DNA of 64,000 bases from Myxococcota bacterium (GCA_041687695.1 JAWLBL010000017.1:64001-128000); one strand, 5' to 3'; shown: positions 1-64,000, numbered from the stretch's first letter. Program-made: numbers and translations. The notes: generated by a model not told the origin, from the letters alone.

Positions 1-949
<949 letters not shown>

Positions 950-1149
950 GGAAGGCTTCGTTCCTCTCGGGCCGGGGTGAGCGCGTTCGGACCAGAGGAA
1001 GGACCGCGGCGCCCTGGGTCAACCCGGGTGGGTATGCGTCGGGCCGCGCCCTCGCGAGGGGGACGCGGCCCGTGTGCTTCAGACAGGATAGGATGTCGCC
1101 TCGGCCTGGCCAGGATCCAGTCTGCTCGGTTCCCAGCCCGCCGGAGGGG

Positions 1150-2475
<1,326 letters not shown>

Positions 2476-2666
2476 CGGTCAGCTCCCTATGCACCCGATG
2501 AACTCGGGACGACTCGCATCGACCTCGCGCCCCGGCGCGCGGATGCCCAGCGCGCGGGGGGGCGCTCCCGAGCCCCTGCTCGAGGGGCCCGGTCATGAGC
2601 GAGCCCGAGCGACGGTCACGAGGGACCTCCCGTTCGGCTGCCCAACTCCAGGATTCTCGGACAATC

Positions 2667-2692
2667 AACGTCACCCTGAGGCCCTTTGTTCC
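2667..2692 (-). promoter_or_regulatory. Possible ECF-type promoter upstream of clpX-lon
   Basis: Minus strand GGAAC-N17-CGTT in the 510-bp clpP-clpX gap. Confidence 0.35.
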
Positions 2693-2985
2693 ACCCGCGC
2701 GGGCACGGCTGCGCGGGCTCTCGAGACGTTCGGTGACCATAGCCCATGGGTCACCCGAACACAACGTCCTCACCCGCGCACCGGGCCGCTGAGAGCGGCC
2801 AAGCATGCGGATTCTCTGTGGTTCGAGCGCCCCGTTGGGCGATCCCCGGGAGGCCCGCGCGACGCCGTCGCCGGACCCACCAGGCCGACCCTAAGGACGC
2901 GCCCCGCCGCGACAACCCCCCAGCGAGGAGGGCGTCGCGCGAGGCGCCGTCGTGTCTCGGAGCCAAGGGCACGGTTCGGCTGGGT

Positions 2986-3570
2986 TCAGGACTTGCGGGT
3001 GATGATGCGGTCGATGAGCCCGTACTCGACGGCCTGGTCCGGGCGCAGGAAGAAGTCGCGGTCCGTGTCCTCGTGCAGCTTCTCGACCGTCTGGCCGGTG
3101 CACACGTTGAGGACCTCGAGGATCTGCTTCTTCATGAAGAGGATCTCGCGGGCGGCGATGTCGATGTCCGTCGCCTGGCCGCCCAACCCGCCCAGGGGCT
3201 GGTGCAGCATCAGGCGCGAGTGGGGCAGGGCGAAGCGCTTGCCCTTGGAGCCCGCGGCGAGGAGGACCGCCGCCATGCTCGCGGCCTGCCCGATGCAGAT
3301 GGTCGAGATGTCGCACCCGACGAACTGCATCGTGTCGTAGATGGCGAGGCCGGCCGTGATCGAGCCGCCAGGCGAGTTGATGTAGAGGTGGATCTCCTTC
3401 TCGGGGTCCTCGCTCTCGAGGAAGAGCAGCTGCGCGATCACCACGTTGGCCACGAGATCGTCGATCTCGCTGCCGAGGAAGATGATGCGGTCCTTCAGCA
3501 GGCGCGAGAAGAGACCCCACTCGCGCTCGCCGCGGTGGGTCTGCTCGATGACGGTCGGGATCAGGGTCAT
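2986..3570 (-). CDS. clpP: ClpP proteolytic subunit
   Basis: [25 protein letters not shown] (catalytic Ser), MLHQP, DRD. Confidence 0.98.
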
Positions 3571-3579
3571 GCGTAGTCC

Positions 3580-4947
3580 TTACTCGACGCTTTCGCTGTC
3601 CTCGGGGCCCGACGCGGCGCCGGCGGCCGGGGCGGTCGCGCTCTCGGCGGCCGTCTCAGCGGCGTCGGTCGTGCTCTCTTGCGGTGCGTCCGTGATCTTC
3701 GCATGCCGCTGCAGCAGGTCAAGGACGGTGCGCTCACGGAGCTCGAGGCGAAGGCCCTCGCGCTCCTCGGGCTTCTCGAACTGACGCGCGACCCGCTCGC
3801 CACCGGTCTCGATGCGCTTGACGATCTCGGCGTCGACCTGCGCGTCGGTGACCGTCAGCTCCTCGCTGTCGGCCAGGGCCTCGAGGGCCAGGTAGCGCTT
3901 GACGGCGCGCTCGGCCTGCCCGTGTAGCTGCTGGACGTTCTGCTGCACGAACTGGATGGCCTGCTCGCGCGGCAGCCCTTGCATCGTCAACATGGAGGCC
4001 AGGCGACGGGCGTTCGCCTCCAGCTGCCCCTGGACCATCGCCGACGGCACCTGGAAGGGGTTGCGCTCGAGGAGCACGGAGATCAGCCCGTCCTCGAGCT
4101 TGCGCTCGCGCTCGCCAGCGGCCGTGGTCTCGAGGCGCGACGTGATGTCGGCGCGTAGCGCCTCGACGGAGTCGAAGCCGACGTCCTGGGCGAAGTCGTC
4201 GTCGATCTCGGGCAGCTCCTCGACGACGTGCTGGGTGACCTCGACCTCGAACTCGGCGGCCTTGCCGGCGAGATCGGCGTGGTAGTCGTCGGGGAAGTTC
4301 AGCGAGACGGTGCGGGACTCACCGACCCGCGCGCCCATCAGCTGGTCCTCGAAGCCCGGGATGAGCTGGCCGCTGCCGATCTTGATCTCCATGTCCTGGG
4401 TGTCCAGGCGCGGATCGGCCTCGCCCTCGACCTTGCCCTTGGTGTTGACGACCAGGATGTCGCCCGTGTCCGCGCCGCGGTCCTCGACCGGCACGCGCTC
4501 CTTGTGGCGGCCACGCAGCTGCTCGATCTCGGCGTCGACCTGCGCCGCGTCCACGACCGCGGGAGGGACCGAGACCTCGATGCCGCGCCAGCTGGCGATC
4601 TTCAGGTGCGGCTTGACCTGGATGCGGATGGCGTAGCGGAGCGGCTCGCCCTCGCGCGCGATCCCCGGCTCGATGTTGGGCTCGCCGACCGTCGGTCGAT
4701 CGACCTTGTCGAGCGCCTCGGCGAAGCTGGCGTTGATGAGGTTACGCGTCGCGTCGGACGCGATCTGGCCGCCGTAGAGCTTCTTGACCATCGCCCGCGG
4801 CGCCTTGCCCGGCCGGAAGCCCTTGATGCGAGCCTTGCGGCCGATCTCGCTCAACTGCCGATCGAGCTCGCGGTCGACCTCGCTCGCCGCGATCTCGACC
4901 TCGACCTTCATCTCCACATCGCTCAGCGCCTGGACCGACGTCTGCAT
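3580..4947 (-). CDS. tig: Trigger factor
   Basis: GFRPGKAP ribosome-binding motif, FKBP-like LIPGFEDQL/FPDDYHA; tig-clpP-clpX-lon order. Confidence 0.97.
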   Translation of the reverse strand: MQTSVQALSDVEMKVEVEIAASEVDRELDRQLSEIGRKARIKGFRPGKAPRAMVKKLYGGQIASDATRNLINASFAEALDKVDRPTVGEPNIEPGIAREGEPLRYAIRIQVKPHLKIASWRGIEVSVPPAVVDAAQVDAEIEQLRGRHKERVPVEDRGADTGDILVVNTKGKVEGEADPRLDTQDMEIKIGSGQLIPGFEDQLMGARVGESRTVSLNFPDDYHADLAGKAAEFEVEVTQHVVEELPEIDDDFAQDVGFDSVEALRADITSRLETTAAGERERKLEDGLISVLLERNPFQVPSAMVQGQLEANARRLASMLTMQGLPREQAIQFVQQNVQQLHGQAERAVKRYLALEALADSEELTVTDAQVDAEIVKRIETGGERVARQFEKPEEREGLRLELRERTVLDLLQRHAKITDAPQESTTDAAETAAESATAPAAGAASGPEDSESVE

Positions 4948-4982
4948 GGCGGCCTCGTCCTCGTCGTGCTGCGTTGGGGCCG

Positions 4983-5063
4983 TGCGAGAGGGGGGACTCG
5001 AACCCCCACGGATGAACCACTGGAACCTAAATCCAGCGCGTCTACCAGTTCCGCCACTCTCGC
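4983..5063 (-). tRNA. tRNA-Leu (anticodon UAG)
   Basis: GCGAGAGTGGCGGAACTGGTAGACGCG-CTGGA TT TAG GT TCCAG-variable arm-GGGGGTTCGAGTCCCCC-CTCTCGCA; CCA not encoded. Confidence 0.95.
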
Positions 5064-5153
5064 GCGTGCTGGGGCGACGACCGGCTCAGCCGCGGACCCG
5101 AAGGCGGGGGCTGGGGCCAGGCGCCGTAGGTGAAAAGCTTGGGCCTGAAACAG

Positions 5154-5186
5154 AAAAAGACAGGTCGCCGGAGCGACCTGTCTTTT
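5154..5186. terminator. Intrinsic terminator after tRNA-Lys (bidirectional-looking)
   Basis: AAAAGACAGGTCGC-CGGA-GCGACCTGTCTTTT perfect hairpin with A/T tracts at both ends. Confidence 0.8.
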
Positions 5187-5261
5187 GGTGGGTGCGGAAG
5201 GAATCGAACCTTCAACCTACGGATTAAGAGTCCGGTGCTCTGCCAATTGAGCTACGCACCC
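5186..5261 (-). tRNA. tRNA-Lys (anticodon CUU)
   Basis: GGGTGCGTAGCTCAATTGGCAGAGCA-CCGGA CT CTT AA TCCGT...GGTTCGATTCC...CACCCACCA. Confidence 0.96.
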
Positions 5262-5454
5262 GCAGGGGTCACGGGTTTTCGGTCGCTGCCGACCTTGGGG
5301 GCCGGTTAAGTGCCGGATGCGGACCGTCTTGTCAAGACTCTGTTGTCATCTTCTCGCCGACGGCGTCCGCCGCGAGTTCGCGGGGCCCTCGACGACCAGG
5401 GAGGATCCGCTGCGGCGCTCGCGTGCGAGGCGACGCGAGCGGGTCGCAGAGGTG

Positions 5455-5528
5455 TGCGCCCGGCAGGATTCGAACCTGCGGCCTGCGGATTCGAAGTCCG
5501 ATGCTCTATCCAGCTGAGCTACGGGCGC
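5455..5528 (-). tRNA. tRNA-Arg (anticodon UCG)
   Basis: GCGCCCGTAGCTCAGCTGGATAGAGCA-TCGGA CT TCG AA TCCGC...GGTTCGAATCC...GGGCGCA. Confidence 0.93.
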
Positions 5529-5537
5529 GAAGAGAAC

Positions 5538-5615
5538 TGGGGTGAGTGAGGGGGTTTGAACCCCCGACCTCCGGTGCCACAAACCGGCGCTCTAACCAAC
5601 TGAGCTACACTCACC
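5538..5615 (-). tRNA. tRNA-His (anticodon GUG), with G-1 and encoded CCA
   Basis: GGTGAGTGTAGCTCAGTTGGTTAGAGCG-CCGGT TT GTG GC ACCGG...GGTTCAAACCCC...CACCCCA. Confidence 0.96.
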
Positions 5616-5644
5616 GCAAGGAGACGACTGACTGAAAGAGAGCG

Positions 5645-5718
<74 letters not shown>

Positions 5719-5745
5719 TCAGTGCGTCGGCTTCGGCAGGCGGAA

Positions 5746-5774
5746 TTCATAGTGACGTGCTCAGGGGTTGTCAA
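5746..5774 (-). promoter_or_regulatory. Sigma70-type promoter for the tRNA cluster
   Basis: TTGACA-N17-TATGAA, 27 nt before tRNA-Arg(UCU). Confidence 0.55.
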
Positions 5775-5910
5775 CGCTTTTTGCGGGGCGGCTACCAACA
5801 CGCCGGACAACCGGCGAACCAGGGCCCGAACCCGGGGTGGGGAGGTGGTCGGCGCGCGCGCTCGCCCGGCCGCGCGCTCGAGCGCGGGCGACGCGCGGAC
5901 CCACGGCCGA

Positions 5911-5938
5911 TTGACACGATCGGCACGCTTGTTACGCT
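5911..5938 (+). promoter_or_regulatory. Sigma70-type promoter for the 5948 gene
   Basis: TTGACA-N16-TACGCT with TGn extension. Confidence 0.45.
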
Positions 5939-5947
5939 CTCGCGCGG

Positions 5948-6634
5948 ATGAGTGAACGGCGGCCAGACGCGTCCGATGGGAACGCAACCGATGGCGGCGA
6001 GGGCGACCTCGTCGATCGCACCGAGGGCATCGCCGATCGGGCCCTCGGACTGTTGCCCCAGGACGTCGGGCTGCCCAACGTCCGCGACGAGGCCGGTCGT
6101 GTGGCCGCCTTCTTCGGCTCGATCCACTCGCGCTTTCTGCTCTTCGTCGTGCTGTTCTACCTGGCAGCGGGCATCGCCGGTTCGGTGATCGCCCTCGTGG
6201 GAGCGCCGCCCTTGGGGGCGCTCCACGACTGGTTCATGCACGTCGGCTTCTACGTCGTGATCTTCGCGTTCACGATCCTCTATGTGAAGGCCCACCTGCT
6301 CCGTCGCCGCATCGCTCGCGGCGTGTTCGCGATCGTCACGGTCGTCTTGCAGTTGTTCTTCGCCTGGGTGCTGGTGGACCTGGTCCCGCCCCGGATCGTC
6401 GTCACGCCGATCGTCGTCGAGGGCCGCGAGACCATCGACGCCGTCCGTCGTGGCGCCCTGCCCGAGCTCTGGATCCCGGCGGTCATGCTGGCCGCTAGCG
6501 CCTCCCTCTTGCTGATGCACTGGCTGGTCCTGGCCCGCTACGCCGGGCCGCGCCCTGGTGCTGGTCGGCCTCAGCCTCGGCCGCAGGGGCGCCGGGCCGA
6601 GGGCCTCGACGGTGCGGAGCCCGCGCCGCGATGA
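5948..6634 (+). CDS. Hypothetical integral membrane protein (about 4 TM helices)
   Basis: Several long hydrophobic segments; stop overlaps the next start (ATGA). Confidence 0.75.
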   Translation: MSERRPDASDGNATDGGEGDLVDRTEGIADRALGLLPQDVGLPNVRDEAGRVAAFFGSIHSRFLLFVVLFYLAAGIAGSVIALVGAPPLGALHDWFMHVGFYVVIFAFTILYVKAHLLRRRIARGVFAIVTVVLQLFFAWVLVDLVPPRIVVTPIVVEGRETIDAVRRGALPELWIPAVMLAASASLLLMHWLVLARYAGPRPGAGRPQPRPQGRRAEGLDGAEPAPR

Positions 6635-7329
6635 GTCAGGCCACCCTCGTCGTCGCGATCGAAGACGCGTTGAACGACGCCGGGGCCCGGCTGGCGCGAC
6701 TGGTGGTCACCAACAACCGTGTCCACCTCGTCTCGTGCCGGCGGGTCGACGACGCCCTCGAAGTGCGCATCTCTTCGCGCCTGTTGGTCCTCGGCAGCGC
6801 CGTCGTGGATCCAGTCGTCGGGTTCACCCTGGGCCGCCCCGCGGCCAAGGCGCGGCTGCAGGCGCTGTTCGAGGCCCTGCCTCCCGCGCCCCCACCTCGA
6901 CGGCGTCCGGCTCGCGTCGAGCCACGTGGGCGGTTCCACGATCTCAGGGAGCTCGCGCGCTCCGAGTCGCTTCGACACTTCGGCCGGGACCTCGACGTGA
7001 GGGTGTCCTGGGGGCGACGTAGCCCCGCGCGGCGTCGCCAGCGCAGCATCCGGCTGGGCTCGTACCAGTCGGAGAGCGGGCTCATCCGCGTTCACCCGCT
7101 GCTCGACCACCCCGCGGTCCCGGACTGGTTCGTGGGGTTCGTGCTGTTCCACGAGCTGCTGCACCACGAGCTCGGCATCGACGCGCGCGACGGCGGCGGC
7201 CGGCGCATCATCCACCCTCCCGAGTTCAGGGCCCGCGAGGCGGCGCATCCGCGCTTTCACGAGGCCATGCGGTGGGAGCGCGAGATGCTGCCGTTGCTGC
7301 TCGATGGACGTCTGCAGTCGCGTCGCTGA
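6631..7329 (+). CDS. Zinc metalloprotease-like protein (SprT/YgjP-type)
   Basis: RLGSY...IRVHPLLD...FVLFHELLHH (HExxH)...HPPEF. Confidence 0.75.
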   Translation: MSQATLVVAIEDALNDAGARLARLVVTNNRVHLVSCRRVDDALEVRISSRLLVLGSAVVDPVVGFTLGRPAAKARLQALFEALPPAPPPRRRPARVEPRGRFHDLRELARSESLRHFGRDLDVRVSWGRRSPARRRQRSIRLGSYQSESGLIRVHPLLDHPAVPDWFVGFVLFHELLHHELGIDARDGGGRRIIHPPEFRAREAAHPRFHEAMRWEREMLPLLLDGRLQSRR

Positions 7330-7358
7330 GGTCGCAGGCGCGTCGCTGAGGTCGCAGG
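7314..7358. repeat. 20-bp tandem duplication spanning the stop codon of the 6631-7329 gene
   Basis: GCAGTCGCGTCGCTGAGGTC-GCAGGCGCGTCGCTGAGGTC-GCAGG. Confidence 0.85.
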
Positions 7359-7424
7359 AGCGGCGGGGCTTCGAGCGGCCGCGCCGGCCGGCCGGCCCGT
7401 CGAGGGCGGCGGCCGGGTGATCGG

Positions 7425-9074
7425 CTAAGGACGCGCGACTTCCTGGGCCGCGTCCTTCAAAGCCGTCTCGGCTTCGACGGGGCGCGGCGCGGCGGCCGAG
7501 GAGGGGAGGGCGGCCTTGTCGACGGGCGCTGCGCCGATGAGCCCCGGCGTCGTGCTGTGGACCAGGCTGCGGCCCGCTTCGTGGGCCACCTCGAGGGTGC
7601 TCGAGGGGATGAGGCCCAGGATGACGGTGAGCGCGGCGGCGAGACCGAGGCTCCATCCCAGGGGGCGGCTGGTGACCGTCTCGACGGGCTGCACCTCGGG
7701 CTTCATGAAGGCCACGACGATGATGCGCAGGTAGTAGTAGGCGCTGATGATGCTGTTGATGACGGCCAGGATGACCAGCCACAGGTAGTCGCCCGTCGGC
7801 GACTGAAGGACCTCGCTGAAGATGGTCAGCTTGCCGATGAAGCCCGCCGTGACCGGGATGCCCAGGAGCGACAGGACCGAGATGGTGAGCACGACGGCCA
7901 GGGCCGGGTGGCGGTAGGCCAGGCCGGAGTAGGACGGGTCGGACGCGTCCTCGTTGTCGTTGGCGCCGATGGCGGCGGCGACGCCGAACGCGGCCGCGTT
8001 GGCCAGCGTGTACGCCAGCAGATAGAAGACCAGCCCGGCGCCGAGCGCGTTGAGCGTCAGCGTGCCGTCCGCCACGGCGGGAGCGGCCAGGAGCGCGATG
8101 AGGATGTAGCCGGTGTGGGCGATGGCCGAGTAGGCGAGGACCCGCTTGAGGTTCTTCTGGGCCAGCGCCATCAGGTTGCCGCCGAACATGCTGACCACCG
8201 CCAGGATGGCGACCAGGGTCTCCCAGGAGGCGGCGCCCTCGCGGAACTGATCGTCGCCGAAGCAGGTCAGCAGGACGCGGGCCAGGGCGCCGAAGGCGGC
8301 GGTCTTGACGGCGACCGCCATCAGGCCGCTGACCGAGGCCGGTGCGCCCTCGTAGACGTCCGGGGTCCACATGTGGAAGGGGGCTGCGGCGATCTTGAAG
8401 GCGAAGGCGCCGAGGATGAGCACCATGCCGAGGTGGGCGACGCCTTCGAGCCCGAGCCCCTCCTCGACGTTGCCGAAGGCGAAGACGCGCGCGATGTCGG
8501 GCAGCGTGATGGCGCCGGTGACGCCCCAGACGAAGGCGATGCCGAGCAGGAGCAGGGCGGACGCGAACGAGCCGAGGATGAAGTACTTCATCGCGGCTTC
8601 GATGGCGTAGGGGCTCTGTCGCTTGAAGCCGGCCAGGATGTAGACGGCGATGGACATGACCTCGAGCGCGATGAACAGCGTGAGGAGGTCGTTGGCCGTG
8701 ACCAGGCACATCATGCCGAGGACGCTGAACGAGACCAGGCTGTAGTACTCGGCGTGGTCGGAGCGCTGGGCCGGCAGGTAGTGGATGGCGGTCAGCGTCG
8801 TCAGCAGGCCGCCCACGGCGATGACGGCCATGAGCGCGAGGCCGAAGGCGTCGAAGCGCAGGGCGTTGGAGAGCCACGGCGATTCGAAGGCCACCGGGGT
8901 GCGGTCCCATAGCCACCAGATGGCCACCAGGGCGGCCAGGAAGCCGAAGCCCGTCAAGTAGCCGAGCCAACCCTTGAAGGAGCCGGCCGGTGCGAAGGCG
9001 CCCACGAGCATCGTCAGTAGCCCAACGAAGGTGACGATGAGCAGGGGCGAGATTTGGAGGAGCTCCAGCAACAT
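7425..9074 (-). CDS. nuoN: NADH-quinone oxidoreductase subunit N
   Basis: EAAMKYFILGS, FKIAAAPFHMWTPDVYEGAP, KRVLAYSAIAH; ATG 9074 with GAGG RBS. Confidence 0.96.
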   Translation of the reverse strand: MLLELLQISPLLIVTFVGLLTMLVGAFAPAGSFKGWLGYLTGFGFLAALVAIWWLWDRTPVAFESPWLSNALRFDAFGLALMAVIAVGGLLTTLTAIHYLPAQRSDHAEYYSLVSFSVLGMMCLVTANDLLTLFIALEVMSIAVYILAGFKRQSPYAIEAAMKYFILGSFASALLLLGIAFVWGVTGAITLPDIARVFAFGNVEEGLGLEGVAHLGMVLILGAFAFKIAAAPFHMWTPDVYEGAPASVSGLMAVAVKTAAFGALARVLLTCFGDDQFREGAASWETLVAILAVVSMFGGNLMALAQKNLKRVLAYSAIAHTGYILIALLAAPAVADGTLTLNALGAGLVFYLLAYTLANAAAFGVAAAIGANDNEDASDPSYSGLAYRHPALAVVLTISVLSLLGIPVTAGFIGKLTIFSEVLQSPTGDYLWLVILAVINSIISAYYYLRIIVVAFMKPEVQPVETVTSRPLGWSLGLAAALTVILGLIPSSTLEVAHEAGRSLVHSTTPGLIGAAPVDKAALPSSAAAPRPVEAETALKDAAQEVARP

Positions 9075-9084
9075 CTGGGTTACC

Positions 9085-10746
9085 TCAGCGGGCCTGGGCG
9101 TCGGCGACGGCGCGGCGGGGCGCGACGCGGATGTCGGGGGCGGCGTCGGCCGCCATGTCGCGGCGCTCGAGGCGCTCGCGGTCACGGACCTGCTCGACGA
9201 TGGGCTCGGTGCGATCGATGAGCGCTGCGACCGAGGCGTGCATCTTGCTCAGGAAGAAGTTCGGGAACAGCCCGATGAAGAAGATCAGCAGGATGAGCGG
9301 GGCGAGGACGAGCAGCTCGCGGCCGTTCATGTCCTTGACCTCGAGGTTGGCCTCGTGGGTGACCGGGCCGAAGAAGACCTTGCGGAACATGGTCAGCATG
9401 TAGACGGCGCCCAGCACTACGCCGGTGGTGGCCAGGACGGTCATCAGGACGACGAGCTTGGGCCAGGAGCCGAGGCCCAGCTCGCGGACGACAGGGAGGC
9501 CTTCGGCGAAGGTGCCGCTGAGGATCATGAACTCGCCGATGAACCCGTTGGTGGTCGGCAGGCCGATGGAGCTGAGGGTCACGATGAGGAAGAGCGTCGT
9601 GAAGACGGGGGTGATGGCCGCCAGGCCGCCGTAGTGGGCGATGAGGCGGGTGTGGCGGCGCTCGTAGATGATGCCGACCAGCAGGAAGAGGGCGCCCGTC
9701 GAGATGCCGTGGTTGATCATCTGCAAGATGGCGCCTTCGACGGCGGTCTGGTTGAGCGCCACGATGCCGAGCATGACGAAGCCGAGGTGGCTGACCGACG
9801 AGTAGGCGACCAGCTTCTTGATGTCCTGCTGGGCGAAGGCGACCAGCGCGCCGTAGACGATGCCGACCACGGAGAGGATGAGGATGAGCGGCGAGAACTC
9901 GCCCATGGCCACGGGGAAGAGGGGAAGGGCGAACCGCAGGAAGCCGTAGGTGCCCATCTTCAGGAGGACGCCGGCCAGGATGACGGACCCGGCGGTGGGC
10001 GCCTCGGTGTGGGCGTCGGGCAGCCAGGTGTGGAACGGGAAGAGGGGGACCTTGATGGCGAAGGCCAGGGCGAAGGCGCCGAAGAGCCACATCTGCTCGG
10101 TGGCGGTCAGCTCGATGGCCAGGATGTCGGCGTAGTCGAAGCTGCCGGCCTGCAGGCGCAGGTAGATGACGCCGACCAGCATCAGGAGCGAGCCGACCAC
10201 CGTGTAGATGAAGAACTTCACGGTGGCGTACAGGCGGTTCTTGCCGCCCCAGATCCCGATGAGCAGGTACATCGGGATGAGCATCAGCTCCCAGAACAGG
10301 TAGAAGAGCAGGAGATCCGTCGCGACCAGCGTGCCGATCATCGCGGACTCGAGGATCAGCATGTTGATGCAGAACTCGCGTACCCGCTCGGTGATCGCGG
10401 AGGTCGAGCCGATGAGGATGAGCGGCGTCAGGAACGTGGTCAGCAGGATGATCCACAGGCTGATGCCGTCGACGCCGAGGCGCCAGTCGGCGCCGAGGGC
10501 GCTGATCCACGGGACGGCCTCGACCCATTGAAAGCCCGGCTCGGTGGCGTCGAAGCCCGTGAGCAGGGGCAGGGACAGGAAGAAGACGAGGCCGCTGATG
10601 GCGGCGCTGACGCCGCGGTGGGCCGTCTTCTGGTCGCCCGGGATGAAGGCGAGCAGGAGCGCGCCCAACAGCGGCGTGACGACGAGGATCGTCAGGAGCG
10701 CGATGCCGCCGCCTGGCGTGGCGAGGGTAGGTGCCAGTGCTTCCAT
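9085..10746 (-). CDS. nuoM: NADH-quinone oxidoreductase subunit M
   Basis: LGVDGISL, FWELMLIPMY, KVPLFPFHTWLPDAHTEAPT, KKLVAYSSVSH. Confidence 0.97.
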   Translation of the reverse strand: MEALAPTLATPGGGIALLTILVVTPLLGALLLAFIPGDQKTAHRGVSAAISGLVFFLSLPLLTGFDATEPGFQWVEAVPWISALGADWRLGVDGISLWIILLTTFLTPLILIGSTSAITERVREFCINMLILESAMIGTLVATDLLLFYLFWELMLIPMYLLIGIWGGKNRLYATVKFFIYTVVGSLLMLVGVIYLRLQAGSFDYADILAIELTATEQMWLFGAFALAFAIKVPLFPFHTWLPDAHTEAPTAGSVILAGVLLKMGTYGFLRFALPLFPVAMGEFSPLILILSVVGIVYGALVAFAQQDIKKLVAYSSVSHLGFVMLGIVALNQTAVEGAILQMINHGISTGALFLLVGIIYERRHTRLIAHYGGLAAITPVFTTLFLIVTLSSIGLPTTNGFIGEFMILSGTFAEGLPVVRELGLGSWPKLVVLMTVLATTGVVLGAVYMLTMFRKVFFGPVTHEANLEVKDMNGRELLVLAPLILLIFFIGLFPNFFLSKMHASVAALIDRTEPIVEQVRDRERLERRDMAADAAPDIRVAPRRAVADAQAR

Positions 10747-10755
10747 GTCGAACGC

Positions 10756-12714
<1,959 letters not shown>

Positions 12715-12738
12715 CTTGGGGGCGCTCCGGGGTCCGGG

Positions 12739-13047
12739 CTAGTAGCGCATGGCGTTCATCTCGTCCACGTTGACCGACTTCCGATGACGGAAGACGCCCA
12801 GGACGAGGGCGAGACCGACGGCGGCCTCGGCGGCCGCGACCGCGATGACGAAGAAGGTGACGACGTGGCCCGTCATGTCGCCGCGGTAGCGGGCGAACGC
12901 GATGAACACGAGGTTCACGGCGTTGAGCATGATCTCGACCGACATGAGGACGACCAGCGCGTTGCGACGCGTGAAGACCCCGATCGCGCCGATGACGAAC
13001 AGGATGAGCGCGACGATGAGGTACCAGCTCAGAGGGACGGACGGCAT
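12739..13047 (-). CDS. nuoK: NADH-quinone oxidoreductase subunit K
   Basis: MPSVPLSWYL...RRNALVVLMSVEIMLNAVNL...VAAAEAAVGLA; start inside the longer track ORF. Confidence 0.95.
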   Translation of the reverse strand: MPSVPLSWYLIVALILFVIGAIGVFTRRNALVVLMSVEIMLNAVNLVFIAFARYRGDMTGHVVTFFVIAVAAAEAAVGLALVLGVFRHRKSVNVDEMNAMRY

Positions 13048-13565
13048 CAGAGGGTCCTCTTGGCCAGGACGACGGCGCCGATGACGGCGATGAGGAGCAG
13101 GATGGACGTCAGCTCGAACGGAAAGAGGAACTGACGGAAGAGCATGTCGCCGACACCCTCGACGGTGCCGAAGCTCGCCATGGCAGGCGTGGTGGCGTCG
13201 GCGGCGGGGAGGTTGTCCACGGCCGAAGCGACGAGGGCGACCTTGAGCCCGACCCAGACCATCGCGACGCCGCCGAGGAGCTTGGCGAAGGTCCGGCGCT
13301 CCGTGCCCAGCTCGTCCTCGCGCAGGTTGAGCAGCATGATGACGAACATGAACAGCACCATGATGGCGCCGGCGTAGACCATCACCTGTAGGACCGCCAT
13401 CAGGTGCGCCAGCAGCAGCGCGTAGATGCCGGCCATGAAGAAGAACGACACGACCAGGGCCAGCGCCGCGTAGAGCGGATTGCGACCGGTGGGTGGCAGG
13501 ACCACCATGGCCGCCGTCACGATGGCGCCGCCGGACAGCAGCCAGAAGAAGATCTGCTCGAACAT
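13047..13565 (-). CDS. nuoJ: NADH-quinone oxidoreductase subunit J
   Basis: MFEQIFF...QVMVYAGAIMVLFMFVIMLL...PFELTSILLL. Confidence 0.95.
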   Translation of the reverse strand: MFEQIFFWLLSGGAIVTAAMVVLPPTGRNPLYAALALVVSFFFMAGIYALLLAHLMAVLQVMVYAGAIMVLFMFVIMLLNLREDELGTERRTFAKLLGGVAMVWVGLKVALVASAVDNLPAADATTPAMASFGTVEGVGDMLFRQFLFPFELTSILLLIAVIGAVVLAKRTL

Positions 13566-13678
13566 TCGAATGGTCTCTTGCTGGGGGTGGGGCTCGGGTG
13601 AGCTCCACCGTGTTCGGGTCGGCGTTGGGTCGTGGCTCTGCGAGAGAGCCGAGGTCGGCTGGGGCGTAGGTCGGGTGA

Positions 13679-14970
<1,292 letters not shown>

Positions 14971-14971
<1 letters not shown>

Positions 14972-15471
14972 CAGGCGCCTCCGCCGGACCGGGACGCGGC
15001 CCGCAGCTCGTCGATGAGCCGCTCGAGCTGCTCGGGGGTCATGTCTTCGTGGTAGTCTTCGTTGACCTGCAGGGCCGGCGCCGTCCCGCACGCGGCGAGG
15101 CACTCGACGCCCTCGAGGGTGAAGAGCTTGTCGGGCGTGGTCTCGCCCATCCCGATGCCGAGCTTCTTCTTGGCCACGGCCACGAGCTCGTCCGATCCAC
15201 GCAGATAACACGCCACGTTGTGACAGATCTGCAGGTGGTAGCGCCCCACGGGGCGCTTGCGGAGCATCGTGTAGAACGTGGCCGTCGTCAGGACCTTGGT
15301 CTCTGGAAGATCGAGGCGGCGCGCAACGAGCGCCAACGCTTCGCTCGTCAGGTAACCGAACTCGCGTTGCGCCACGTACAGCACGGGGATGAGGGCGCCC
15401 TGACGGTCGGGGTAACGCTTGACCAGGTCGTCGATGCGTTGCTCGGCCGCGGGGCTGAACGCCAGCGTCAT
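14971..15471 (-). CDS. nuoE: NADH-quinone oxidoreductase subunit E
   Basis: ATFYTM, CHNVAC, ECLAACGTAP (2Fe-2S cysteines). Confidence 0.95.
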
Positions 15472-15530
15472 CGGGATATCCTCAATGATTCCATTCGCTT
15501 TCGGCCCGCTCCGGCCTCCGGAGCGGCCCG

Positions 15531-15559
15531 AACATAGGGGAGATGGTGGGGGGTGTCAA
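15531..15559 (-). promoter_or_regulatory. Sigma70-type promoter for nuoEFJKLMN
   Basis: TTGACA-N17-TATGTT, 60 nt upstream of nuoE. Confidence 0.7.
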
Positions 15560-15730
15560 GACACTTGAACCGGCGCTCACCCGCGTCAGGCCTTGCGCTC
15601 CCGGGCTTTACGGGGCGTCTGGAGGGGTGTCCTCGGGGCCGTTCACGACCGGTGGCCCGGGGTGGGTGGGCAGGGGCGACCGGTAGGCATACCCTGGGGC
15701 CATTGGTGCGGCGCAAGAGGAGGTCGGTCC

Positions 15731-16393
15731 GTGATCGCTCGACAGGCTCTGTTGCTCTCCGCGAGCCCTGGTGCCGGGTTCCGCCCTGTGTGCGACTCGG
15801 CGTCGCTCGCGTTGTTGCCCTTCTACAACGCTCCGGTGCTCGATGTCGCGGTGGTTCAGCTCGCGCAGGTCGGCGTAGAGCGCGTGTCAGTGACGGTGGG
15901 GGCCTCGGGGGACCCGGTTGCGAGGCACGTGGCGAGCACATTGACGTCCCGCCACCCTGGGATCGCGTTCACCGCCCGGGTCGCCAAGGCGGGCTGCGAT
16001 GGCGACTCCCTCTCGAAGGGCCCGCTCTGGGTCGTCGACACCTCGGTGGTGTTCCTGGGAGCCCTCCACGGTTTGGCCCAGGCGCACGCCATTGGCCGGG
16101 CGCCCGTGACCTGGCTGGCGCCCTCCAGGACCTCGCCGGGCCCGACCCACGAAGTGCGTGCCGCCAGCGCGTCGGGTGGCGTGGCGCTGACCTCGTCGGC
16201 GCAGGAGCTCGGCGCTGGCTCGGCCGTGCCGAGCGACATCCTCGCCCGGCTCGTGACCACGGACGGCGCGCGTGCCTGGCGCCACGCCGGCTTCTGGGCC
16301 GACGTGAGCACGCCGGAAGGTTACCTGGACGCGCACCGCCGCGGATGGGCGCACCTCGACCAGCTGCTTGCGCTGGGGCTGCACCAGCGCTGA
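15731..16393 (+). CDS. Sugar-phosphate nucleotidyltransferase-fold protein with degenerate active-site motif
   Basis: GTG start with GAGGAGG RBS; QALLLSASPGAGFRPV..SLALLPFYNAPVL aligns to AMILAAGxGTRLRP..PKPLLP; C-terminal GFWADVSTPEGY. Confidence 0.65.
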   Translation: MIARQALLLSASPGAGFRPVCDSASLALLPFYNAPVLDVAVVQLAQVGVERVSVTVGASGDPVARHVASTLTSRHPGIAFTARVAKAGCDGDSLSKGPLWVVDTSVVFLGALHGLAQAHAIGRAPVTWLAPSRTSPGPTHEVRAASASGGVALTSSAQELGAGSAVPSDILARLVTTDGARAWRHAGFWADVSTPEGYLDAHRRGWAHLDQLLALGLHQR

Positions 16394-16409
16394 ACGCCGC
16401 CGGGCGGTC

Positions 16410-17177
16410 TCAGCGTCCCAGGTACTTCACGCAGATCACGGTGACGTTGTCCTTGCCACCGTTGTCGCAAGCCGCCTTGATGAGGGCCTCGACCGCCTTG
16501 TCGAGGTCGTCCCGGTGACGGTCGACGAGCTCGAGGATCTGCGGGTCCGTGACCTCGCCGCTGAGGCCGTCCGAGCAGAGGACGAAGATGTCGTCGACCT
16601 CCGGCGCGTCGCGGCACACGTCGACCAGCACGGACTCCTTCATGCCGAGCGCCCGCACGATGATGTTCTTGTGCGGGAAGGCCGCCTCCTCCTCGGGGGT
16701 CATGGCCTGGATCTTCTTGTAGTCGTTGAGGAGGGAGTGGTCCTCGGTCATCGGGTCGAGCTTGCCCTTCCGATAGCGGTAGCAGCGGCTGTCCCCGACG
16801 TGGGCGATGACGATGTGCTCGTCGGTCCAGTGGCACCCGACGAACGTCGTCCCCATGCCCTTGTAGCGCATGTCCTCGAGCGCGGTCTCGAAGATGGTCC
16901 GGTTGGCGAGCTTGACGGCCGCCGAGATGCGGTTCTCGTCGTAGCCGAGCTCGCGGTCCATCTTGTAGGGCCACGTGATCTCGTCGTCGCCGTCGGTCTC
17001 GAGGAAGAAGTTCCGGAGCGTGTCGACGGCGATCTTGCTGGCCACCTCACCCGAGCTGTGCCCCCCCATGCCATCGGCGACCACGAAGAGGTTCTGCTCC
17101 GGGAAGAGCATGAGGTTGTCCTCGTTGTGGTCTCGCTTCATCCCGACGTGGGTGGCACCCGCGTACTGCAGCTTCAT
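16410..17177 (-). CDS. PP2C-family Ser/Thr protein phosphatase
   Basis: HVGMKRDHNED, VADGMGG, GMGTT, HVGDSRCY, LCSDGL, GGKDNVT. Confidence 0.95.
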   Translation of the reverse strand: MKLQYAGATHVGMKRDHNEDNLMLFPEQNLFVVADGMGGHSSGEVASKIAVDTLRNFFLETDGDDEITWPYKMDRELGYDENRISAAVKLANRTIFETALEDMRYKGMGTTFVGCHWTDEHIVIAHVGDSRCYRYRKGKLDPMTEDHSLLNDYKKIQAMTPEEEAAFPHKNIIVRALGMKESVLVDVCRDAPEVDDIFVLCSDGLSGEVTDPQILELVDRHRDDLDKAVEALIKAACDNGGKDNVTVICVKYLGR

Positions 17178-17383
17178 CGATGCCTCGATCTCCGGCCTGT
17201 CTCTGAGCCTCTCCGCGCCGAAGGATGGCACGGGAGGCGGCCGGCTGCAACTGGTGCCACGACGCCTGTCGGGCCGAGAGGGGAACGTCGCGGTTGTCGA
17301 TTCGGCGCGCGTGGTTATCCTCGCTCGCCCCGAGCCCGGCAGGCGTGGCCGGGGGACTGGCCGCGGCCGCGGTGGGAGGCGAC

Positions 17384-19950
<2,567 letters not shown>

Positions 19951-19954
<4 letters not shown>

Positions 19955-19980
19955 CACCCCGGACGAGCGACTCCTAACAT
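19951..19980 (+). promoter_or_regulatory. Sigma70-type promoter for the kinase gene
   Basis: TTGACA-N18-TAACAT overlapping the uvrA stop. Confidence 0.5.
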
Positions 19981-20037
19981 CGCGGCATCCCTCGGGGGGG
20001 CCCGGAGGGAGTCAGACTCAGACCGCGCGCCGAGCTC

Positions 20038-22161
20038 ATGACGCAGACTTTCGGCAAGTACCAGCTCGATCAGCTCATCGCGGTGGGCGGGATGGCCGAG
20101 GTCTTCCTCGCGCGCCAGTCTGGCCCGGCGGGCTTCCAGAAGCAGCTGGTCGTCAAGCGCATCCTCCCGCAGTTCGCGCAGGACGCGAAGTTCATCCAGA
20201 TGTTCCTCGACGAGGCCCGGCTCGCGGCGCAGCTGGCGCACCCGAACCTGGTCCAGATCTTCGAGCTCGGTGAGGAGCAGGGCGCCTACTACATCGCCAT
20301 GGAGTACATCGATGGCGAGACCGTGGCCGACATCATCGACCGCGCCAACGCCCTCGGCGTGCGCCTGCCCTACCACTTCGCGGCCCGCGTCATCGCGCAC
20401 GTCTGCGCCGGACTCGACTACGCGCACCACTTCACGACCAGCAGCGGCGAGCCGCTGAACCTGGTCCACCGCGACATCAGCCCGGACAACATCCTGGTGT
20501 CGTGGACGGGCGCGGTGAAGACCATCGACTTCGGGATCGCCAAGGCCCAGACCAACCGCACGAAGACCCAGTCGGGGGCCGTCAAGGGCAAGTTCTGCTA
20601 CATGTCGCCCGAGCAGGTCATGGGCAAGCCCCTCGACGGGCGCAGCGACCTCTTCAGCGTCGGCATCGTGCTCTACGAGCTGGTGACCGGCGTGAGGCCG
20701 TTCGGGGACGACGCCGGGCTGATGGCGGTCTCCGCCATCGTGAACGAGGACCCGCTGCCGATCCGAGAGCGCGCCCGCGACATCCCCGAGGCGCTCGAGG
20801 CCATCATCTTGAAGGCCCTCGCCAAGGATCCCGACCATCGCTACGCCCGCGCGCGCGACCTGCAGGGCGACCTCGAGACGTTCATCCAGTCGCACGCCAG
20901 GTTCGTCAACGACTCCGAGGTCGGCGAGTTGATGCAGGCGCTGCGCCGGGGCGAGGCGCGCGACGTGACGTTCGTCAAGCGCCTGCAGCGCGAGATCCAC
21001 ACCACCGTCGAGGACGGCGCCGGTGGGGCCCAGGAGTCCAGCGGCAGCTGGCGACTGCCGGGCCTCGCCCGTCGGGGATCCGAGCCCGATTCGCGGTCGC
21101 CACCCGTGGGCGCGAGCGCTCCCAGCGCCGCCTCGACCCAGCCGGCAGCCCTTGGCGGCTTCCGCAAGCGGTCACCGACGGGCCTGGACCCGAAGAAGCG
21201 GAACGCCATCCTCGCGGGCGCGGTCGGGGGGGCGTTGGCGCTCGTGCTGATCCTGGTGTTCACCTCTTCGAAGGACTCGCTCGAACCTCCGGCGGACAGC
21301 CGTCCGCCCGTCGACGCGGCGCTGCCCGAGCCGGTGGTCGCGACGCCGGCACCGCCTCGGCCCCAAGCCGCCACCGAGGACGAAGATGAAGCGCCCGAGG
21401 GACGCGACTACGACGAGCAGGTCGTCCCCACGGCGGCGCTGGGTTCGCTCGAGCCGGCGAGCGCCAGGTTCGGTGACCTGCGGTTGCCTCCCATCCAGGA
21501 TGGAACCGGCCCCGCGGCGGCCGCCAACGAGGCTCACGCCGGCTCGGCCACGGCGGACGTGACCGCCGGCGAGATCGAGGCCGACGCCTCGGCGTCCGAG
21601 TCGACGCCCGATACGCGGGCCAGCGCGCCCGATGACGCCGGTCCCGCTGCGGCCGAGGACACGAGCGGGCCGGTGGCCGAGCCCGACGGCGGCGCGAGCG
21701 GGCTCGAGGAGGACGACGACCAGCCGCGGTCCAACTTTGGAACCATCCGAGGCGAGGGCAAGCTCATCCTCGACAGCAACCTCCATGGCGCCGAGGTCTG
21801 GGCCAACGGTCGCAAGATCGGGACGACCCCGCTGCGGATGAACCTGTTCGACGGGACCTACGACCTCGAGGTGCGCGCGGGCGCGGCGCGTTGGGTCAAG
21901 GACGGTGTGCGCATCGAATACGGTGGCACCCGGACCTTCAACGCGCGCCTGTCGGCCGGACGTGTCGCGATCGAAGGCGTGCCGCTGGGCGTCCTGTGCA
22001 CCCTGGACGGAGTGCTGGTCGCCCGATCCCAGTTCGACGGGGTGTTCGTCGCCTCCGGCGACCACGAGGTCGTGTGCGACGACCCGGCGCGCGGCAAGCG
22101 CAGCGTCAAGGTGAGCGTGCGGGCGGGCGCCAGCGAGCGTGCGGTCATCGCCTGGGACTGA
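20038..22161 (+). CDS. Membrane Ser/Thr protein kinase with C-terminal PEGA-like domain
   Basis: GGMAEVF, VVKRIL, HRDISPDN, DFGIAK, YMSPEQ; TM segment ILAGAVGGALALVLILVF; GAEVWANGRKIGTTPL. Confidence 0.93.
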   Translation: MTQTFGKYQLDQLIAVGGMAEVFLARQSGPAGFQKQLVVKRILPQFAQDAKFIQMFLDEARLAAQLAHPNLVQIFELGEEQGAYYIAMEYIDGETVADIIDRANALGVRLPYHFAARVIAHVCAGLDYAHHFTTSSGEPLNLVHRDISPDNILVSWTGAVKTIDFGIAKAQTNRTKTQSGAVKGKFCYMSPEQVMGKPLDGRSDLFSVGIVLYELVTGVRPFGDDAGLMAVSAIVNEDPLPIRERARDIPEALEAIILKALAKDPDHRYARARDLQGDLETFIQSHARFVNDSEVGELMQALRRGEARDVTFVKRLQREIHTTVEDGAGGAQESSGSWRLPGLARRGSEPDSRSPPVGASAPSAASTQPAALGGFRKRSPTGLDPKKRNAILAGAVGGALALVLILVFTSSKDSLEPPADSRPPVDAALPEPVVATPAPPRPQAATEDEDEAPEGRDYDEQVVPTAALGSLEPASARFGDLRLPPIQDGTGPAAAANEAHAGSATADVTAGEIEADASASESTPDTRASAPDDAGPAAAEDTSGPVAEPDGGASGLEEDDDQPRSNFGTIRGEGKLILDSNLHGAEVWANGRKIGTTPLRMNLFDGTYDLEVRAGAARWVKDGVRIEYGGTRTFNARLSAGRVAIEGVPLGVLCTLDGVLVARSQFDGVFVASGDHEVVCDDPARGKRSVKVSVRAGASERAVIAWD

Positions 22162-22221
22162 CGAGCCGTCGGTCACGGCAGGTCGGCGACACGATGATAG
22201 CCGGTGGGCGCTCGAAGCTCG

Positions 22222-23277
22222 CTATCGAGGCGTAGCGGGCGTCAGCCACTGGTCGAGCGCCTCGGGCACGCCTCCGAGGATGTCGGCCTCCAGCATGAGC
22301 TGCCGCCAGTCGGGCGGGTCGGCCTGCACCTCGAAGCGGACGTCGTGTGTCGATCGCCCCGGGGGGAGCCCCACCAGGCGACGTTCGAGCACGTAGCTAT
22401 GTGGGGCCAGCGAGAACGTGTCCACCACCTCGCCGTCGACCCAGGTGCGAACGGTGACGGGGCCGCCCGGCTCCGAGCGCACGGCCTTCTGGTTCAGGCC
22501 GACGCGGACCACGAGCGCAGCGCCGGTCGGAGCGCCGGGCCAGGACACGGACAACACCGCGTTGCCGGGGCCCGGGTGCGCGTACAACCAGGCCACCTCG
22601 CGGTGAAAGACGTTGCGGCTCTCGACGCGGGGGTCGAGCCAGGGATCCAGGCCGCAGCGATGGCGTCCGTCCTTCCAAGGGCACTTCACGGCACGGCCAT
22701 CGCTCAGGTGGCGCTCGACGACCAGCCGCGCCACGTCGTCGGTCAGTCGAGCGCGAGCGTCCAGACGCGGCAAGTCGTAGCGCGCCAGGGCCACCCCGTC
22801 TCCCAACTCGACGTGCTCGGCCGGCGTCATTCCGGCGAGGCCCTGCATCGACAGCACGGGCGGCGCATGGAAGGCGCTCAGGACCCAGACGCGATCGAAC
22901 CGAAGTAGCTCGAGCGGGTCGAGCACGTCGCCCCGCTGCAGGGCCGGGAACGGCCAGCGCCCCAGGCCCTCGCCCAGCCCGGCCAGATCCTGCCACACGG
23001 ACTCGTACCAGTTCGGCAGCACCACGATGGCATCGCCGGCCTCGAAGCCAGCGCGGATCTGCTCGACCGCGACCGCGAGGGGCTCGGCGGCGGGCACGCG
23101 CGCCTCGTGACGTCCATCGACGACGAGCGCGGCGATCGAGAGCGCGGCGGCCACGAGGAGGACGACGACCCCTCGCAACGGCCGAGCGTCACGCGAGGCG
23201 GCCGCTGGAGGCTTGGGCGTCGAGGCGATGTGGGGGCTCGAGGGCTCGGCGATGGCCATGGCGGCCGTGTACCCCAA
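22222..23277 (-). CDS. Hypothetical membrane-anchored protein, probably last gene of the sigma/CHAT operon
   Basis: N-terminal TM segment, beta-rich C-terminal region; 33 bp downstream of the CHAT gene on the same strand; start uncertain. Confidence 0.65.
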   Translation of the reverse strand: MGYTAAMAIAEPSSPHIASTPKPPAAASRDARPLRGVVVLLVAAALSIAALVVDGRHEARVPAAEPLAVAVEQIRAGFEAGDAIVVLPNWYESVWQDLAGLGEGLGRWPFPALQRGDVLDPLELLRFDRVWVLSAFHAPPVLSMQGLAGMTPAEHVELGDGVALARYDLPRLDARARLTDDVARLVVERHLSDGRAVKCPWKDGRHRCGLDPWLDPRVESRNVFHREVAWLYAHPGPGNAVLSVSWPGAPTGAALVVRVGLNQKAVRSEPGGPVTVRTWVDGEVVDTFSLAPHSYVLERRLVGLPPGRSTHDVRFEVQADPPDWRQLMLEADILGGVPEALDQWLTPATPR

Positions 23278-23310
23278 AGCGAAGCCTGCGTCACCAAAGG
23301 GAACACGCGC

Positions 23311-25119
23311 TCACCACGAGACGACGACGACCCTGACGCGCTCGCTCTGCGACGCGAGGCGCCCTACCGCGGCGTCGAGGGACGCGCCCGAGCCGGTCTC
23401 GGTCAGGAGCGCCGCGAGCTCCCGCTCGCGAGCGATCGGCTGGGCCATCCCTTCTACATCCCCCGTGGTCAGGACGAAGGCGACGCGATCGGGACGCGCT
23501 GCGGGCGCCCAGCTGCCCCGGCCGGAGGGCCAGTGCTGCGGGTCCGTGGGGGGACGCAGCAGCGTGCCGTGAGGCGCTGGATACAGGCGCGCGACGGTGC
23601 CGCTCGACTCGAGCCGCCAGAGCGCCACGCTCGGCTCACCCGCGACGTCCAACGTGACGCGGATGCGCGCGTCTGGAGCCAGGGCGGCGCCGGACGCCAC
23701 GGGGCGGGCCTCGGGCGTGCCGTCGAGCGCGACGACGTCCAGGTCCGGGCCCCTGGTCGGCTGGATCAGGGTCGGTGTCGCGCCAGGTGGCCACCAGCGA
23801 TGCGTGACGAAGGCGGCCGTGGCGGCCAGGACGACGAGCGCGACCGCAAACGACGCGCGGCTCGCCAACGACGGACGCCGGGGCATCTGCGTCACGCCCG
23901 AGCGTGTCTCGGCGGAGTGCTTCCGGAGCCTGAGCAGGGCCGGGCGGGGCGGCTCCGGGGTGCTCACGGGAGCCCTTGGGAGCGGCCGCGCTCGCGTCTG
24001 GGGGGCGCCGAGGCCGGTTGCGTCCGACGGCGTCGCGGGGCGAACCCCCTCGGCGGGATCGCCGTACAACACATAGGAGGCCCAGAACACGCTTCCCGGG
24101 CCATAGCGTTCGAGCAACGCCCGCCGCGCCGCTCGGAGCGCGACGCCGACCGGAGCGCCGGCGAACGCGGCGCGGTGGAACGCCAGGGCGAGGTGACAAG
24201 CTGGCTCGTCGGGCACGTCCCAGCGCGGGCCGACGAAGTGACGGGCGCCGCAGGCGAGGAAGGTCGCGGCGAAGGACGACTCGGCGTCGGGGCCGCTCGG
24301 GGGGCTGTCGTCGGAGGGGGCCGCCGAGCGGCAGGCGTTCGAGAAGACGAGCCGAGGCCACCGTGCGCCGTCGGAGAGGCGGAGGAGATCCGATCGCGTC
24401 AACGCGCCGTCCTCGAGCAGCCAAGCTCCGGTCTCAGGGGAGCCGGCCAACCGCTTGCCGTGTCCGGCGTAGTGGATGACGTCGTAGTCGCGCCACAGCC
24501 GCTTGAGGTCGGTCAGACGGACCTCGGTCCCGAGGAGGTCCATCTGGACGTCCCGGGTGCCGGCGCCGAGCTCGTCACGCAGAAGCAGTCCCTCGTAGTA
24601 GGCGCCCATCAGATCGCCAAGGGGATCGCAGACCACGAGCATGCGTAGGCGCGGGGGCGCGGCGCGCGGGCCCGCCGCGAGCGGGGTGGCGGAGGGCGAG
24701 ATGCGCCCAACGGCGTGCCGCAGCGCGAGGAAGCTCCGCCCGTCGTGGAGCAGCTCCCAGGGAAGCGCGGCGAGGGCGGCGTCGAGCTCGAGCGAAAGGA
24801 TCCCGTCTGGGCTTGCACGCAACGCGGCCACGATCGAGGCGGGGAGCAGCTCGCCATACAGCAGCTCGCCGAACGGCCGGAGCGCTTCGAAGCTGCCGCG
24901 GTCGTCGTCGCCGAACCGGGTGGCCCCCGAGAGGATCGCGGCCATCTGCGTCGTGACCTCCACCGCCAGCTCGGGACGCCACGCGAGCGTTCCAGCGCCC
25001 AGCGTCCGTGCGGCTCCAAGGCGCCCGGAGGTCAGGGTCGCCTCGAGCAGGCCGTCGACGACCCTGGCTCGCAGGCGCAGCTCGGGGCCGGACCCCATCG
25101 TCGCGCCGGCGGCCGTCAC
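23311..25119 (-). CDS. CHAT (caspase-like) protease with a TM helix and a DUF4384-like C-terminal domain
   Basis: LPWELL, VIHYAGHG (catalytic His), LVFSNACRS (catalytic Cys), WASYVLYGDP; TM FAVALVVLAATAAFV; VALWRLESSGTVARLYP. Confidence 0.88.
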   Translation of the reverse strand: MTAAGATMGSGPELRLRARVVDGLLEATLTSGRLGAARTLGAGTLAWRPELAVEVTTQMAAILSGATRFGDDDRGSFEALRPFGELLYGELLPASIVAALRASPDGILSLELDAALAALPWELLHDGRSFLALRHAVGRISPSATPLAAGPRAAPPRLRMLVVCDPLGDLMGAYYEGLLLRDELGAGTRDVQMDLLGTEVRLTDLKRLWRDYDVIHYAGHGKRLAGSPETGAWLLEDGALTRSDLLRLSDGARWPRLVFSNACRSAAPSDDSPPSGPDAESSFAATFLACGARHFVGPRWDVPDEPACHLALAFHRAAFAGAPVGVALRAARRALLERYGPGSVFWASYVLYGDPAEGVRPATPSDATGLGAPQTRARPLPRAPVSTPEPPRPALLRLRKHSAETRSGVTQMPRRPSLASRASFAVALVVLAATAAFVTHRWWPPGATPTLIQPTRGPDLDVVALDGTPEARPVASGAALAPDARIRVTLDVAGEPSVALWRLESSGTVARLYPAPHGTLLRPPTDPQHWPSGRGSWAPAARPDRVAFVLTTGDVEGMAQPIARERELAALLTETGSGASLDAAVGRLASQSERVRVVVVSW

Positions 25120-25799
25120 GCCACGAACTCCGAACCCCTCAGCTCCAGCTCGACCACACCGACATCGCTGCCGCTGCGGGCCAGGACCAAACGGTAGGCG
25201 CCTGGACGAAGCGCGCCAAACGTGACCCGTCCCAGGCGGGTGGACAGGCTGGCCAACGCTCGCTCGTCACGGGTCAGGGTGACCTGGACGTCCTCGGTCG
25301 GCCTCCCATCCTGCCCATCATGGCTGACGTCCAGCAGGACGGCGAAGCGACCGGCGGCCGCCGATGACACCTGCGTGCGCACACGGAGCCCACGGCTGCG
25401 CGCCTCCGCCACCAGATCGTGCGCTTCCGTCGCGCGGGTCGGCACGGCCGCGACGGGCTCGCCCATGATCTCGACGGGCACGATCGCGCCCCCGAGCGCA
25501 CGTGCGACGATCCTCAGCAGGACCGCCGTCTGCAGCCGGCGCCGACTCAGGCGCTCGATCGCGGAGGCGATCCGGCCCTGAGGCACCGCCCTGGGCCCGG
25601 CCTCGTGGGCGACCGAGAGGAGCTCGTGGCAGCGCGTGCAACCCTCGACATGGGCGGCCAGGGCCCACGGTTCGCAGTTCGAACCCGCGAACGCCGCCAG
25701 GTCGGGACAAGGGCCTGCGCCGGCGCGCCCGAGCGCGCTCAGCTCCTGGAGGAGCGCCTCGAAACCATGCGGCCTTCGGGCGTCTTCGGATCGGTCCAC
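25116..25799 (-). CDS. Putative zinc-binding anti-sigma factor with a C-terminal beta-sandwich
   Basis: CPD...HVEGCTRC (HxxxCxxC ZAS motif); C-terminal GRVTFGALRPGAYRL; GTG start with GAGGAGG RBS; directly after the ECF gene. Confidence 0.7.
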   Translation of the reverse strand: MDRSEDARRPHGFEALLQELSALGRAGAGPCPDLAAFAGSNCEPWALAAHVEGCTRCHELLSVAHEAGPRAVPQGRIASAIERLSRRRLQTAVLLRIVARALGGAIVPVEIMGEPVAAVPTRATEAHDLVAEARSRGLRVRTQVSSAAAGRFAVLLDVSHDGQDGRPTEDVQVTLTRDERALASLSTRLGRVTFGALRPGAYRLVLARSGSDVGVVELELRGSEFVA

Positions 25800-25857
25800 G
25801 AGCCACCTCCTCTTCGACGGACACCATAGACGTTCGTGTCGTCGCCTCCTCACACCG

Positions 25858-26475
25858 TCAGCCAGCGCCGCCCCTCAGCATCCGCGCGAGCGCCTCGCGA
25901 AGCCGCTGCAGAGCGCGCGTCTTGCGCGTGTAGAGCGTGCCCGTTCGCACGCCGAGCTCGCGCGCCAGGCGCTCGGGAGGGACCTCGTCGACCACCAGCC
26001 GCAGCAGGAGCTCGCGATCCGAGTCGGACAGCGTCTGCAGCGCACGCCTGAGCTCCTCGAGGCGTCCCGCCCTGACCAGGAGGTCGAGCGCCGAGGGCGT
26101 ATCGTGGGGGACGGCGTCGAGCGCCTCGGGGCTGCTGACCCGGGCGCGCGCGGCATCCAGACGATGACGCCGCAGCTGATCCACCACCACGGAGGCCGCG
26201 ACCAGGCGCACCCAACTGGCGAGCGAGCAGCGCCCGCTCCATTGCCGCAGCCGGCGTTGGTCGCGGTCGAAGAGGGCGACGAACACGCTGTCGAACAGCT
26301 CCTCGACCCGGTCGGTGTCCGCCCGCACCTGGGCGCGGCGCAGCGCCGCGTAGATGACCCCATAGACCAGCCGACCGAAGCGTTCGACCAGCTCCTCCCA
26401 AGCGCCGGGTGTCCGCGACAGACACCCGGCGACCAGCTCCACGTCCGCGCTCGCACGCTCGATGGGTAGGTTCAT
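25858..26475 (-). CDS. ECF-family RNA polymerase sigma factor
   Basis: DVELVAGC..AWEELVERFGRLVY, SLASWVRLVA..VVDQLRR (region 2), ALQTLSDSDRELL..LARELGV..GTLYTRKTRA (region 4). Confidence 0.9.
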   Translation of the reverse strand: MNLPIERASADVELVAGCLSRTPGAWEELVERFGRLVYGVIYAALRRAQVRADTDRVEELFDSVFVALFDRDQRRLRQWSGRCSLASWVRLVAASVVVDQLRRHRLDAARARVSSPEALDAVPHDTPSALDLLVRAGRLEELRRALQTLSDSDRELLLRLVVDEVPPERLARELGVRTGTLYTRKTRALQRLREALARMLRGGAG

Positions 26476-26482
26476 GGCTCGC

Positions 26483-26510
26483 TGAGACGTCGCGCGTCGA
26501 AAAAAGTTCC
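26483..26510 (-). promoter_or_regulatory. ECF-type, probably autoregulatory promoter; leaderless transcript likely
   Basis: GGAAC-N17-GTCTCA (GGAACTT...GTCTCA) ending 7 nt before the sigma ATG; no RBS present. Confidence 0.7.
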
Positions 26511-26565
26511 GAGCCGTTGTAAAAGGGCCGCGCCCCACCGCGAGGCGACCAAGTACGGAGGTGAC

Positions 26566-27024
26566 ATGCGACGGACTATCTGGCGAGTTCTGGCCCCCGT
26601 GGCCGTGCTGCTGGCCGCGGCCTGCGGGCCGGGCATGGACGAGCGGTCGGGCGGCGACGCCACCCGCGGCGAGGCCGCGCAGGTGGCGCTCGACACGCCC
26701 TTCGACGACCGGGTGAGCGCGCCGCAGGGCGATCACACCGACTGGAAGACCTTCTCCGTCGATGGCCCGACGCGCGCCGAGGTCCACGTGTGGTGGGACG
26801 ACCCCGGCCTCGCGGCCACGGTGACGGTACGAGACCAGTTCTCGGCCGCGCTGGGATCCCTCAAGCACAGGCCGGGCGAGCGCGTCGAACGGCTCGGTCC
26901 GCTCGAGCTCGAGCCCGGCAACTACTTCATCGAGGTTCAGGCGAGCGAGGGAGCGAGCGTCTACACGATGGAGATTCGCACCTCGGCTGGCCGTTCGAAG
27001 GCGCCCTTGCGGCCCGACTTCTGA
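26566..27024 (+). CDS. Lipoprotein with a PPC-like beta-jellyroll domain
   Basis: Lipobox LAAAC after a signal peptide; DHTDWKTF...LEPGNYFIEV...YTMEI; GGAGG RBS. Confidence 0.75.
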   Translation: MRRTIWRVLAPVAVLLAAACGPGMDERSGGDATRGEAAQVALDTPFDDRVSAPQGDHTDWKTFSVDGPTRAEVHVWWDDPGLAATVTVRDQFSAALGSLKHRPGERVERLGPLELEPGNYFIEVQASEGASVYTMEIRTSAGRSKAPLRPDF

Positions 27025-27234
27025 GCGGGGAGGGTGACCGGTGCGGCCGTCGGTGCGAAGTGAGGTCAGTCGGCCCCACCTGGGGTCCGATGTCACCGGG
27101 TCGAAGCTCCCCCGGCACGTCGCTCCTGGCCCCCCGTGCCTCCGGTCCGCGGCTCCGAGGGGCGGGCGAAAAAAACTTGGCCGGGGCGGCGCCGATGGGC
27201 TCGTTTTCCTTTGAAAACAGCGTCTTGGGTCGGA

Positions 27235-27264
27235 TTGACACTGGAAAAAGGGCTGTGCTACGGT
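27235..27264 (+). promoter_or_regulatory. Sigma70-type promoter for the CIS operon
   Basis: TTGACA-N18-TACGGT with TGn extension, 76 nt before the cap gene. Confidence 0.55.
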
Positions 27265-27340
27265 CTGCGCGTCCAGCCGGGCCGGCGAGAGGGCTTCGCC
27301 CCGAAGCGTCGCGTCGGTCCGAGCGCAGGTCGGGTCCCTG

Positions 27341-27934
27341 ATGAGTCAGTTCGAAGTCATCAAAGACATCGGCGATACGGTGAAGGCGCTGCTCGAAGAC
27401 GCATTCAAGAGCGCCGGGTTCACGACCGTGAACATCTCCGTGGACAAGCCGAAGAAGGACAACATCAAGAACCTGCCCACGGTGAACTGCTACATGTACC
27501 ACCTGGCGTTCGACTCGCGGTATCGCGAGCGGACCCAGTCGCTCGTGTCGTCCTATACGAAGGACGGGCGGATCGTGGAGTACTACCGCGACGCCCCGGT
27601 CCACATGCTCGCGCACTACATCCTCAGCGTCTGGGGCAACTCCCCGGCCGAGGAGAACCTGCTGACGGGCCTCGCGGTCAAGACGCTGCTGGAGTATCCC
27701 GTCTTGACGGGTGAGCAGCTCCGCGGCGAGAGCTTCTTTCCGGACGACAAGCTCAACGTCTATCCGAACCTTCAGTCCGACTTCAATGATGTGCTGAGCT
27801 TCTGGCGCAGCATGAACGAGGAGCTACGGCCCGCGGTCTTCTATTTCGTCCGGTTCCGTATCGAGTCCGATCGGAAGTCACCGGAGGTTAGGCGAGTCAC
27901 TGGCAAGGATCTTGCAGTTACCCGCAGCCGGTAG
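27341..27934 (+). CDS. CIS tail terminator/cap (DUF4255, Afp16/Pvc16-like)
   Basis: VNCYMYHL...HYILSVW...EENLL...LLEYPVL...FWRSM...RPAVFY pattern; first gene before the sheath. Confidence 0.8.
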   Translation: MSQFEVIKDIGDTVKALLEDAFKSAGFTTVNISVDKPKKDNIKNLPTVNCYMYHLAFDSRYRERTQSLVSSYTKDGRIVEYYRDAPVHMLAHYILSVWGNSPAEENLLTGLAVKTLLEYPVLTGEQLRGESFFPDDKLNVYPNLQSDFNDVLSFWRSMNEELRPAVFYFVRFRIESDRKSPEVRRVTGKDLAVTRSR

Positions 27935-28094
27935 CTACGGCCACCGGTTGGGGGTTCGGGGTGGGCCTCCCGTTGAACGACAGGATCTCAGTCATGCCGC
28001 GGATGCGGGCCAGCGACTAAATCGGGAATCGGTAAGCCCCTTCGGGGCGACACGGGTGGGAACCCCTTAGATCCTTGAGGAGGAGCATTCAACC

Positions 28095-29255
<1,161 letters not shown>

Positions 29256-29339
29256 TTTTCTTGATACCAGCCGGAGGGGCCCCGGAAGGGTCCGGGGCCC
29301 CGAACGCTGGAGTAACTTTGAGAGACTGAGGAGGATACG

Positions 29340-29771
29340 ATGCCGAATCGTCGGCCCCATGACCACATTGGCAACTTCAACTTCAAGGTTGAGATCGAGG
29401 GCGTGACCCAGGGTGCGTTCCGCAACGTCGAGGGCCTCGACTCCGAGACGGAGATCGTCGAGTACCAGGACGGCGACGACATCATCCTCCGCAAGCGCCC
29501 CGGCCGCACCAAGTACAGCAACATCGTGCTGAAGCGCGGCTACATCAACACGACCGAGCTGTGGGACTGGCGCAAGGCCGTCATCGACGGCAAGGTCGAG
29601 CGCAAGTCCGGCTCCGTGATCCTCTGCGCCGACGACGGCACCGAGATCATGCGCTACAACTTCTTCGAGGCGTGGCCCTGCAAGTGGAAGGGCTTCACCC
29701 TCGACGGCAAGGGCACGGACGTGAACGTCGAGGAGATCGAGCTCGCGGTCGAGAAGGTCGAGCGCGGCTAG
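29340..29771 (+). CDS. Tail tube protein 1 (T4 gp19-like)
   Basis: FNFKVEIEG..GAF..VEGL..EYQDG...PGRTKYSNIVLKRG..LWDW...AWPCKW...EEIELAVE. Confidence 0.96.
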   Translation: MPNRRPHDHIGNFNFKVEIEGVTQGAFRNVEGLDSETEIVEYQDGDDIILRKRPGRTKYSNIVLKRGYINTTELWDWRKAVIDGKVERKSGSVILCADDGTEIMRYNFFEAWPCKWKGFTLDGKGTDVNVEEIELAVEKVERG

Positions 29772-29792
29772 TCGACTCTGACGGGTTGATGT

Positions 29793-29832
29793 GACGAAGG
29801 CCAGCTCTCTCGGGGGCTGGCTTTCGTCGTTT
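29793..29832 (+). terminator. Hairpin/terminator after tube 1
   Basis: GACGAAGGCCAGC...GCTGGCTTTCGTC stem followed by GTTT. Confidence 0.6.
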
Positions 29833-30018
29833 CGGGCTGGCGCGACGACACGACCGACGGCGCACGATGAGCCCGGTCGCGGGCGCACTCCCGAGACTGA
29901 ACGAGCCCGGACGGCCGCCGTTCGGACCGTCCCCCCACCGGTTGCATCCTCGCCGCGTCCGGGTTACCTATGACGCTCCGAGGATGCCCCTCGACGACGA
30001 TCGGAAGGCAAGCACAGC

Positions 30019-30390
30019 ATGGCGTTCAAGACCGAGTTCGAGTTCACCCTGCCCAAGGGCTACGTCGACAAGGAAGGCAACGTTCATCGCAAGGGCGTGA
30101 TGCGCCTTGCCACTGCGAAGGACGAGATCCTGCCTCTGCAGGACTACCGCGTCCAGAACAACCGAGCCTACCTGGTGATCATCTTGCTGAGCCGCGTCAT
30201 CAGCAAGCTCGGCGACCTCAAGTCGATCAACCCGTCGGTCATCGAGGAGATGTTCTCGACGGACCTCGCGTACCTGCAGGACTTCTACCGGCGCATCAAC
30301 GAAGAGGGCACGAGCGCCGTGAAGGTGAAGTGTCCGGCCTGCGCGCACGGCTTCGACGTCGACCTCGGGGCCGACATGGGGGAATCGTAA
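30019..30390 (+). CDS. Tail assembly chaperone (short, gpG-like product)
   Basis: TEFEFTLPKGYVD..G..H..GVMRLATAKDEI...LLSRVI...DLAYLQDFY.RIN..CPAC; directly after the tube. Confidence 0.85.
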   Translation: MAFKTEFEFTLPKGYVDKEGNVHRKGVMRLATAKDEILPLQDYRVQNNRAYLVIILLSRVISKLGDLKSINPSVIEEMFSTDLAYLQDFYRRINEEGTSAVKVKCPACAHGFDVDLGADMGES

Positions 30391-30424
30391 GCTACCCCCT
30401 GGAGCGCATCTACCAGGAGGTAGC
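30378..30424 (+). other. Programmed -1 ribosomal frameshift cassette
   Basis: Heptamer G GGG GAA (30378-30384), 6-nt spacer TCGTAA, then hairpin GCTACCCCCTGG/CCAGGAGGTAGC (11 of 12 pairs). Confidence 0.8.
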
Positions 30425-30554
30425 GTACATCGCGTACCACTTCCACTGGTCCATCGACGAGATCCTCGAGATGGAGCACAAGGAGCGGCAGGTCTGGGTA
30501 CGCGAGATCTCTGAAATCAATAAGGAAATCAACCAGTCGCGACGCAGTTCGTGA
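30381..30554 (+). CDS. DUF6760-like (gpT-like) segment, probably made only as a -1 frameshift fusion with the chaperone (178 aa)
   Basis: YPLERIYQEVAYIAYHFHWSIDEILEMEHKERQVWVREISEIN in the -1 frame; no nearby ATG/GTG/TTG ahead of the conserved part. Confidence 0.8.
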   Translation, partial: GIVSYPLERIYQEVAYIAYHFHWSIDEILEMEHKERQVWVREISEINKEINQSRRSS

Positions 30555-30616
30555 CCTCGGGCGCCGGTCGGATGCGAGGCCGGCCCCGGCCCCTATCGCC
30601 TCTCGGAGAAGTTCCA

Positions 30617-32371
30617 GTGGTTACGCCCCGAGCCCCCGGTGTCTATCAAGCCCCCCGGGACCGACGCTACACCCCCCTCACCCTGGGTGAGGTGGGCGTG
30701 CCCGGCTTCGTCGGCGTGGCCGAGCGTGGCCCGACGAACGACCCGGTTCGGATCACGTCCATCGACCAGTTTCACGACGTGTACGGGAACCTCGAGGAGC
30801 ACGGCTACCTCACGGACGCGGTTCAGGGCTTCTTCGAGAACGGCGGCCAAGCGTGTTACGTGCTCCGCGTCGCGCACATGGTCAAGCGCCTCCGCGAGGA
30901 GGTCGCCCGCCCGGCGTCGCTGCGACTCCAAGGGGACGGGGGCAAGCCGACCCTGGTCCTCCGAGCCTCGAACGAAGGGGTCTGGGGGAACAAGATCCGG
31001 GTGACCGTGGCTCGGCAGAAGCCACGCGTGTCCACCTTCCTGACCCTCGACCTCAAGTCGGGCGACACCTCCGCGGTCATCAAGAGCACCATCGGGCTCG
31101 CGCGCGGAACCATCGTCCGCATCTATGACGGCGACAAGGAGACGTTCCGAACGATCACCGAGCTGAGCGGCAAGAACATCAGCTGGTCCATCAGCGAGCC
31201 GCTCGAGCAGGACTTCCGATCCGGGGCGCCCACCTACATCGAGCCCGTCGAGTTCAGCGTGGACGTCCAATGGAAGGACCAGCGCGAACGGTTCCGCAAC
31301 CTGACGATGGCGCGCTCGTCGGATCTCTACGTCGAGCGGGTCATCAACACACAGTCGGCTCTGGTCCGCGTCGAGGATCTGGGCGCGGACGTTCCGGTCC
31401 ACCAGGCGTTTCCAGTGGACGTGCCTGAGACGAACCTCGAGAGCGGCACGGACGGGCTGCTCACGGTCACGCCCGAGGACTTCATCGGCGCGAACATCGG
31501 ACCGGGCGAGCGCTTCGGGCTCGCGGCCTATGAAGCCGTCGAGCAGATCGATCTCCTGTGCGTGCCGGACCTCATGTGGGCGCTCGACAAGAGCACCGGC
31601 TTCCGGACCGAGAAGGACGTCGAGGTCGTCCAGGACGCCATGGTCAGCCAGTGCGAGCGTCTCAAGACCCGCTTCGCGATCCTCGACCTGCCCGACCCTG
31701 TCGACCACCGCCGAGCGCTGCAGTGGCGCCTGCTCTTCGATACGCCGTATGCGGCGTTCTACTACCCGTGGATCCAGGTCGACGGATCGCAGGGCACCCG
31801 TCTCGTGCCGCCCTCGGGCCACATCGCGGGCATCTACGCCCGGTGCGACAACGCCCAGGGGCCCTTCCGGGCACCGGCCAACGAGGACATCGAGGGGGCG
31901 CTCGACATCGGCCGCGTCCTGCAGGACAGCGATCTGGGGCTCCTGAACGACCAGGGGGTCAACTGTCTCAAGCCGTTCCCGCGTCGCGGGATCCGGGTCT
32001 GGGGTGCGCGCACCACGTCGAACGATCCGATGTGGCGATACGTGAACGTGCGACGCATCGTCAACGCGGTCATCGCCAGTGTGGAACGAGGTTTGCAATG
32101 GGCAGTGTTCGAGCCCAACACCGAGTTCCTGTGGAAGAGTCTTCACAGGGAGGTGTCCGGGTTCCTGCTCGAGCTGTGGCAGCAGGGTTACTTCCGCGGC
32201 CGCAGCCCAGAAGAGGCCTTCTACGTGAAGTGCGATCACGAGACGAATCCCCAGTCCGTACGTGACGCGGGTCAAGTCATCATCGAGTGCGGCGTAGCGC
32301 CCGTGCGGCCCGCCGAGTATCTTGTCTTCCGAGTAGCGACCGAGCTGGAAGAGGTCGGCCCCGGCGCCTGA
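30617..32371 (+). CDS. Contractile tail sheath protein 2 (with a large insertion domain)
   Basis: APGVY, GFFENGG, YYPWI, PPSGH, APANE, VWGART, WRYVNVRR, WAVFEPN, RPAEY; GTG start with GGAG RBS (track start 30551). Confidence 0.95.
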   Translation: MVTPRAPGVYQAPRDRRYTPLTLGEVGVPGFVGVAERGPTNDPVRITSIDQFHDVYGNLEEHGYLTDAVQGFFENGGQACYVLRVAHMVKRLREEVARPASLRLQGDGGKPTLVLRASNEGVWGNKIRVTVARQKPRVSTFLTLDLKSGDTSAVIKSTIGLARGTIVRIYDGDKETFRTITELSGKNISWSISEPLEQDFRSGAPTYIEPVEFSVDVQWKDQRERFRNLTMARSSDLYVERVINTQSALVRVEDLGADVPVHQAFPVDVPETNLESGTDGLLTVTPEDFIGANIGPGERFGLAAYEAVEQIDLLCVPDLMWALDKSTGFRTEKDVEVVQDAMVSQCERLKTRFAILDLPDPVDHRRALQWRLLFDTPYAAFYYPWIQVDGSQGTRLVPPSGHIAGIYARCDNAQGPFRAPANEDIEGALDIGRVLQDSDLGLLNDQGVNCLKPFPRRGIRVWGARTTSNDPMWRYVNVRRIVNAVIASVERGLQWAVFEPNTEFLWKSLHREVSGFLLELWQQGYFRGRSPEEAFYVKCDHETNPQSVRDAGQVIIECGVAPVRPAEYLVFRVATELEEVGPGA

Positions 32372-32493
32372 CGCCAGGACCGGGACCCCGGAGCCAACCG
32401 GGGACAGGCGACCTCGCCTGGGGTCGATAGACCACAAGAGCAACGCCCCAGGGTCCCAATCTGCGGACCCTCAAGGCATCAAGGAGCGCAACG

Positions 32494-33168
32494 ATGGGTG
32501 CTTCCGAATTCGCGACGGGAAAGCTGAGCGCCACGACTTCGGTGAAGGGCGTGAACCTCGGAGGCTCGGTCGGCGGGATGCTGGCGAACACGGTCGGGCC
32601 CAAGGTGGATGCCCTCCTGGGGCAGATAGGCCTGGGCGGCCTGCTCGGGGGCATGCTCCGCACCGACCCGGACGTGCCCTACCACTACTTCCTCGAGATC
32701 AATGGTCTGCAGTGCGTGCGGTTCAAGGAGGTCAGCGGCCTCAAGATGACGACCGAGCTGCAGCGGATGCGCGAGGGCGGTAACAACATCCACGAAGTGG
32801 TGATGATCGGGCCGCAGAAGTTCGAGCCGTTGACCGTGAAGAAGGGCTTCTACTCCTCGGCCAGCGAGTTCTTCGATTGGATGCGGAGCATCCATGACGC
32901 TGGAGCGGGCCTCAACAGCAAGCGGCGTCAAGACATCTCGCTCGTCGTGCTCAACACCAAGAGCGTCGAGGTCTGCCGCTTCAACTTCACCAACGCCTTC
33001 ATCATCGAGTACGAGGCGCCGTCCTTCAACGCGGACGCGAAGGAGATCGCGTTCGAGTCGATCAAGATCCACTACGACACCTTCGAGTTCAAGCCCGCCG
33101 CCTTCACGGACAAGCTCATCGGCGGCGCCCTGAGCGCGGGGATGTCCGCGCTCGGCAACGCCCTCTAG
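32494..33168 (+). CDS. Tail tube protein 2 (gp19-like, Afp5-like) with N- and C-terminal extensions
   Basis: F.LEING...FKEVSGL...REGGNN...LTVKKG...FFDW...AFESIKI core. Confidence 0.88.
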   Translation: MGASEFATGKLSATTSVKGVNLGGSVGGMLANTVGPKVDALLGQIGLGGLLGGMLRTDPDVPYHYFLEINGLQCVRFKEVSGLKMTTELQRMREGGNNIHEVVMIGPQKFEPLTVKKGFYSSASEFFDWMRSIHDAGAGLNSKRRQDISLVVLNTKSVEVCRFNFTNAFIIEYEAPSFNADAKEIAFESIKIHYDTFEFKPAAFTDKLIGGALSAGMSALGNAL

Positions 33169-33200
33169 TCCTGGATTCCTGGCACCCTCGGAGCTGAACC

Positions 33201-36200
33201 ATGGACCAGCCGCACACGATTAGCGAACTGCTCGCCAAGGGCCGGACGCCCTCCGACGGAGAGCTGGCCGATCTTCGCCAGCTGGGGGCCTTCGCTGCGT
33301 CGATGTATGGCCGCTATCTCCATGGCCTGAACGCGGAGCGGACCCGCGCGCTCGGAGCGCGCCCTGGGGACTGGGCGCGGAACCTCAGCGGCGGGCTGGG
33401 GGCGGCCACTGCGACGCGGTGGAGCGAGGGGATCGGGCTCGGCAGTCAGCTCCTCGCCGACCTGTGGAGTGGCTTCTGGCAGGTCGGTGCGGGCGGCAGC
33501 GACGGATACCAGGGGCTCGATGTCGCCGACTTCGAGTGGATCGGCATCGAGGAAGAGGAGGCCGTTCAGATCGCGGCCGCTCCCGGTGACGACTCGATGC
33601 GCCGCAGGAGTCGTCCTTCTCTATTCGGCAAGCCCACGCAGCCGCGCCGCTCGCGACCCTCGGTCGCCGACACTGTCCGGGCCGCCAAGGACGGCGGCCG
33701 TCGCGCCACCGCTCCATTGACGTGGATGGACGGCGGCTCGGTGTCGCCCGAGGCGATCGGAGCGCTCATCGAGTCCGGACTGTTCGTCGCGGATCAGCTC
33801 GCGCCGACCACGCTGCTTGGGGGCGCCGAGGGCGACGCAAGCCGTGCGAATCGGTCGGCTGCAGGCGGACTGGACCTCCGAGAGCGGGGTGCTCTGGGAG
33901 TGCCTGACAGCGCCGTGCGGTCAGGGCCGGGGCTCGACCGCGCCGCAGGGTTCGGCAATGCACCCATCCTGCTGGACGGGTTGCGGGTCGATGGGCGTAC
34001 GCCGGCGCTCGCTTCAGGGCTTCGCCTGGCCAATGACGCCTTCGAGCCACAGGGGCCGCGTGGGACCGGTCTCGCCCTGACGGCGGGGCGGGCCGAGCGG
34101 CTCGCGGAGCTGAGCCCGGCATTGGCGGCAGCGCTCGCCCAGGCCTCTGCGCCGACCGCGCGACCCGTGTACGCGTTCTTCGATTCGGTCGAGGGCGAGT
34201 TCATCGCGTTGACCGACGAAGTGGTCGACGCAGGACCGCCTCGCGACGGAGGCGCGTCGGTGCCGACCCGCCGCAGTGCGCGGAGCTCGAGGGGCAGCAC
34301 TGCGCTCTCCTCGGGTTCCTTCGCTGCGGGCACCGCCGGTCCTTCGGCTCAGGCGCGCATGCAGCCGGCGCCTTCCGTCGCGCGGCTCGAGCGAATCGTA
34401 CCCGCCGCGCCAGCGACGTCTGGCGTGCGCGCTTACAACACCGCTGCGACGCCCGTGGTTTCGTCGTCGTTCATCCGAGGAGGTCACCTGGCCTCGAACC
34501 CGACCGGCCTCGTGTCGCCGCAGCTCGTCGGCACGTCGGCCGCGATGGGCGCGTCGGGCGTGGCCCGAGCAGGGGCTCCTCTGGCCCCGACGCTCGCCTC
34601 CGAACAGCCTGGGCGCCTCCCGATGGCTGCCCTGACTTCCATGGTGGCCGGGGGCGATCGGCCGTCCCCCCAGATCGCGCGACAGGTCGCCTACACGCCG
34701 GCTGGGCTCGCTCGGGCTCGCCAGCAGCGCTCCGCGATCGCGGCCCCTCGGGTGGCCCTCGTCGACGGCCAGTCGCTCACCGTCGCGCGCGGCTCGCTCT
34801 CGGGCGGAGACATCCTCGCGTCGGTCCAGACTCCGACGGACGTGGAGGCGACGCAGGCTATCCAGAAGCGCTCGATGGAGTGGGCTGAAACGACGGCCCT
34901 CCCTTCGTCCAGCCGGGCGCAGCTTACGGCCAGCGCGCCGCAATGGCGCCTCGCCGCCGACGCCGGACCCGACCTCCCGCTGGGCGCCGGGCTCTCACGC
35001 GCCGAGGCCTTCGCGGGAGCCGTTCAGCTCAGGCAGCCGTCCAAGCCGCAGACCGCGTTCACTCCCGTTGTCTCTCGCGAGTACGGCGTGACTGACGCCA
35101 CGAGCCGTTGGAGCCAGGATCCCGTGCTCGACGGCGTCGTCTGGATCGCGTTGGGCGAACAGACGCAAGGCGCGGACCCGCACGGTCTGCCGATGGCGAC
35201 GGTTCCGTCGCGTCGCGCCGTCACCCTCGCCAAGGCCGACACCGTGGCTCGGCTGGCGCATGGAGCGACGCTCGCCCGCTCGGCGCAGCCGACCGCCCCC
35301 GGGCAGGCGACCACCGACACCGATGGCTCGGTTGCGCGCGCTTCGGGTGCGGCGACGTTGGGACAGGCGCCCGTCGCATCGCGAGTGTTCGACGTTCAGC
35401 GGCAGGTGCTCGCCAATTCCTCGGCTGGGCCGTCGGGTCCGCTGAGTCGGGGGCTGGTGGATGGCGTGTACCTGCGGGCGCCCATGGCGGCCGGCAGGGG
35501 CTTGGTAGAGAATCAGGTCGACGAGGGACGCGACCGCCTGATGGCGTCGCCGGGTCGCGGAGCGGCCCTGACGTCCGGGCTCGCGACGGTTGGAGCCGCC
35601 GCTCAGCTGTTCGCCCGGGTCGCGCCTCGCGCGGGATACCTGAGCGCCGAGCTTTCGGACCTGCCGTTGGTGAGGGGGGAGGTTCGATCCCAGGACGAGG
35701 CCGTGACCGAGCAGGCGCAGCCTGGTCGCGCCGACGCGACGGGCGCTGAGCGCACTGCGGGATCTCAGCTCGTCGCTGCGCTCGGGAGCGGCCCCACGGC
35801 GCAGATCGCGTCGACGGTGAACGCGCTGCGACACGCGCGGATCGCGGCGCGGCGTCCAGTGAGCACCGCGCGTGAGAGCCTCTCGGTGCTCCCCGCCCTC
35901 GGTAGCGTGTTCCGTCACGAGGCCAGCCGCGCGACGGCGGCGCGGACGCAGCTGCCGCCCCTGGCGCGGCTCGAGCGCGGGCCCGAGGCTTTCACCCGAC
36001 GGGCGTCGACCTCGGCCGGCGCCCTGGGTTTGGACGGCGCCGACATCCTGTCGGTGTTGCGTGTGGCCGGACCGGAGCAGCGCGCTGAAGTGCGTCGTGC
36101 GTTGCGCATCTCCGGCTGGTCCGAGCCCGAGCTGCGGATGCTGGAGCTTTCCGAGACGGGTACGAGCGCCGCAGACGTAGGTGAGGCAGCCCTGTCCTCA

Positions 36201-38171
36201 GTCGGTGGCGTCGCTGGACGTACGACGACCCGAAGCGTGGGCGAGGCCGCTGGCCGTTCCGCGCCAGCGACAACGGCACGTTCGCTCGCTCGTATCCTGA
36301 CTGGCGCCGAAGCGCTTGCCGGTGACGCCGCACGGATGGGTGGCGAGGCGGCGGCTGCGATCGGCCGCGACCTCCCGATGCTCAGCGGCAAGGCTGATGC
36401 CTACTTCGGGGCTTTGGCGCCAGAACGGTCAGCGCGGGCGGGCGTTGCGTCGTCGATGACGGTCCGGGACGCCATCGGCGAGTTGCTGGGGCTGGCGACT
36501 AACGCGCCTGGCATGGCGAGCGATTCGCCGGTTCCGCAGAGCCTGCGAAGGGCCGTGTTGGCGCTCGCGAGTCGGGACGGCGGCGCCGCGAAGGCGACCG
36601 CGACTGGGCCGGCGGCCATCGCGCAGGGCCTTGCGAGCTCGTCCCTGTCCCTCGCGAACGCGGCGTCGCGCCTCGAGATGCGACCGGGAGATCGCGGGAT
36701 CTCGGACGTCGGGCGGCAGGCGATGGGGACGGCCGCCACCGGCGTGTCGGACGCGGGCGCTGGCGCGACCTCCCTCCTGAACCCGGCCTGGTCGCGCCGT
36801 GACGACCTGAACCTGGTCGCGGCCGAGCCGCAGCGTCCAAGCCTCGAGGATCGGGTGGTTCAGGCGCTGAACGCCTCGGTCGGAGGACCGGCGGGCGCCG
36901 GTCGTCTGCTCTCGCCGCTGCGTCAGGCGCGCGTCGTCGGCGACTCCGTATCGGCAGGGAATGCTCAGCCCGGCATTGGCGGCCCGTCGGCTGCTTCGTG
37001 GGGCGGGGCCGTCGCGCGGCTCGCCGACCAGTCGGTGGCGCTCGGGAGTGTGTTGGCGCCCGAGGTGATGCTAGGGGGCATGCGCGCGCCCGAGGTCGCA
37101 GCCGTAGCGGCGGGTCGGCCGTACCTGCGAGAGACCCCGGGAGAGTTGGCCGCGACCTTCGGTGTGGGTGAGCGGAACGCAGTTCCGTTGTCTCCGGTGG
37201 CGGAGGCGGGGCGTCCGGCGCGCGGCAGCCGTCGTGGACAGAACGGGGATGCGGCCTCGCCCACTGTCGGAGCGCAGACGAGCGCGGCCTTGCAGAGGGA
37301 CGGCGGGACGACAGGCGCTGGCAGGACGGCCATCGACGCGAGCTCGCCGGTCGCGAAGCTGCTGCGCCTCATCGATCCCAGCGGCGGTCGGCAGGTGCTC
37401 GGTCGTTCGCTGGCGGCGGGTGAGTTGGGCGCCCTCGTGCGTCAGCTGGGCGTTCTCTCGCCGGATCGGGTCAGCCACGACCGGGCGGTCGGGGACTTCG
37501 CCCTCGCGTGGGCGGGGCGCGTTGACGGCGCGCGGACGGGGCTCGACTTCGGCCTGTCGACGACGCGCTCCGAGCTGCTCGCGTTCTTCCGTAGGGGTGA
37601 GATGTCGCCCGAGGGCCGCGTAGCGGCCGAGTCGCCCATTGGCGATGCGGGCTTCGTAGCGCCGGCGGCCTCGGCGCCTCGACGTGAGGCGCGTGGGGGG
37701 CTGGCCGCTCCGGATCGCAGCCGGCTCCGCCGCGTTGCTTCGCACGTCCAGTCGAGCAGCGCCGGCGCATCGCGACCGCAGCACGGGGCGTCGGCCGCGA
37801 TGCGCGACCTGGACTGGAGCTATGTCAACACGGGGTCGACGACCTCGGTCGGCAACGCCAACCTGGGCGGCCTCGCCGCGTCCGTAGTCGGCGAGAGCGG
37901 GAGCGCCCGTGTTCCGATGCCCCTGGTCGCACCCGCCGTCAAGGCGGTCGCGCAGACGGCGCTCCTGAGTTCGAGAGCGGAGGAGTCTCCCGCAGCGCGG
38001 GTCAGCTCCAGCAGCGCCCCCGCTGGGGGGGCGTCTTCTCAAGAGGCAGCAACTCCCGCCGAAGCGCCTTCGCTGACCAAGGAAGCGCTCGAGGCCCTGG
38101 CCGTCGAAATGGCTGACCGCATCGCGCGGCGGATGAAGCGCGAGAAGGAGAGGACAGGATGGGCTTTCTAG
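33201..38171 (+). CDS. 1656-aa Ala/Gly/Arg/Ser-rich low-complexity CIS protein (candidate tape measure or lumen protein)
   Basis: Uninterrupted ORF with GGAG RBS filling the tube2-LysM gap; C-terminal helix LEALAVEMADRIARRMKREKERTG. Confidence 0.75.
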   Translation: MDQPHTISELLAKGRTPSDGELADLRQLGAFAASMYGRYLHGLNAERTRALGARPGDWARNLSGGLGAATATRWSEGIGLGSQLLADLWSGFWQVGAGGSDGYQGLDVADFEWIGIEEEEAVQIAAAPGDDSMRRRSRPSLFGKPTQPRRSRPSVADTVRAAKDGGRRATAPLTWMDGGSVSPEAIGALIESGLFVADQLAPTTLLGGAEGDASRANRSAAGGLDLRERGALGVPDSAVRSGPGLDRAAGFGNAPILLDGLRVDGRTPALASGLRLANDAFEPQGPRGTGLALTAGRAERLAELSPALAAALAQASAPTARPVYAFFDSVEGEFIALTDEVVDAGPPRDGGASVPTRRSARSSRGSTALSSGSFAAGTAGPSAQARMQPAPSVARLERIVPAAPATSGVRAYNTAATPVVSSSFIRGGHLASNPTGLVSPQLVGTSAAMGASGVARAGAPLAPTLASEQPGRLPMAALTSMVAGGDRPSPQIARQVAYTPAGLARARQQRSAIAAPRVALVDGQSLTVARGSLSGGDILASVQTPTDVEATQAIQKRSMEWAETTALPSSSRAQLTASAPQWRLAADAGPDLPLGAGLSRAEAFAGAVQLRQPSKPQTAFTPVVSREYGVTDATSRWSQDPVLDGVVWIALGEQTQGADPHGLPMATVPSRRAVTLAKADTVARLAHGATLARSAQPTAPGQATTDTDGSVARASGAATLGQAPVASRVFDVQRQVLANSSAGPSGPLSRGLVDGVYLRAPMAAGRGLVENQVDEGRDRLMASPGRGAALTSGLATVGAAAQLFARVAPRAGYLSAELSDLPLVRGEVRSQDEAVTEQAQPGRADATGAERTAGSQLVAALGSGPTAQIASTVNALRHARIAARRPVSTARESLSVLPALGSVFRHEASRATAARTQLPPLARLERGPEAFTRRASTSAGALGLDGADILSVLRVAGPEQRAEVRRALRISGWSEPELRMLELSETGTSAADVGEAALSSVGGVAGRTTTRSVGEAAGRSAPATTARSLARILTGAEALAGDAARMGGEAAAAIGRDLPMLSGKADAYFGALAPERSARAGVASSMTVRDAIGELLGLATNAPGMASDSPVPQSLRRAVLALASRDGGAAKATATGPAAIAQGLASSSLSLANAASRLEMRPGDRGISDVGRQAMGTAATGVSDAGAGATSLLNPAWSRRDDLNLVAAEPQRPSLEDRVVQALNASVGGPAGAGRLLSPLRQARVVGDSVSAGNAQPGIGGPSAASWGGAVARLADQSVALGSVLAPEVMLGGMRAPEVAAVAAGRPYLRETPGELAATFGVGERNAVPLSPVAEAGRPARGSRRGQNGDAASPTVGAQTSAALQRDGGTTGAGRTAIDASSPVAKLLRLIDPSGGRQVLGRSLAAGELGALVRQLGVLSPDRVSHDRAVGDFALAWAGRVDGARTGLDFGLSTTRSELLAFFRRGEMSPEGRVAAESPIGDAGFVAPAASAPRREARGGLAAPDRSRLRRVASHVQSSSAGASRPQHGASAAMRDLDWSYVNTGSTTSVGNANLGGLAASVVGESGSARVPMPLVAPAVKAVAQTALLSSRAEESPAARVSSSSAPAGGASSQEAATPAEAPSLTKEALEALAVEMADRIARRMKREKERTGWAF

Positions 38172-38908
38172 ACACTGTGAAGTCCAAGGCCGGCGAGCTC
38201 AAGAGCACCGTCGACAAGAAGATGGCCGGTGCCCACCTCGAGCACACGGCGTGGGGGCAGCTCGTCAAGGCCAAGCTCGAGATCTTCGATCTCTACGAGA
38301 AGAGCGCGAAGATTGAGGAGTTTCCTTTTAGGTTCAATCCGACGACCTTGAAGGTAACGCGCTCGGCGACCTTCGAGGAGGTTCCGACCACGGCGACGGG
38401 CAAAGATGTTCGCTGGAAGAACACGGCGCCCACCAAGGTCGAGTTCGGAGATCTGTGGTTCGATACCTATGAGGAACGCGCGAACGTCCGCGACAAGTAT
38501 ATTCGTCCTCTTGAAGCACTGCTGGAGTACAACGCGACATCGCATCATGTGCCCAGTGTGCGTTTCGTGTGGGGCGACTACACCTACGACACGACGAAGT
38601 ACTACGTGAACGGTCTGACGGTCGAATACACGATGTTCCTGCCGACGGGTATGCCGGTGCGGGCCAAGGCCACCCTTCAGCTGACCGAGGTCAATCCGAT
38701 CAAGGACCAGCAGAAGAAGGAGTCGAAGGAATCGCCCGACCACGCCAAGATCTACACGGTGCGCCGGGGCGACACCCTGCAGAGCATCGCGTTGGCGGAG
38801 TACGAGGACCCGCGCGAGTGGCGACGCATCGCCTCGAGCAACGGCATCGACGATCCCATGTCGGTCAAGCCCGGTACCAAGCTCCTGGTGCCGCCCATCC
38901 TGAAGTAG
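38159..38908 (+). CDS. CIS tube initiator with LysM domain (Afp7/Pvc7-like)
   Basis: FRFNPTTL, LWFDTYE, VRFVWG, YTMF.P.G.PVRA, YTVRRGDTLQSIA..EY.DP..WR.IA..NGIDDP. Confidence 0.92.
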   Translation: MGFLDTVKSKAGELKSTVDKKMAGAHLEHTAWGQLVKAKLEIFDLYEKSAKIEEFPFRFNPTTLKVTRSATFEEVPTTATGKDVRWKNTAPTKVEFGDLWFDTYEERANVRDKYIRPLEALLEYNATSHHVPSVRFVWGDYTYDTTKYYVNGLTVEYTMFLPTGMPVRAKATLQLTEVNPIKDQQKKESKESPDHAKIYTVRRGDTLQSIALAEYEDPREWRRIASSNGIDDPMSVKPGTKLLVPPILK

Positions 38909-38932
38909 CAAGCGGTAGGGAGGACAAGTTTC

Positions 38933-40099
38933 ATGTCCAGCTCCAATCGCGAGGTCTTGAGCCTCGTCGTCAAGTTCGACGGGGATACGGCCATCTCCGG
39001 GGACAACGGCTCGGTCGAGACGAAGGATGGCGATCACATCCTTCGGTTCCAGGTCGACCAACGCCTCGACAGCCCTGACTTCTTCTCGCTGGACCTCCAG
39101 ATGCTCAGCGAGGTCGATTTCATGGTGCTCGACAAGGTCAAGCCGGGGATGGCCATCGAGATCTTGGCTGGGTACGACACGGAAGCGACCCTCTTCAAGG
39201 GCGAAGTCAGCTACGTCGAGCCCTTCTTCCCGGCCGACGCCGCAGAGTTCGTCCGGGTGAGCGGCTACGACAAGTCGCATCGGCTGACGCGCGGCACCAG
39301 TAGCCGGACCTGGGGTGACGGCGTTGAGGCCAACGACGAGGTGGGCGCCATCGCTGGCCAGGTCGTCAGCGGATCGAAGGCGCGCAAAGGGAACACGAGC
39401 GATTCGTTGAGCGCCGAGACGGACACGATCTCGACGAAGCTCGAGTACTTGCCGCAGGTCGAGGTGAACGACTATCAGTTCATCCGAGGGCTGGGGCTCG
39501 GGGCGGCCCTCACGATCGACTCGAAGTCGGCGGATGATGCGGCGAAGCTCGGCTTCAAGAAGGTCACGATCACCGGGTCGCCCAAGGTCACCATCTGTCG
39601 CGAACATCCAGAGCCGACCGACGCCCGACAGGTCTTGGACGCTTCGTTCTGTCTGTCGACGGTGAAGCAAGTAGCGCGTGTCGAGGTGCGCGGCTGGAAC
39701 CCGAAGGAGAAGCAGCCGATCCTTGGAGTCGCCGAGGCCGTGAGCGAGGCGTTCGCTGGGACGACCGGCCCTGCGGCTGCAGGCAAGGCCCACTACGGCA
39801 GCAGCAGCAGCGGCCGGGTGCTCACGATTGTCGATCAGCCGGTCGCGTCGACTGAAGAGGCCGAGCTCATCGCCGCGTCGGTGCTCGATCAGCTCGCCAT
39901 GGATTTCGTCACGGCGGACGTGGAGATCGAGGGGGTGCCCGAGCTCATGGCGGGTGACGTCGTCGAGCTCAAGCAGTTCGGAAAGGTCTACAGCGGGACG
40001 TATCTGGCCGAGTCCGTGCAGCACGTCTACTCAGCGGCCGGTGAGATGCCGTACGTCTGCAGGATCAAGCTGGCACGCAACGCGGCGCCCGAAGGCTGA
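38933..40099 (+). CDS. Baseplate hub (phage late control D / gp27-like), no spike domain fused
   Basis: LFKGEV, GYDKSHRLTRG, Q..VNDYQFI, VEVRGWNP, G.PEL.AG.VVEL...SGTY...VQH. Confidence 0.88.
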   Translation: MSSSNREVLSLVVKFDGDTAISGDNGSVETKDGDHILRFQVDQRLDSPDFFSLDLQMLSEVDFMVLDKVKPGMAIEILAGYDTEATLFKGEVSYVEPFFPADAAEFVRVSGYDKSHRLTRGTSSRTWGDGVEANDEVGAIAGQVVSGSKARKGNTSDSLSAETDTISTKLEYLPQVEVNDYQFIRGLGLGAALTIDSKSADDAAKLGFKKVTITGSPKVTICREHPEPTDARQVLDASFCLSTVKQVARVEVRGWNPKEKQPILGVAEAVSEAFAGTTGPAAAGKAHYGSSSSGRVLTIVDQPVASTEEAELIAASVLDQLAMDFVTADVEIEGVPELMAGDVVELKQFGKVYSGTYLAESVQHVYSAAGEMPYVCRIKLARNAAPEG

Positions 40100-40168
40100 G
40101 CCACAGCGCAAGAACGCGAAGTCACGGGGCGGCACCTGTGCGCGAGCGCTCGAATCCTAACAAGAACT

Positions 40169-40201
40169 AGGCCCACCCGCCTCGCGCTGGAGGGCCTTTT
40201 T
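40169..40201 (+). terminator. Intrinsic terminator inside the CIS locus
   Basis: AGGCCC...GGGCCT imperfect stem followed by a T tract. Confidence 0.6.
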
Positions 40202-40240
40202 CGTTGTCGGGACGCGGTGTTGTGTGCATTTGGGGCTCGG

Positions 40241-40268
40241 TTGACAAGGCGCGGTGCTTTCTTATGAT
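40241..40268 (+). promoter_or_regulatory. Internal sigma70-type promoter for the baseplate operon
   Basis: TTGACA-N16-TATGAT. Confidence 0.7.
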
Positions 40269-40294
40269 GCCTCTCGTCCGCGCGGGGAAGAGGA

Positions 40295-40495
40295 GTGGCG
40301 AGCATGGTCTCGGATTCGTATTTGGATGACCTCAGCCTGATCCAGGACGTCCTCGATGAGGTCGCGAACGGTCGAACCGAAGGGCATCCTTGCCCCTTCT
40401 GTGGAGGGGGGCCCCTCGATGTGAAGGCGGACGAGGCCCGCGTCGCGATCAAGTGCCCGGGTTGTCGCAAGACGGTCGAGGGGCGCTTCGCGTAA
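40295..40495 (+). CDS. Small zinc-ribbon protein
   Basis: CPFC...CPGC; AGAGGAG RBS (start GTG 40295 or the ATG three codons later); host-like codon use. Confidence 0.7.
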   Translation: MASMVSDSYLDDLSLIQDVLDEVANGRTEGHPCPFCGGGPLDVKADEARVAIKCPGCRKTVEGRFA

Positions 40496-40520
40496 ACGAG
40501 CGTCGACTCGGGAGGGCGGC

Positions 40521-40919
40521 ATGAAGAACTTCTTGGGGCGCGGGTTTGGATTCCCCGTGGAGGTGGACGCGCACGGCGCCTTCGCCATGGCGGAGTTCGA
40601 AGAGAGCGTCCACCAGTCGGTCCGGATCATCATTGGGACGGCGCCGGGCGAGCGGCTGATGCGTCCAGAGTTCGGGTGCGCCATTCACAACCTGGTCTTC
40701 CATCCGAACGACCCGAACACCTGTGCTCAGGCCGCGATGGCTGTGAACGACGCGCTGGTGAAGTGGGAGCCGCGTATCCGGGACCTGTCCGTGCGGGCCT
40801 ATCCCTCGAGCACCGACGAAAACGCCATCTACATCACGATCGAGTATCGGGTGCGTAGGACGAACAACCTTCACAACCTCGTCTACCCGTTCTTCCTGCG
40901 GAGGGAGCAAGATCTATGA
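40521..40919 (+). CDS. Baseplate gp25/GPW-like sheath initiator
   Basis: FLGRGFGFP, QSVRIIIGTAPGERLMRPEFGC, WEPRI, NLVYPF. Confidence 0.95.
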   Translation: MKNFLGRGFGFPVEVDAHGAFAMAEFEESVHQSVRIIIGTAPGERLMRPEFGCAIHNLVFHPNDPNTCAQAAMAVNDALVKWEPRIRDLSVRAYPSSTDENAIYITIEYRVRRTNNLHNLVYPFFLRREQDL

Positions 40920-43900
40920 TCCCCAGTCCTAACCTCGACGACCGCCGCTGGCAGGACATCGTCGAGGAGGCCGTTCGGCTGATCCCGCAGTACTGCCCCG
41001 AGTGGACGAACTTCAACCCGTCGGATCCCGGCATCACGCTGCTCGAGCTGTTCGCGTGGATGACCGAGATGGCCGTCTACCGGCTCAACCGGGTGCCGGA
41101 GCGGAACTACCTGGCCTTCCTCAACATGATGGGGATCCGGCTCCAGCCTCCACAGCCGGCGCGGTCGCTCGTCCACTTCCAGATCAGCGACAAGATCGAC
41201 CAGGTCCGGATCCCGGCGAACACGCGGGTCGCGACGAAGCCGGCTGGCGACCAGCCCGCCATCGTGTTCGAGACGGAGCGGGACCTGCTGGCCCTCAAGA
41301 ACCAGCTCGTCCGCTGCATGAGCCAGTACGCCCAGCAGTTCTCGGACAACTCGCCGTTCACCGACGGCCAGCGCGGGCCGTTCGAGGTCTTCGGTGGGGC
41401 GAGGAGCATCGAGCGCTACCTGTACCTGGGCGACGACCGCCTGGCCGCGTTCAACGAGGACGCCATCCTGGTCGTTCGGTTCGAGTCGCAGGGCGCCGGC
41501 GAGCGTGAGTTCCACGAGCTGCTGGAGTGGGAGTACTGGGACGGCAGCCGTTGGCGCGAGCTCGTCCGTCCTTCGATGGAGCTCGAGCGCAACTCGGTCG
41601 CGTTCCAGGGCCCGCCCACCTTCGAGAAGACGTCGGTGAACGACGTCGAGAGCTGGTGGATCCGGGGACGCCTGTTCGAGGTCCCGAAGGGCGACGACGA
41701 GACGGTCATCGACACGATCTCGGCGCGCATCGAGGTGCTCGGCGAGGGCGTGCAGCCCGAGCACGCGCTCTGCAACGCCGAAGGCGACATCTACGCGACG
41801 CTCGATCTCGACAAGAACTTCCTGCCCTTCGGCAAGGCGCCGCAGATCGACTCGACGCTCTACCTGAGCGCCGACGAGATCTTGTCGCAGCCCGATACGA
41901 CGGTCCGGGTCGACGTGACCCTCTCGGATCAGTCGGTCGCCGATCGCGCCCGCCCGTCGCACGATCTGCTGCTGCGTTGGGAGTACTTCAGCGGCAAGCG
42001 CTGGAAGGTCCTGGCCAAGGTCAAGGCCGCCGATGGCGCCATCGAGAGCGACTTCGGATTCGTCGACGGCACCAAGTGCTTCAGCGACTCCGGCTCGATC
42101 TCGTTCTCGCGCCCCAAGGACCTGACCGCGACCGAGGTCAACGGGACGGCCGGGCTGTGGATCCGCTGCCGCATCGAGCTCGGCAACTATGGTATCCCGG
42201 GCACCTACGAGCTGGTGGACGACACCTGGATCTGGAAGGACGAGCACCCGCTCAAGCCTCCCACGCTGAAGGGCATCGCCTTCAAGTTCCAGGAGGAGCC
42301 GCACCCGTTCAGCAGCTGCCTCGTGTACAACGACTTCGTCTTCACCGATCACAGCAAGATGGCGGCGACGGAGTACAAGCCGTGGCAGGCCTTCCAGCCG
42401 GTGGCGGAGGAGTCGCCGACCTTGTTCATGGGGTGGTCGGCGCCGTTCCCGAACGAGCCGTGCTCGGTGTTCTTCAACATCGTGGACTCGGAAGGCAAGG
42501 GTGGACGCAACGCGCTGCGCGCCTTCGACGACCGCGCGGATCGTTACGTCGAGCAGCGCGTCGTCTGGGAGTTCTGGGACGGTAAGGGGTGGGCGCCGCT
42601 CGCGCCGAAGGACACCACCGAGAACTTCACCCAGCCGGGCTTCATCGAGTTCGTGGGACCGCCCGAGTTCCGCAAGTCGCGCCGCTTCGGCGAGAGCCTG
42701 TACTGGATGCGGGCGCGCCTCGAGATGGGCGGCTACGACGAAGCGCCTCGCTGCGATCGCATCCTCATCAACGCGACGTACGCGTTGAACGTGACCACCT
42801 ACGGCGACACGCCGCTCGGCTCGAGCCGCGGGACGCCCAACCAGTTCTTCCACTTCCCTCGCGGTCCCGTGCTCGATGGCGAGGCGCTGCTCGTGCGCGA
42901 GCCCGAGCGCCCCCGGGACGAGGATCTCGAGGCCGTCGTCTCCGTCTATGGCGAGGCGGGGATCGCCGAAGACGGCGACGGGCAGGGGTATTGGGTGCGC
43001 TGGCGCCCCGTGGAGAGCATGTTCGACTGCGGCCCCAAGGATCGCGTCTACGTCAAGGACATCTCCACCGGCGAGATCCGGTTCGGAGACGGGGTCCGCG
43101 GCATGATCCCCCCCAAGGGCGACAAGAACATCCGCGCGGGTCGGTTCCAGACGGGCGGTGGTGCGACCGGCAACGTGCCGGCCGAGGCCATCGCCGTGAT
43201 GAAGCAGAACCTGGCCTTCGTCAGCGCAGTGACCAACCCGTATCCGGCCGCTGGCGGCTGCGACATGGAGACGGTCGAGGAGGCCAAGCTCCGCGCGCCA
43301 CACATGCTCAAGGCCCGCAACCGGGCCGTGACGGTCGACGACTTCGAGTGGCTGGCCATGGAGGCCTCCAACTCGGTGGCGCGCGTCAAGTGCCTGCCCT
43401 CGGTCTCGCGCGAGGGTGAGGTGACGGTCATCGTCGTGCCGAAGACCAGCTTCCACGCCTCGCTCGAGGAGAAGCCCGTCCCGACGGCGGAGCTTCTGAA
43501 GAAGGTCCGTGGCTACCTGGCCGAGCGCAAGCTGGTCTCCACCATCGTCAACGTGGTGCGGCCGTCCTACGCCGAGCTGTCGATCGAGGTCGAGATCGTC
43601 CGCATGACGAGCGCGCCGAGCGACCGCATCAAGCGCCAGATCGAGCAGGCGCTGCGCCGATTCCTGCACCCGCTCGTCGGCGGTCGGCAGGGCAAGGGAT
43701 GGCCTTTCGGTCGCGCGGTCCTGAAGGTCGACCTCTACCATGTGGTCGAGCAGGTCGACGGCGTCGACTTCGTCGACAAGATTCGCCTGCGCGACGCCGA
43801 GCGCGGGGTCGAGGTCGAGCAGCTCAAGCTGCTCGACGACCAACTCGTGCACCTCGTGAACGTCACCGTGGTCGAGAAGGCGCATGACCGCATCGTCTGA
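40916..43900 (+). CDS. Baseplate J / gp6-like wedge protein (enlarged)
   Basis: PNLDDR, PEWTNFNPSDPGITLLELFAW, RFGDGVRG.IP, GGG..GNV, RAVT..DFE, FLHPLVGG..G.GWPFGR. Confidence 0.94.
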   Translation: MIPSPNLDDRRWQDIVEEAVRLIPQYCPEWTNFNPSDPGITLLELFAWMTEMAVYRLNRVPERNYLAFLNMMGIRLQPPQPARSLVHFQISDKIDQVRIPANTRVATKPAGDQPAIVFETERDLLALKNQLVRCMSQYAQQFSDNSPFTDGQRGPFEVFGGARSIERYLYLGDDRLAAFNEDAILVVRFESQGAGEREFHELLEWEYWDGSRWRELVRPSMELERNSVAFQGPPTFEKTSVNDVESWWIRGRLFEVPKGDDETVIDTISARIEVLGEGVQPEHALCNAEGDIYATLDLDKNFLPFGKAPQIDSTLYLSADEILSQPDTTVRVDVTLSDQSVADRARPSHDLLLRWEYFSGKRWKVLAKVKAADGAIESDFGFVDGTKCFSDSGSISFSRPKDLTATEVNGTAGLWIRCRIELGNYGIPGTYELVDDTWIWKDEHPLKPPTLKGIAFKFQEEPHPFSSCLVYNDFVFTDHSKMAATEYKPWQAFQPVAEESPTLFMGWSAPFPNEPCSVFFNIVDSEGKGGRNALRAFDDRADRYVEQRVVWEFWDGKGWAPLAPKDTTENFTQPGFIEFVGPPEFRKSRRFGESLYWMRARLEMGGYDEAPRCDRILINATYALNVTTYGDTPLGSSRGTPNQFFHFPRGPVLDGEALLVREPERPRDEDLEAVVSVYGEAGIAEDGDGQGYWVRWRPVESMFDCGPKDRVYVKDISTGEIRFGDGVRGMIPPKGDKNIRAGRFQTGGGATGNVPAEAIAVMKQNLAFVSAVTNPYPAAGGCDMETVEEAKLRAPHMLKARNRAVTVDDFEWLAMEASNSVARVKCLPSVSREGEVTVIVVPKTSFHASLEEKPVPTAELLKKVRGYLAERKLVSTIVNVVRPSYAELSIEVEIVRMTSAPSDRIKRQIEQALRRFLHPLVGGRQGKGWPFGRAVLKVDLYHVVEQVDGVDFVDKIRLRDAERGVEVEQLKLLDDQLVHLVNVTVVEKAHDRIV

Positions 43901-44795
43901 CAACCTCGGCAGCCGCCCAGCGCCGGTCCGGAAGGTCGTCCTTCCGGAGGTGGCCGGGCTGCAGCTCGACGACGCGCGCGTCGTCCTGACGAGCGCGGGG
44001 CTCGACCATGTGCGCGTGCACTACGTCGAGGCGTACGCGGACGAGTTCAGCGTCGTCGAGCAGATCCCGCATCCGGGCATGCTGGTCGACCGCACCCGCG
44101 AGATCACGCTCCACGTCGCGCGCACCAACATGCTGGCGTACCTGCCGCAGGTCTACCAGCAGTCGTCGCCCGGGTTCCTCAAAGGCTACCTGTACATCGT
44201 CCAGACGATCTTCGATCGCCTGTACCAGCGGCTCGACCACATCCACGAGCTGTTCGACCCGCGGACGACGGACCCCGAGTTCCTGCCGTGGCTCGCGAGC
44301 TGGCTGGCTGTCGGGCTCAACCGCGACTGGACCGACCTGCAGACCCGCAAGATGCTGCTCGCGGCGACGCGGCTGTTCCCGTACCGCGGGACGTCGCGCG
44401 CCATCAGCGAGTTCGTCCGCATCTACACGGGGGCGAGCGTCACCATCGAGGAGAACAGCTGGCCGTTCCGGGGGTTCCGGGTCGGCGTGCATTCGACCGT
44501 CGGTGAAGACACGGTCATCTTGCCGGACATGAACCTCGCGCACTGCTTCGTGGTGCGGCTCGATCGGCCGGCCGCGGTCGTCAGCGAGGACGAGATCATC
44601 CGGATCCACGAGATCATCCAGGCGCAGAAGCCGGCTCACACCAGCTACTTCCTCGCGTTCAGCGACGAGGCGGAGTCGGGTGAGATGGGGATGTTCATGG
44701 AGATCGGGACGTCGTCGATCGGGATGGGGATGGGCATCGGCATGGGCGTCGGCGCGGCCGACGTCGTCGCGATGTCAACGTCGGACGGCGAATAG
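43884..44795 (+). CDS. Baseplate gp7 / P2 gpI-like protein with an N-terminal PASTA-like domain
   Basis: VVLPEVAGLQLDDARVVL..AGL...VVEQIP.PG..V...ITLHVA, then LP.VY...FDP..T..EFLPWLASW...RGT...KPAHT. Confidence 0.85.
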   Translation: MTASSDNLGSRPAPVRKVVLPEVAGLQLDDARVVLTSAGLDHVRVHYVEAYADEFSVVEQIPHPGMLVDRTREITLHVARTNMLAYLPQVYQQSSPGFLKGYLYIVQTIFDRLYQRLDHIHELFDPRTTDPEFLPWLASWLAVGLNRDWTDLQTRKMLLAATRLFPYRGTSRAISEFVRIYTGASVTIEENSWPFRGFRVGVHSTVGEDTVILPDMNLAHCFVVRLDRPAAVVSEDEIIRIHEIIQAQKPAHTSYFLAFSDEAESGEMGMFMEIGTSSIGMGMGIGMGVGAADVVAMSTSDGE

Positions 44796-44831
44796 GCGAC
44801 GTAGGGACTAAGAATGGCTCCAGGAGCTGAT

Positions 44832-46367
44832 ATGGCCAACGACACGAAGGGTTATAGCCGGGTCAACTTCTTCACCGGCTTTCAGACGACGGCGGACGAC
44901 TGGAACGACGTCATCCGCTACGACGTCGAGAAGCACAAGCTGCACAACCGGCTCTTCCATGGGCCGGGCGTCGTGCCCTCGGTCGGGGGAGGCCTGAAGG
45001 TCTCGGCGCGCGGTCGCGCGGACCTGTCGGTCGAGGTGTCGCCGGGTTACGCCATCGATGCCTCGGGCAACGATCTCCACCTGGGCGAGCCCGAGATCAA
45101 GACCATCAACCCGGGCGACTTCAAGCTCCCGCAGACGGTCTACGTCGTCCTGAAGTACATCGAGGAGCTGACCGACTTCGTCAGCTACCGGGCCAACCTC
45201 GAGTACAAGGGGCACCGGCGGGTCTCCGAGCGCGTGAAGGTGGAGACGATCATCACCGAGCCGGACATCCGGCACGAGGTGGAGATCGCGCGTATCCACC
45301 TGACCAAGGACGTCCGCCGCATCACGGACGCCAAGGACCCGCTCAATCCGCGCGAGAACGAGATCGATCTGCGGTTCGTGCCCATCGCCGGCGTCGTCGG
45401 CTCGAACCTGTCGCCGGCCGTCCTGCGCGAGCTCGCGGATGTCATCGAGGCGTCCCGGTCGGTCTACGCGCACATGTTCCACAACATGAAGATCCTGCCG
45501 GCGGCGGACGTGGAGCACGCGCTCATCACGCTCGACATGTTCCGGCGGCTCAACCTCATCGACGCGCGCAGCCTGTTCGAGCTGTGGTCGGTCGTCTTCA
45601 ACCTGCAGACGCAGCTGGTCGAGGACGTCGAGCTCAACTACCCGCAGTTCTCGTCGAAGAAGGAGTTCGCCTCCTTCAAGAAGCACGTCGAGCTGCTCGA
45701 GGGCATGTACGCGGAGGGCAAGTTCACCCCCGAGTTCATGACCAACATCCTGGGCTACCAGCGCAAGGGAACCGAGAACCTGACCAGCGTCTTCTCGGCC
45801 AAGGTCAAGGCCAAGCGTCAGGCGGACGCGCCGGCCGCGGCCGCGGCGACGGACGCGGTCTGGGACAAGATCAAGCTCAAGAGCGACGACTTCACCGAGC
45901 TGCTCGAGATCGAGGGGGTCAAGCTCAAGCGGGTCGACGTCATCGATCTGCTCGACAAGACCTCGGAGTCCGGCCACAAGTTCCGCATCGTCGATGCGCG
46001 TGACAAGTACCGGACGCGCCAGAAGCTCAAGTATCCCGACGGGGTCATCGTCGAGGACGTCGGCATCGCCTTCGAGGGCGGCTACGCCGAGTTCGAGGTG
46101 TCGAACGTCACGCCGAACAAGGACCTCATCATGATCACCCGGTTCGACTACGTGCACGGCGACTGGGAGCAGGAGGTCCTCATCAACGGCAAGAAGGTGG
46201 GGACCGAGGTCTGCACCGGCGAGGATCGCAAGTTCCGCTGGCGCAACAGCCCCTTCAAGATCAGCGCCGAGTACGTGACGGACACGTTCCTCAGCGTCCG
46301 CAAGCTGCCGACCACGGCCGAGCGCGACATCAACATGTTCAAGATCTGGTTCTACCAGCCGGCCTGA
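44832..46367 (+). CDS. CIS fibre-like protein: baseplate-attachment N-domain plus jellyroll (carbohydrate-binding-like) C-domain
   Basis: RVNFFTG..T.DDW....Y...K...HNR..HGPGVV...GLKV...VSPGYAID..G; beta-rich C-terminus (EVLINGKKVG...W.N..F.I...WFYQ); AGGAG RBS. Confidence 0.7.
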   Translation: MANDTKGYSRVNFFTGFQTTADDWNDVIRYDVEKHKLHNRLFHGPGVVPSVGGGLKVSARGRADLSVEVSPGYAIDASGNDLHLGEPEIKTINPGDFKLPQTVYVVLKYIEELTDFVSYRANLEYKGHRRVSERVKVETIITEPDIRHEVEIARIHLTKDVRRITDAKDPLNPRENEIDLRFVPIAGVVGSNLSPAVLRELADVIEASRSVYAHMFHNMKILPAADVEHALITLDMFRRLNLIDARSLFELWSVVFNLQTQLVEDVELNYPQFSSKKEFASFKKHVELLEGMYAEGKFTPEFMTNILGYQRKGTENLTSVFSAKVKAKRQADAPAAAAATDAVWDKIKLKSDDFTELLEIEGVKLKRVDVIDLLDKTSESGHKFRIVDARDKYRTRQKLKYPDGVIVEDVGIAFEGGYAEFEVSNVTPNKDLIMITRFDYVHGDWEQEVLINGKKVGTEVCTGEDRKFRWRNSPFKISAEYVTDTFLSVRKLPTTAERDINMFKIWFYQPA

Positions 46368-46560
46368 TCCAGTCGCTCGACGCCCTCACGACCGGCCGCT
46401 CCGAGGATCCTCGGGGCGGCCGGTTCGTTTCGAACGCCAGCCGGTGCCGTGTCCCGGCGGCCGCGAATGTCCCGGCAGTGGTCTTGATCTCTCGTCCCAA
46501 TGCTGCCATCGTCTGGGACAAGGTTTGTTTCGGGGCGACCGGAGACGGTCGTGGGGTGCC

Positions 46561-47187
46561 ATGGTTTGGGACTTCTTGAAGAGCCTCGGCCGGCAGAAGA
46601 TCACCGGCGTCGAGGCCATGGCGAACAGCAAGGCCATGGGCGCCCAGGCGAAAGCCAAGGCGAAGGTCGCCGCCAAGTTCAACAAGGCGGTGGACGGGGC
46701 GACGAACAAGGCCAAGGGCGTCGTCAAGAAGGACAAGAAGCCGGACCAGGCCGCGGACAAGGATGACAAGGGCATGGGATTCTTCTCGAAGAAGAAGGGC
46801 TCCGACGGTCCGGCCCCCCAGGCCGCTCCAGAGCCCGCGGAGTTCGGGGACAAGACGCAGTTCATCCAGGTCGTGGTCGACAAGCCGAAGGAGTGCGTCG
46901 GCTGGGTGGTCGTCCTCAGCGGCCCCCAGAAGGGGCAGGACTTCCGCATCGTCCCTGGCAAGAACGTCCTCGGCACCGCCGCCGATTGCGACATCGTCCT
47001 CACCGACCAGTACCTGTCGGCTCGGCACGCGGTCATCCGCTACGAGGAAGGGACCTTCATGCTCGTCGACCTCGACTCGACGAACGGCACCTTCGTCAAC
47101 GACAGCCGCTGTGCCAAGGAGGAGCTGATCGACAACGATCGCGTTCGCCTGGGCCGTACCGAGCTGAAGTTCAAGTCGCTCTACTGA
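46561..47187 (+). CDS. FHA-domain protein with a Lys/Ala-rich N-terminus
   Basis: GWVVVLSGPQKGQDF...LGT..CDIVL...LSARHA...DLDSTNGTFVN. Confidence 0.9.
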   Translation: MVWDFLKSLGRQKITGVEAMANSKAMGAQAKAKAKVAAKFNKAVDGATNKAKGVVKKDKKPDQAADKDDKGMGFFSKKKGSDGPAPQAAPEPAEFGDKTQFIQVVVDKPKECVGWVVVLSGPQKGQDFRIVPGKNVLGTAADCDIVLTDQYLSARHAVIRYEEGTFMLVDLDSTNGTFVNDSRCAKEELIDNDRVRLGRTELKFKSLY

Positions 47188-47505
47188 CCGGCGACGCGCG
47201 CGGACGCCGAGCTTGGAGGGCGCTCGACCGTTCTCCGACCGTCGCCATCCTGGCCTTTGGTCGGCTCGTGATTCGTGTCGGCGGGGCCGCTGGGTGCGGC
47301 GCGAGGACGAGGCTAGACCGCGGGCCGTTGGGGTGCGCCGCTCGAGGCGGGGATACGCCACCTGAGCAAACGGCCCGCGGGGCGTTGACCGCGCGGTCTA
47401 TCTCCGCGATTGTATGGGCCGTCCATGGCCCGAACGGGCTGCTCGCGGGCGGGGAACGTGGGCCGTGGCCCCAATCGGAACGTGACGAGGCTGAGGAGGC
47501 GCATC

Positions 47506-49011
47506 GTGCGGCTGGAGACGTTGACAAAGAGCCGGTGGGTCGCGGGGGGGCTCATCGCAGCCTTCTTGACGCTGGGGCCGACGACGTCGGTGTTGGCGGC
47601 TAGCGATCGCCTGGACATCGAGTACGTGAAGACGGACGAGTTCCTCGCCAAGGGGACCATCCAGTTCTACGTGGACCTGCTCGACGACGACTACAAGGTC
47701 ATCTCCGGACTCTCCGGGGACGAGATCACGGTCTTCATCGACGGCCAGGAGGTCCCCGGGACCGTCCAGGTCCAGAGCTTCTCGGAAGCGCAGGAGCGGG
47801 TGGCGGTCGCCATCCTGATGAACGGCTCGCGTGGCTACGCCAAGCTCGAGGCCGCCGAGGACGACGAGGGCAACGCCGTTCAGGGGCCGCCGGAGGTCTT
47901 CGGGCTCCAGAAGCAGGGCTTCGCCGAGTTCGTGAAGAAGCTCGACACGAACGACCACTTCTCGGTGTACCTCTACAACGAGGCGGGGCTGAGGGTCGTC
48001 GACAACTGGAGCCAGGATCCGACCGGCGCGGCCGACCGCATCGAGAAGAACGCCAAGCTGAGCGACGAGTCGAAGTCCTCGCCGCTGCCGCCGCTTCTGT
48101 ACAAGAGCGTCAAGGACATCGTCGACGGCAAGATCGCCGAGGCCGAGAACCTCCCGCGCCGCAAGATCCTCCTGGTGATGTCGGACGGCAAGGACCGCTT
48201 CGAGTCCCAGGCCAAGAAGCTCGAAGGGACCATCGACCAGATCGTCGAGGCCGCCAAGGCGAACGGCGTCCGCATCTACACGCTCGGGTTCACGATGGAC
48301 CTGCCCGACCCGCTCGTGCAGTTCTCGAGCCTGGCGTCGAAGACGTCCGGCATCCATCGCGAGCTCGACGCCGGGCGGGTGACCGAGATCCCGATGGTGC
48401 TCGAGAACATCGCGACGGAGCTGAAGAAGCAGTACGTCGTCACGTTCAAGCCGCACGAGGACTTCAAGGGCGCCGAAGAGGCGGTGAAGGTCCGCCTCAA
48501 GCTCAAGAGCCCGCGAGGCAGCACGCTCGAGAAGGAGTACACGGAGCCGGTCAAGATCCAGAAGAAGCCCTTCGATTGGATGGGCCTGCTCAAGTGGATC
48601 GGCATCGGCCTCGGCAGCCTGCTCGGCCTGTTCCTCGTCTGGAAGCTGGTGGCCGGGATCCTCCGCGCGCGACGCAACGCGGCCAGCCAGCCGGTCGTCG
48701 AGGAGCAGTACAGCGGCCCATACAAGGGCAAGCTGCTGGCCACCGGAGGGGGGCTGATCGGCACTGAGTATTTCCTGACTGAGGATGTCACGACCATCGG
48801 CTCCATCCAGGGCAACGCGATCGTCCTGTCAGGGCCGGGGGTGTCCAAGCGCCACGCCGGTATCAAGATCGAGGACATGCGGTTCGAACTGGCCGACTTC
48901 GGCTCGACCAACGGGACCTACGTGAACGGCACCAAGATCACCAAGCAGTTCCTGCGCGACGGTGACCTGGTGTCCATCGGCGACAACGAGCTGCGCTTCA
49001 CGCTGAAGTAG
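47506..49011 (+). CDS. Signal peptide - VWA-like domain - TM helix - cytoplasmic FHA domain protein
   Basis: VAILMNGS, ILLVMSDGKD, VRIYTLGF, LASKTSG (VWA); TM WIGIGLGSLLGLFLVW; VSKRHA...STNGTYVNG (FHA); GTG with GAGGAGG RBS (track start 47410). Confidence 0.85.
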   Translation: MRLETLTKSRWVAGGLIAAFLTLGPTTSVLAASDRLDIEYVKTDEFLAKGTIQFYVDLLDDDYKVISGLSGDEITVFIDGQEVPGTVQVQSFSEAQERVAVAILMNGSRGYAKLEAAEDDEGNAVQGPPEVFGLQKQGFAEFVKKLDTNDHFSVYLYNEAGLRVVDNWSQDPTGAADRIEKNAKLSDESKSSPLPPLLYKSVKDIVDGKIAEAENLPRRKILLVMSDGKDRFESQAKKLEGTIDQIVEAAKANGVRIYTLGFTMDLPDPLVQFSSLASKTSGIHRELDAGRVTEIPMVLENIATELKKQYVVTFKPHEDFKGAEEAVKVRLKLKSPRGSTLEKEYTEPVKIQKKPFDWMGLLKWIGIGLGSLLGLFLVWKLVAGILRARRNAASQPVVEEQYSGPYKGKLLATGGGLIGTEYFLTEDVTTIGSIQGNAIVLSGPGVSKRHAGIKIEDMRFELADFGSTNGTYVNGTKITKQFLRDGDLVSIGDNELRFTLK

Positions 49012-49034
49012 CGCCGGGTCGCGCGTGGATCTTG

Positions 49035-49067
49035 GAGGGTCGTCCTTTGGGGCGGCCCTCGTCGTTT
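49035..49067 (+). terminator. Hairpin/terminator ending the CIS-FHA region
   Basis: GAGGGTCGTCC-loop-GGCGGCCCTC followed by GTCGTTT. Confidence 0.45.
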
Positions 49068-49392
49068 CGAAGGGAGACCGTCCGAACGAGCGCGAGCCGT
49101 ACAGTCGATGGCCTCGGGGTCGCTTCGATGGACGTCGGTTCGCGTGGCCCGGCGGCGCGTGACGATCCATGGAGGAGGCGTAGCCGATAGGCTCGAGGCC
49201 TGTGTCCCGCTTGCCCTTCAGGTCCGGCTGCAGCTTGGTCTGCTCGCACCTGGCAGGGTCTCGCGAGGCGTTCGCGCGCAGGTTCGACTTCGGCGACGTC
49301 CGTGGCGGCCTGGAGCGGGGCCATGGAGGCGTCTTTGAGGATCCCGCAGGGGTCGAGCCCCGGCGGACTCCAAGCGCGTCTTGAAGGGGCTC

Positions 49393-49688
49393 TGACGAGG
49401 CCCTGGCGCGTGGCCGGGGTGGGCCAGAGGCTGGGCCCGACCTTGGCCGTACTTGCAACGCGCCCTTGACGAGCTCTTGGAGTGCGGCCGGGGGCGGGCT
49501 AGAGGCTGAGCCCGACCTTGAAGGTGTAGCTCTGGAGCTCGCCCAGGCCGGCCTTCGGGGGCGGGTTAGAGGCTGGGCCCGATCTTGAAGGTGTAGCTCT
49601 GGAGCTCGCCCAGGCCGGCCTTCGGGGGCGGGCTAGAGGCTGAGCCCGACCTTGAAGGTGTAGCTCTGGAGCTCGCCCAGGCCGGCCT
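49393..49688. repeat. Tandem copies of the 3' end of the 49633-50433 gene (3 x 67 bp plus an older degenerate copy offset by ~75 bp)
   Basis: Units at 49489-49555, 49556-49622 and 49623-49688; the middle unit has 3 substitutions; degenerate copy at 49393-49445. Confidence 0.92.
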
Positions 49689-50433
49689 CGAAGCCGAAAT
49701 CGGCGATGCCCGCCACCACGCGCAGGCCGACCACCGCGCGGTGCCGGAGGAAGTCCTGCGTCGGGAGGATGAACGTCGACGGCTGGAGGGCGCCCTCGGC
49801 GAACGCGCCGAGGACGTGCGACTTGGCGTGGACGTACGTCAGCTCGTAGCCGGCGTACGGCGTCGTCTGGACGAGGCCGCCGATGCCGAACGTCCAGCTC
49901 AACATCAGGTCGCCGCCGGACGTGAGGAGGACGAGATCACGGTCGCCGAGGACCGTGTTGATGTGCGTTCGGAAGCCGAAGTCTGGCGCCTGGTGGTTGC
50001 CTTCGATGAAGGCCCACTTCAGCTCGAGGCCGACGCCCCAGATGTCCGACTCGTGCAGGTGGGAGACGACGCCGCCCAGCTCGAACGAGTAGGGCAGGCC
50101 CTTGCGCACGTGGAGGTGCGAGACCTGCAGCGCGCCTCCCGGCTCGCCTACCGCGTCGTTCCAGTAGTCCTTGGTCTCGTCGATGTCGACGAGGGCGATG
50201 CCGTAGGCGATGTCGATGCCGAGCCCACCCACGGTGCTGCCTGGCCCCGCGAACTTGGGGTGCATGGCGAGCGCGAGGTCGCCCACGAGAGACTGGAAGC
50301 CGGCCTCGTCGGTGCCGCCAGCGCCGCCGAAGGTCGACAGATCGAGCTCGTAGCGCTGCGCCTGGGCGGGCGTGGCCCACAGGATGGCGGCCGGCGCGAG
50401 GGCCGTCAGGGCGGAAAAGCGGAAGAACTTCAC
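49633..50433 (-). CDS. Putative outer-membrane beta-barrel protein
   Basis: Signal peptide ending AQA; amphipathic beta-strands; C-terminal YTFKVGLSL. Confidence 0.75.
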   Translation of the reverse strand: MKFFRFSALTALAPAAILWATPAQAQRYELDLSTFGGAGGTDEAGFQSLVGDLALAMHPKFAGPGSTVGGLGIDIAYGIALVDIDETKDYWNDAVGEPGGALQVSHLHVRKGLPYSFELGGVVSHLHESDIWGVGLELKWAFIEGNHQAPDFGFRTHINTVLGDRDLVLLTSGGDLMLSWTFGIGGLVQTTPYAGYELTYVHAKSHVLGAFAEGALQPSTFILPTQDFLRHRAVVGLRVVAGIADFGFEAGLGELQSYTFKVGLSL

Positions 50434-51074
50434 GCGTCTTCTCCACTCGGCTCGAGGCTACGCAGGCGCTCCTCGAGCTGCTCGACACGGCGTTCGAGCT
50501 CTGCGATGCGTCTATGGTTGACGTCGAAGTGGCCGAGCGACTGCACGACCAGGTTCCAGCGCTCTTCGAGCATCCGCTGCATGGTATCGAAGTTGCGCTG
50601 TGTGTTGTCCAGCCACTCGCGCAGGCCCTCGGGAGCCTTGGCGCGCGCCGCCCCTGGAGTCGTCTCCTGGGGCGGAGGCTCCGGAGCGGGCGCAGGCGTC
50701 GCGACGGCGGCCTCGCCGGCCTCGGCGCCTCGGGCGCGGAAGACCTTGCGCATGGTCTCCTCGGCCTCGCCGCGAAGCGTGGTGACCGGCTGCGTGATGT
50801 GGCGCTGGATGAAGTCGCCGCCGGTCTGGAACAGGCCTCGGATCGTCGACAGCGGCAGCGCCTTACGTTGCTGTCGCTCCTTGTCGAAGAGGATCTGTGT
50901 CAACGTGATCGTCGTCAGATCTTCTTTGGTCTGGTTGTCGATGATCTTCACTTCTTCGCCCGCCTTGACCAGGCTGGCGATCTCGTCGTGCGTGATGTAG
51001 CAGCTCTCCGACATGTCGTAGAGCTTGCGGTTGGCGTAGCGTTTGATCACGCGCGGCTTGCGCTTTTCGGCCAT
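50430..51074 (-). CDS. PhaR-like (PHA synthesis regulator DNA-binding domain) protein
   Basis: VIKRYANRKLYD...YIT..EI...V..GEEV.IIDN.T.EDLT..TL.QI; C-terminal coiled coil. Confidence 0.85.
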   Translation of the reverse strand: MAEKRKPRVIKRYANRKLYDMSESCYITHDEIASLVKAGEEVKIIDNQTKEDLTTITLTQILFDKERQQRKALPLSTIRGLFQTGGDFIQRHITQPVTTLRGEAEETMRKVFRARGAEAGEAAVATPAPAPEPPPQETTPGAARAKAPEGLREWLDNTQRNFDTMQRMLEERWNLVVQSLGHFDVNHRRIAELERRVEQLEERLRSLEPSGEDA

Positions 51075-51160
51075 GGACACTCCGACTTCGCAGGCGCTCC
51101 CTATCTTGGAGCGTGCAAATGTCATGTCAACGGGTTAAAGCGCGCCGCAAGGAGGAGACG

Positions 51161-51616
51161 ATGCCCCTCGACAACGAACTGACGGAGCGGATGAAGGCCG
51201 CGATGAAGGCCCGGGACCAGCGGACCCTGGACGTCATCCGGATGATCAAGTCCCGCGTGAAGGAGCGCCAGACGGCGCCCGGCTTCTCGGGCGAGGTCGA
51301 CGACGCGCTGATCACCGACGTCATCGCGACCTACGTCAAGCAGATGGAGAAGGCGGCCGCCGAGTACGAGCGGCTCGGGCCCCAGGGCGCCGCGGCCGTC
51401 GAGCAGCTGCGCTTCGAGATCGACTACCTCAAGCCGTTCCTGCCCGAGAAGATGGATCGGGATGAGACCCGCGCGCTGCTGCGCGAGATCGCGGCGGCGC
51501 AGGGCATCACGGACAAGAAGCAGGCGGGGAGACTCGTTGGCGCGGCGATGAAGACGCACCGCGACCAGCTGGATCCGGCGCTCGCCCGGGAAGTGGCCGA
51601 CGAGCTGCTCGCCTGA
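51161..51616 (+). CDS. GatB/YqeY domain protein
   Basis: MKAAMKARD...IRMIKS...EIDYL..FLP...GRLVGAAMK; AGGAGG RBS. Confidence 0.9.
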   Translation: MPLDNELTERMKAAMKARDQRTLDVIRMIKSRVKERQTAPGFSGEVDDALITDVIATYVKQMEKAAAEYERLGPQGAAAVEQLRFEIDYLKPFLPEKMDRDETRALLREIAAAQGITDKKQAGRLVGAAMKTHRDQLDPALAREVADELLA

Positions 51617-51638
51617 GGGGCGTCGCTGGCGGCCGGGT

Positions 51639-51848
51639 CACCCGCGCGGGGACCGGCCGCCATCCCTAACCAATGGCAGGTCGCGCAGAGCCCGTAGATC
51701 TCCATTTCGTGGTCCTGGATCTCGAAGCCGGGCTCGCGCGCGACACCCGCGTGGGGACCGGCCGCCGTCCCCCACTAGCGGCAGGTCGCGCAGAGCCCGT
51801 AGATCTCCATCTTGTGATCCTGGATCTCGAAGCCGTGCTCGCGCGCGA
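51639..51848. repeat. 105-bp tandem duplication of the fur 3' end and its flank
   Basis: Copies at 51639-51743 and 51744-51848 with 11 substitutions. Confidence 0.92.
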
Positions 51849-52209
51849 TCTTCTCTTGCAGGGCCTCGATGGTCTCGTTGTGGAATTCGATGAGGCGGCC
51901 ACACCGCGTGCAGACCAGGTGGTCGTGGTGCTCGCCCTCCTCGGAGACCTCGTAGCGGGAGGCGGCGCCGCCGAAGCGCGAGCGGTTCGCGAGGCCGCTC
52001 TCGACCAGCAGCTTGAGTGTCCTGTACACGGTCGCCTGGCCGACGCCGCGGTCGATGGCGCGCACGCGCTCGTAGAGCTCCTCGATGTCGGGGTGGCCCT
52101 CGCCCTCGAAGAAGGCTTCGGCGATGACGCGGCGCTGGCGCGTCAACCGGAGCCCGTGCTCGGTGAGGTAGGCCTTGAGGCGATCTTCCCACTCGACGGT
52201 ACGAGTCAT
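51775..52209 (-). CDS. fur: Fur-family transcriptional regulator
   Basis: GLRLTRQR, ATVYRTLKLL, HHDHLVCTRCG, H.MEIYGLCATC. Confidence 0.93.
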   Translation of the reverse strand: MTRTVEWEDRLKAYLTEHGLRLTRQRRVIAEAFFEGEGHPDIEELYERVRAIDRGVGQATVYRTLKLLVESGLANRSRFGGAASRYEVSEEGEHHDHLVCTRCGRLIEFHNETIEALQEKIAREHGFEIQDHKMEIYGLCATCR

Positions 52210-52928
52210 GGGGTTCCGTCCAGGGCGAGGTTGGCGGTGACGTCGGGGGGGCTCACGTGCTCCTGTCGCACCTCGATGGCCACGGCCTGAGGTGTTTGCC
52301 CGGTGAGGCGCCGCGTGCCCTCGAGACGGATGACGCCGTCCTGGGCCGCGCCGCTCAGATGCGCGATCGCGAGCCCCGTCCGGTCATGGGCGTGGATGAG
52401 CGTGACGACCTCGAGGGTGATGGCGCCGTCGTCGCCGGTGATGCGGGAGACCCCGGCGACGACCCGCTGGTCGTCGAGCGTCCAGTGAGCGCGCGTAGAC
52501 GTGCTGGCGCCGGGCGGGCGCTGGTGGGTCGCGAGGAGCGCCATCCCGAGCTGCAGGCGGGCGAGCTCGGGGCGCGCGTCCTCCGGCACCGTGCGTGCGG
52601 GCGACGGCCAGCCGGCGTCAGCATCGGTACGGAGCGCCACGTCCTCGAGCAGCGCTTCGATCTTTCGGACGAGGCTCGAGTCGCCCGGCGTCGGCTCGAT
52701 GAAGACGTCGTCGAGCTCGTAGGCGCCGCCGTCGGTCGGCACCAACGTGGCCGATATGGCGACGCGACGAGCCTCTGAGCCCTGGGCCCCGTAGCGCTCG
52801 ACGACGGTCACGCGCCGGCCGTGGGCGGGGCCGGTCGCCTCTGGGACGCCGCAGCCCAGGACGCCGAGGCAGGCGGCGGAGAGCGCTACGCGCCAGGCCG
52901 GCGGGCGCGTAGCGATGGGTAGGGTCAT
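52206..52928 (-). CDS. Hypothetical lipoprotein
   Basis: VLGC lipobox after a signal peptide; GGAG RBS; stop overlaps the fur start. Confidence 0.6.
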   Translation of the reverse strand: MTLPIATRPPAWRVALSAACLGVLGCGVPEATGPAHGRRVTVVERYGAQGSEARRVAISATLVPTDGGAYELDDVFIEPTPGDSSLVRKIEALLEDVALRTDADAGWPSPARTVPEDARPELARLQLGMALLATHQRPPGASTSTRAHWTLDDQRVVAGVSRITGDDGAITLEVVTLIHAHDRTGLAIAHLSGAAQDGVIRLEGTRRLTGQTPQAVAIEVRQEHVSPPDVTANLALDGTP

Positions 52929-53100
52929 GGCAGGCTCCAAGAGGGTGGTCGGCCGCGTGGATGGTCGGTTATCAACGGTAGCGCGTGCGGTCAACTCTGG
53001 CGCGACCCGGCGGCCGGGCGCGGCGTGCTGGACGCTGGTGAGCGCGTGGAGGATGCTGCGTCTCGTTCGACCGGCAAGGCCCATGAGGCGGAGAGTGGGG

Positions 53101-53760
53101 GTGAAGAGCCAGCTGGCCAGGATCCTCGTAGGCGGCGCGCTGCTGGCGTTGGCGTCCTGCGCGACGACGGAGGCGACGACCCCCGCCGAGATCGCCGAGG
53201 CCCAGGTTTCGGCTTTGCGGGCCCGCGATCACGTCACCGCGTGGCGCTTGCTGAGCGAAGGAGGGAGGGCCCGGAACCTGCCCATGCCCGAGCCCGGAGC
53301 GCTCCCGACGGGCCATGCGCGCGAGGTGGAACGCGTGGCGCGGTGGGCGACGCCCGAGGGGCCGCTCGTTTTGGTGCGAGATGGCAACGGCTGGCGGCTG
53401 CGGGCGGGCGTCCTCGGCTTGAGCAGGGCGAGCACGCCGGCGCAGGCGCTGGAGACGCTGGCGCGCGCCATCGACGCCCGCGACTTCGACCTGATGTTGT
53501 CGCTGCTGCCGATGGAGGAGCGGACGCGCTGGACCGCCCGGGAGCTCGCTGCGGCGCTCGAGTCGCCGGCCGTTGCGTCGGCCTGGCGGGCGCTGGCCGC
53601 CCGCATCCGCGGGGAGGCGCCGACGCTGGCATGGCTCGACGCCGGGACACGCGTCCGAGCCGCATGGGGCGCCGACGTGGCGGTGGTTCTGGCGCGCGAG
53701 GAGGACGGTTGGAAGATCCTCGACGTGGAGCCGCGCCGTCCCTACACTGGCGCGCCTTGA
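53101..53760 (+). CDS. Hypothetical lipoprotein with two NTF2-like repeats
   Basis: LASC lipobox; repeated [10 protein letters not shown] / [10 protein letters not shown]; start uncertain. Confidence 0.65.
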
Positions 53761-53773
53761 TGGGAGGGCCGCC

Positions 53774-55009
53774 ATGGCGTTGATCGTGCAGAAGTTCGGC
53801 GGGACCTCGGTCGGGTCGCCCGAACGCATTCGGAACGTGGCCAAGCGCGTGGCCGAGACGCGTCGTCAGGGCCACGACGTGGTGGTCGTCGTCAGCGCGA
53901 TGGCTGGTGAGACGAATCGGCTCGTGTCGCTCGCGTTCGAACTCGCGAAGAACCCGATCGGGCGCGAGTACGACGTCCTGCTCGCGTCGGGTGAGCAGGT
54001 CGCCATCGCGCTCGTCGCGCTGGCGCTTCAGCAGCTCGGGGTGCCGGCGCGCTCGTTCCTGGGGCACCAGGTGCGCATCGTCACCGACGCGACCCACGGC
54101 CGCGCCCGCATCGAGAGCATCGGGGTCCCCGTGCTCCAGGAGGCGCTCGGGCGCGGTGAGATCGCGGTCGTCGCTGGGTTTCAGGGCATGGACCGCGCCG
54201 GCAACATCACGACCCTGGGCCGCGGCGGTAGCGACACCACGGCCGTCGCCCTGGCCGCGGCGCTGAAAGCCGACGTCTGCGAGATCTATACCGACGTCGA
54301 CGGCATCTACACGGCCGACCCCAACATCGTGCGTTCGGCACGGAAGATCGATCGCGTCTCCTACGAGGAGATGCTCGAGCTCGCCTCGCTGGGCGCCAAG
54401 GTCCTGCAGACGCGGTCGGTCGAGTTCGCGATGAAGTACGAGGTCCCGGTCCACGTGCGGTCGAGCTTCAGCGACGCCGAGGGATCGTGGGTCGTCCCGG
54501 AGGACAAGACGATGGAGCAGGTGGTCGTTCGAGCGGTCAGCTACGACCGGAACGAGGCGCGGGTGTCGGTCATCGGGATCCCCGACCAGCCGGGCGTCGC
54601 CGCCCGGATCTTCAAGGCGCTCGCGGACGCCGAGATCGTGGTCGACATGATCATCCAGAACGCCTCGCAGGAGCAGGGGCGGACCGATCTCACCTTCACG
54701 GTCCCCAAGGCCGACGTCGCGCAAGCGCGCGACATCATCGAGGCGGTCGCCGGAGAGCTTGGTGGGGCGGGCGTCCGCACCGACACGGACATCGCGAAGA
54801 TCAGCGTCGTGGGCGTCGGCATGCGCAGCCACTCGGGCGTTGCGGCCAAGACGTTCGCCGCCCTGAGCGAGCTGGGCATCAACATCCAGATGATCTCGAC
54901 GTCCGAGATCAAGATCAGCGTCGTCATCGACGAGGGCTACACGGAGCTCGCCATGCGCGCGCTGCACAAGACCTTCGATCTGGACGCGCCGGCGTCGGCC
55001 CAGAGCTGA
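53774..55009 (+). CDS. lysC: Aspartokinase
   Basis: [40 protein letters not shown] domains, ISTSEIKIS. Confidence 0.97.
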
Positions 55010-55061
55010 CGCTCTCCGGCTTCCGGGCGCCCAGCGGTTGGGGCTGCGGGCGCGACGGGCC

Positions 55062-56150
55062 TCACGGAGTCGGCGTCAGCTTCGCCAGCGTCGCCTTGAC
55101 CGGCTCGAGCAGGGCCGTGCCCAGCGTTGCGGCGTGGCCGGCCAGCCGCCAATGACCGTCGGCATCCCGCACGAAGCTCAGCGGGGGGCCATCCGTGGGG
55201 ATGACCTTGACGGCTCCGGAGGCCTCGTCGCCCTCGACGCGGTCGGGCGGGCTGTCGACGGACACCGGCGAGGCGAAGGCGTCCGAACGCGCCCAGGCCT
55301 CGTAGAGGGCGCGATCGCTGGCCGCCGTGACGTAGAGCGCCAGACCGTGCTCGGCGTAGGTGGCCTCTCGCTGCCGGCGCGCGGTCTTGCGTTGGAGGAC
55401 CTTCTGGGCTTCGCGTGAGGCCTGCAGGGCCTCGACGAGCACGGCGTGGGCCGGTGCGTCGAGCAGCGTATACAGGACGCCCGCGTCGCGGGGGCTCGCG
55501 TGGGCCGCCGCGCGAAGCAGGTTGTAGGCGCCTTGAGGCGTCCTGGGGTCCTTCGAGGCGATCCAGGCCTTTCGGTGCTCGTCGGCGGCAGCGAGCACGC
55601 CGTCCGCGTTCTGGCGGAGGGCCGCGATCCGCGGGTTCTGCTCGAACAGATCCATCACGAGGCGGGAGCGCCAGCCTTCTTCGGTGCGCTGGAAGGTGAA
55701 CTGCTCTCCCGCGGAGGTGTGGATGACGGCCGTGTCCCCGTCGATCACGGCGCCGCGCGTGCGCAGGCCATCGCGCGCCTCGTCGTCGAGGCGCATGGCC
55801 TTCTCGTCGAGCAGGGCGTCGAGGAGCCGCGGGCCCGCATCCGGGTCGTCGGTGGCCACCCCTGCGAAGAGCTGGGCGCCGAGCGCCGCACGGGCGCGCT
55901 CTCGATCTTCCCCCTCGTAGAGGCCATCGGCCGCGGCGAGCGCTTCGTGGACCCGCGCGTGCAGCGCGAGGATCTCTTCGCGGGCCTTGGGCGCAGACAG
56001 GGTCCACAGGGCGGTCATGTCGCCGCGCTCGAGCGCCTGCACGGTCTCGTCCAGGACGGTCGAGACGGCGACCTGCTCGGGATCGGGCTCGCAGGCGAGG
56101 ACGGCGAGCGCCAGGAGGGCCGTGGAGAGCGACTTCGCAAACGTGTTCAT
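55062..56150 (-). CDS. Hypothetical lipoprotein
   Basis: MNTFAKSLSTALLALAVLAC lipobox; two NTF2-like repeats (FQRTEEGWR, FVRDADGHWR). Confidence 0.7.
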   Translation of the reverse strand: MNTFAKSLSTALLALAVLACEPDPEQVAVSTVLDETVQALERGDMTALWTLSAPKAREEILALHARVHEALAAADGLYEGEDRERARAALGAQLFAGVATDDPDAGPRLLDALLDEKAMRLDDEARDGLRTRGAVIDGDTAVIHTSAGEQFTFQRTEEGWRSRLVMDLFEQNPRIAALRQNADGVLAAADEHRKAWIASKDPRTPQGAYNLLRAAAHASPRDAGVLYTLLDAPAHAVLVEALQASREAQKVLQRKTARRQREATYAEHGLALYVTAASDRALYEAWARSDAFASPVSVDSPPDRVEGDEASGAVKVIPTDGPPLSFVRDADGHWRLAGHAATLGTALLEPVKATLAKLTPTP

Positions 56151-56383
56151 GGACGTCTCGCTAGTAGCACGGAGGCGCCGGCGGGCGCTCGAGCAGAGTG
56201 CCGGGCGGCGCGCCGATCGACAAGAGGCGCGGCGGCGTGCGTGGCGCCGGGTGACCGGCGCGTCATCCGCGGGCGCCGAGCCGTGCCTCGCAAGTCGGTC
56301 CGCCGCAAGGGGACGCCGTCGGTGACGTCGGCCCCGGACCCTCGGGTTGACACGGCCGACCGGGTCCGTGATACGCGGTCGGC

Positions 56384-56845
56384 ATGTCACGTGGACTGCC
56401 GATACTCACGGTGTTGATGGCCTGGTTGATGCTCGGGGGGTGCGCTCGGAAGGAGCCCGCGCCCGTCGAGGCGGTCGCGACGGTCTATTCCGCCCTGGCC
56501 GAGTACAGCTCGCGAGGCCGGCCCGGTCTGCTGGAGGTGGCCTACGATCACCTGGACAGCGGCACGCGAGCGAAGCTTCAGGCCCGAGCCAAGGAGGCGT
56601 CGGCGGCCACGGGCGTCGAGGTGCAGCCTTGGGAGCTCCTGGGGGCCCGCGGGATGGTGGGCGGCGACCGGGTCTCCGACGTCGAGCTGGTCTCGCAGAC
56701 GGGCGACGAGGCGCGCGTGTCGGTCAAGTTCGCCTGGTGGGTGCCCGAGCAGGCCGGAGGCAAGCCGCTGCAACCCGAGCCGGTCGAGGTGAAGGCCGTG
56801 CGCGAGGAGGGGCAGTGGCGCGTCGTCCTGCCGCTGCCGCTTTAG
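56384..56845 (+). CDS. Hypothetical lipoprotein (NTF2-like)
   Basis: LGGC lipobox; GDEARVSV...VREEGQWRV. Confidence 0.7.
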   Translation: MSRGLPILTVLMAWLMLGGCARKEPAPVEAVATVYSALAEYSSRGRPGLLEVAYDHLDSGTRAKLQARAKEASAATGVEVQPWELLGARGMVGGDRVSDVELVSQTGDEARVSVKFAWWVPEQAGGKPLQPEPVEVKAVREEGQWRVVLPLPL

Positions 56846-56869
56846 GGCGAGAGGATGTGAGGAGTGGGC

Positions 56870-57739
56870 ATGGCCGGTCGACCGACGAAGAGGGACCGCA
56901 CCCGCTGGCTGGTGCGACGTGACGGCGCCGAGTACGGGCCGTATTCGACCGACCAGCTGCTCGAGGAGATCGCGCTCCGGCGGGTCGACCTGGGGACGCC
57001 GGTGTGTGACCTGGCGCGACGCGAGTGGAACCCGGCCGGCGAGCACGCCCCGTTTCGGGATCACTACGCCCAGTGCATCAAGCGCTGGGAGGTCGAGGCG
57101 CTCGAGGCCGACGTCGACAAGCACGAGCGCAAGCTCAAGGCGATGGACAACGTCAAGGGCGGCGCCTGGCGGCTGATGGTGGTCGGCCTGGTGCTGGCGA
57201 CGGCCCTGGGGAGCTGGATCGTCTGGCGGATCCTGAAGGCGGAGCCGACGGGGATCGCCGATGCCGTCGCCGTGCCGGAGCTGCCTGCGCTGCCCGACGC
57301 GCCCCAGCCGCGGATGACGGCGAGCGGGATCGAGGTCCTGGCGGCCGGGACCAAGGTCGCCGTGCTCAAGGAATACGAAAACTACGACACGGCGGGCGTC
57401 GGCTCGGAGGCGGGGGCCGCCGCGGCGGTGACGCGGTTCGACTTCGAGGGGGGCGAGGGCGGCGGGCTGGATCCGAGCACGCTCAAGCGCATTCTGGGCG
57501 AGGCCAAGGCGGGCCTGGTCGGCTGCGCCCAGCAGGCGGCCACGCGCTCGGCGTCGTTCAAGGGCACCAAGGTGACGTTCGTCGTCCGCTCGGGGCGCCT
57601 CGACAGCTTCACGGTGGGGCGCGAGGCGCTGTCGAACGCGCCGTTCAAGGCCTGCGTCAAGGGCGTGCTCAAGCGCGTCAAGGTGCCCAGGTTCGCGGGT
57701 TCGGACCACAAGGTCAGCTTCCCGCTGGTCGTGCAGTGA
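56870..57739 (+). CDS. GYF_2-like domain - TM - AgmX/TonB-C-like protein
   Basis: WLVRRDGAEYGPYS...W; TM helix; C-terminal C..Q...VTFVV..GR...CV...L....P.F...VSFPL. Confidence 0.65.
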   Translation: MAGRPTKRDRTRWLVRRDGAEYGPYSTDQLLEEIALRRVDLGTPVCDLARREWNPAGEHAPFRDHYAQCIKRWEVEALEADVDKHERKLKAMDNVKGGAWRLMVVGLVLATALGSWIVWRILKAEPTGIADAVAVPELPALPDAPQPRMTASGIEVLAAGTKVAVLKEYENYDTAGVGSEAGAAAAVTRFDFEGGEGGGLDPSTLKRILGEAKAGLVGCAQQAATRSASFKGTKVTFVVRSGRLDSFTVGREALSNAPFKACVKGVLKRVKVPRFAGSDHKVSFPLVVQ

Positions 57740-57765
57740 CCGCGTGAGGGGAGGGCGGGTGGGCT

Positions 57766-58374
57766 TCACGGCGCGACCCGTCCAGCGTGCGGACCGACGC
57801 AGCTGGCCCATCGATCGCCGGCCACGACGACGTGGTCGTGCAGCTGCACGCCGAGGAGGCGCGCTCGCTCGCTGAGGTCGGCCGTCAGCTGGCGGTCGAG
57901 GCGGCTGGGCGTCACGTCACCGCTGGGGTGGTTGTGGACGAGGAAGGCGCCGGCCGCCCCGTCGACGACCAGAGGCCGCAGCACGTCGGTGGCGTCGATG
58001 GCGCAGTAGGAGCGGCCACCACGGGCGACGACGTGGCGCGACAGTGGGCGGAGGCCGGCGTCGGCGGTCAGGAGCCAGAGCTCCTCGACCGGCGAGATGG
58101 ACAGGGGCGCTGCCAGCCGGGCGACCTGCGCGGGCGAGAGCACGCTGGGAGGTGGCTCGGCGGCCATGGCGAGGGTCGAGAGCGCGAAGGCCGCCTCGAT
58201 GCGCTTGGCTTCGTCCGCCGAGATCGAGCCAACCCGTTCCAGGCGCTCGGCCGAGGCGAGGCGGAGGCGGTGGGGGCCGCCGATGGCGGCGAGCAAGTTT
58301 GCGGCGCGCTGGGAGGCGTCGCGCGGCTCGAGGAGCCGCGTCAGCGGCTGCAGGATGGCGGTCGAGGCGTTCAT
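57766..58374 (-). CDS. radC: RadC-like JAB-domain protein
   Basis: EELWLL...LVHNHPSGDVTPSRLD...LLGVQLHDHVVV, preceded by an HhH region. Confidence 0.85.
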   Translation of the reverse strand: MNASTAILQPLTRLLEPRDASQRAANLLAAIGGPHRLRLASAERLERVGSISADEAKRIEAAFALSTLAMAAEPPPSVLSPAQVARLAAPLSISPVEELWLLTADAGLRPLSRHVVARGGRSYCAIDATDVLRPLVVDGAAGAFLVHNHPSGDVTPSRLDRQLTADLSERARLLGVQLHDHVVVAGDRWASCVGPHAGRVAP

Positions 58375-58468
58375 GCCAAGGGCGATAGCAGGAAGCATGC
58401 CATCCGCGCGGGCCGGACGGACGGTGCCTGGACCGCGCGCCGCAGAGGGGCTGGGGAGCGGCCGCTGG

Positions 58469-58533
58469 GGTGTCCCACGGTGTCCCATGGATGGGACGGT
58501 TGGGACGGTTTGATACACCCACGCATGGGACAG
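58469..58533. promoter_or_regulatory. Clustered GTCCCA/TGGGAC boxes (operator-like)
   Basis: GGTGTCCCA x2 followed by TGGGAC x3 in the divergent radC / TRAP intergenic region. Confidence 0.4.
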
Positions 58534-58683
58534 TCGGGCCGCGAGGCGAGGGGCTGGCGAGGCGTCACAGATGCGGGCCGCGACCGGCCCGGGTGCCGTT
58601 GACATGCGATGGGCCCGCATGGTAGTTCGAGCCTGCCTTTGAGTGAGAAGTGTCGGTAAGTAAACGGATTTTCGGAGGGCGGC

Positions 58684-59586
58684 ATGCGCTTGACGAGCCT
58701 GCTCGGGTGTGTGGCGGTGCTGGTGCTGGCGGTGGGTTGCGGCGGTAGCCGTCAGTCGGGGATCTGCGGGGACGATCCGGTCCCGACGATGCAGGGCGAC
58801 GCGAGCGCGTTCGCCGCCGATGGCGACGCCGCCTGGGAGCAGCGCGGTGACGAGGCGCAGCTGCGCAAGGCCATCGAGTCGTGGTCCAAGGCGCTGCAGG
58901 TCGACCCGTCGCGCGCGGACCTGCGCGTGAAGTTGGCCCGCGCCCACTACTTCCTGGCCGACGGCTACCTGAGGTTCGACGAGGCCAACGCCGAGGAGAT
59001 GCTGCGGCAGTTCCAGGCGGGCACGAACCAGGCCGAGCTGGCGCTGGGGCAGAAGTATCCCGCCTTCCGCGGCAAGTACTGCGGTCGGCAGCCCTTCAAC
59101 ACCGCGCTCCGCGAGCTCGACAAGGGCGCCGTGCCGGCCATGTACTGGTACGCGACGAACCTCGGCAAGTACGCGCTGGCCAAGAACATCATGGAGGTCC
59201 TCAACCAGAAGGACCGCATCGAGGCCATGATGCAGCAGGTCCTCAAGCTCGAGCCGGGCTACTTCCACAACGCCGCGGACCGCTACTTCGGCGCGTTCTA
59301 CACCAAGATCCCGTTCCCCAACGGCGATCTGGCTCGCAGCGCCAAGCACTTCGAGCGCTCCATCGAGGGCTCGCCGACCAGCCTGTCCACCAAGGTGCTC
59401 TACGCCGAGATGAACGCGGTCAAGGCCAAGGACCGCGCCTTGTTCGAGCGTCTGCTGAACGAGGTCATCGCCTTCGACCTGTCGACCGAGCCCGCGCTGA
59501 AGGCCGAGAACGCGGCCGAGCAGCGCAAGGCCAAGCTCCTCCTCGAGGAGATCGACGTCTTCTTCGCCGACGCCTCCGAGGAGTGA
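58684..59586 (+). CDS. TatT-like TPR lipoprotein of a TPR-associated TRAP transporter
   Basis: AVGC lipobox; helical repeats; MYWYA..LG, LEPGYFHNAA.R..G..Y; first gene before dctPQM. Confidence 0.8.
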   Translation: MRLTSLLGCVAVLVLAVGCGGSRQSGICGDDPVPTMQGDASAFAADGDAAWEQRGDEAQLRKAIESWSKALQVDPSRADLRVKLARAHYFLADGYLRFDEANAEEMLRQFQAGTNQAELALGQKYPAFRGKYCGRQPFNTALRELDKGAVPAMYWYATNLGKYALAKNIMEVLNQKDRIEAMMQQVLKLEPGYFHNAADRYFGAFYTKIPFPNGDLARSAKHFERSIEGSPTSLSTKVLYAEMNAVKAKDRALFERLLNEVIAFDLSTEPALKAENAAEQRKAKLLLEEIDVFFADASEE

Positions 59587-59674
59587 GTCGCGCGAGGTGA
59601 AGACCGGGGGGCCGGAGCGCGTCGCTGCTCCGGCGCCGACGTCCGCGCCCGACCCGAGAACAAGGAGCCGTGAG

Positions 59675-60688
59675 ATGACTCGATCTGGAACCTACCGCTG
59701 GTTGACCTCCGCCCTGCTGGCCGCGTCCCTCGTCTTCGGCGCAGGCGGCGCCGCCATGGCGCAGGAGGGCGAGTTCACGTTGCGCATCGGGACGGTCGCC
59801 CCGCAGGGGACGCCGTGGTCGGCGCTCCTGGCGAGCGTCAAGAAGCGCATCGAGAAGGAGTCGGGCGGCCGGATCAAGGTCAAGCTGTACCTGGGCGGTC
59901 AGCTCGGCAGCGAGAACAGCCTGGTGCGTCGCTGCCAGAGCGGCTCCGTCGGCGGCATCGCCGTGTCCAACGGCGCGCTCGGCTCGGCGGTGCCCGAGCT
60001 GTTCAGCACGGAGCTGCCCTTTCTGTTCTCGAGCTACGAGCAGGCCGACCGCGCCCTGGACGCGTCGACCCCGCTGGTCCGCGAGCTGATGGCCGACAAG
60101 GGCTTCGTCTTCTACATGTGGGGCGAGAACGGCTTTCGCCACTTCGGCTCCAAAGAGAAGTTCATGATGACGCCGGCGGATCTCCGCGGTCAGAAGATGC
60201 GCGCGCAGCCGGCGATGCCGCACGTCGAGATGTATCGCACGCTCGGCGCCAGCGCCTCGACCATCGCGGTCGGCGAGGTCACCAGCGCCCTGGCCAACAA
60301 CGTGGTCGTCGGCTTCGACAACACGCTGCTGTATGCGTTCGCGACCCAGTGGCACAAGGAGGTCAAGTACATGACCCTGTCGAGCCACATCTACCAGCCG
60401 GCGATCGTGACCTGGTGCAAGTCGTTCTACGACAGCCTGCCGGACGACCTGAAGAAGGTGATGGACGCCGTCCCCGAGGGCGAGACCAAGCGTGGCCGCT
60501 CGGCGGTGCGTGCCATGAACAAGCTGCTCGAGAAGAAGGTGGCCGAGGCCGGCGTCGAGGTGAAGGCGCTGTCGGACGCGCAGAAGGCCGCGTTCAAGGC
60601 CGCCACCGCGTCGGTGCACGGTAAGTTCAAGGCCGAGACGTCGGCCAAGGGTCGGCAGCTGCTGGAGCTGCTGCAGAAGCACCTGTAG
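59675..60688 (+). CDS. dctP: TRAP transporter substrate-binding protein
   Basis: IGTVAPQGTPW, ESGGRIKV.LY.GGQLG.E, ELPFLF, ENGFRHF, DLRG.KMR; AGGAG RBS before ATG 59675. Confidence 0.93.
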   Translation: MTRSGTYRWLTSALLAASLVFGAGGAAMAQEGEFTLRIGTVAPQGTPWSALLASVKKRIEKESGGRIKVKLYLGGQLGSENSLVRRCQSGSVGGIAVSNGALGSAVPELFSTELPFLFSSYEQADRALDASTPLVRELMADKGFVFYMWGENGFRHFGSKEKFMMTPADLRGQKMRAQPAMPHVEMYRTLGASASTIAVGEVTSALANNVVVGFDNTLLYAFATQWHKEVKYMTLSSHIYQPAIVTWCKSFYDSLPDDLKKVMDAVPEGETKRGRSAVRAMNKLLEKKVAEAGVEVKALSDAQKAAFKAATASVHGKFKAETSAKGRQLLELLQKHL

Positions 60689-60708
60689 GTCGGGAGCGCG
60701 AGCGCACC

Positions 60709-61692
60709 ATGTCGGATCCGAAGGGGAGCGAGGCCCCGAGCCTCGCCGAGCGACTCGACCGGCAGGTGCACGCGGTCGAGGGGGGGCTCGTCACGGGCGC
60801 GCTGCTCGTGATGGCCCTCACCTACTTCCTGACCATCGTCTACCGGGAGATGCGCGCCGAGACGAGCGCGTTCGATCGGTTGTTCCTCGACCTGTTCTTT
60901 GGGTTCGGGACCGTGCAGGAGGCCAAGGACGCTCCCGAGGTCCTCGCCCGGGTCAAGAACGTCGTCACGCCGCTCATCCTGGGCGCCTTCACGTTCGGCA
61001 TGGCCATCCTGGCGGTGCGCACGCGAGAGCGCGTGGACCTCGAGCCCGGCGCCGAGCCCCCGCCGGTGCGGTGGGGACGACGCCTCGGTCTGGCCGCCGT
61101 GTCCACGGCCGTCGCGTACGGGGCGCTCAAGGTCATCGAGGTGACCCCGGCACGGGTCCTCTGTTTGGTGGCGCTGTTGGCCATGCTGGGGCCGGCGGTC
61201 GTCATCACCTGGCGTCGCCGCGCGCTGGGCGGCCTCGCGGGGGCCGCGCTCGGCGGCGGACTCATGGCCTGGTTCTTCGCCACCAAGGTCGAGCAGGCCT
61301 ACCTGTGGAGCGCCGAGCTGTCGAGCGTGCTGCTCATGTACGTCGGGTTCATCGGCGCCTCGATGGCGACGCGCGAGCGCCGCCACATCCGCGTGGACTT
61401 CGTCCGCAAGAACGTGCCGCCGCGTTTTCTGAACCTCTACAACGCCCTGGGCGGGCTGGTGACGGTTCTGTTCATCGTCTTCCTGCTGGTCCTGGCGACG
61501 CAGTACCTGAGCAGCCAGATGGGCCACGGCTCGATGCTCCAGGCGACCGGCCTGCCCGAGTACGCGGTTTCGCTGCCCATCGCGCTGGCGCTGGTGCTCA
61601 TGGCCGTGCGGTTCGCCGGCCAGGCCCTCGCCGACCTGCGAGGCTTCTTGCGGGGTGAGGTCCCCGCCCCGACCGGGCCGGAGATCCACTGA
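60709..61692 (+). CDS. dctQ: TRAP transporter small permease (enlarged)
   Basis: WSAELS..L..YVGFIGAS.A.RE.RHIRVD; extra N-terminal TM helices. Confidence 0.85.
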   Translation: MSDPKGSEAPSLAERLDRQVHAVEGGLVTGALLVMALTYFLTIVYREMRAETSAFDRLFLDLFFGFGTVQEAKDAPEVLARVKNVVTPLILGAFTFGMAILAVRTRERVDLEPGAEPPPVRWGRRLGLAAVSTAVAYGALKVIEVTPARVLCLVALLAMLGPAVVITWRRRALGGLAGAALGGGLMAWFFATKVEQAYLWSAELSSVLLMYVGFIGASMATRERRHIRVDFVRKNVPPRFLNLYNALGGLVTVLFIVFLLVLATQYLSSQMGHGSMLQATGLPEYAVSLPIALALVLMAVRFAGQALADLRGFLRGEVPAPTGPEIH

Positions 61693-63434
61693 TGCTTTCG
61701 GGCCTGTCCCTCACCTCCGGGGCGATGCTGGCGGCGGCCGAGCCGATGGCGGGAGGGGGCGTCCTCATCGTCGCCGTCCTGCTCGGGCTCATCCTGCTCG
61801 GCGCGCCCCTGTTCGTCATCATCGGCGGCCTGACCGTCGCCTGCTTCGTCGCCTTCCCGGAGTTCGCCGCGGCCTTCGACTCGCTCGAGGGCTTCACGCG
61901 CAACTTCAACCTCATCGAGCGCATGGTCGAGCTGGCCGAGCAGCCGACCATGGTCGCCATCCCCTTCTTCATGATCGCCGGCGCCATCATGAGCCGCGGC
62001 GCCATCGCCCGGCGCCTGGTCGACTTCGCCAACGCCGTCTTCGGCTGGCTCCCGGGCGGCCTCGCCCTGAGCACCATCGCCGCCTGCATGTTCTTCGCCG
62101 CCATCAGCGGCTCCTCGCCCGTCACGGTCATCACCATCGGCGCCATCATGCTGCCGGCCATGGTCGCCGCCGGCTACAAGGAGAACCTCGGCGTCGGCCT
62201 CATCACCTCGGCCGGCACGCTCGGCATCATCATCCCGCCCTCCATCCCGATGATCATCTACGCCATCTTCGCGTCGAGCGCGGGGCAGTCGGTGAACATC
62301 GAGGACCTCTTCATCGCGGGCATCGGGCCGGGGATCCTCATCGGCCTGCTGCTCGCCGGCTACTGCATCCTCAAGGGCCGGGGCGTCGCGCGCGAGCGCT
62401 TCAGCGGGTCCAAGGTCGCCCAGACCTTCCTCGACGGCATCTGGTCGCTGTCGCTGCCGGGGTTCATCCTGGGCGGCATCTACCTCGGGCTGTTCAACGC
62501 GACCGAGGCCGCCGCCATCAGCGTCGTCCTGGCGCTCGTCATCGAGCTGCTCATCCACAAGAGCATCAAGCCGGACGAGCTGCCGAAGATCCTGACCGAG
62601 TCGGCCGTGCTGATGGGCTCCATCCTCATCATCATCTGCGTGGCCTTCGGCTTCAGCGAGTTCATGGCCATCAAGCAGATCCCCAGCCAGATCGTCGGCT
62701 GGCTGGCAGAGTGGGAGCTGACGCCCTTCACGTTCGTCCTGCTCCTGAACGTCCTGCTCCTGCTGGTCGGCTGCCTGATGGACATCATCAGCGCCATCAT
62801 CCTCTTCGTCCCCCTCATCGCGCCCATCGCCGGTCAGCTGGGCTTCGACCCCGTGCACGTCGGGCTCATCTTCATCGTGAACCTCGAGATCGGCTACCTG
62901 ACGCCGCCGCTCGGGCTGAACCTGTTCGTTACGACGAGCTACTTCAACAAGTCCTTCGGGATGGTCATCCGGTCGGTGGCGCCGTTCCTGCTCATCCTGG
63001 CCTCGAGCCTGATGATCGTCACCTACGTGCCCACCATCTCGCTGGGCCTCGGCAACCTGAAGGCCGACCGGGACTTCTGGGTGCCGTTCCCCGAGAGCCG
63101 CGTCCTGAAGCCGCTCGACGACGGGCCGGCCGAGGACGAGCTGCTCGACGACGACCTGCTGCTCGACCCGCTCGAGGCCCAGATCGACGACGACGGGGCG
63201 TCGCCGACGCCCAAGCAGGGGGAAGACACCATCCAGGACATGATGCAGGATCCCGAGTACCGCAAGCTCATGCAGGAGATGGCGGCCGACGGTGAGGGCG
63301 ACGAGGAGCCGGAGGCAGAGGTCGAGCCCGAGCCGGAGCCCGAGCCGGAGCCGGCGGGGGCCGAGACCATCCAGGACATGATGAAGGATCCCGAGTACCG
63401 CAAGCTCATGCGCGAGATGCAGCAGGCGGAGTAG
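61692..63434 (+). CDS. dctM: TRAP transporter large permease with an acidic, repeat-containing C-tail
   Basis: AIPFFMIAG, FFAAISGSS, GTLGIIIPPSIPMI, NLEIGYLTPPLGLNLF. Confidence 0.95.
   Translation: MLSGLSLTSGAMLAAAEPMAGGGVLIVAVLLGLILLGAPLFVIIGGLTVACFVAFPEFAAAFDSLEGFTRNFNLIERMVELAEQPTMVAIPFFMIAGAIMSRGAIARRLVDFANAVFGWLPGGLALSTIAACMFFAAISGSSPVTVITIGAIMLPAMVAAGYKENLGVGLITSAGTLGIIIPPSIPMIIYAIFASSAGQSVNIEDLFIAGIGPGILIGLLLAGYCILKGRGVARERFSGSKVAQTFLDGIWSLSLPGFILGGIYLGLFNATEAAAISVVLALVIELLIHKSIKPDELPKILTESAVLMGSILIIICVAFGFSEFMAIKQIPSQIVGWLAEWELTPFTFVLLLNVLLLLVGCLMDIISAIILFVPLIAPIAGQLGFDPVHVGLIFIVNLEIGYLTPPLGLNLFVTTSYFNKSFGMVIRSVAPFLLILASSLMIVTYVPTISLGLGNLKADRDFWVPFPESRVLKPLDDGPAEDELLDDDLLLDPLEAQIDDDGASPTPKQGEDTIQDMMQDPEYRKLMQEMAADGEGDEEPEAEVEPEPEPEPEPAGAETIQDMMKDPEYRKLMREMQQAE
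63225..63419 (+). repeat. Duplicated 19-codon motif in the DctM tail
   Basis: DTIQDMMQDPEYRKLMQEM (63225-63281) and ETIQDMMKDPEYRKLMREM (63363-63419). Confidence 0.9.
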
Positions 63435-63483
63435 GGACGGGGAGGGGGCGCGCGTCGCCGGCCCCCGACCAGCCTCGGCAGCC

Positions 63484-63522
63484 GTCCTCGGCGCGAGTCC
63501 TCAGCGCAAGTCCTCAGTGAAG
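63484..63522. repeat. 13-bp x3 degenerate tandem repeat spanning the stop of the last gene
   Basis: GTCCTCGGCGCGA-GTCCTCAGCGCAA-GTCCTCAGTGAAG. Confidence 0.65.
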
Positions 63523-63999
63523 GACGGGCGGCGTCTCGCCGGGGTCGTCAGCCGCGCGGAGGTCCCGCGCGGCGTCCTCATCGGGCTGGTCGAGGCGGGC
63601 CGGGCGTACGGCGAAGCCCAGGTCGGCCCAGAAGCGCAGGAAGAAGATGGCCTTTTCGAGGTAGTCGCGCGCGTCGAGCTCGTCGAGGCCGCGATAGCGG
63701 CCCTGTGCGAGCGCGGCGGCGAGATCGGTGGCGAGGGCGACCATCGCTGGCGGCGTCATGGCCTGCTGGGCGCGCAGCCACAGGTCCTCGTCGTCCAGGA
63801 CGACCTCGAGGGCGCCGGCCGAGAACTCGCATGGGTCCATGGGAAAGAGGCTGTAGGGCGAGGCGTAGGGGCAACGTTCGCAGTCGTGCTCGCGTCGCCG
63901 GGCGCTCAAGTAGTCTTCGAGCTCGAGGTCCAGGTCCGACTCGCCGTACTCGTCGATGAGGCGGCTCTCCCAGTCGGGGTCGTCCTCGAGGCGCGGCGC
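63514..63999 (-). CDS. Hypothetical protein, C-terminal part (start lies outside the window)
   Basis: Frame stays open to the window edge: APRLEDDPDWESRLIDEYG...HDCERCPY...FWADLGF. Confidence 0.7.
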   Translation of the reverse strand, partial: APRLEDDPDWESRLIDEYGESDLDLELEDYLSARRREHDCERCPYASPYSLFPMDPCEFSAGALEVVLDDEDLWLRAQQAMTPPAMVALATDLAAALAQGRYRGLDELDARDYLEKAIFFLRFWADLGFAVRPARLDQPDEDAARDLRAADDPGETPPVLH

Positions 64000-64000
64000 C

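Follow-up and report, generated by a model that had tools for sequence, protein, structure and literature searches.

To our knowledge, few ways of attaching a contractile injection system (CIS) to a membrane have been described: TssJ/L/M, a Bacteroidota complex, thylakoid anchoring and CisA. TssK likeness is shared by eBAP3 fibres, which are thought to bind target cells (excerpts of PMC12923769). In uncultured marine Myxococcota, the tube is the most expressed gene in two MAGs, and predation has been proposed (excerpts of PMC11937823). Here we analyze a CIS locus from a Myxococcota bacterium (GCA_041687695.1 JAWLBL010000017.1:64001-128000). The window is the whole stretch analyzed, 64,000 nt long; the locus occupies positions 26566-49011, with all genes on the + strand (Table 1).

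Gene content and class of the locus

A preliminary description of this DNA had listed a co-oriented cap, two sheaths, two tubes, chaperone, LysM protein, hub, gp25, baseplate J, gp7-like and fibre-like genes, and this set is confirmed. We also recover the upstream lipoprotein, PASTA-fused wedge protein, soluble FHA protein and VWA-TM-FHA protein named there. To these we add a 1656-aa protein, a 63-aa zinc-ribbon gene and a DUF6760 frame. The 1656-aa protein has no match in Pfam, NCBIfam or PHROGs; its position suggests a tape-measure-like protein. VWA-TM-FHA, whose true start is probably downstream of 47410, is the sole transmembrane protein of the locus in a topology scan, and a sequence scan of each protein found no hydrophobic segment in PASTA-gp7, fibre or soluble FHA.

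In 10 of 36 relative loci, the operon is split at the point of the sigma-70-like site, 40241-40268. The count of such promoters is at chance level, with one site found against 0.9 expected in shuffles. Four of 24 listed RNA runs were examined: three RNA libraries contain contigs near-identical to sheath 1 and tube 1, and contigs from two studies end near 27945; this support is weak, because contigs show neither transcription nor its level.

Table 1. Features of the CIS locus (positions counted from the first letter of the window)
Feature	Position	Strand	Remarks
Lipoprotein, PPC-like beta-sandwich	26566..27024	+	usually linked; absent in family f10; paralogue on contig C13
Cap / tail terminator, Afp16-like	27341..27934	+	Pvc16_N, PF14065 E 5e-19
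Sheath 1 (main sheath)	28095..29255	+	80-94% identity across class
Tube 1	29340..29771	+	gp19, TIGR02241
Tail assembly chaperone, short form, gpG-like, 123 aa	30019..30390	+	phrog_508 E 2e-5
Slippery heptamer G GGG GAA	30378..30384	+	two codons 5' of chaperone stop
DUF6760 in -1 frame	30378..30554	+	putative C-terminal extension of long gpGT-like chaperone, about 178 aa
Sheath 2, 606 aa	30551..32371	+	profile match
Tube 2 / tube initiator	32494..33168	+	profile match
1656-aa Ala/Gly/Ser/Arg-rich low-complexity protein	33201..38171	+	C-terminal helix conserved
CIS_tube + LysM, Afp7-like	38159..38908	+	profile match
Hub, gp27-like half of VgrG only	38933..40099	+	gp5 spike encoded separately, on contig C3
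Sigma-70-like site	40241..40268	+	11/12 matches
Zinc-ribbon protein, 63 aa	40304..40495	+	directly 5' of gp25 in 29/36 loci
gp25 wedge protein	40521..40919	+	profile match
Baseplate J, gp6/Afp11, 994 aa	40916..43900	+	TIGR02243 above cut-off
PASTA + Tail_P2_I fusion, gp7/TssG-like wedge protein	43884..44795	+	without export signal
Fibre, CIS13-like	44814..46367	+	TssK/IglD-like shoulder, helical neck, CBM35/CBM6-like head
Soluble FHA protein	46561..47187	+	start at 46561
VWA-TM-FHA: signal peptide, VWA with degenerate MIDAS, one TM helix, cytoplasmic FHA	47410..49011	+	

By sequence comparison, the locus is a lineage II CIS, closest to Streptomyces subtype IId rather than to Afp/PVC. The best solved match of the sheath is the Streptomyces CIS (E 1e-134, against E 1e-59 for the Afp/PVC sheath) and that of baseplate J is Streptomyces Cis11 (E 9e-92; runner-up 5e-17), with the Afp/PVC baseplate absent among the six baseplate J matches listed. 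The assignment to an Afp/PVC-type eCIS family was thus imprecise: a lineage I sheath and baseplate, a fused VgrG and Afp12-14, which define subtype Ia, were not found at the locus. Judged from the best solved match of baseplate J and its TIGR02243 cut-off, the system may belong to subtype IId or to a sister clade. Among the eCIS superfamily markers (after Chen et al. 2019), Afp1/5 tube, Afp2-4 sheath, Afp11, Afp9 gp25, Afp7 LysM and Afp16 cap are present at the locus; Afp8 spike, Afp10 PAAR and Afp15 ATPase are present in the genome, outside it. The Streptomyces-type cytoplasmic CIS is characterized by a CisA homologue and the lack of a fibre; here a fibre is encoded, and the membrane protein has a VWA-TM-FHA architecture.

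Profile searches of the 99.3% complete genome, with positive control searches, found no TssC, TssM or TssL family, which speaks against T6SS i-iii membership and extends the reported absence of TssL and TssM to the whole genome. Similar searches, with controls again positive, found no portal, capsid or terminase (one portal, one capsid and two terminase families), so that the lack of head genes for this tail also holds beyond the locus. A defective prophage tail would fit the phage-type chaperone and its phage-type slippery site, but the missing head genes, the single-copy state with sheaths 80-94% identical throughout a class, and the eCIS-specific cap and DUF4157 make this explanation practically negligible.

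The chaperone-DUF6760 junction

A programmed -1 frameshift of the lambda G/GT type would join the chaperone to DUF6760. Among 28 distinct chaperone-DUF6760 junctions, 25 carry GGGGGAA, two a G7 run and one neither. In 15 of the 28 junctions, no DUF6760 start codon lies between -20 and +4 codons, and in this genome the frame has none of its own. Loci of Streptomyces and Nostoc share the slippery site. Among actinophages, about a thousand chaperones carry GGGGGAA as their five-two motif (PMC10274946). As in lambda gpG/gpGT, we find a phrog_508 chaperone, GGGGGAA just 5' of the stop and a conserved -1 frame; unlike in lambda, the site lies in a chromosomal CIS and not in a phage. A literature search, with subscription papers mostly outside its reach, returned no report of a CIS chaperone frameshift or of DUF6760. 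From this frameshift we predict that subtype IId systems, the model Streptomyces type included, make a long assembly chaperone still missing from their annotation.

Inheritance, dispersed parts and the FHA pair

The system behaves like a core gene set of Myxococcota, a chassis kept in single copy and inherited vertically in many mostly uncultured myxobacteria. Sheath 1 is found at 80-94% identity in 44 of 60 relatives; the baseplate tree recovers the host families, and there is a single sheath locus in this genome. The fibre orthologue of the cultured Haliangium ochraceum, 48% identical over its length, makes this species a test case.

Each genome has a single conserved operon for the chassis, with dispersed genes for spike, PAAR, loader ATPases and DUF4157 candidates, and the FHA pair is kept or lost together with the system. 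Spike, PAAR and ATPase are all absent from the locus itself and found on other contigs: the same genome carries, outside the locus, the spike, PAAR, seven Afp15-like ATPases (PF22977, which we take to be the marker of Afp15-type ATPases) and 18 DUF4157 cargo candidates. The candidates include UCH-like, OmpA and PG_binding_1 domains, and DUF4157 matches range from 1 to 43 per positive genome. In locus L097, the hub adjoins the spike. A single-protein scan of genome contigs returned only 3 loci.

The preliminary description had proposed both FHA proteins as partners of the CIS. Synteny, phylogenetic profile and co-loss when unlinked all support this attribution, and a functional coupling is very likely. 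An orthologue of the soluble FHA protein occurs in 44 of the 46 genomes with a PASTA-type wedge and in none of 154 others, 29 of which carry other wedge types; the two exceptions are G156 and G174, with a wedge and no detected FHA orthologue. The genomes are kin, so that these counts are not independent. In 28 of 36 class loci, and in 11 of 15 from other classes, the fibre is followed by this gene. Family f12 has the pair placed away from the CIS operon. Two CIS-less genomes, G041 and G030, lack the pair and keep the genes on either side of it.

We may also suppose that this is an ordinary eCIS, and that the FHA, VWA and lipoprotein genes are mere old neighbors in a conserved segment. FHA genes are indeed numerous in Myxococcota (23 tblastn matches in this genome), the unrelated OMP-like and PhaR-like neighbors are also syntenic in 13-16 loci, and in G031 VWA-TM-FHA is present without sheath, wedge, spike or soluble FHA. 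However, the OMP-like gene is retained in all eight f15 genomes, G030 and G041, where the FHA pair is not, and the pair has been lost from a gene block that lies apart from the operon and is otherwise intact. This explanation is largely refuted already and very improbable.

For the upstream lipoprotein, the proposed linkage is usual only (30 of 44). Its Cys20 is invariant in 10 of 10 aligned rows and an orthologue is absent in 9 of 9 f10 genomes; the protein is linked but dispensable. The OMP-like gene at 49633-50433 was rejected as an outer-membrane channel, being retained in CIS-less genomes. Also set aside were the upstream ECF sigma, anti-sigma-like and CHAT genes, syntenic in just 2-4 close loci, and the kinase (20038-22161) and PP2C genes, with kinase-like matches in 7 loci and PP2C in 1.

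Docking, release and related systems

In our preferred reading, which we hold tentatively as a whole chain and at somewhat less than an even chance, a lineage II CIS has been domesticated and remains associated with the cell. That the FHA pair docks or triggers it at the envelope, considered by itself, is suggested by sequence and slightly favored. The VWA-TM-FHA gene lies downstream of the baseplate genes, as does the gene of CisA (excerpts of PMC12237407), and the nearest solved sheath and baseplate belong to the cytoplasmic Streptomyces CIS. Against a cell-associated state, related particles of subtype IId were observed free of an anchor in Roseiflexus (excerpts of PMC12998442), the TssK likeness extends to the eBAP3 fibres with their putative target binding, and we identified no outer-membrane channel or wall-remodeling gene tied to the locus. 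Physical docking and outward firing are what we infer, and release by lysis is a close rival; cell attachment, and the predation or kin killing raised in the preliminary description, are likewise conjectural.

The steps of this cell-associated mechanism, all conditional, are listed by falling certainty. (1) Particle assembly would take place in the cytoplasm, helped by the short chaperone and by the long one that results from the -1 frameshift. (2) Afp15-like ATPases would load DUF4157 proteins from separate loader-cargo cassettes. (3) The inner-membrane VWA-TM-FHA and the soluble, membrane-seeking FHA protein would bring the baseplate to the membrane, as a counterpart of CisA in Streptomyces or TssL/TagH in T6SS; contact would probably be made through the TssK-like fibre or the enlarged baseplate (baseplate J has 994 aa, against 652 aa in Streptomyces Cis11). 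(4) Docking may be gated by Thr99 phosphorylation, or by a signal from the periplasm that the VWA domain and the lipoprotein sense. (5) The particle would fire across the envelope into a contacted cell.

Phosphothreonine-binding FHA domains carry the motifs G-R, S-x-x-H and N-G. Here the domains keep the Ser, His and Asn of this set. Of the 38 FHA domains of each type, none of the soluble ones and 7 of the membrane ones have the canonical phosphate-binding Arg, which weakens the phospho-switch reading. The soluble protein has an amphipathic N-terminal helix, a Lys/Ala-rich segment and an invariant Thr99 within a T-x-x-(I/V/L/M) motif. When soluble FHA (residues 90-208) was modeled in complex with PASTA, the fibre head and baseplate J 130-620, the score was 0.01, which bears neither way on binding.

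The fibre has TssK as top Foldseek matches (E 1e-6); residues 11-315 align with IglD (Z 10.1, 230 aligned) at an rmsd of 12.8, a high value as also for TssK, and the head is CBM35/CBM6-like (Z 11-12, rmsd 2.4-3.1). Such a head, as modeled, also fits a released, glycan-binding particle or an external glycan. In a classic released eCIS, lysis would free the particles, the CBM-like head (with PASTA) would bind target glycans, and the FHA pair would time assembly, loading or release and never anchor. Several observations agree with this: the eBAP3-type fibre with Tail_P2_I is described as target-binding (excerpts of PMC12923769), the cap gene is present and ClpV-type recycling is not expected, and the UCH-like, OmpA and PG_binding_1 cargo candidates are also in line. 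FHA proteins regulate T6SS without anchoring it (excerpts of PMC13584744), and the highly expressed eCIS tubes of uncultured Myxococcota were interpreted as a released type (excerpts of PMC11937823). However, the locus profile matches include no lysis family, consistent with the earlier remark that no holin or endolysin is recognizable. By alignment column the fibre is 61% conserved, through to the C-terminus, its head nearly invariant across classes, unlike variable receptor-binding fibres (excerpts of PMC12923769), and a dedicated membrane protein is co-retained. Bradymonabacterial killing is contact-dependent, with inactive cell-free supernatant, in strains whose CIS content is not established (excerpts of PMC11509652). 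We consider release a serious possibility, though not the likeliest one. An envelope anchor made of PASTA, as initially suggested, is unsupported: the wedge protein is without export signal and would contact peptidoglycan only after release or firing.

As another option, a Streptomyces-like cytoplasmic CIS may dock on VWA-TM-FHA under stress and kill or remodel its own cell in a social or developmental program. The sheath and baseplate of Streptomyces subtype, the CisA precedent (excerpts of PMC12237407 and PMC10066040) and the strict core-gene-like vertical inheritance argue for it, as does the fact that we identified no outer-membrane channel. Yet a fibre with a glycan-type head, absent from the Streptomyces CIS as described in excerpts of the same two papers, is kept here, and a large, variable cargo set (1 to 43 DUF4157) suits attack on diverse targets better than self-lysis. 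We regard this option as unlikely.

At its strongest, the cell-associated reading becomes a third diderm envelope anchor: a TssK-like fibre on an eCIS-lineage baseplate would dock on VWA-TM-FHA and soluble FHA in place of TssJ/L/M, forming a T6SS-like contact weapon, core in several Myxococcota classes and armed from dispersed ATPase-DUF4157 cassettes. This is rather doubtful; if true, such a system would be an extant link between eCIS and the docking of T6SS baseplates. More generally, the tie of one CIS clade to a conserved FHA/VWA module offers candidate parts for another attachment mode, and the pair may be a new docking or triggering route for CIS at the envelope. An eCIS-lineage system is kept housekeeping-like in predatory bacteria without T6SS, in which neither contact killing nor kin discrimination has an explanation (excerpts of PMC11509652). 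Literature searches, with subscription papers mostly out of range, gave nothing relevant on CIS with FHA in Myxococcota, on vertical inheritance of eCIS or on CIS in Bradymonas or Haliangium, and a T6SS review only for CIS, TssK, inner membrane and FHA domain.

Compared with known systems, the locus shares with T6SS a TssK/TssG-like baseplate periphery, an FHA accessory and possibly a lipoprotein-periplasm-Thr phosphorylation logic (excerpts of PMC13584744), but TssC, TssL and TssM are not found here, and Afp11- and Afp16-type genes, present here, are absent from T6SS (PMC6899500). With Afp/PVC (Ia) it shares cap, sheaths, tubes, LysM, gp25, baseplate J and Pvc15-type loader ATPases (excerpts of bioRxiv 2023.08.15.553202); similarity is much lower, the Afp12/13/14 pattern is lacking, and the organization is vertical and dispersed. 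The marine Myxococcota MAGs contain eCIS-like clusters, probably of the same clade, although the eCIS section of that paper, in the excerpts cited, does not treat FHA, VWA, PASTA, frameshift or inheritance (PMC11937823). The TssK-like fibre shoulder and TssG-like Tail_P2_I adaptor are already known from eBAP3/Tail_P2_I eCIS; compared with the description of that class, the present fibre is a short, conserved one whose helical neck resembles that of TssK (excerpts of PMC12923769), and the main text of the eBAP3 paper (PMC12923769) mentions neither FHA nor PASTA. The Streptomyces CIS (IId; PDB 9GTP, 8BKY; adaptor CisA) has a similar sheath, baseplate J, Tail_P2_I wedge and chaperone-DUF6760 pair, and a single-pass membrane protein gene after the baseplate genes. 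Unlike it, the present system has a diderm host, two sheaths, a VgrG in two parts with the spike encoded elsewhere, a PASTA-bearing wedge, a fibre, a zinc-ribbon gene, VWA-TM-FHA with soluble FHA as membrane partner, and dispersed ATPases and cargo.

Gene content and subtype of the locus

All the contractile injection system (CIS) genes named in the preliminary description were found, co-oriented, within the operon. Its list lacked three items: a 1656-aa low-complexity protein, a 63-aa zinc-ribbon gene, which precedes gp25 in 29 of 36 class loci, and a DUF6760 frame. Single-family searches, positive in control genomes, found no capsid, portal or terminase gene in this 99.3% complete genome, as expected from the description; that the tail genes belong to a prophage has a negligible probability. 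TssC, TssM and TssL had no match in the same searches, which upholds the TssL and TssM part of the claim that TssJ/L/M are missing.

Features of the locus, its flanks and isolated related genes (window positions unless a contig is named)
Feature	Position (strand)	Assignment
CHAT-like protein	23311-25119 (-)	
Zinc-binding anti-sigma-like gene	25116-25853 (-)	
ECF sigma factor-like frame	~25836-26475 (-)	
CIS operon	26566-49011 (+)	
Cap		Pvc16_N; Pfam/NCBIfam
Two sheaths, two gp19 tubes		Pfam/NCBIfam
Tail assembly chaperone, 123 aa		PHROGs
Slippery site	30378-30384	
DUF6760 frame	30378-30554	
CIS_tube+LysM		Pfam/NCBIfam
1656-aa protein	33201-38171	
Hub		VgrG-related, gp27 part only; Pfam/NCBIfam
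Zinc-ribbon gene, 63 aa	40304-40495	
gp25		Pfam/NCBIfam
Baseplate J		TIGR02243, 382 bits vs cut-off 156; NCBIfam
Wedge protein	43884-44795	PASTA + Tail_P2_I; Pfam/NCBIfam
Fibre		weak CIS13 match; Pfam/NCBIfam
Soluble FHA	46561-47187	Pfam/NCBIfam
VWA-TM-FHA	47410-49011	Pfam/NCBIfam
Tandem repeats	49496-49700	
OMP-like gene	49633-50433 (-)	
Extra tube	C8:58052-58753	
Extra tube	C27:93723-94136	
Lipoprotein paralogue and PP2C-type phosphatase gene	C13:224411-226031	

The 1656-aa protein, rich in Ala, Gly, Ser and Arg and poorly conserved except at its ends, occupies the tape-measure position, though the subtype is said to lack a typical tape measure. The zinc-ribbon gene is present twice in several loci of host family f44. 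The sigma, anti-sigma and CHAT genes, labeled by reading their translations and from a weak HetF match, lie divergent from the lipoprotein gene and are syntenic only in two to four close loci. The tandem repeats consist of several copies of the final 40-50 bases of the OMP-like gene just past its end, and reflect either repeat expansion or an assembly artefact.

With CIS subtypes as defined in PMC6899500 (consulted in excerpt), the nearest solved sheath is that of the Streptomyces CIS (E 1e-134, versus 1e-59 for Pvc2), as is the nearest solved baseplate (E 9e-92; lineage I baseplates reach 5e-17 or worse); excerpts of PMC12237407 place the Streptomyces system in subtype IId. The original Afp/PVC-type label is therefore too loose, and by its nearest solved matches the CIS is of lineage II and IId-like. 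Among plasmids, the nearest full-length baseplate J (32%) lies on a Treponema succinifaciens plasmid (L188; NC_015386.1, 915-18060), whose rearranged CIS-like cluster includes M23, SH3 and PAAR genes.

The slippery sequence, G GGG GAA, lies two codons ahead of the chaperone stop, and the -1 frame runs on as DUF6760. The heptamer GGGGGAA is known from actinophage chaperones as the five-two motif (PMC10274946, in part). It occurs in 25 of 28 distinct junctions in relatives, two others having a seven-G run and one neither; in 15 of the 28, the -1 frame has no start codon from 20 codons upstream to 4 downstream. A run of at least five G stands at the equivalent place in all eight named plasmid records examined (L189-L196, of 46 with a match), which come from Streptomyces, Streptantibioticus, Rhodococcus, Nostoc, Paenibacillus and Paraburkholderia. 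These sequences make it highly probable that a G/GT-type frameshift joins the CIS chaperone to DUF6760, which is probably the T part of the pair. In records that have one, an overlapping GTG start could instead serve the -1 frame.

Inheritance of the chassis and its association with the FHA genes

Of 60 relatives, 44 have a sheath 1 with 80-94% identity, and 46 have a match to the PASTA-wedge protein, that of G051 being of a distant type. In the 36 loci fetched out of 46 (the ten left out are mostly on short contigs), the order of J, PASTA-wedge and fibre is constant. In ten of them this block and the tube module are separated, the break falling between the hub and the zinc-ribbon gene. At that point the window carries a sigma-70-like site; the count of such sites is not above chance. 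A phylogeny built from 55 baseplate J sequences places the members of every host family that is represented at least twice (nine families) in a single group, with 21 changes, the minimum possible, when the divergent G168 copy is labeled apart from its family. Read against host family labels, sheath identity and this tree indicate core-gene-like inheritance of the CIS chassis. Sequences of other classes branch within those of the source class, at modest support, and an ancient transfer may have occurred. Within Myxococcota, source names of the clade include Bradymonadia, Bradymonadales, Polyangia and Haliangium; Haliangium ochraceum P0321, known from the protein alone, is 48% identical to the fibre across its full length.

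Downstream of the fibre lies the soluble FHA gene in 28 of 36 class loci and the VWA-TM-FHA gene in 26; an FHA gene is also found after the fibre in 11 of 15 PASTA-type loci of other classes. The PASTA-type wedge was detected in 46 of 200 genomes sampled from the phylum: 45 at E <1e-50 and, in addition, G053, whose copy is truncated at a contig end. FHA orthologues (E up to 1e-22) occur in 44 of these 46 and none of the other 154, 29 of which have other wedge types; thresholds are our own choice, 15 FHA candidates per genome were scored, and the genomes are kin, so that counts are not independent. As a control, all eight genomes of family f15, which has no CIS, keep the OMP-like neighbor, as do G030 and G041, and none of these matched FHA, VWA-TM-FHA, the lipoprotein or DUF4157. 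Away from the operon, the pair adjoins the OMP-like gene in six loci of family f12. In CIS-less G041 the two genes that flank this slot abut, and in G030 a different gene occupies it. Profile searches recovered the pair in both CIS-positive loci tested and did not find it in G041, G030 or three f15 loci. The losses from G041 and G030, which are small genomes, count as one or two independent events of co-loss.

Counterexamples exist: sheath, wedge, spike and soluble FHA are all missing from G031, which has VWA-TM-FHA at a contig end, and no FHA was detected in two genomes that do have the wedge, G156 and G174. In G005 the entire block is absent, together with the OMP-like gene, but spike and DUF4157 are retained, a pattern suggestive of an assembly gap. 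Synteny, phylum profile and co-loss thus bear out the proposed co-occurrence of FHA and VWA genes with this sheath clade; the pair belongs to the CIS system, and it is very improbable that these genes and the lipoprotein are hitch-hiking neighbors. The lipoprotein, also proposed as a partner, is indeed encoded immediately ahead of cap-sheath 1 in 30 of 44 genomes by hand count; nine of the 14 misses are family f10, so it is dispensable. It is PPC-like, and its paralogue directly precedes a PP2C-type phosphatase gene. Loci of other classes (L091, L094-L096, L101, L106) have a zinc-ribbon insertion in the soluble FHA linker, and in L105 the fibre is followed by three FHA genes.

Dispersed machine parts

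The genome has one sheath locus. A gp5-type spike is a solitary gene on contig C3, PAAR lies on C24 together with a DUF2169 gene, and there are two additional tube genes; the product of the one on C8 is extended at its N-terminus by a stretch that contains a short repeat. In one relative (L097) the same spike directly follows the hub, twice, which argues that it belongs to the CIS system. PF04717 was matched in 50 of 60 relatives, and operon genes were near the spike in one of 29 spike loci examined (~1.5 kb each side); on the complete G006 chromosome the spike is at 7.11 Mb versus 0.73-0.76 Mb for the operon.

Eighteen DUF4157 genes are present; four products carry OmpA, UCH, PG_binding_1 or Tse3_N, and Pfam gave no further domain in 14. 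PF22977, which we take to mark Afp15-type ATPases, has ten matches, seven in frames with AAA motifs, three of these directly upstream of DUF4157 genes. Afp15-like ATPases directly precede large DUF4157 genes on C5, C11 and C18 (L167, L171, L182), with fragments on C36 and C38. Such neighbors resemble loader-cargo cassettes. Pvc15 loads cargo (bioRxiv 2023.08.15.553202) and DUF4157 is linked to eCIS toxins (PMC8213781), both per excerpts. By elimination, the dispersed genes would serve the CIS chassis.

Possible docking and firing

VWA-TM-FHA, the sole transmembrane protein of the locus, has a predicted fold of high confidence (pLDDT 91.6): a beta domain into which a VWA is inserted (Z 21.9), a single long TM helix and an FHA (Z 20.1). 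Its MIDAS positions are not conserved. Soluble FHA starts with an amphipathic helix (moment 0.72), then a basic segment. A Thr followed at +3 by I, V, L or M has the shape of an FHA ligand site, and Thr99 has this form in 38 of 38 rows. None of 38 soluble FHA domains and 7 of 38 membrane ones have the phosphate-binding Arg, so docking may need no phosphate. PASTA had been put forward as an envelope anchor; its carrier has no export signal, and so PASTA alone cannot anchor the particle. In a rival reading that is somewhat less probable than docking and firing, particles are released and the FHA pair serves as a regulator.

The best Foldseek matches of the fibre model (pLDDT 82.4, pTM 0.47) are to TssK, at E 1e-6 but with low TM-scores (0.24-0.39); residues 11-315 align with IglD (Z 10.1, rmsd 12.8), and the C-terminal domain is CBM35/CBM6-like (Z 11-12). 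Likeness of such fibres and Tail_P2_I wedges to TssK/TssG is already published (PMC12923769, in part). Fibre conservation (61% mean column identity, 28 invariant head residues) is unusual and suggests that a single ligand, itself conserved, is bound: either a self protein or a universal wall glycan. Self-directed firing, Streptomyces style (excerpts of PMC10066040, PMC12998442), is unlikely.

Our preferred, still tentative, reading is that a cytoplasmic particle would receive cargo from dispersed ATPase-DUF4157 cassettes, that the FHA pair would recruit it to the inner membrane, and that it would then fire into a contacted cell. If real, such docking would be a new envelope anchor for CIS. Clusters of eCIS genes with very high tube expression are reported from uncultured Myxococcota (PMC11937823), and may include members of the source clade. 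In the literature searched, with subscription papers mostly outside it, we found no description of the FHA/VWA/PASTA partners or the vertical, dispersed organization, nor any report of a CIS frameshift. The FHA pair is proposed to act as CisA does in Streptomyces, where the particle is brought to the membrane (PMC12237407, in part), and in the role of TagH with TssL in T6SS (PMC13584744, in part).
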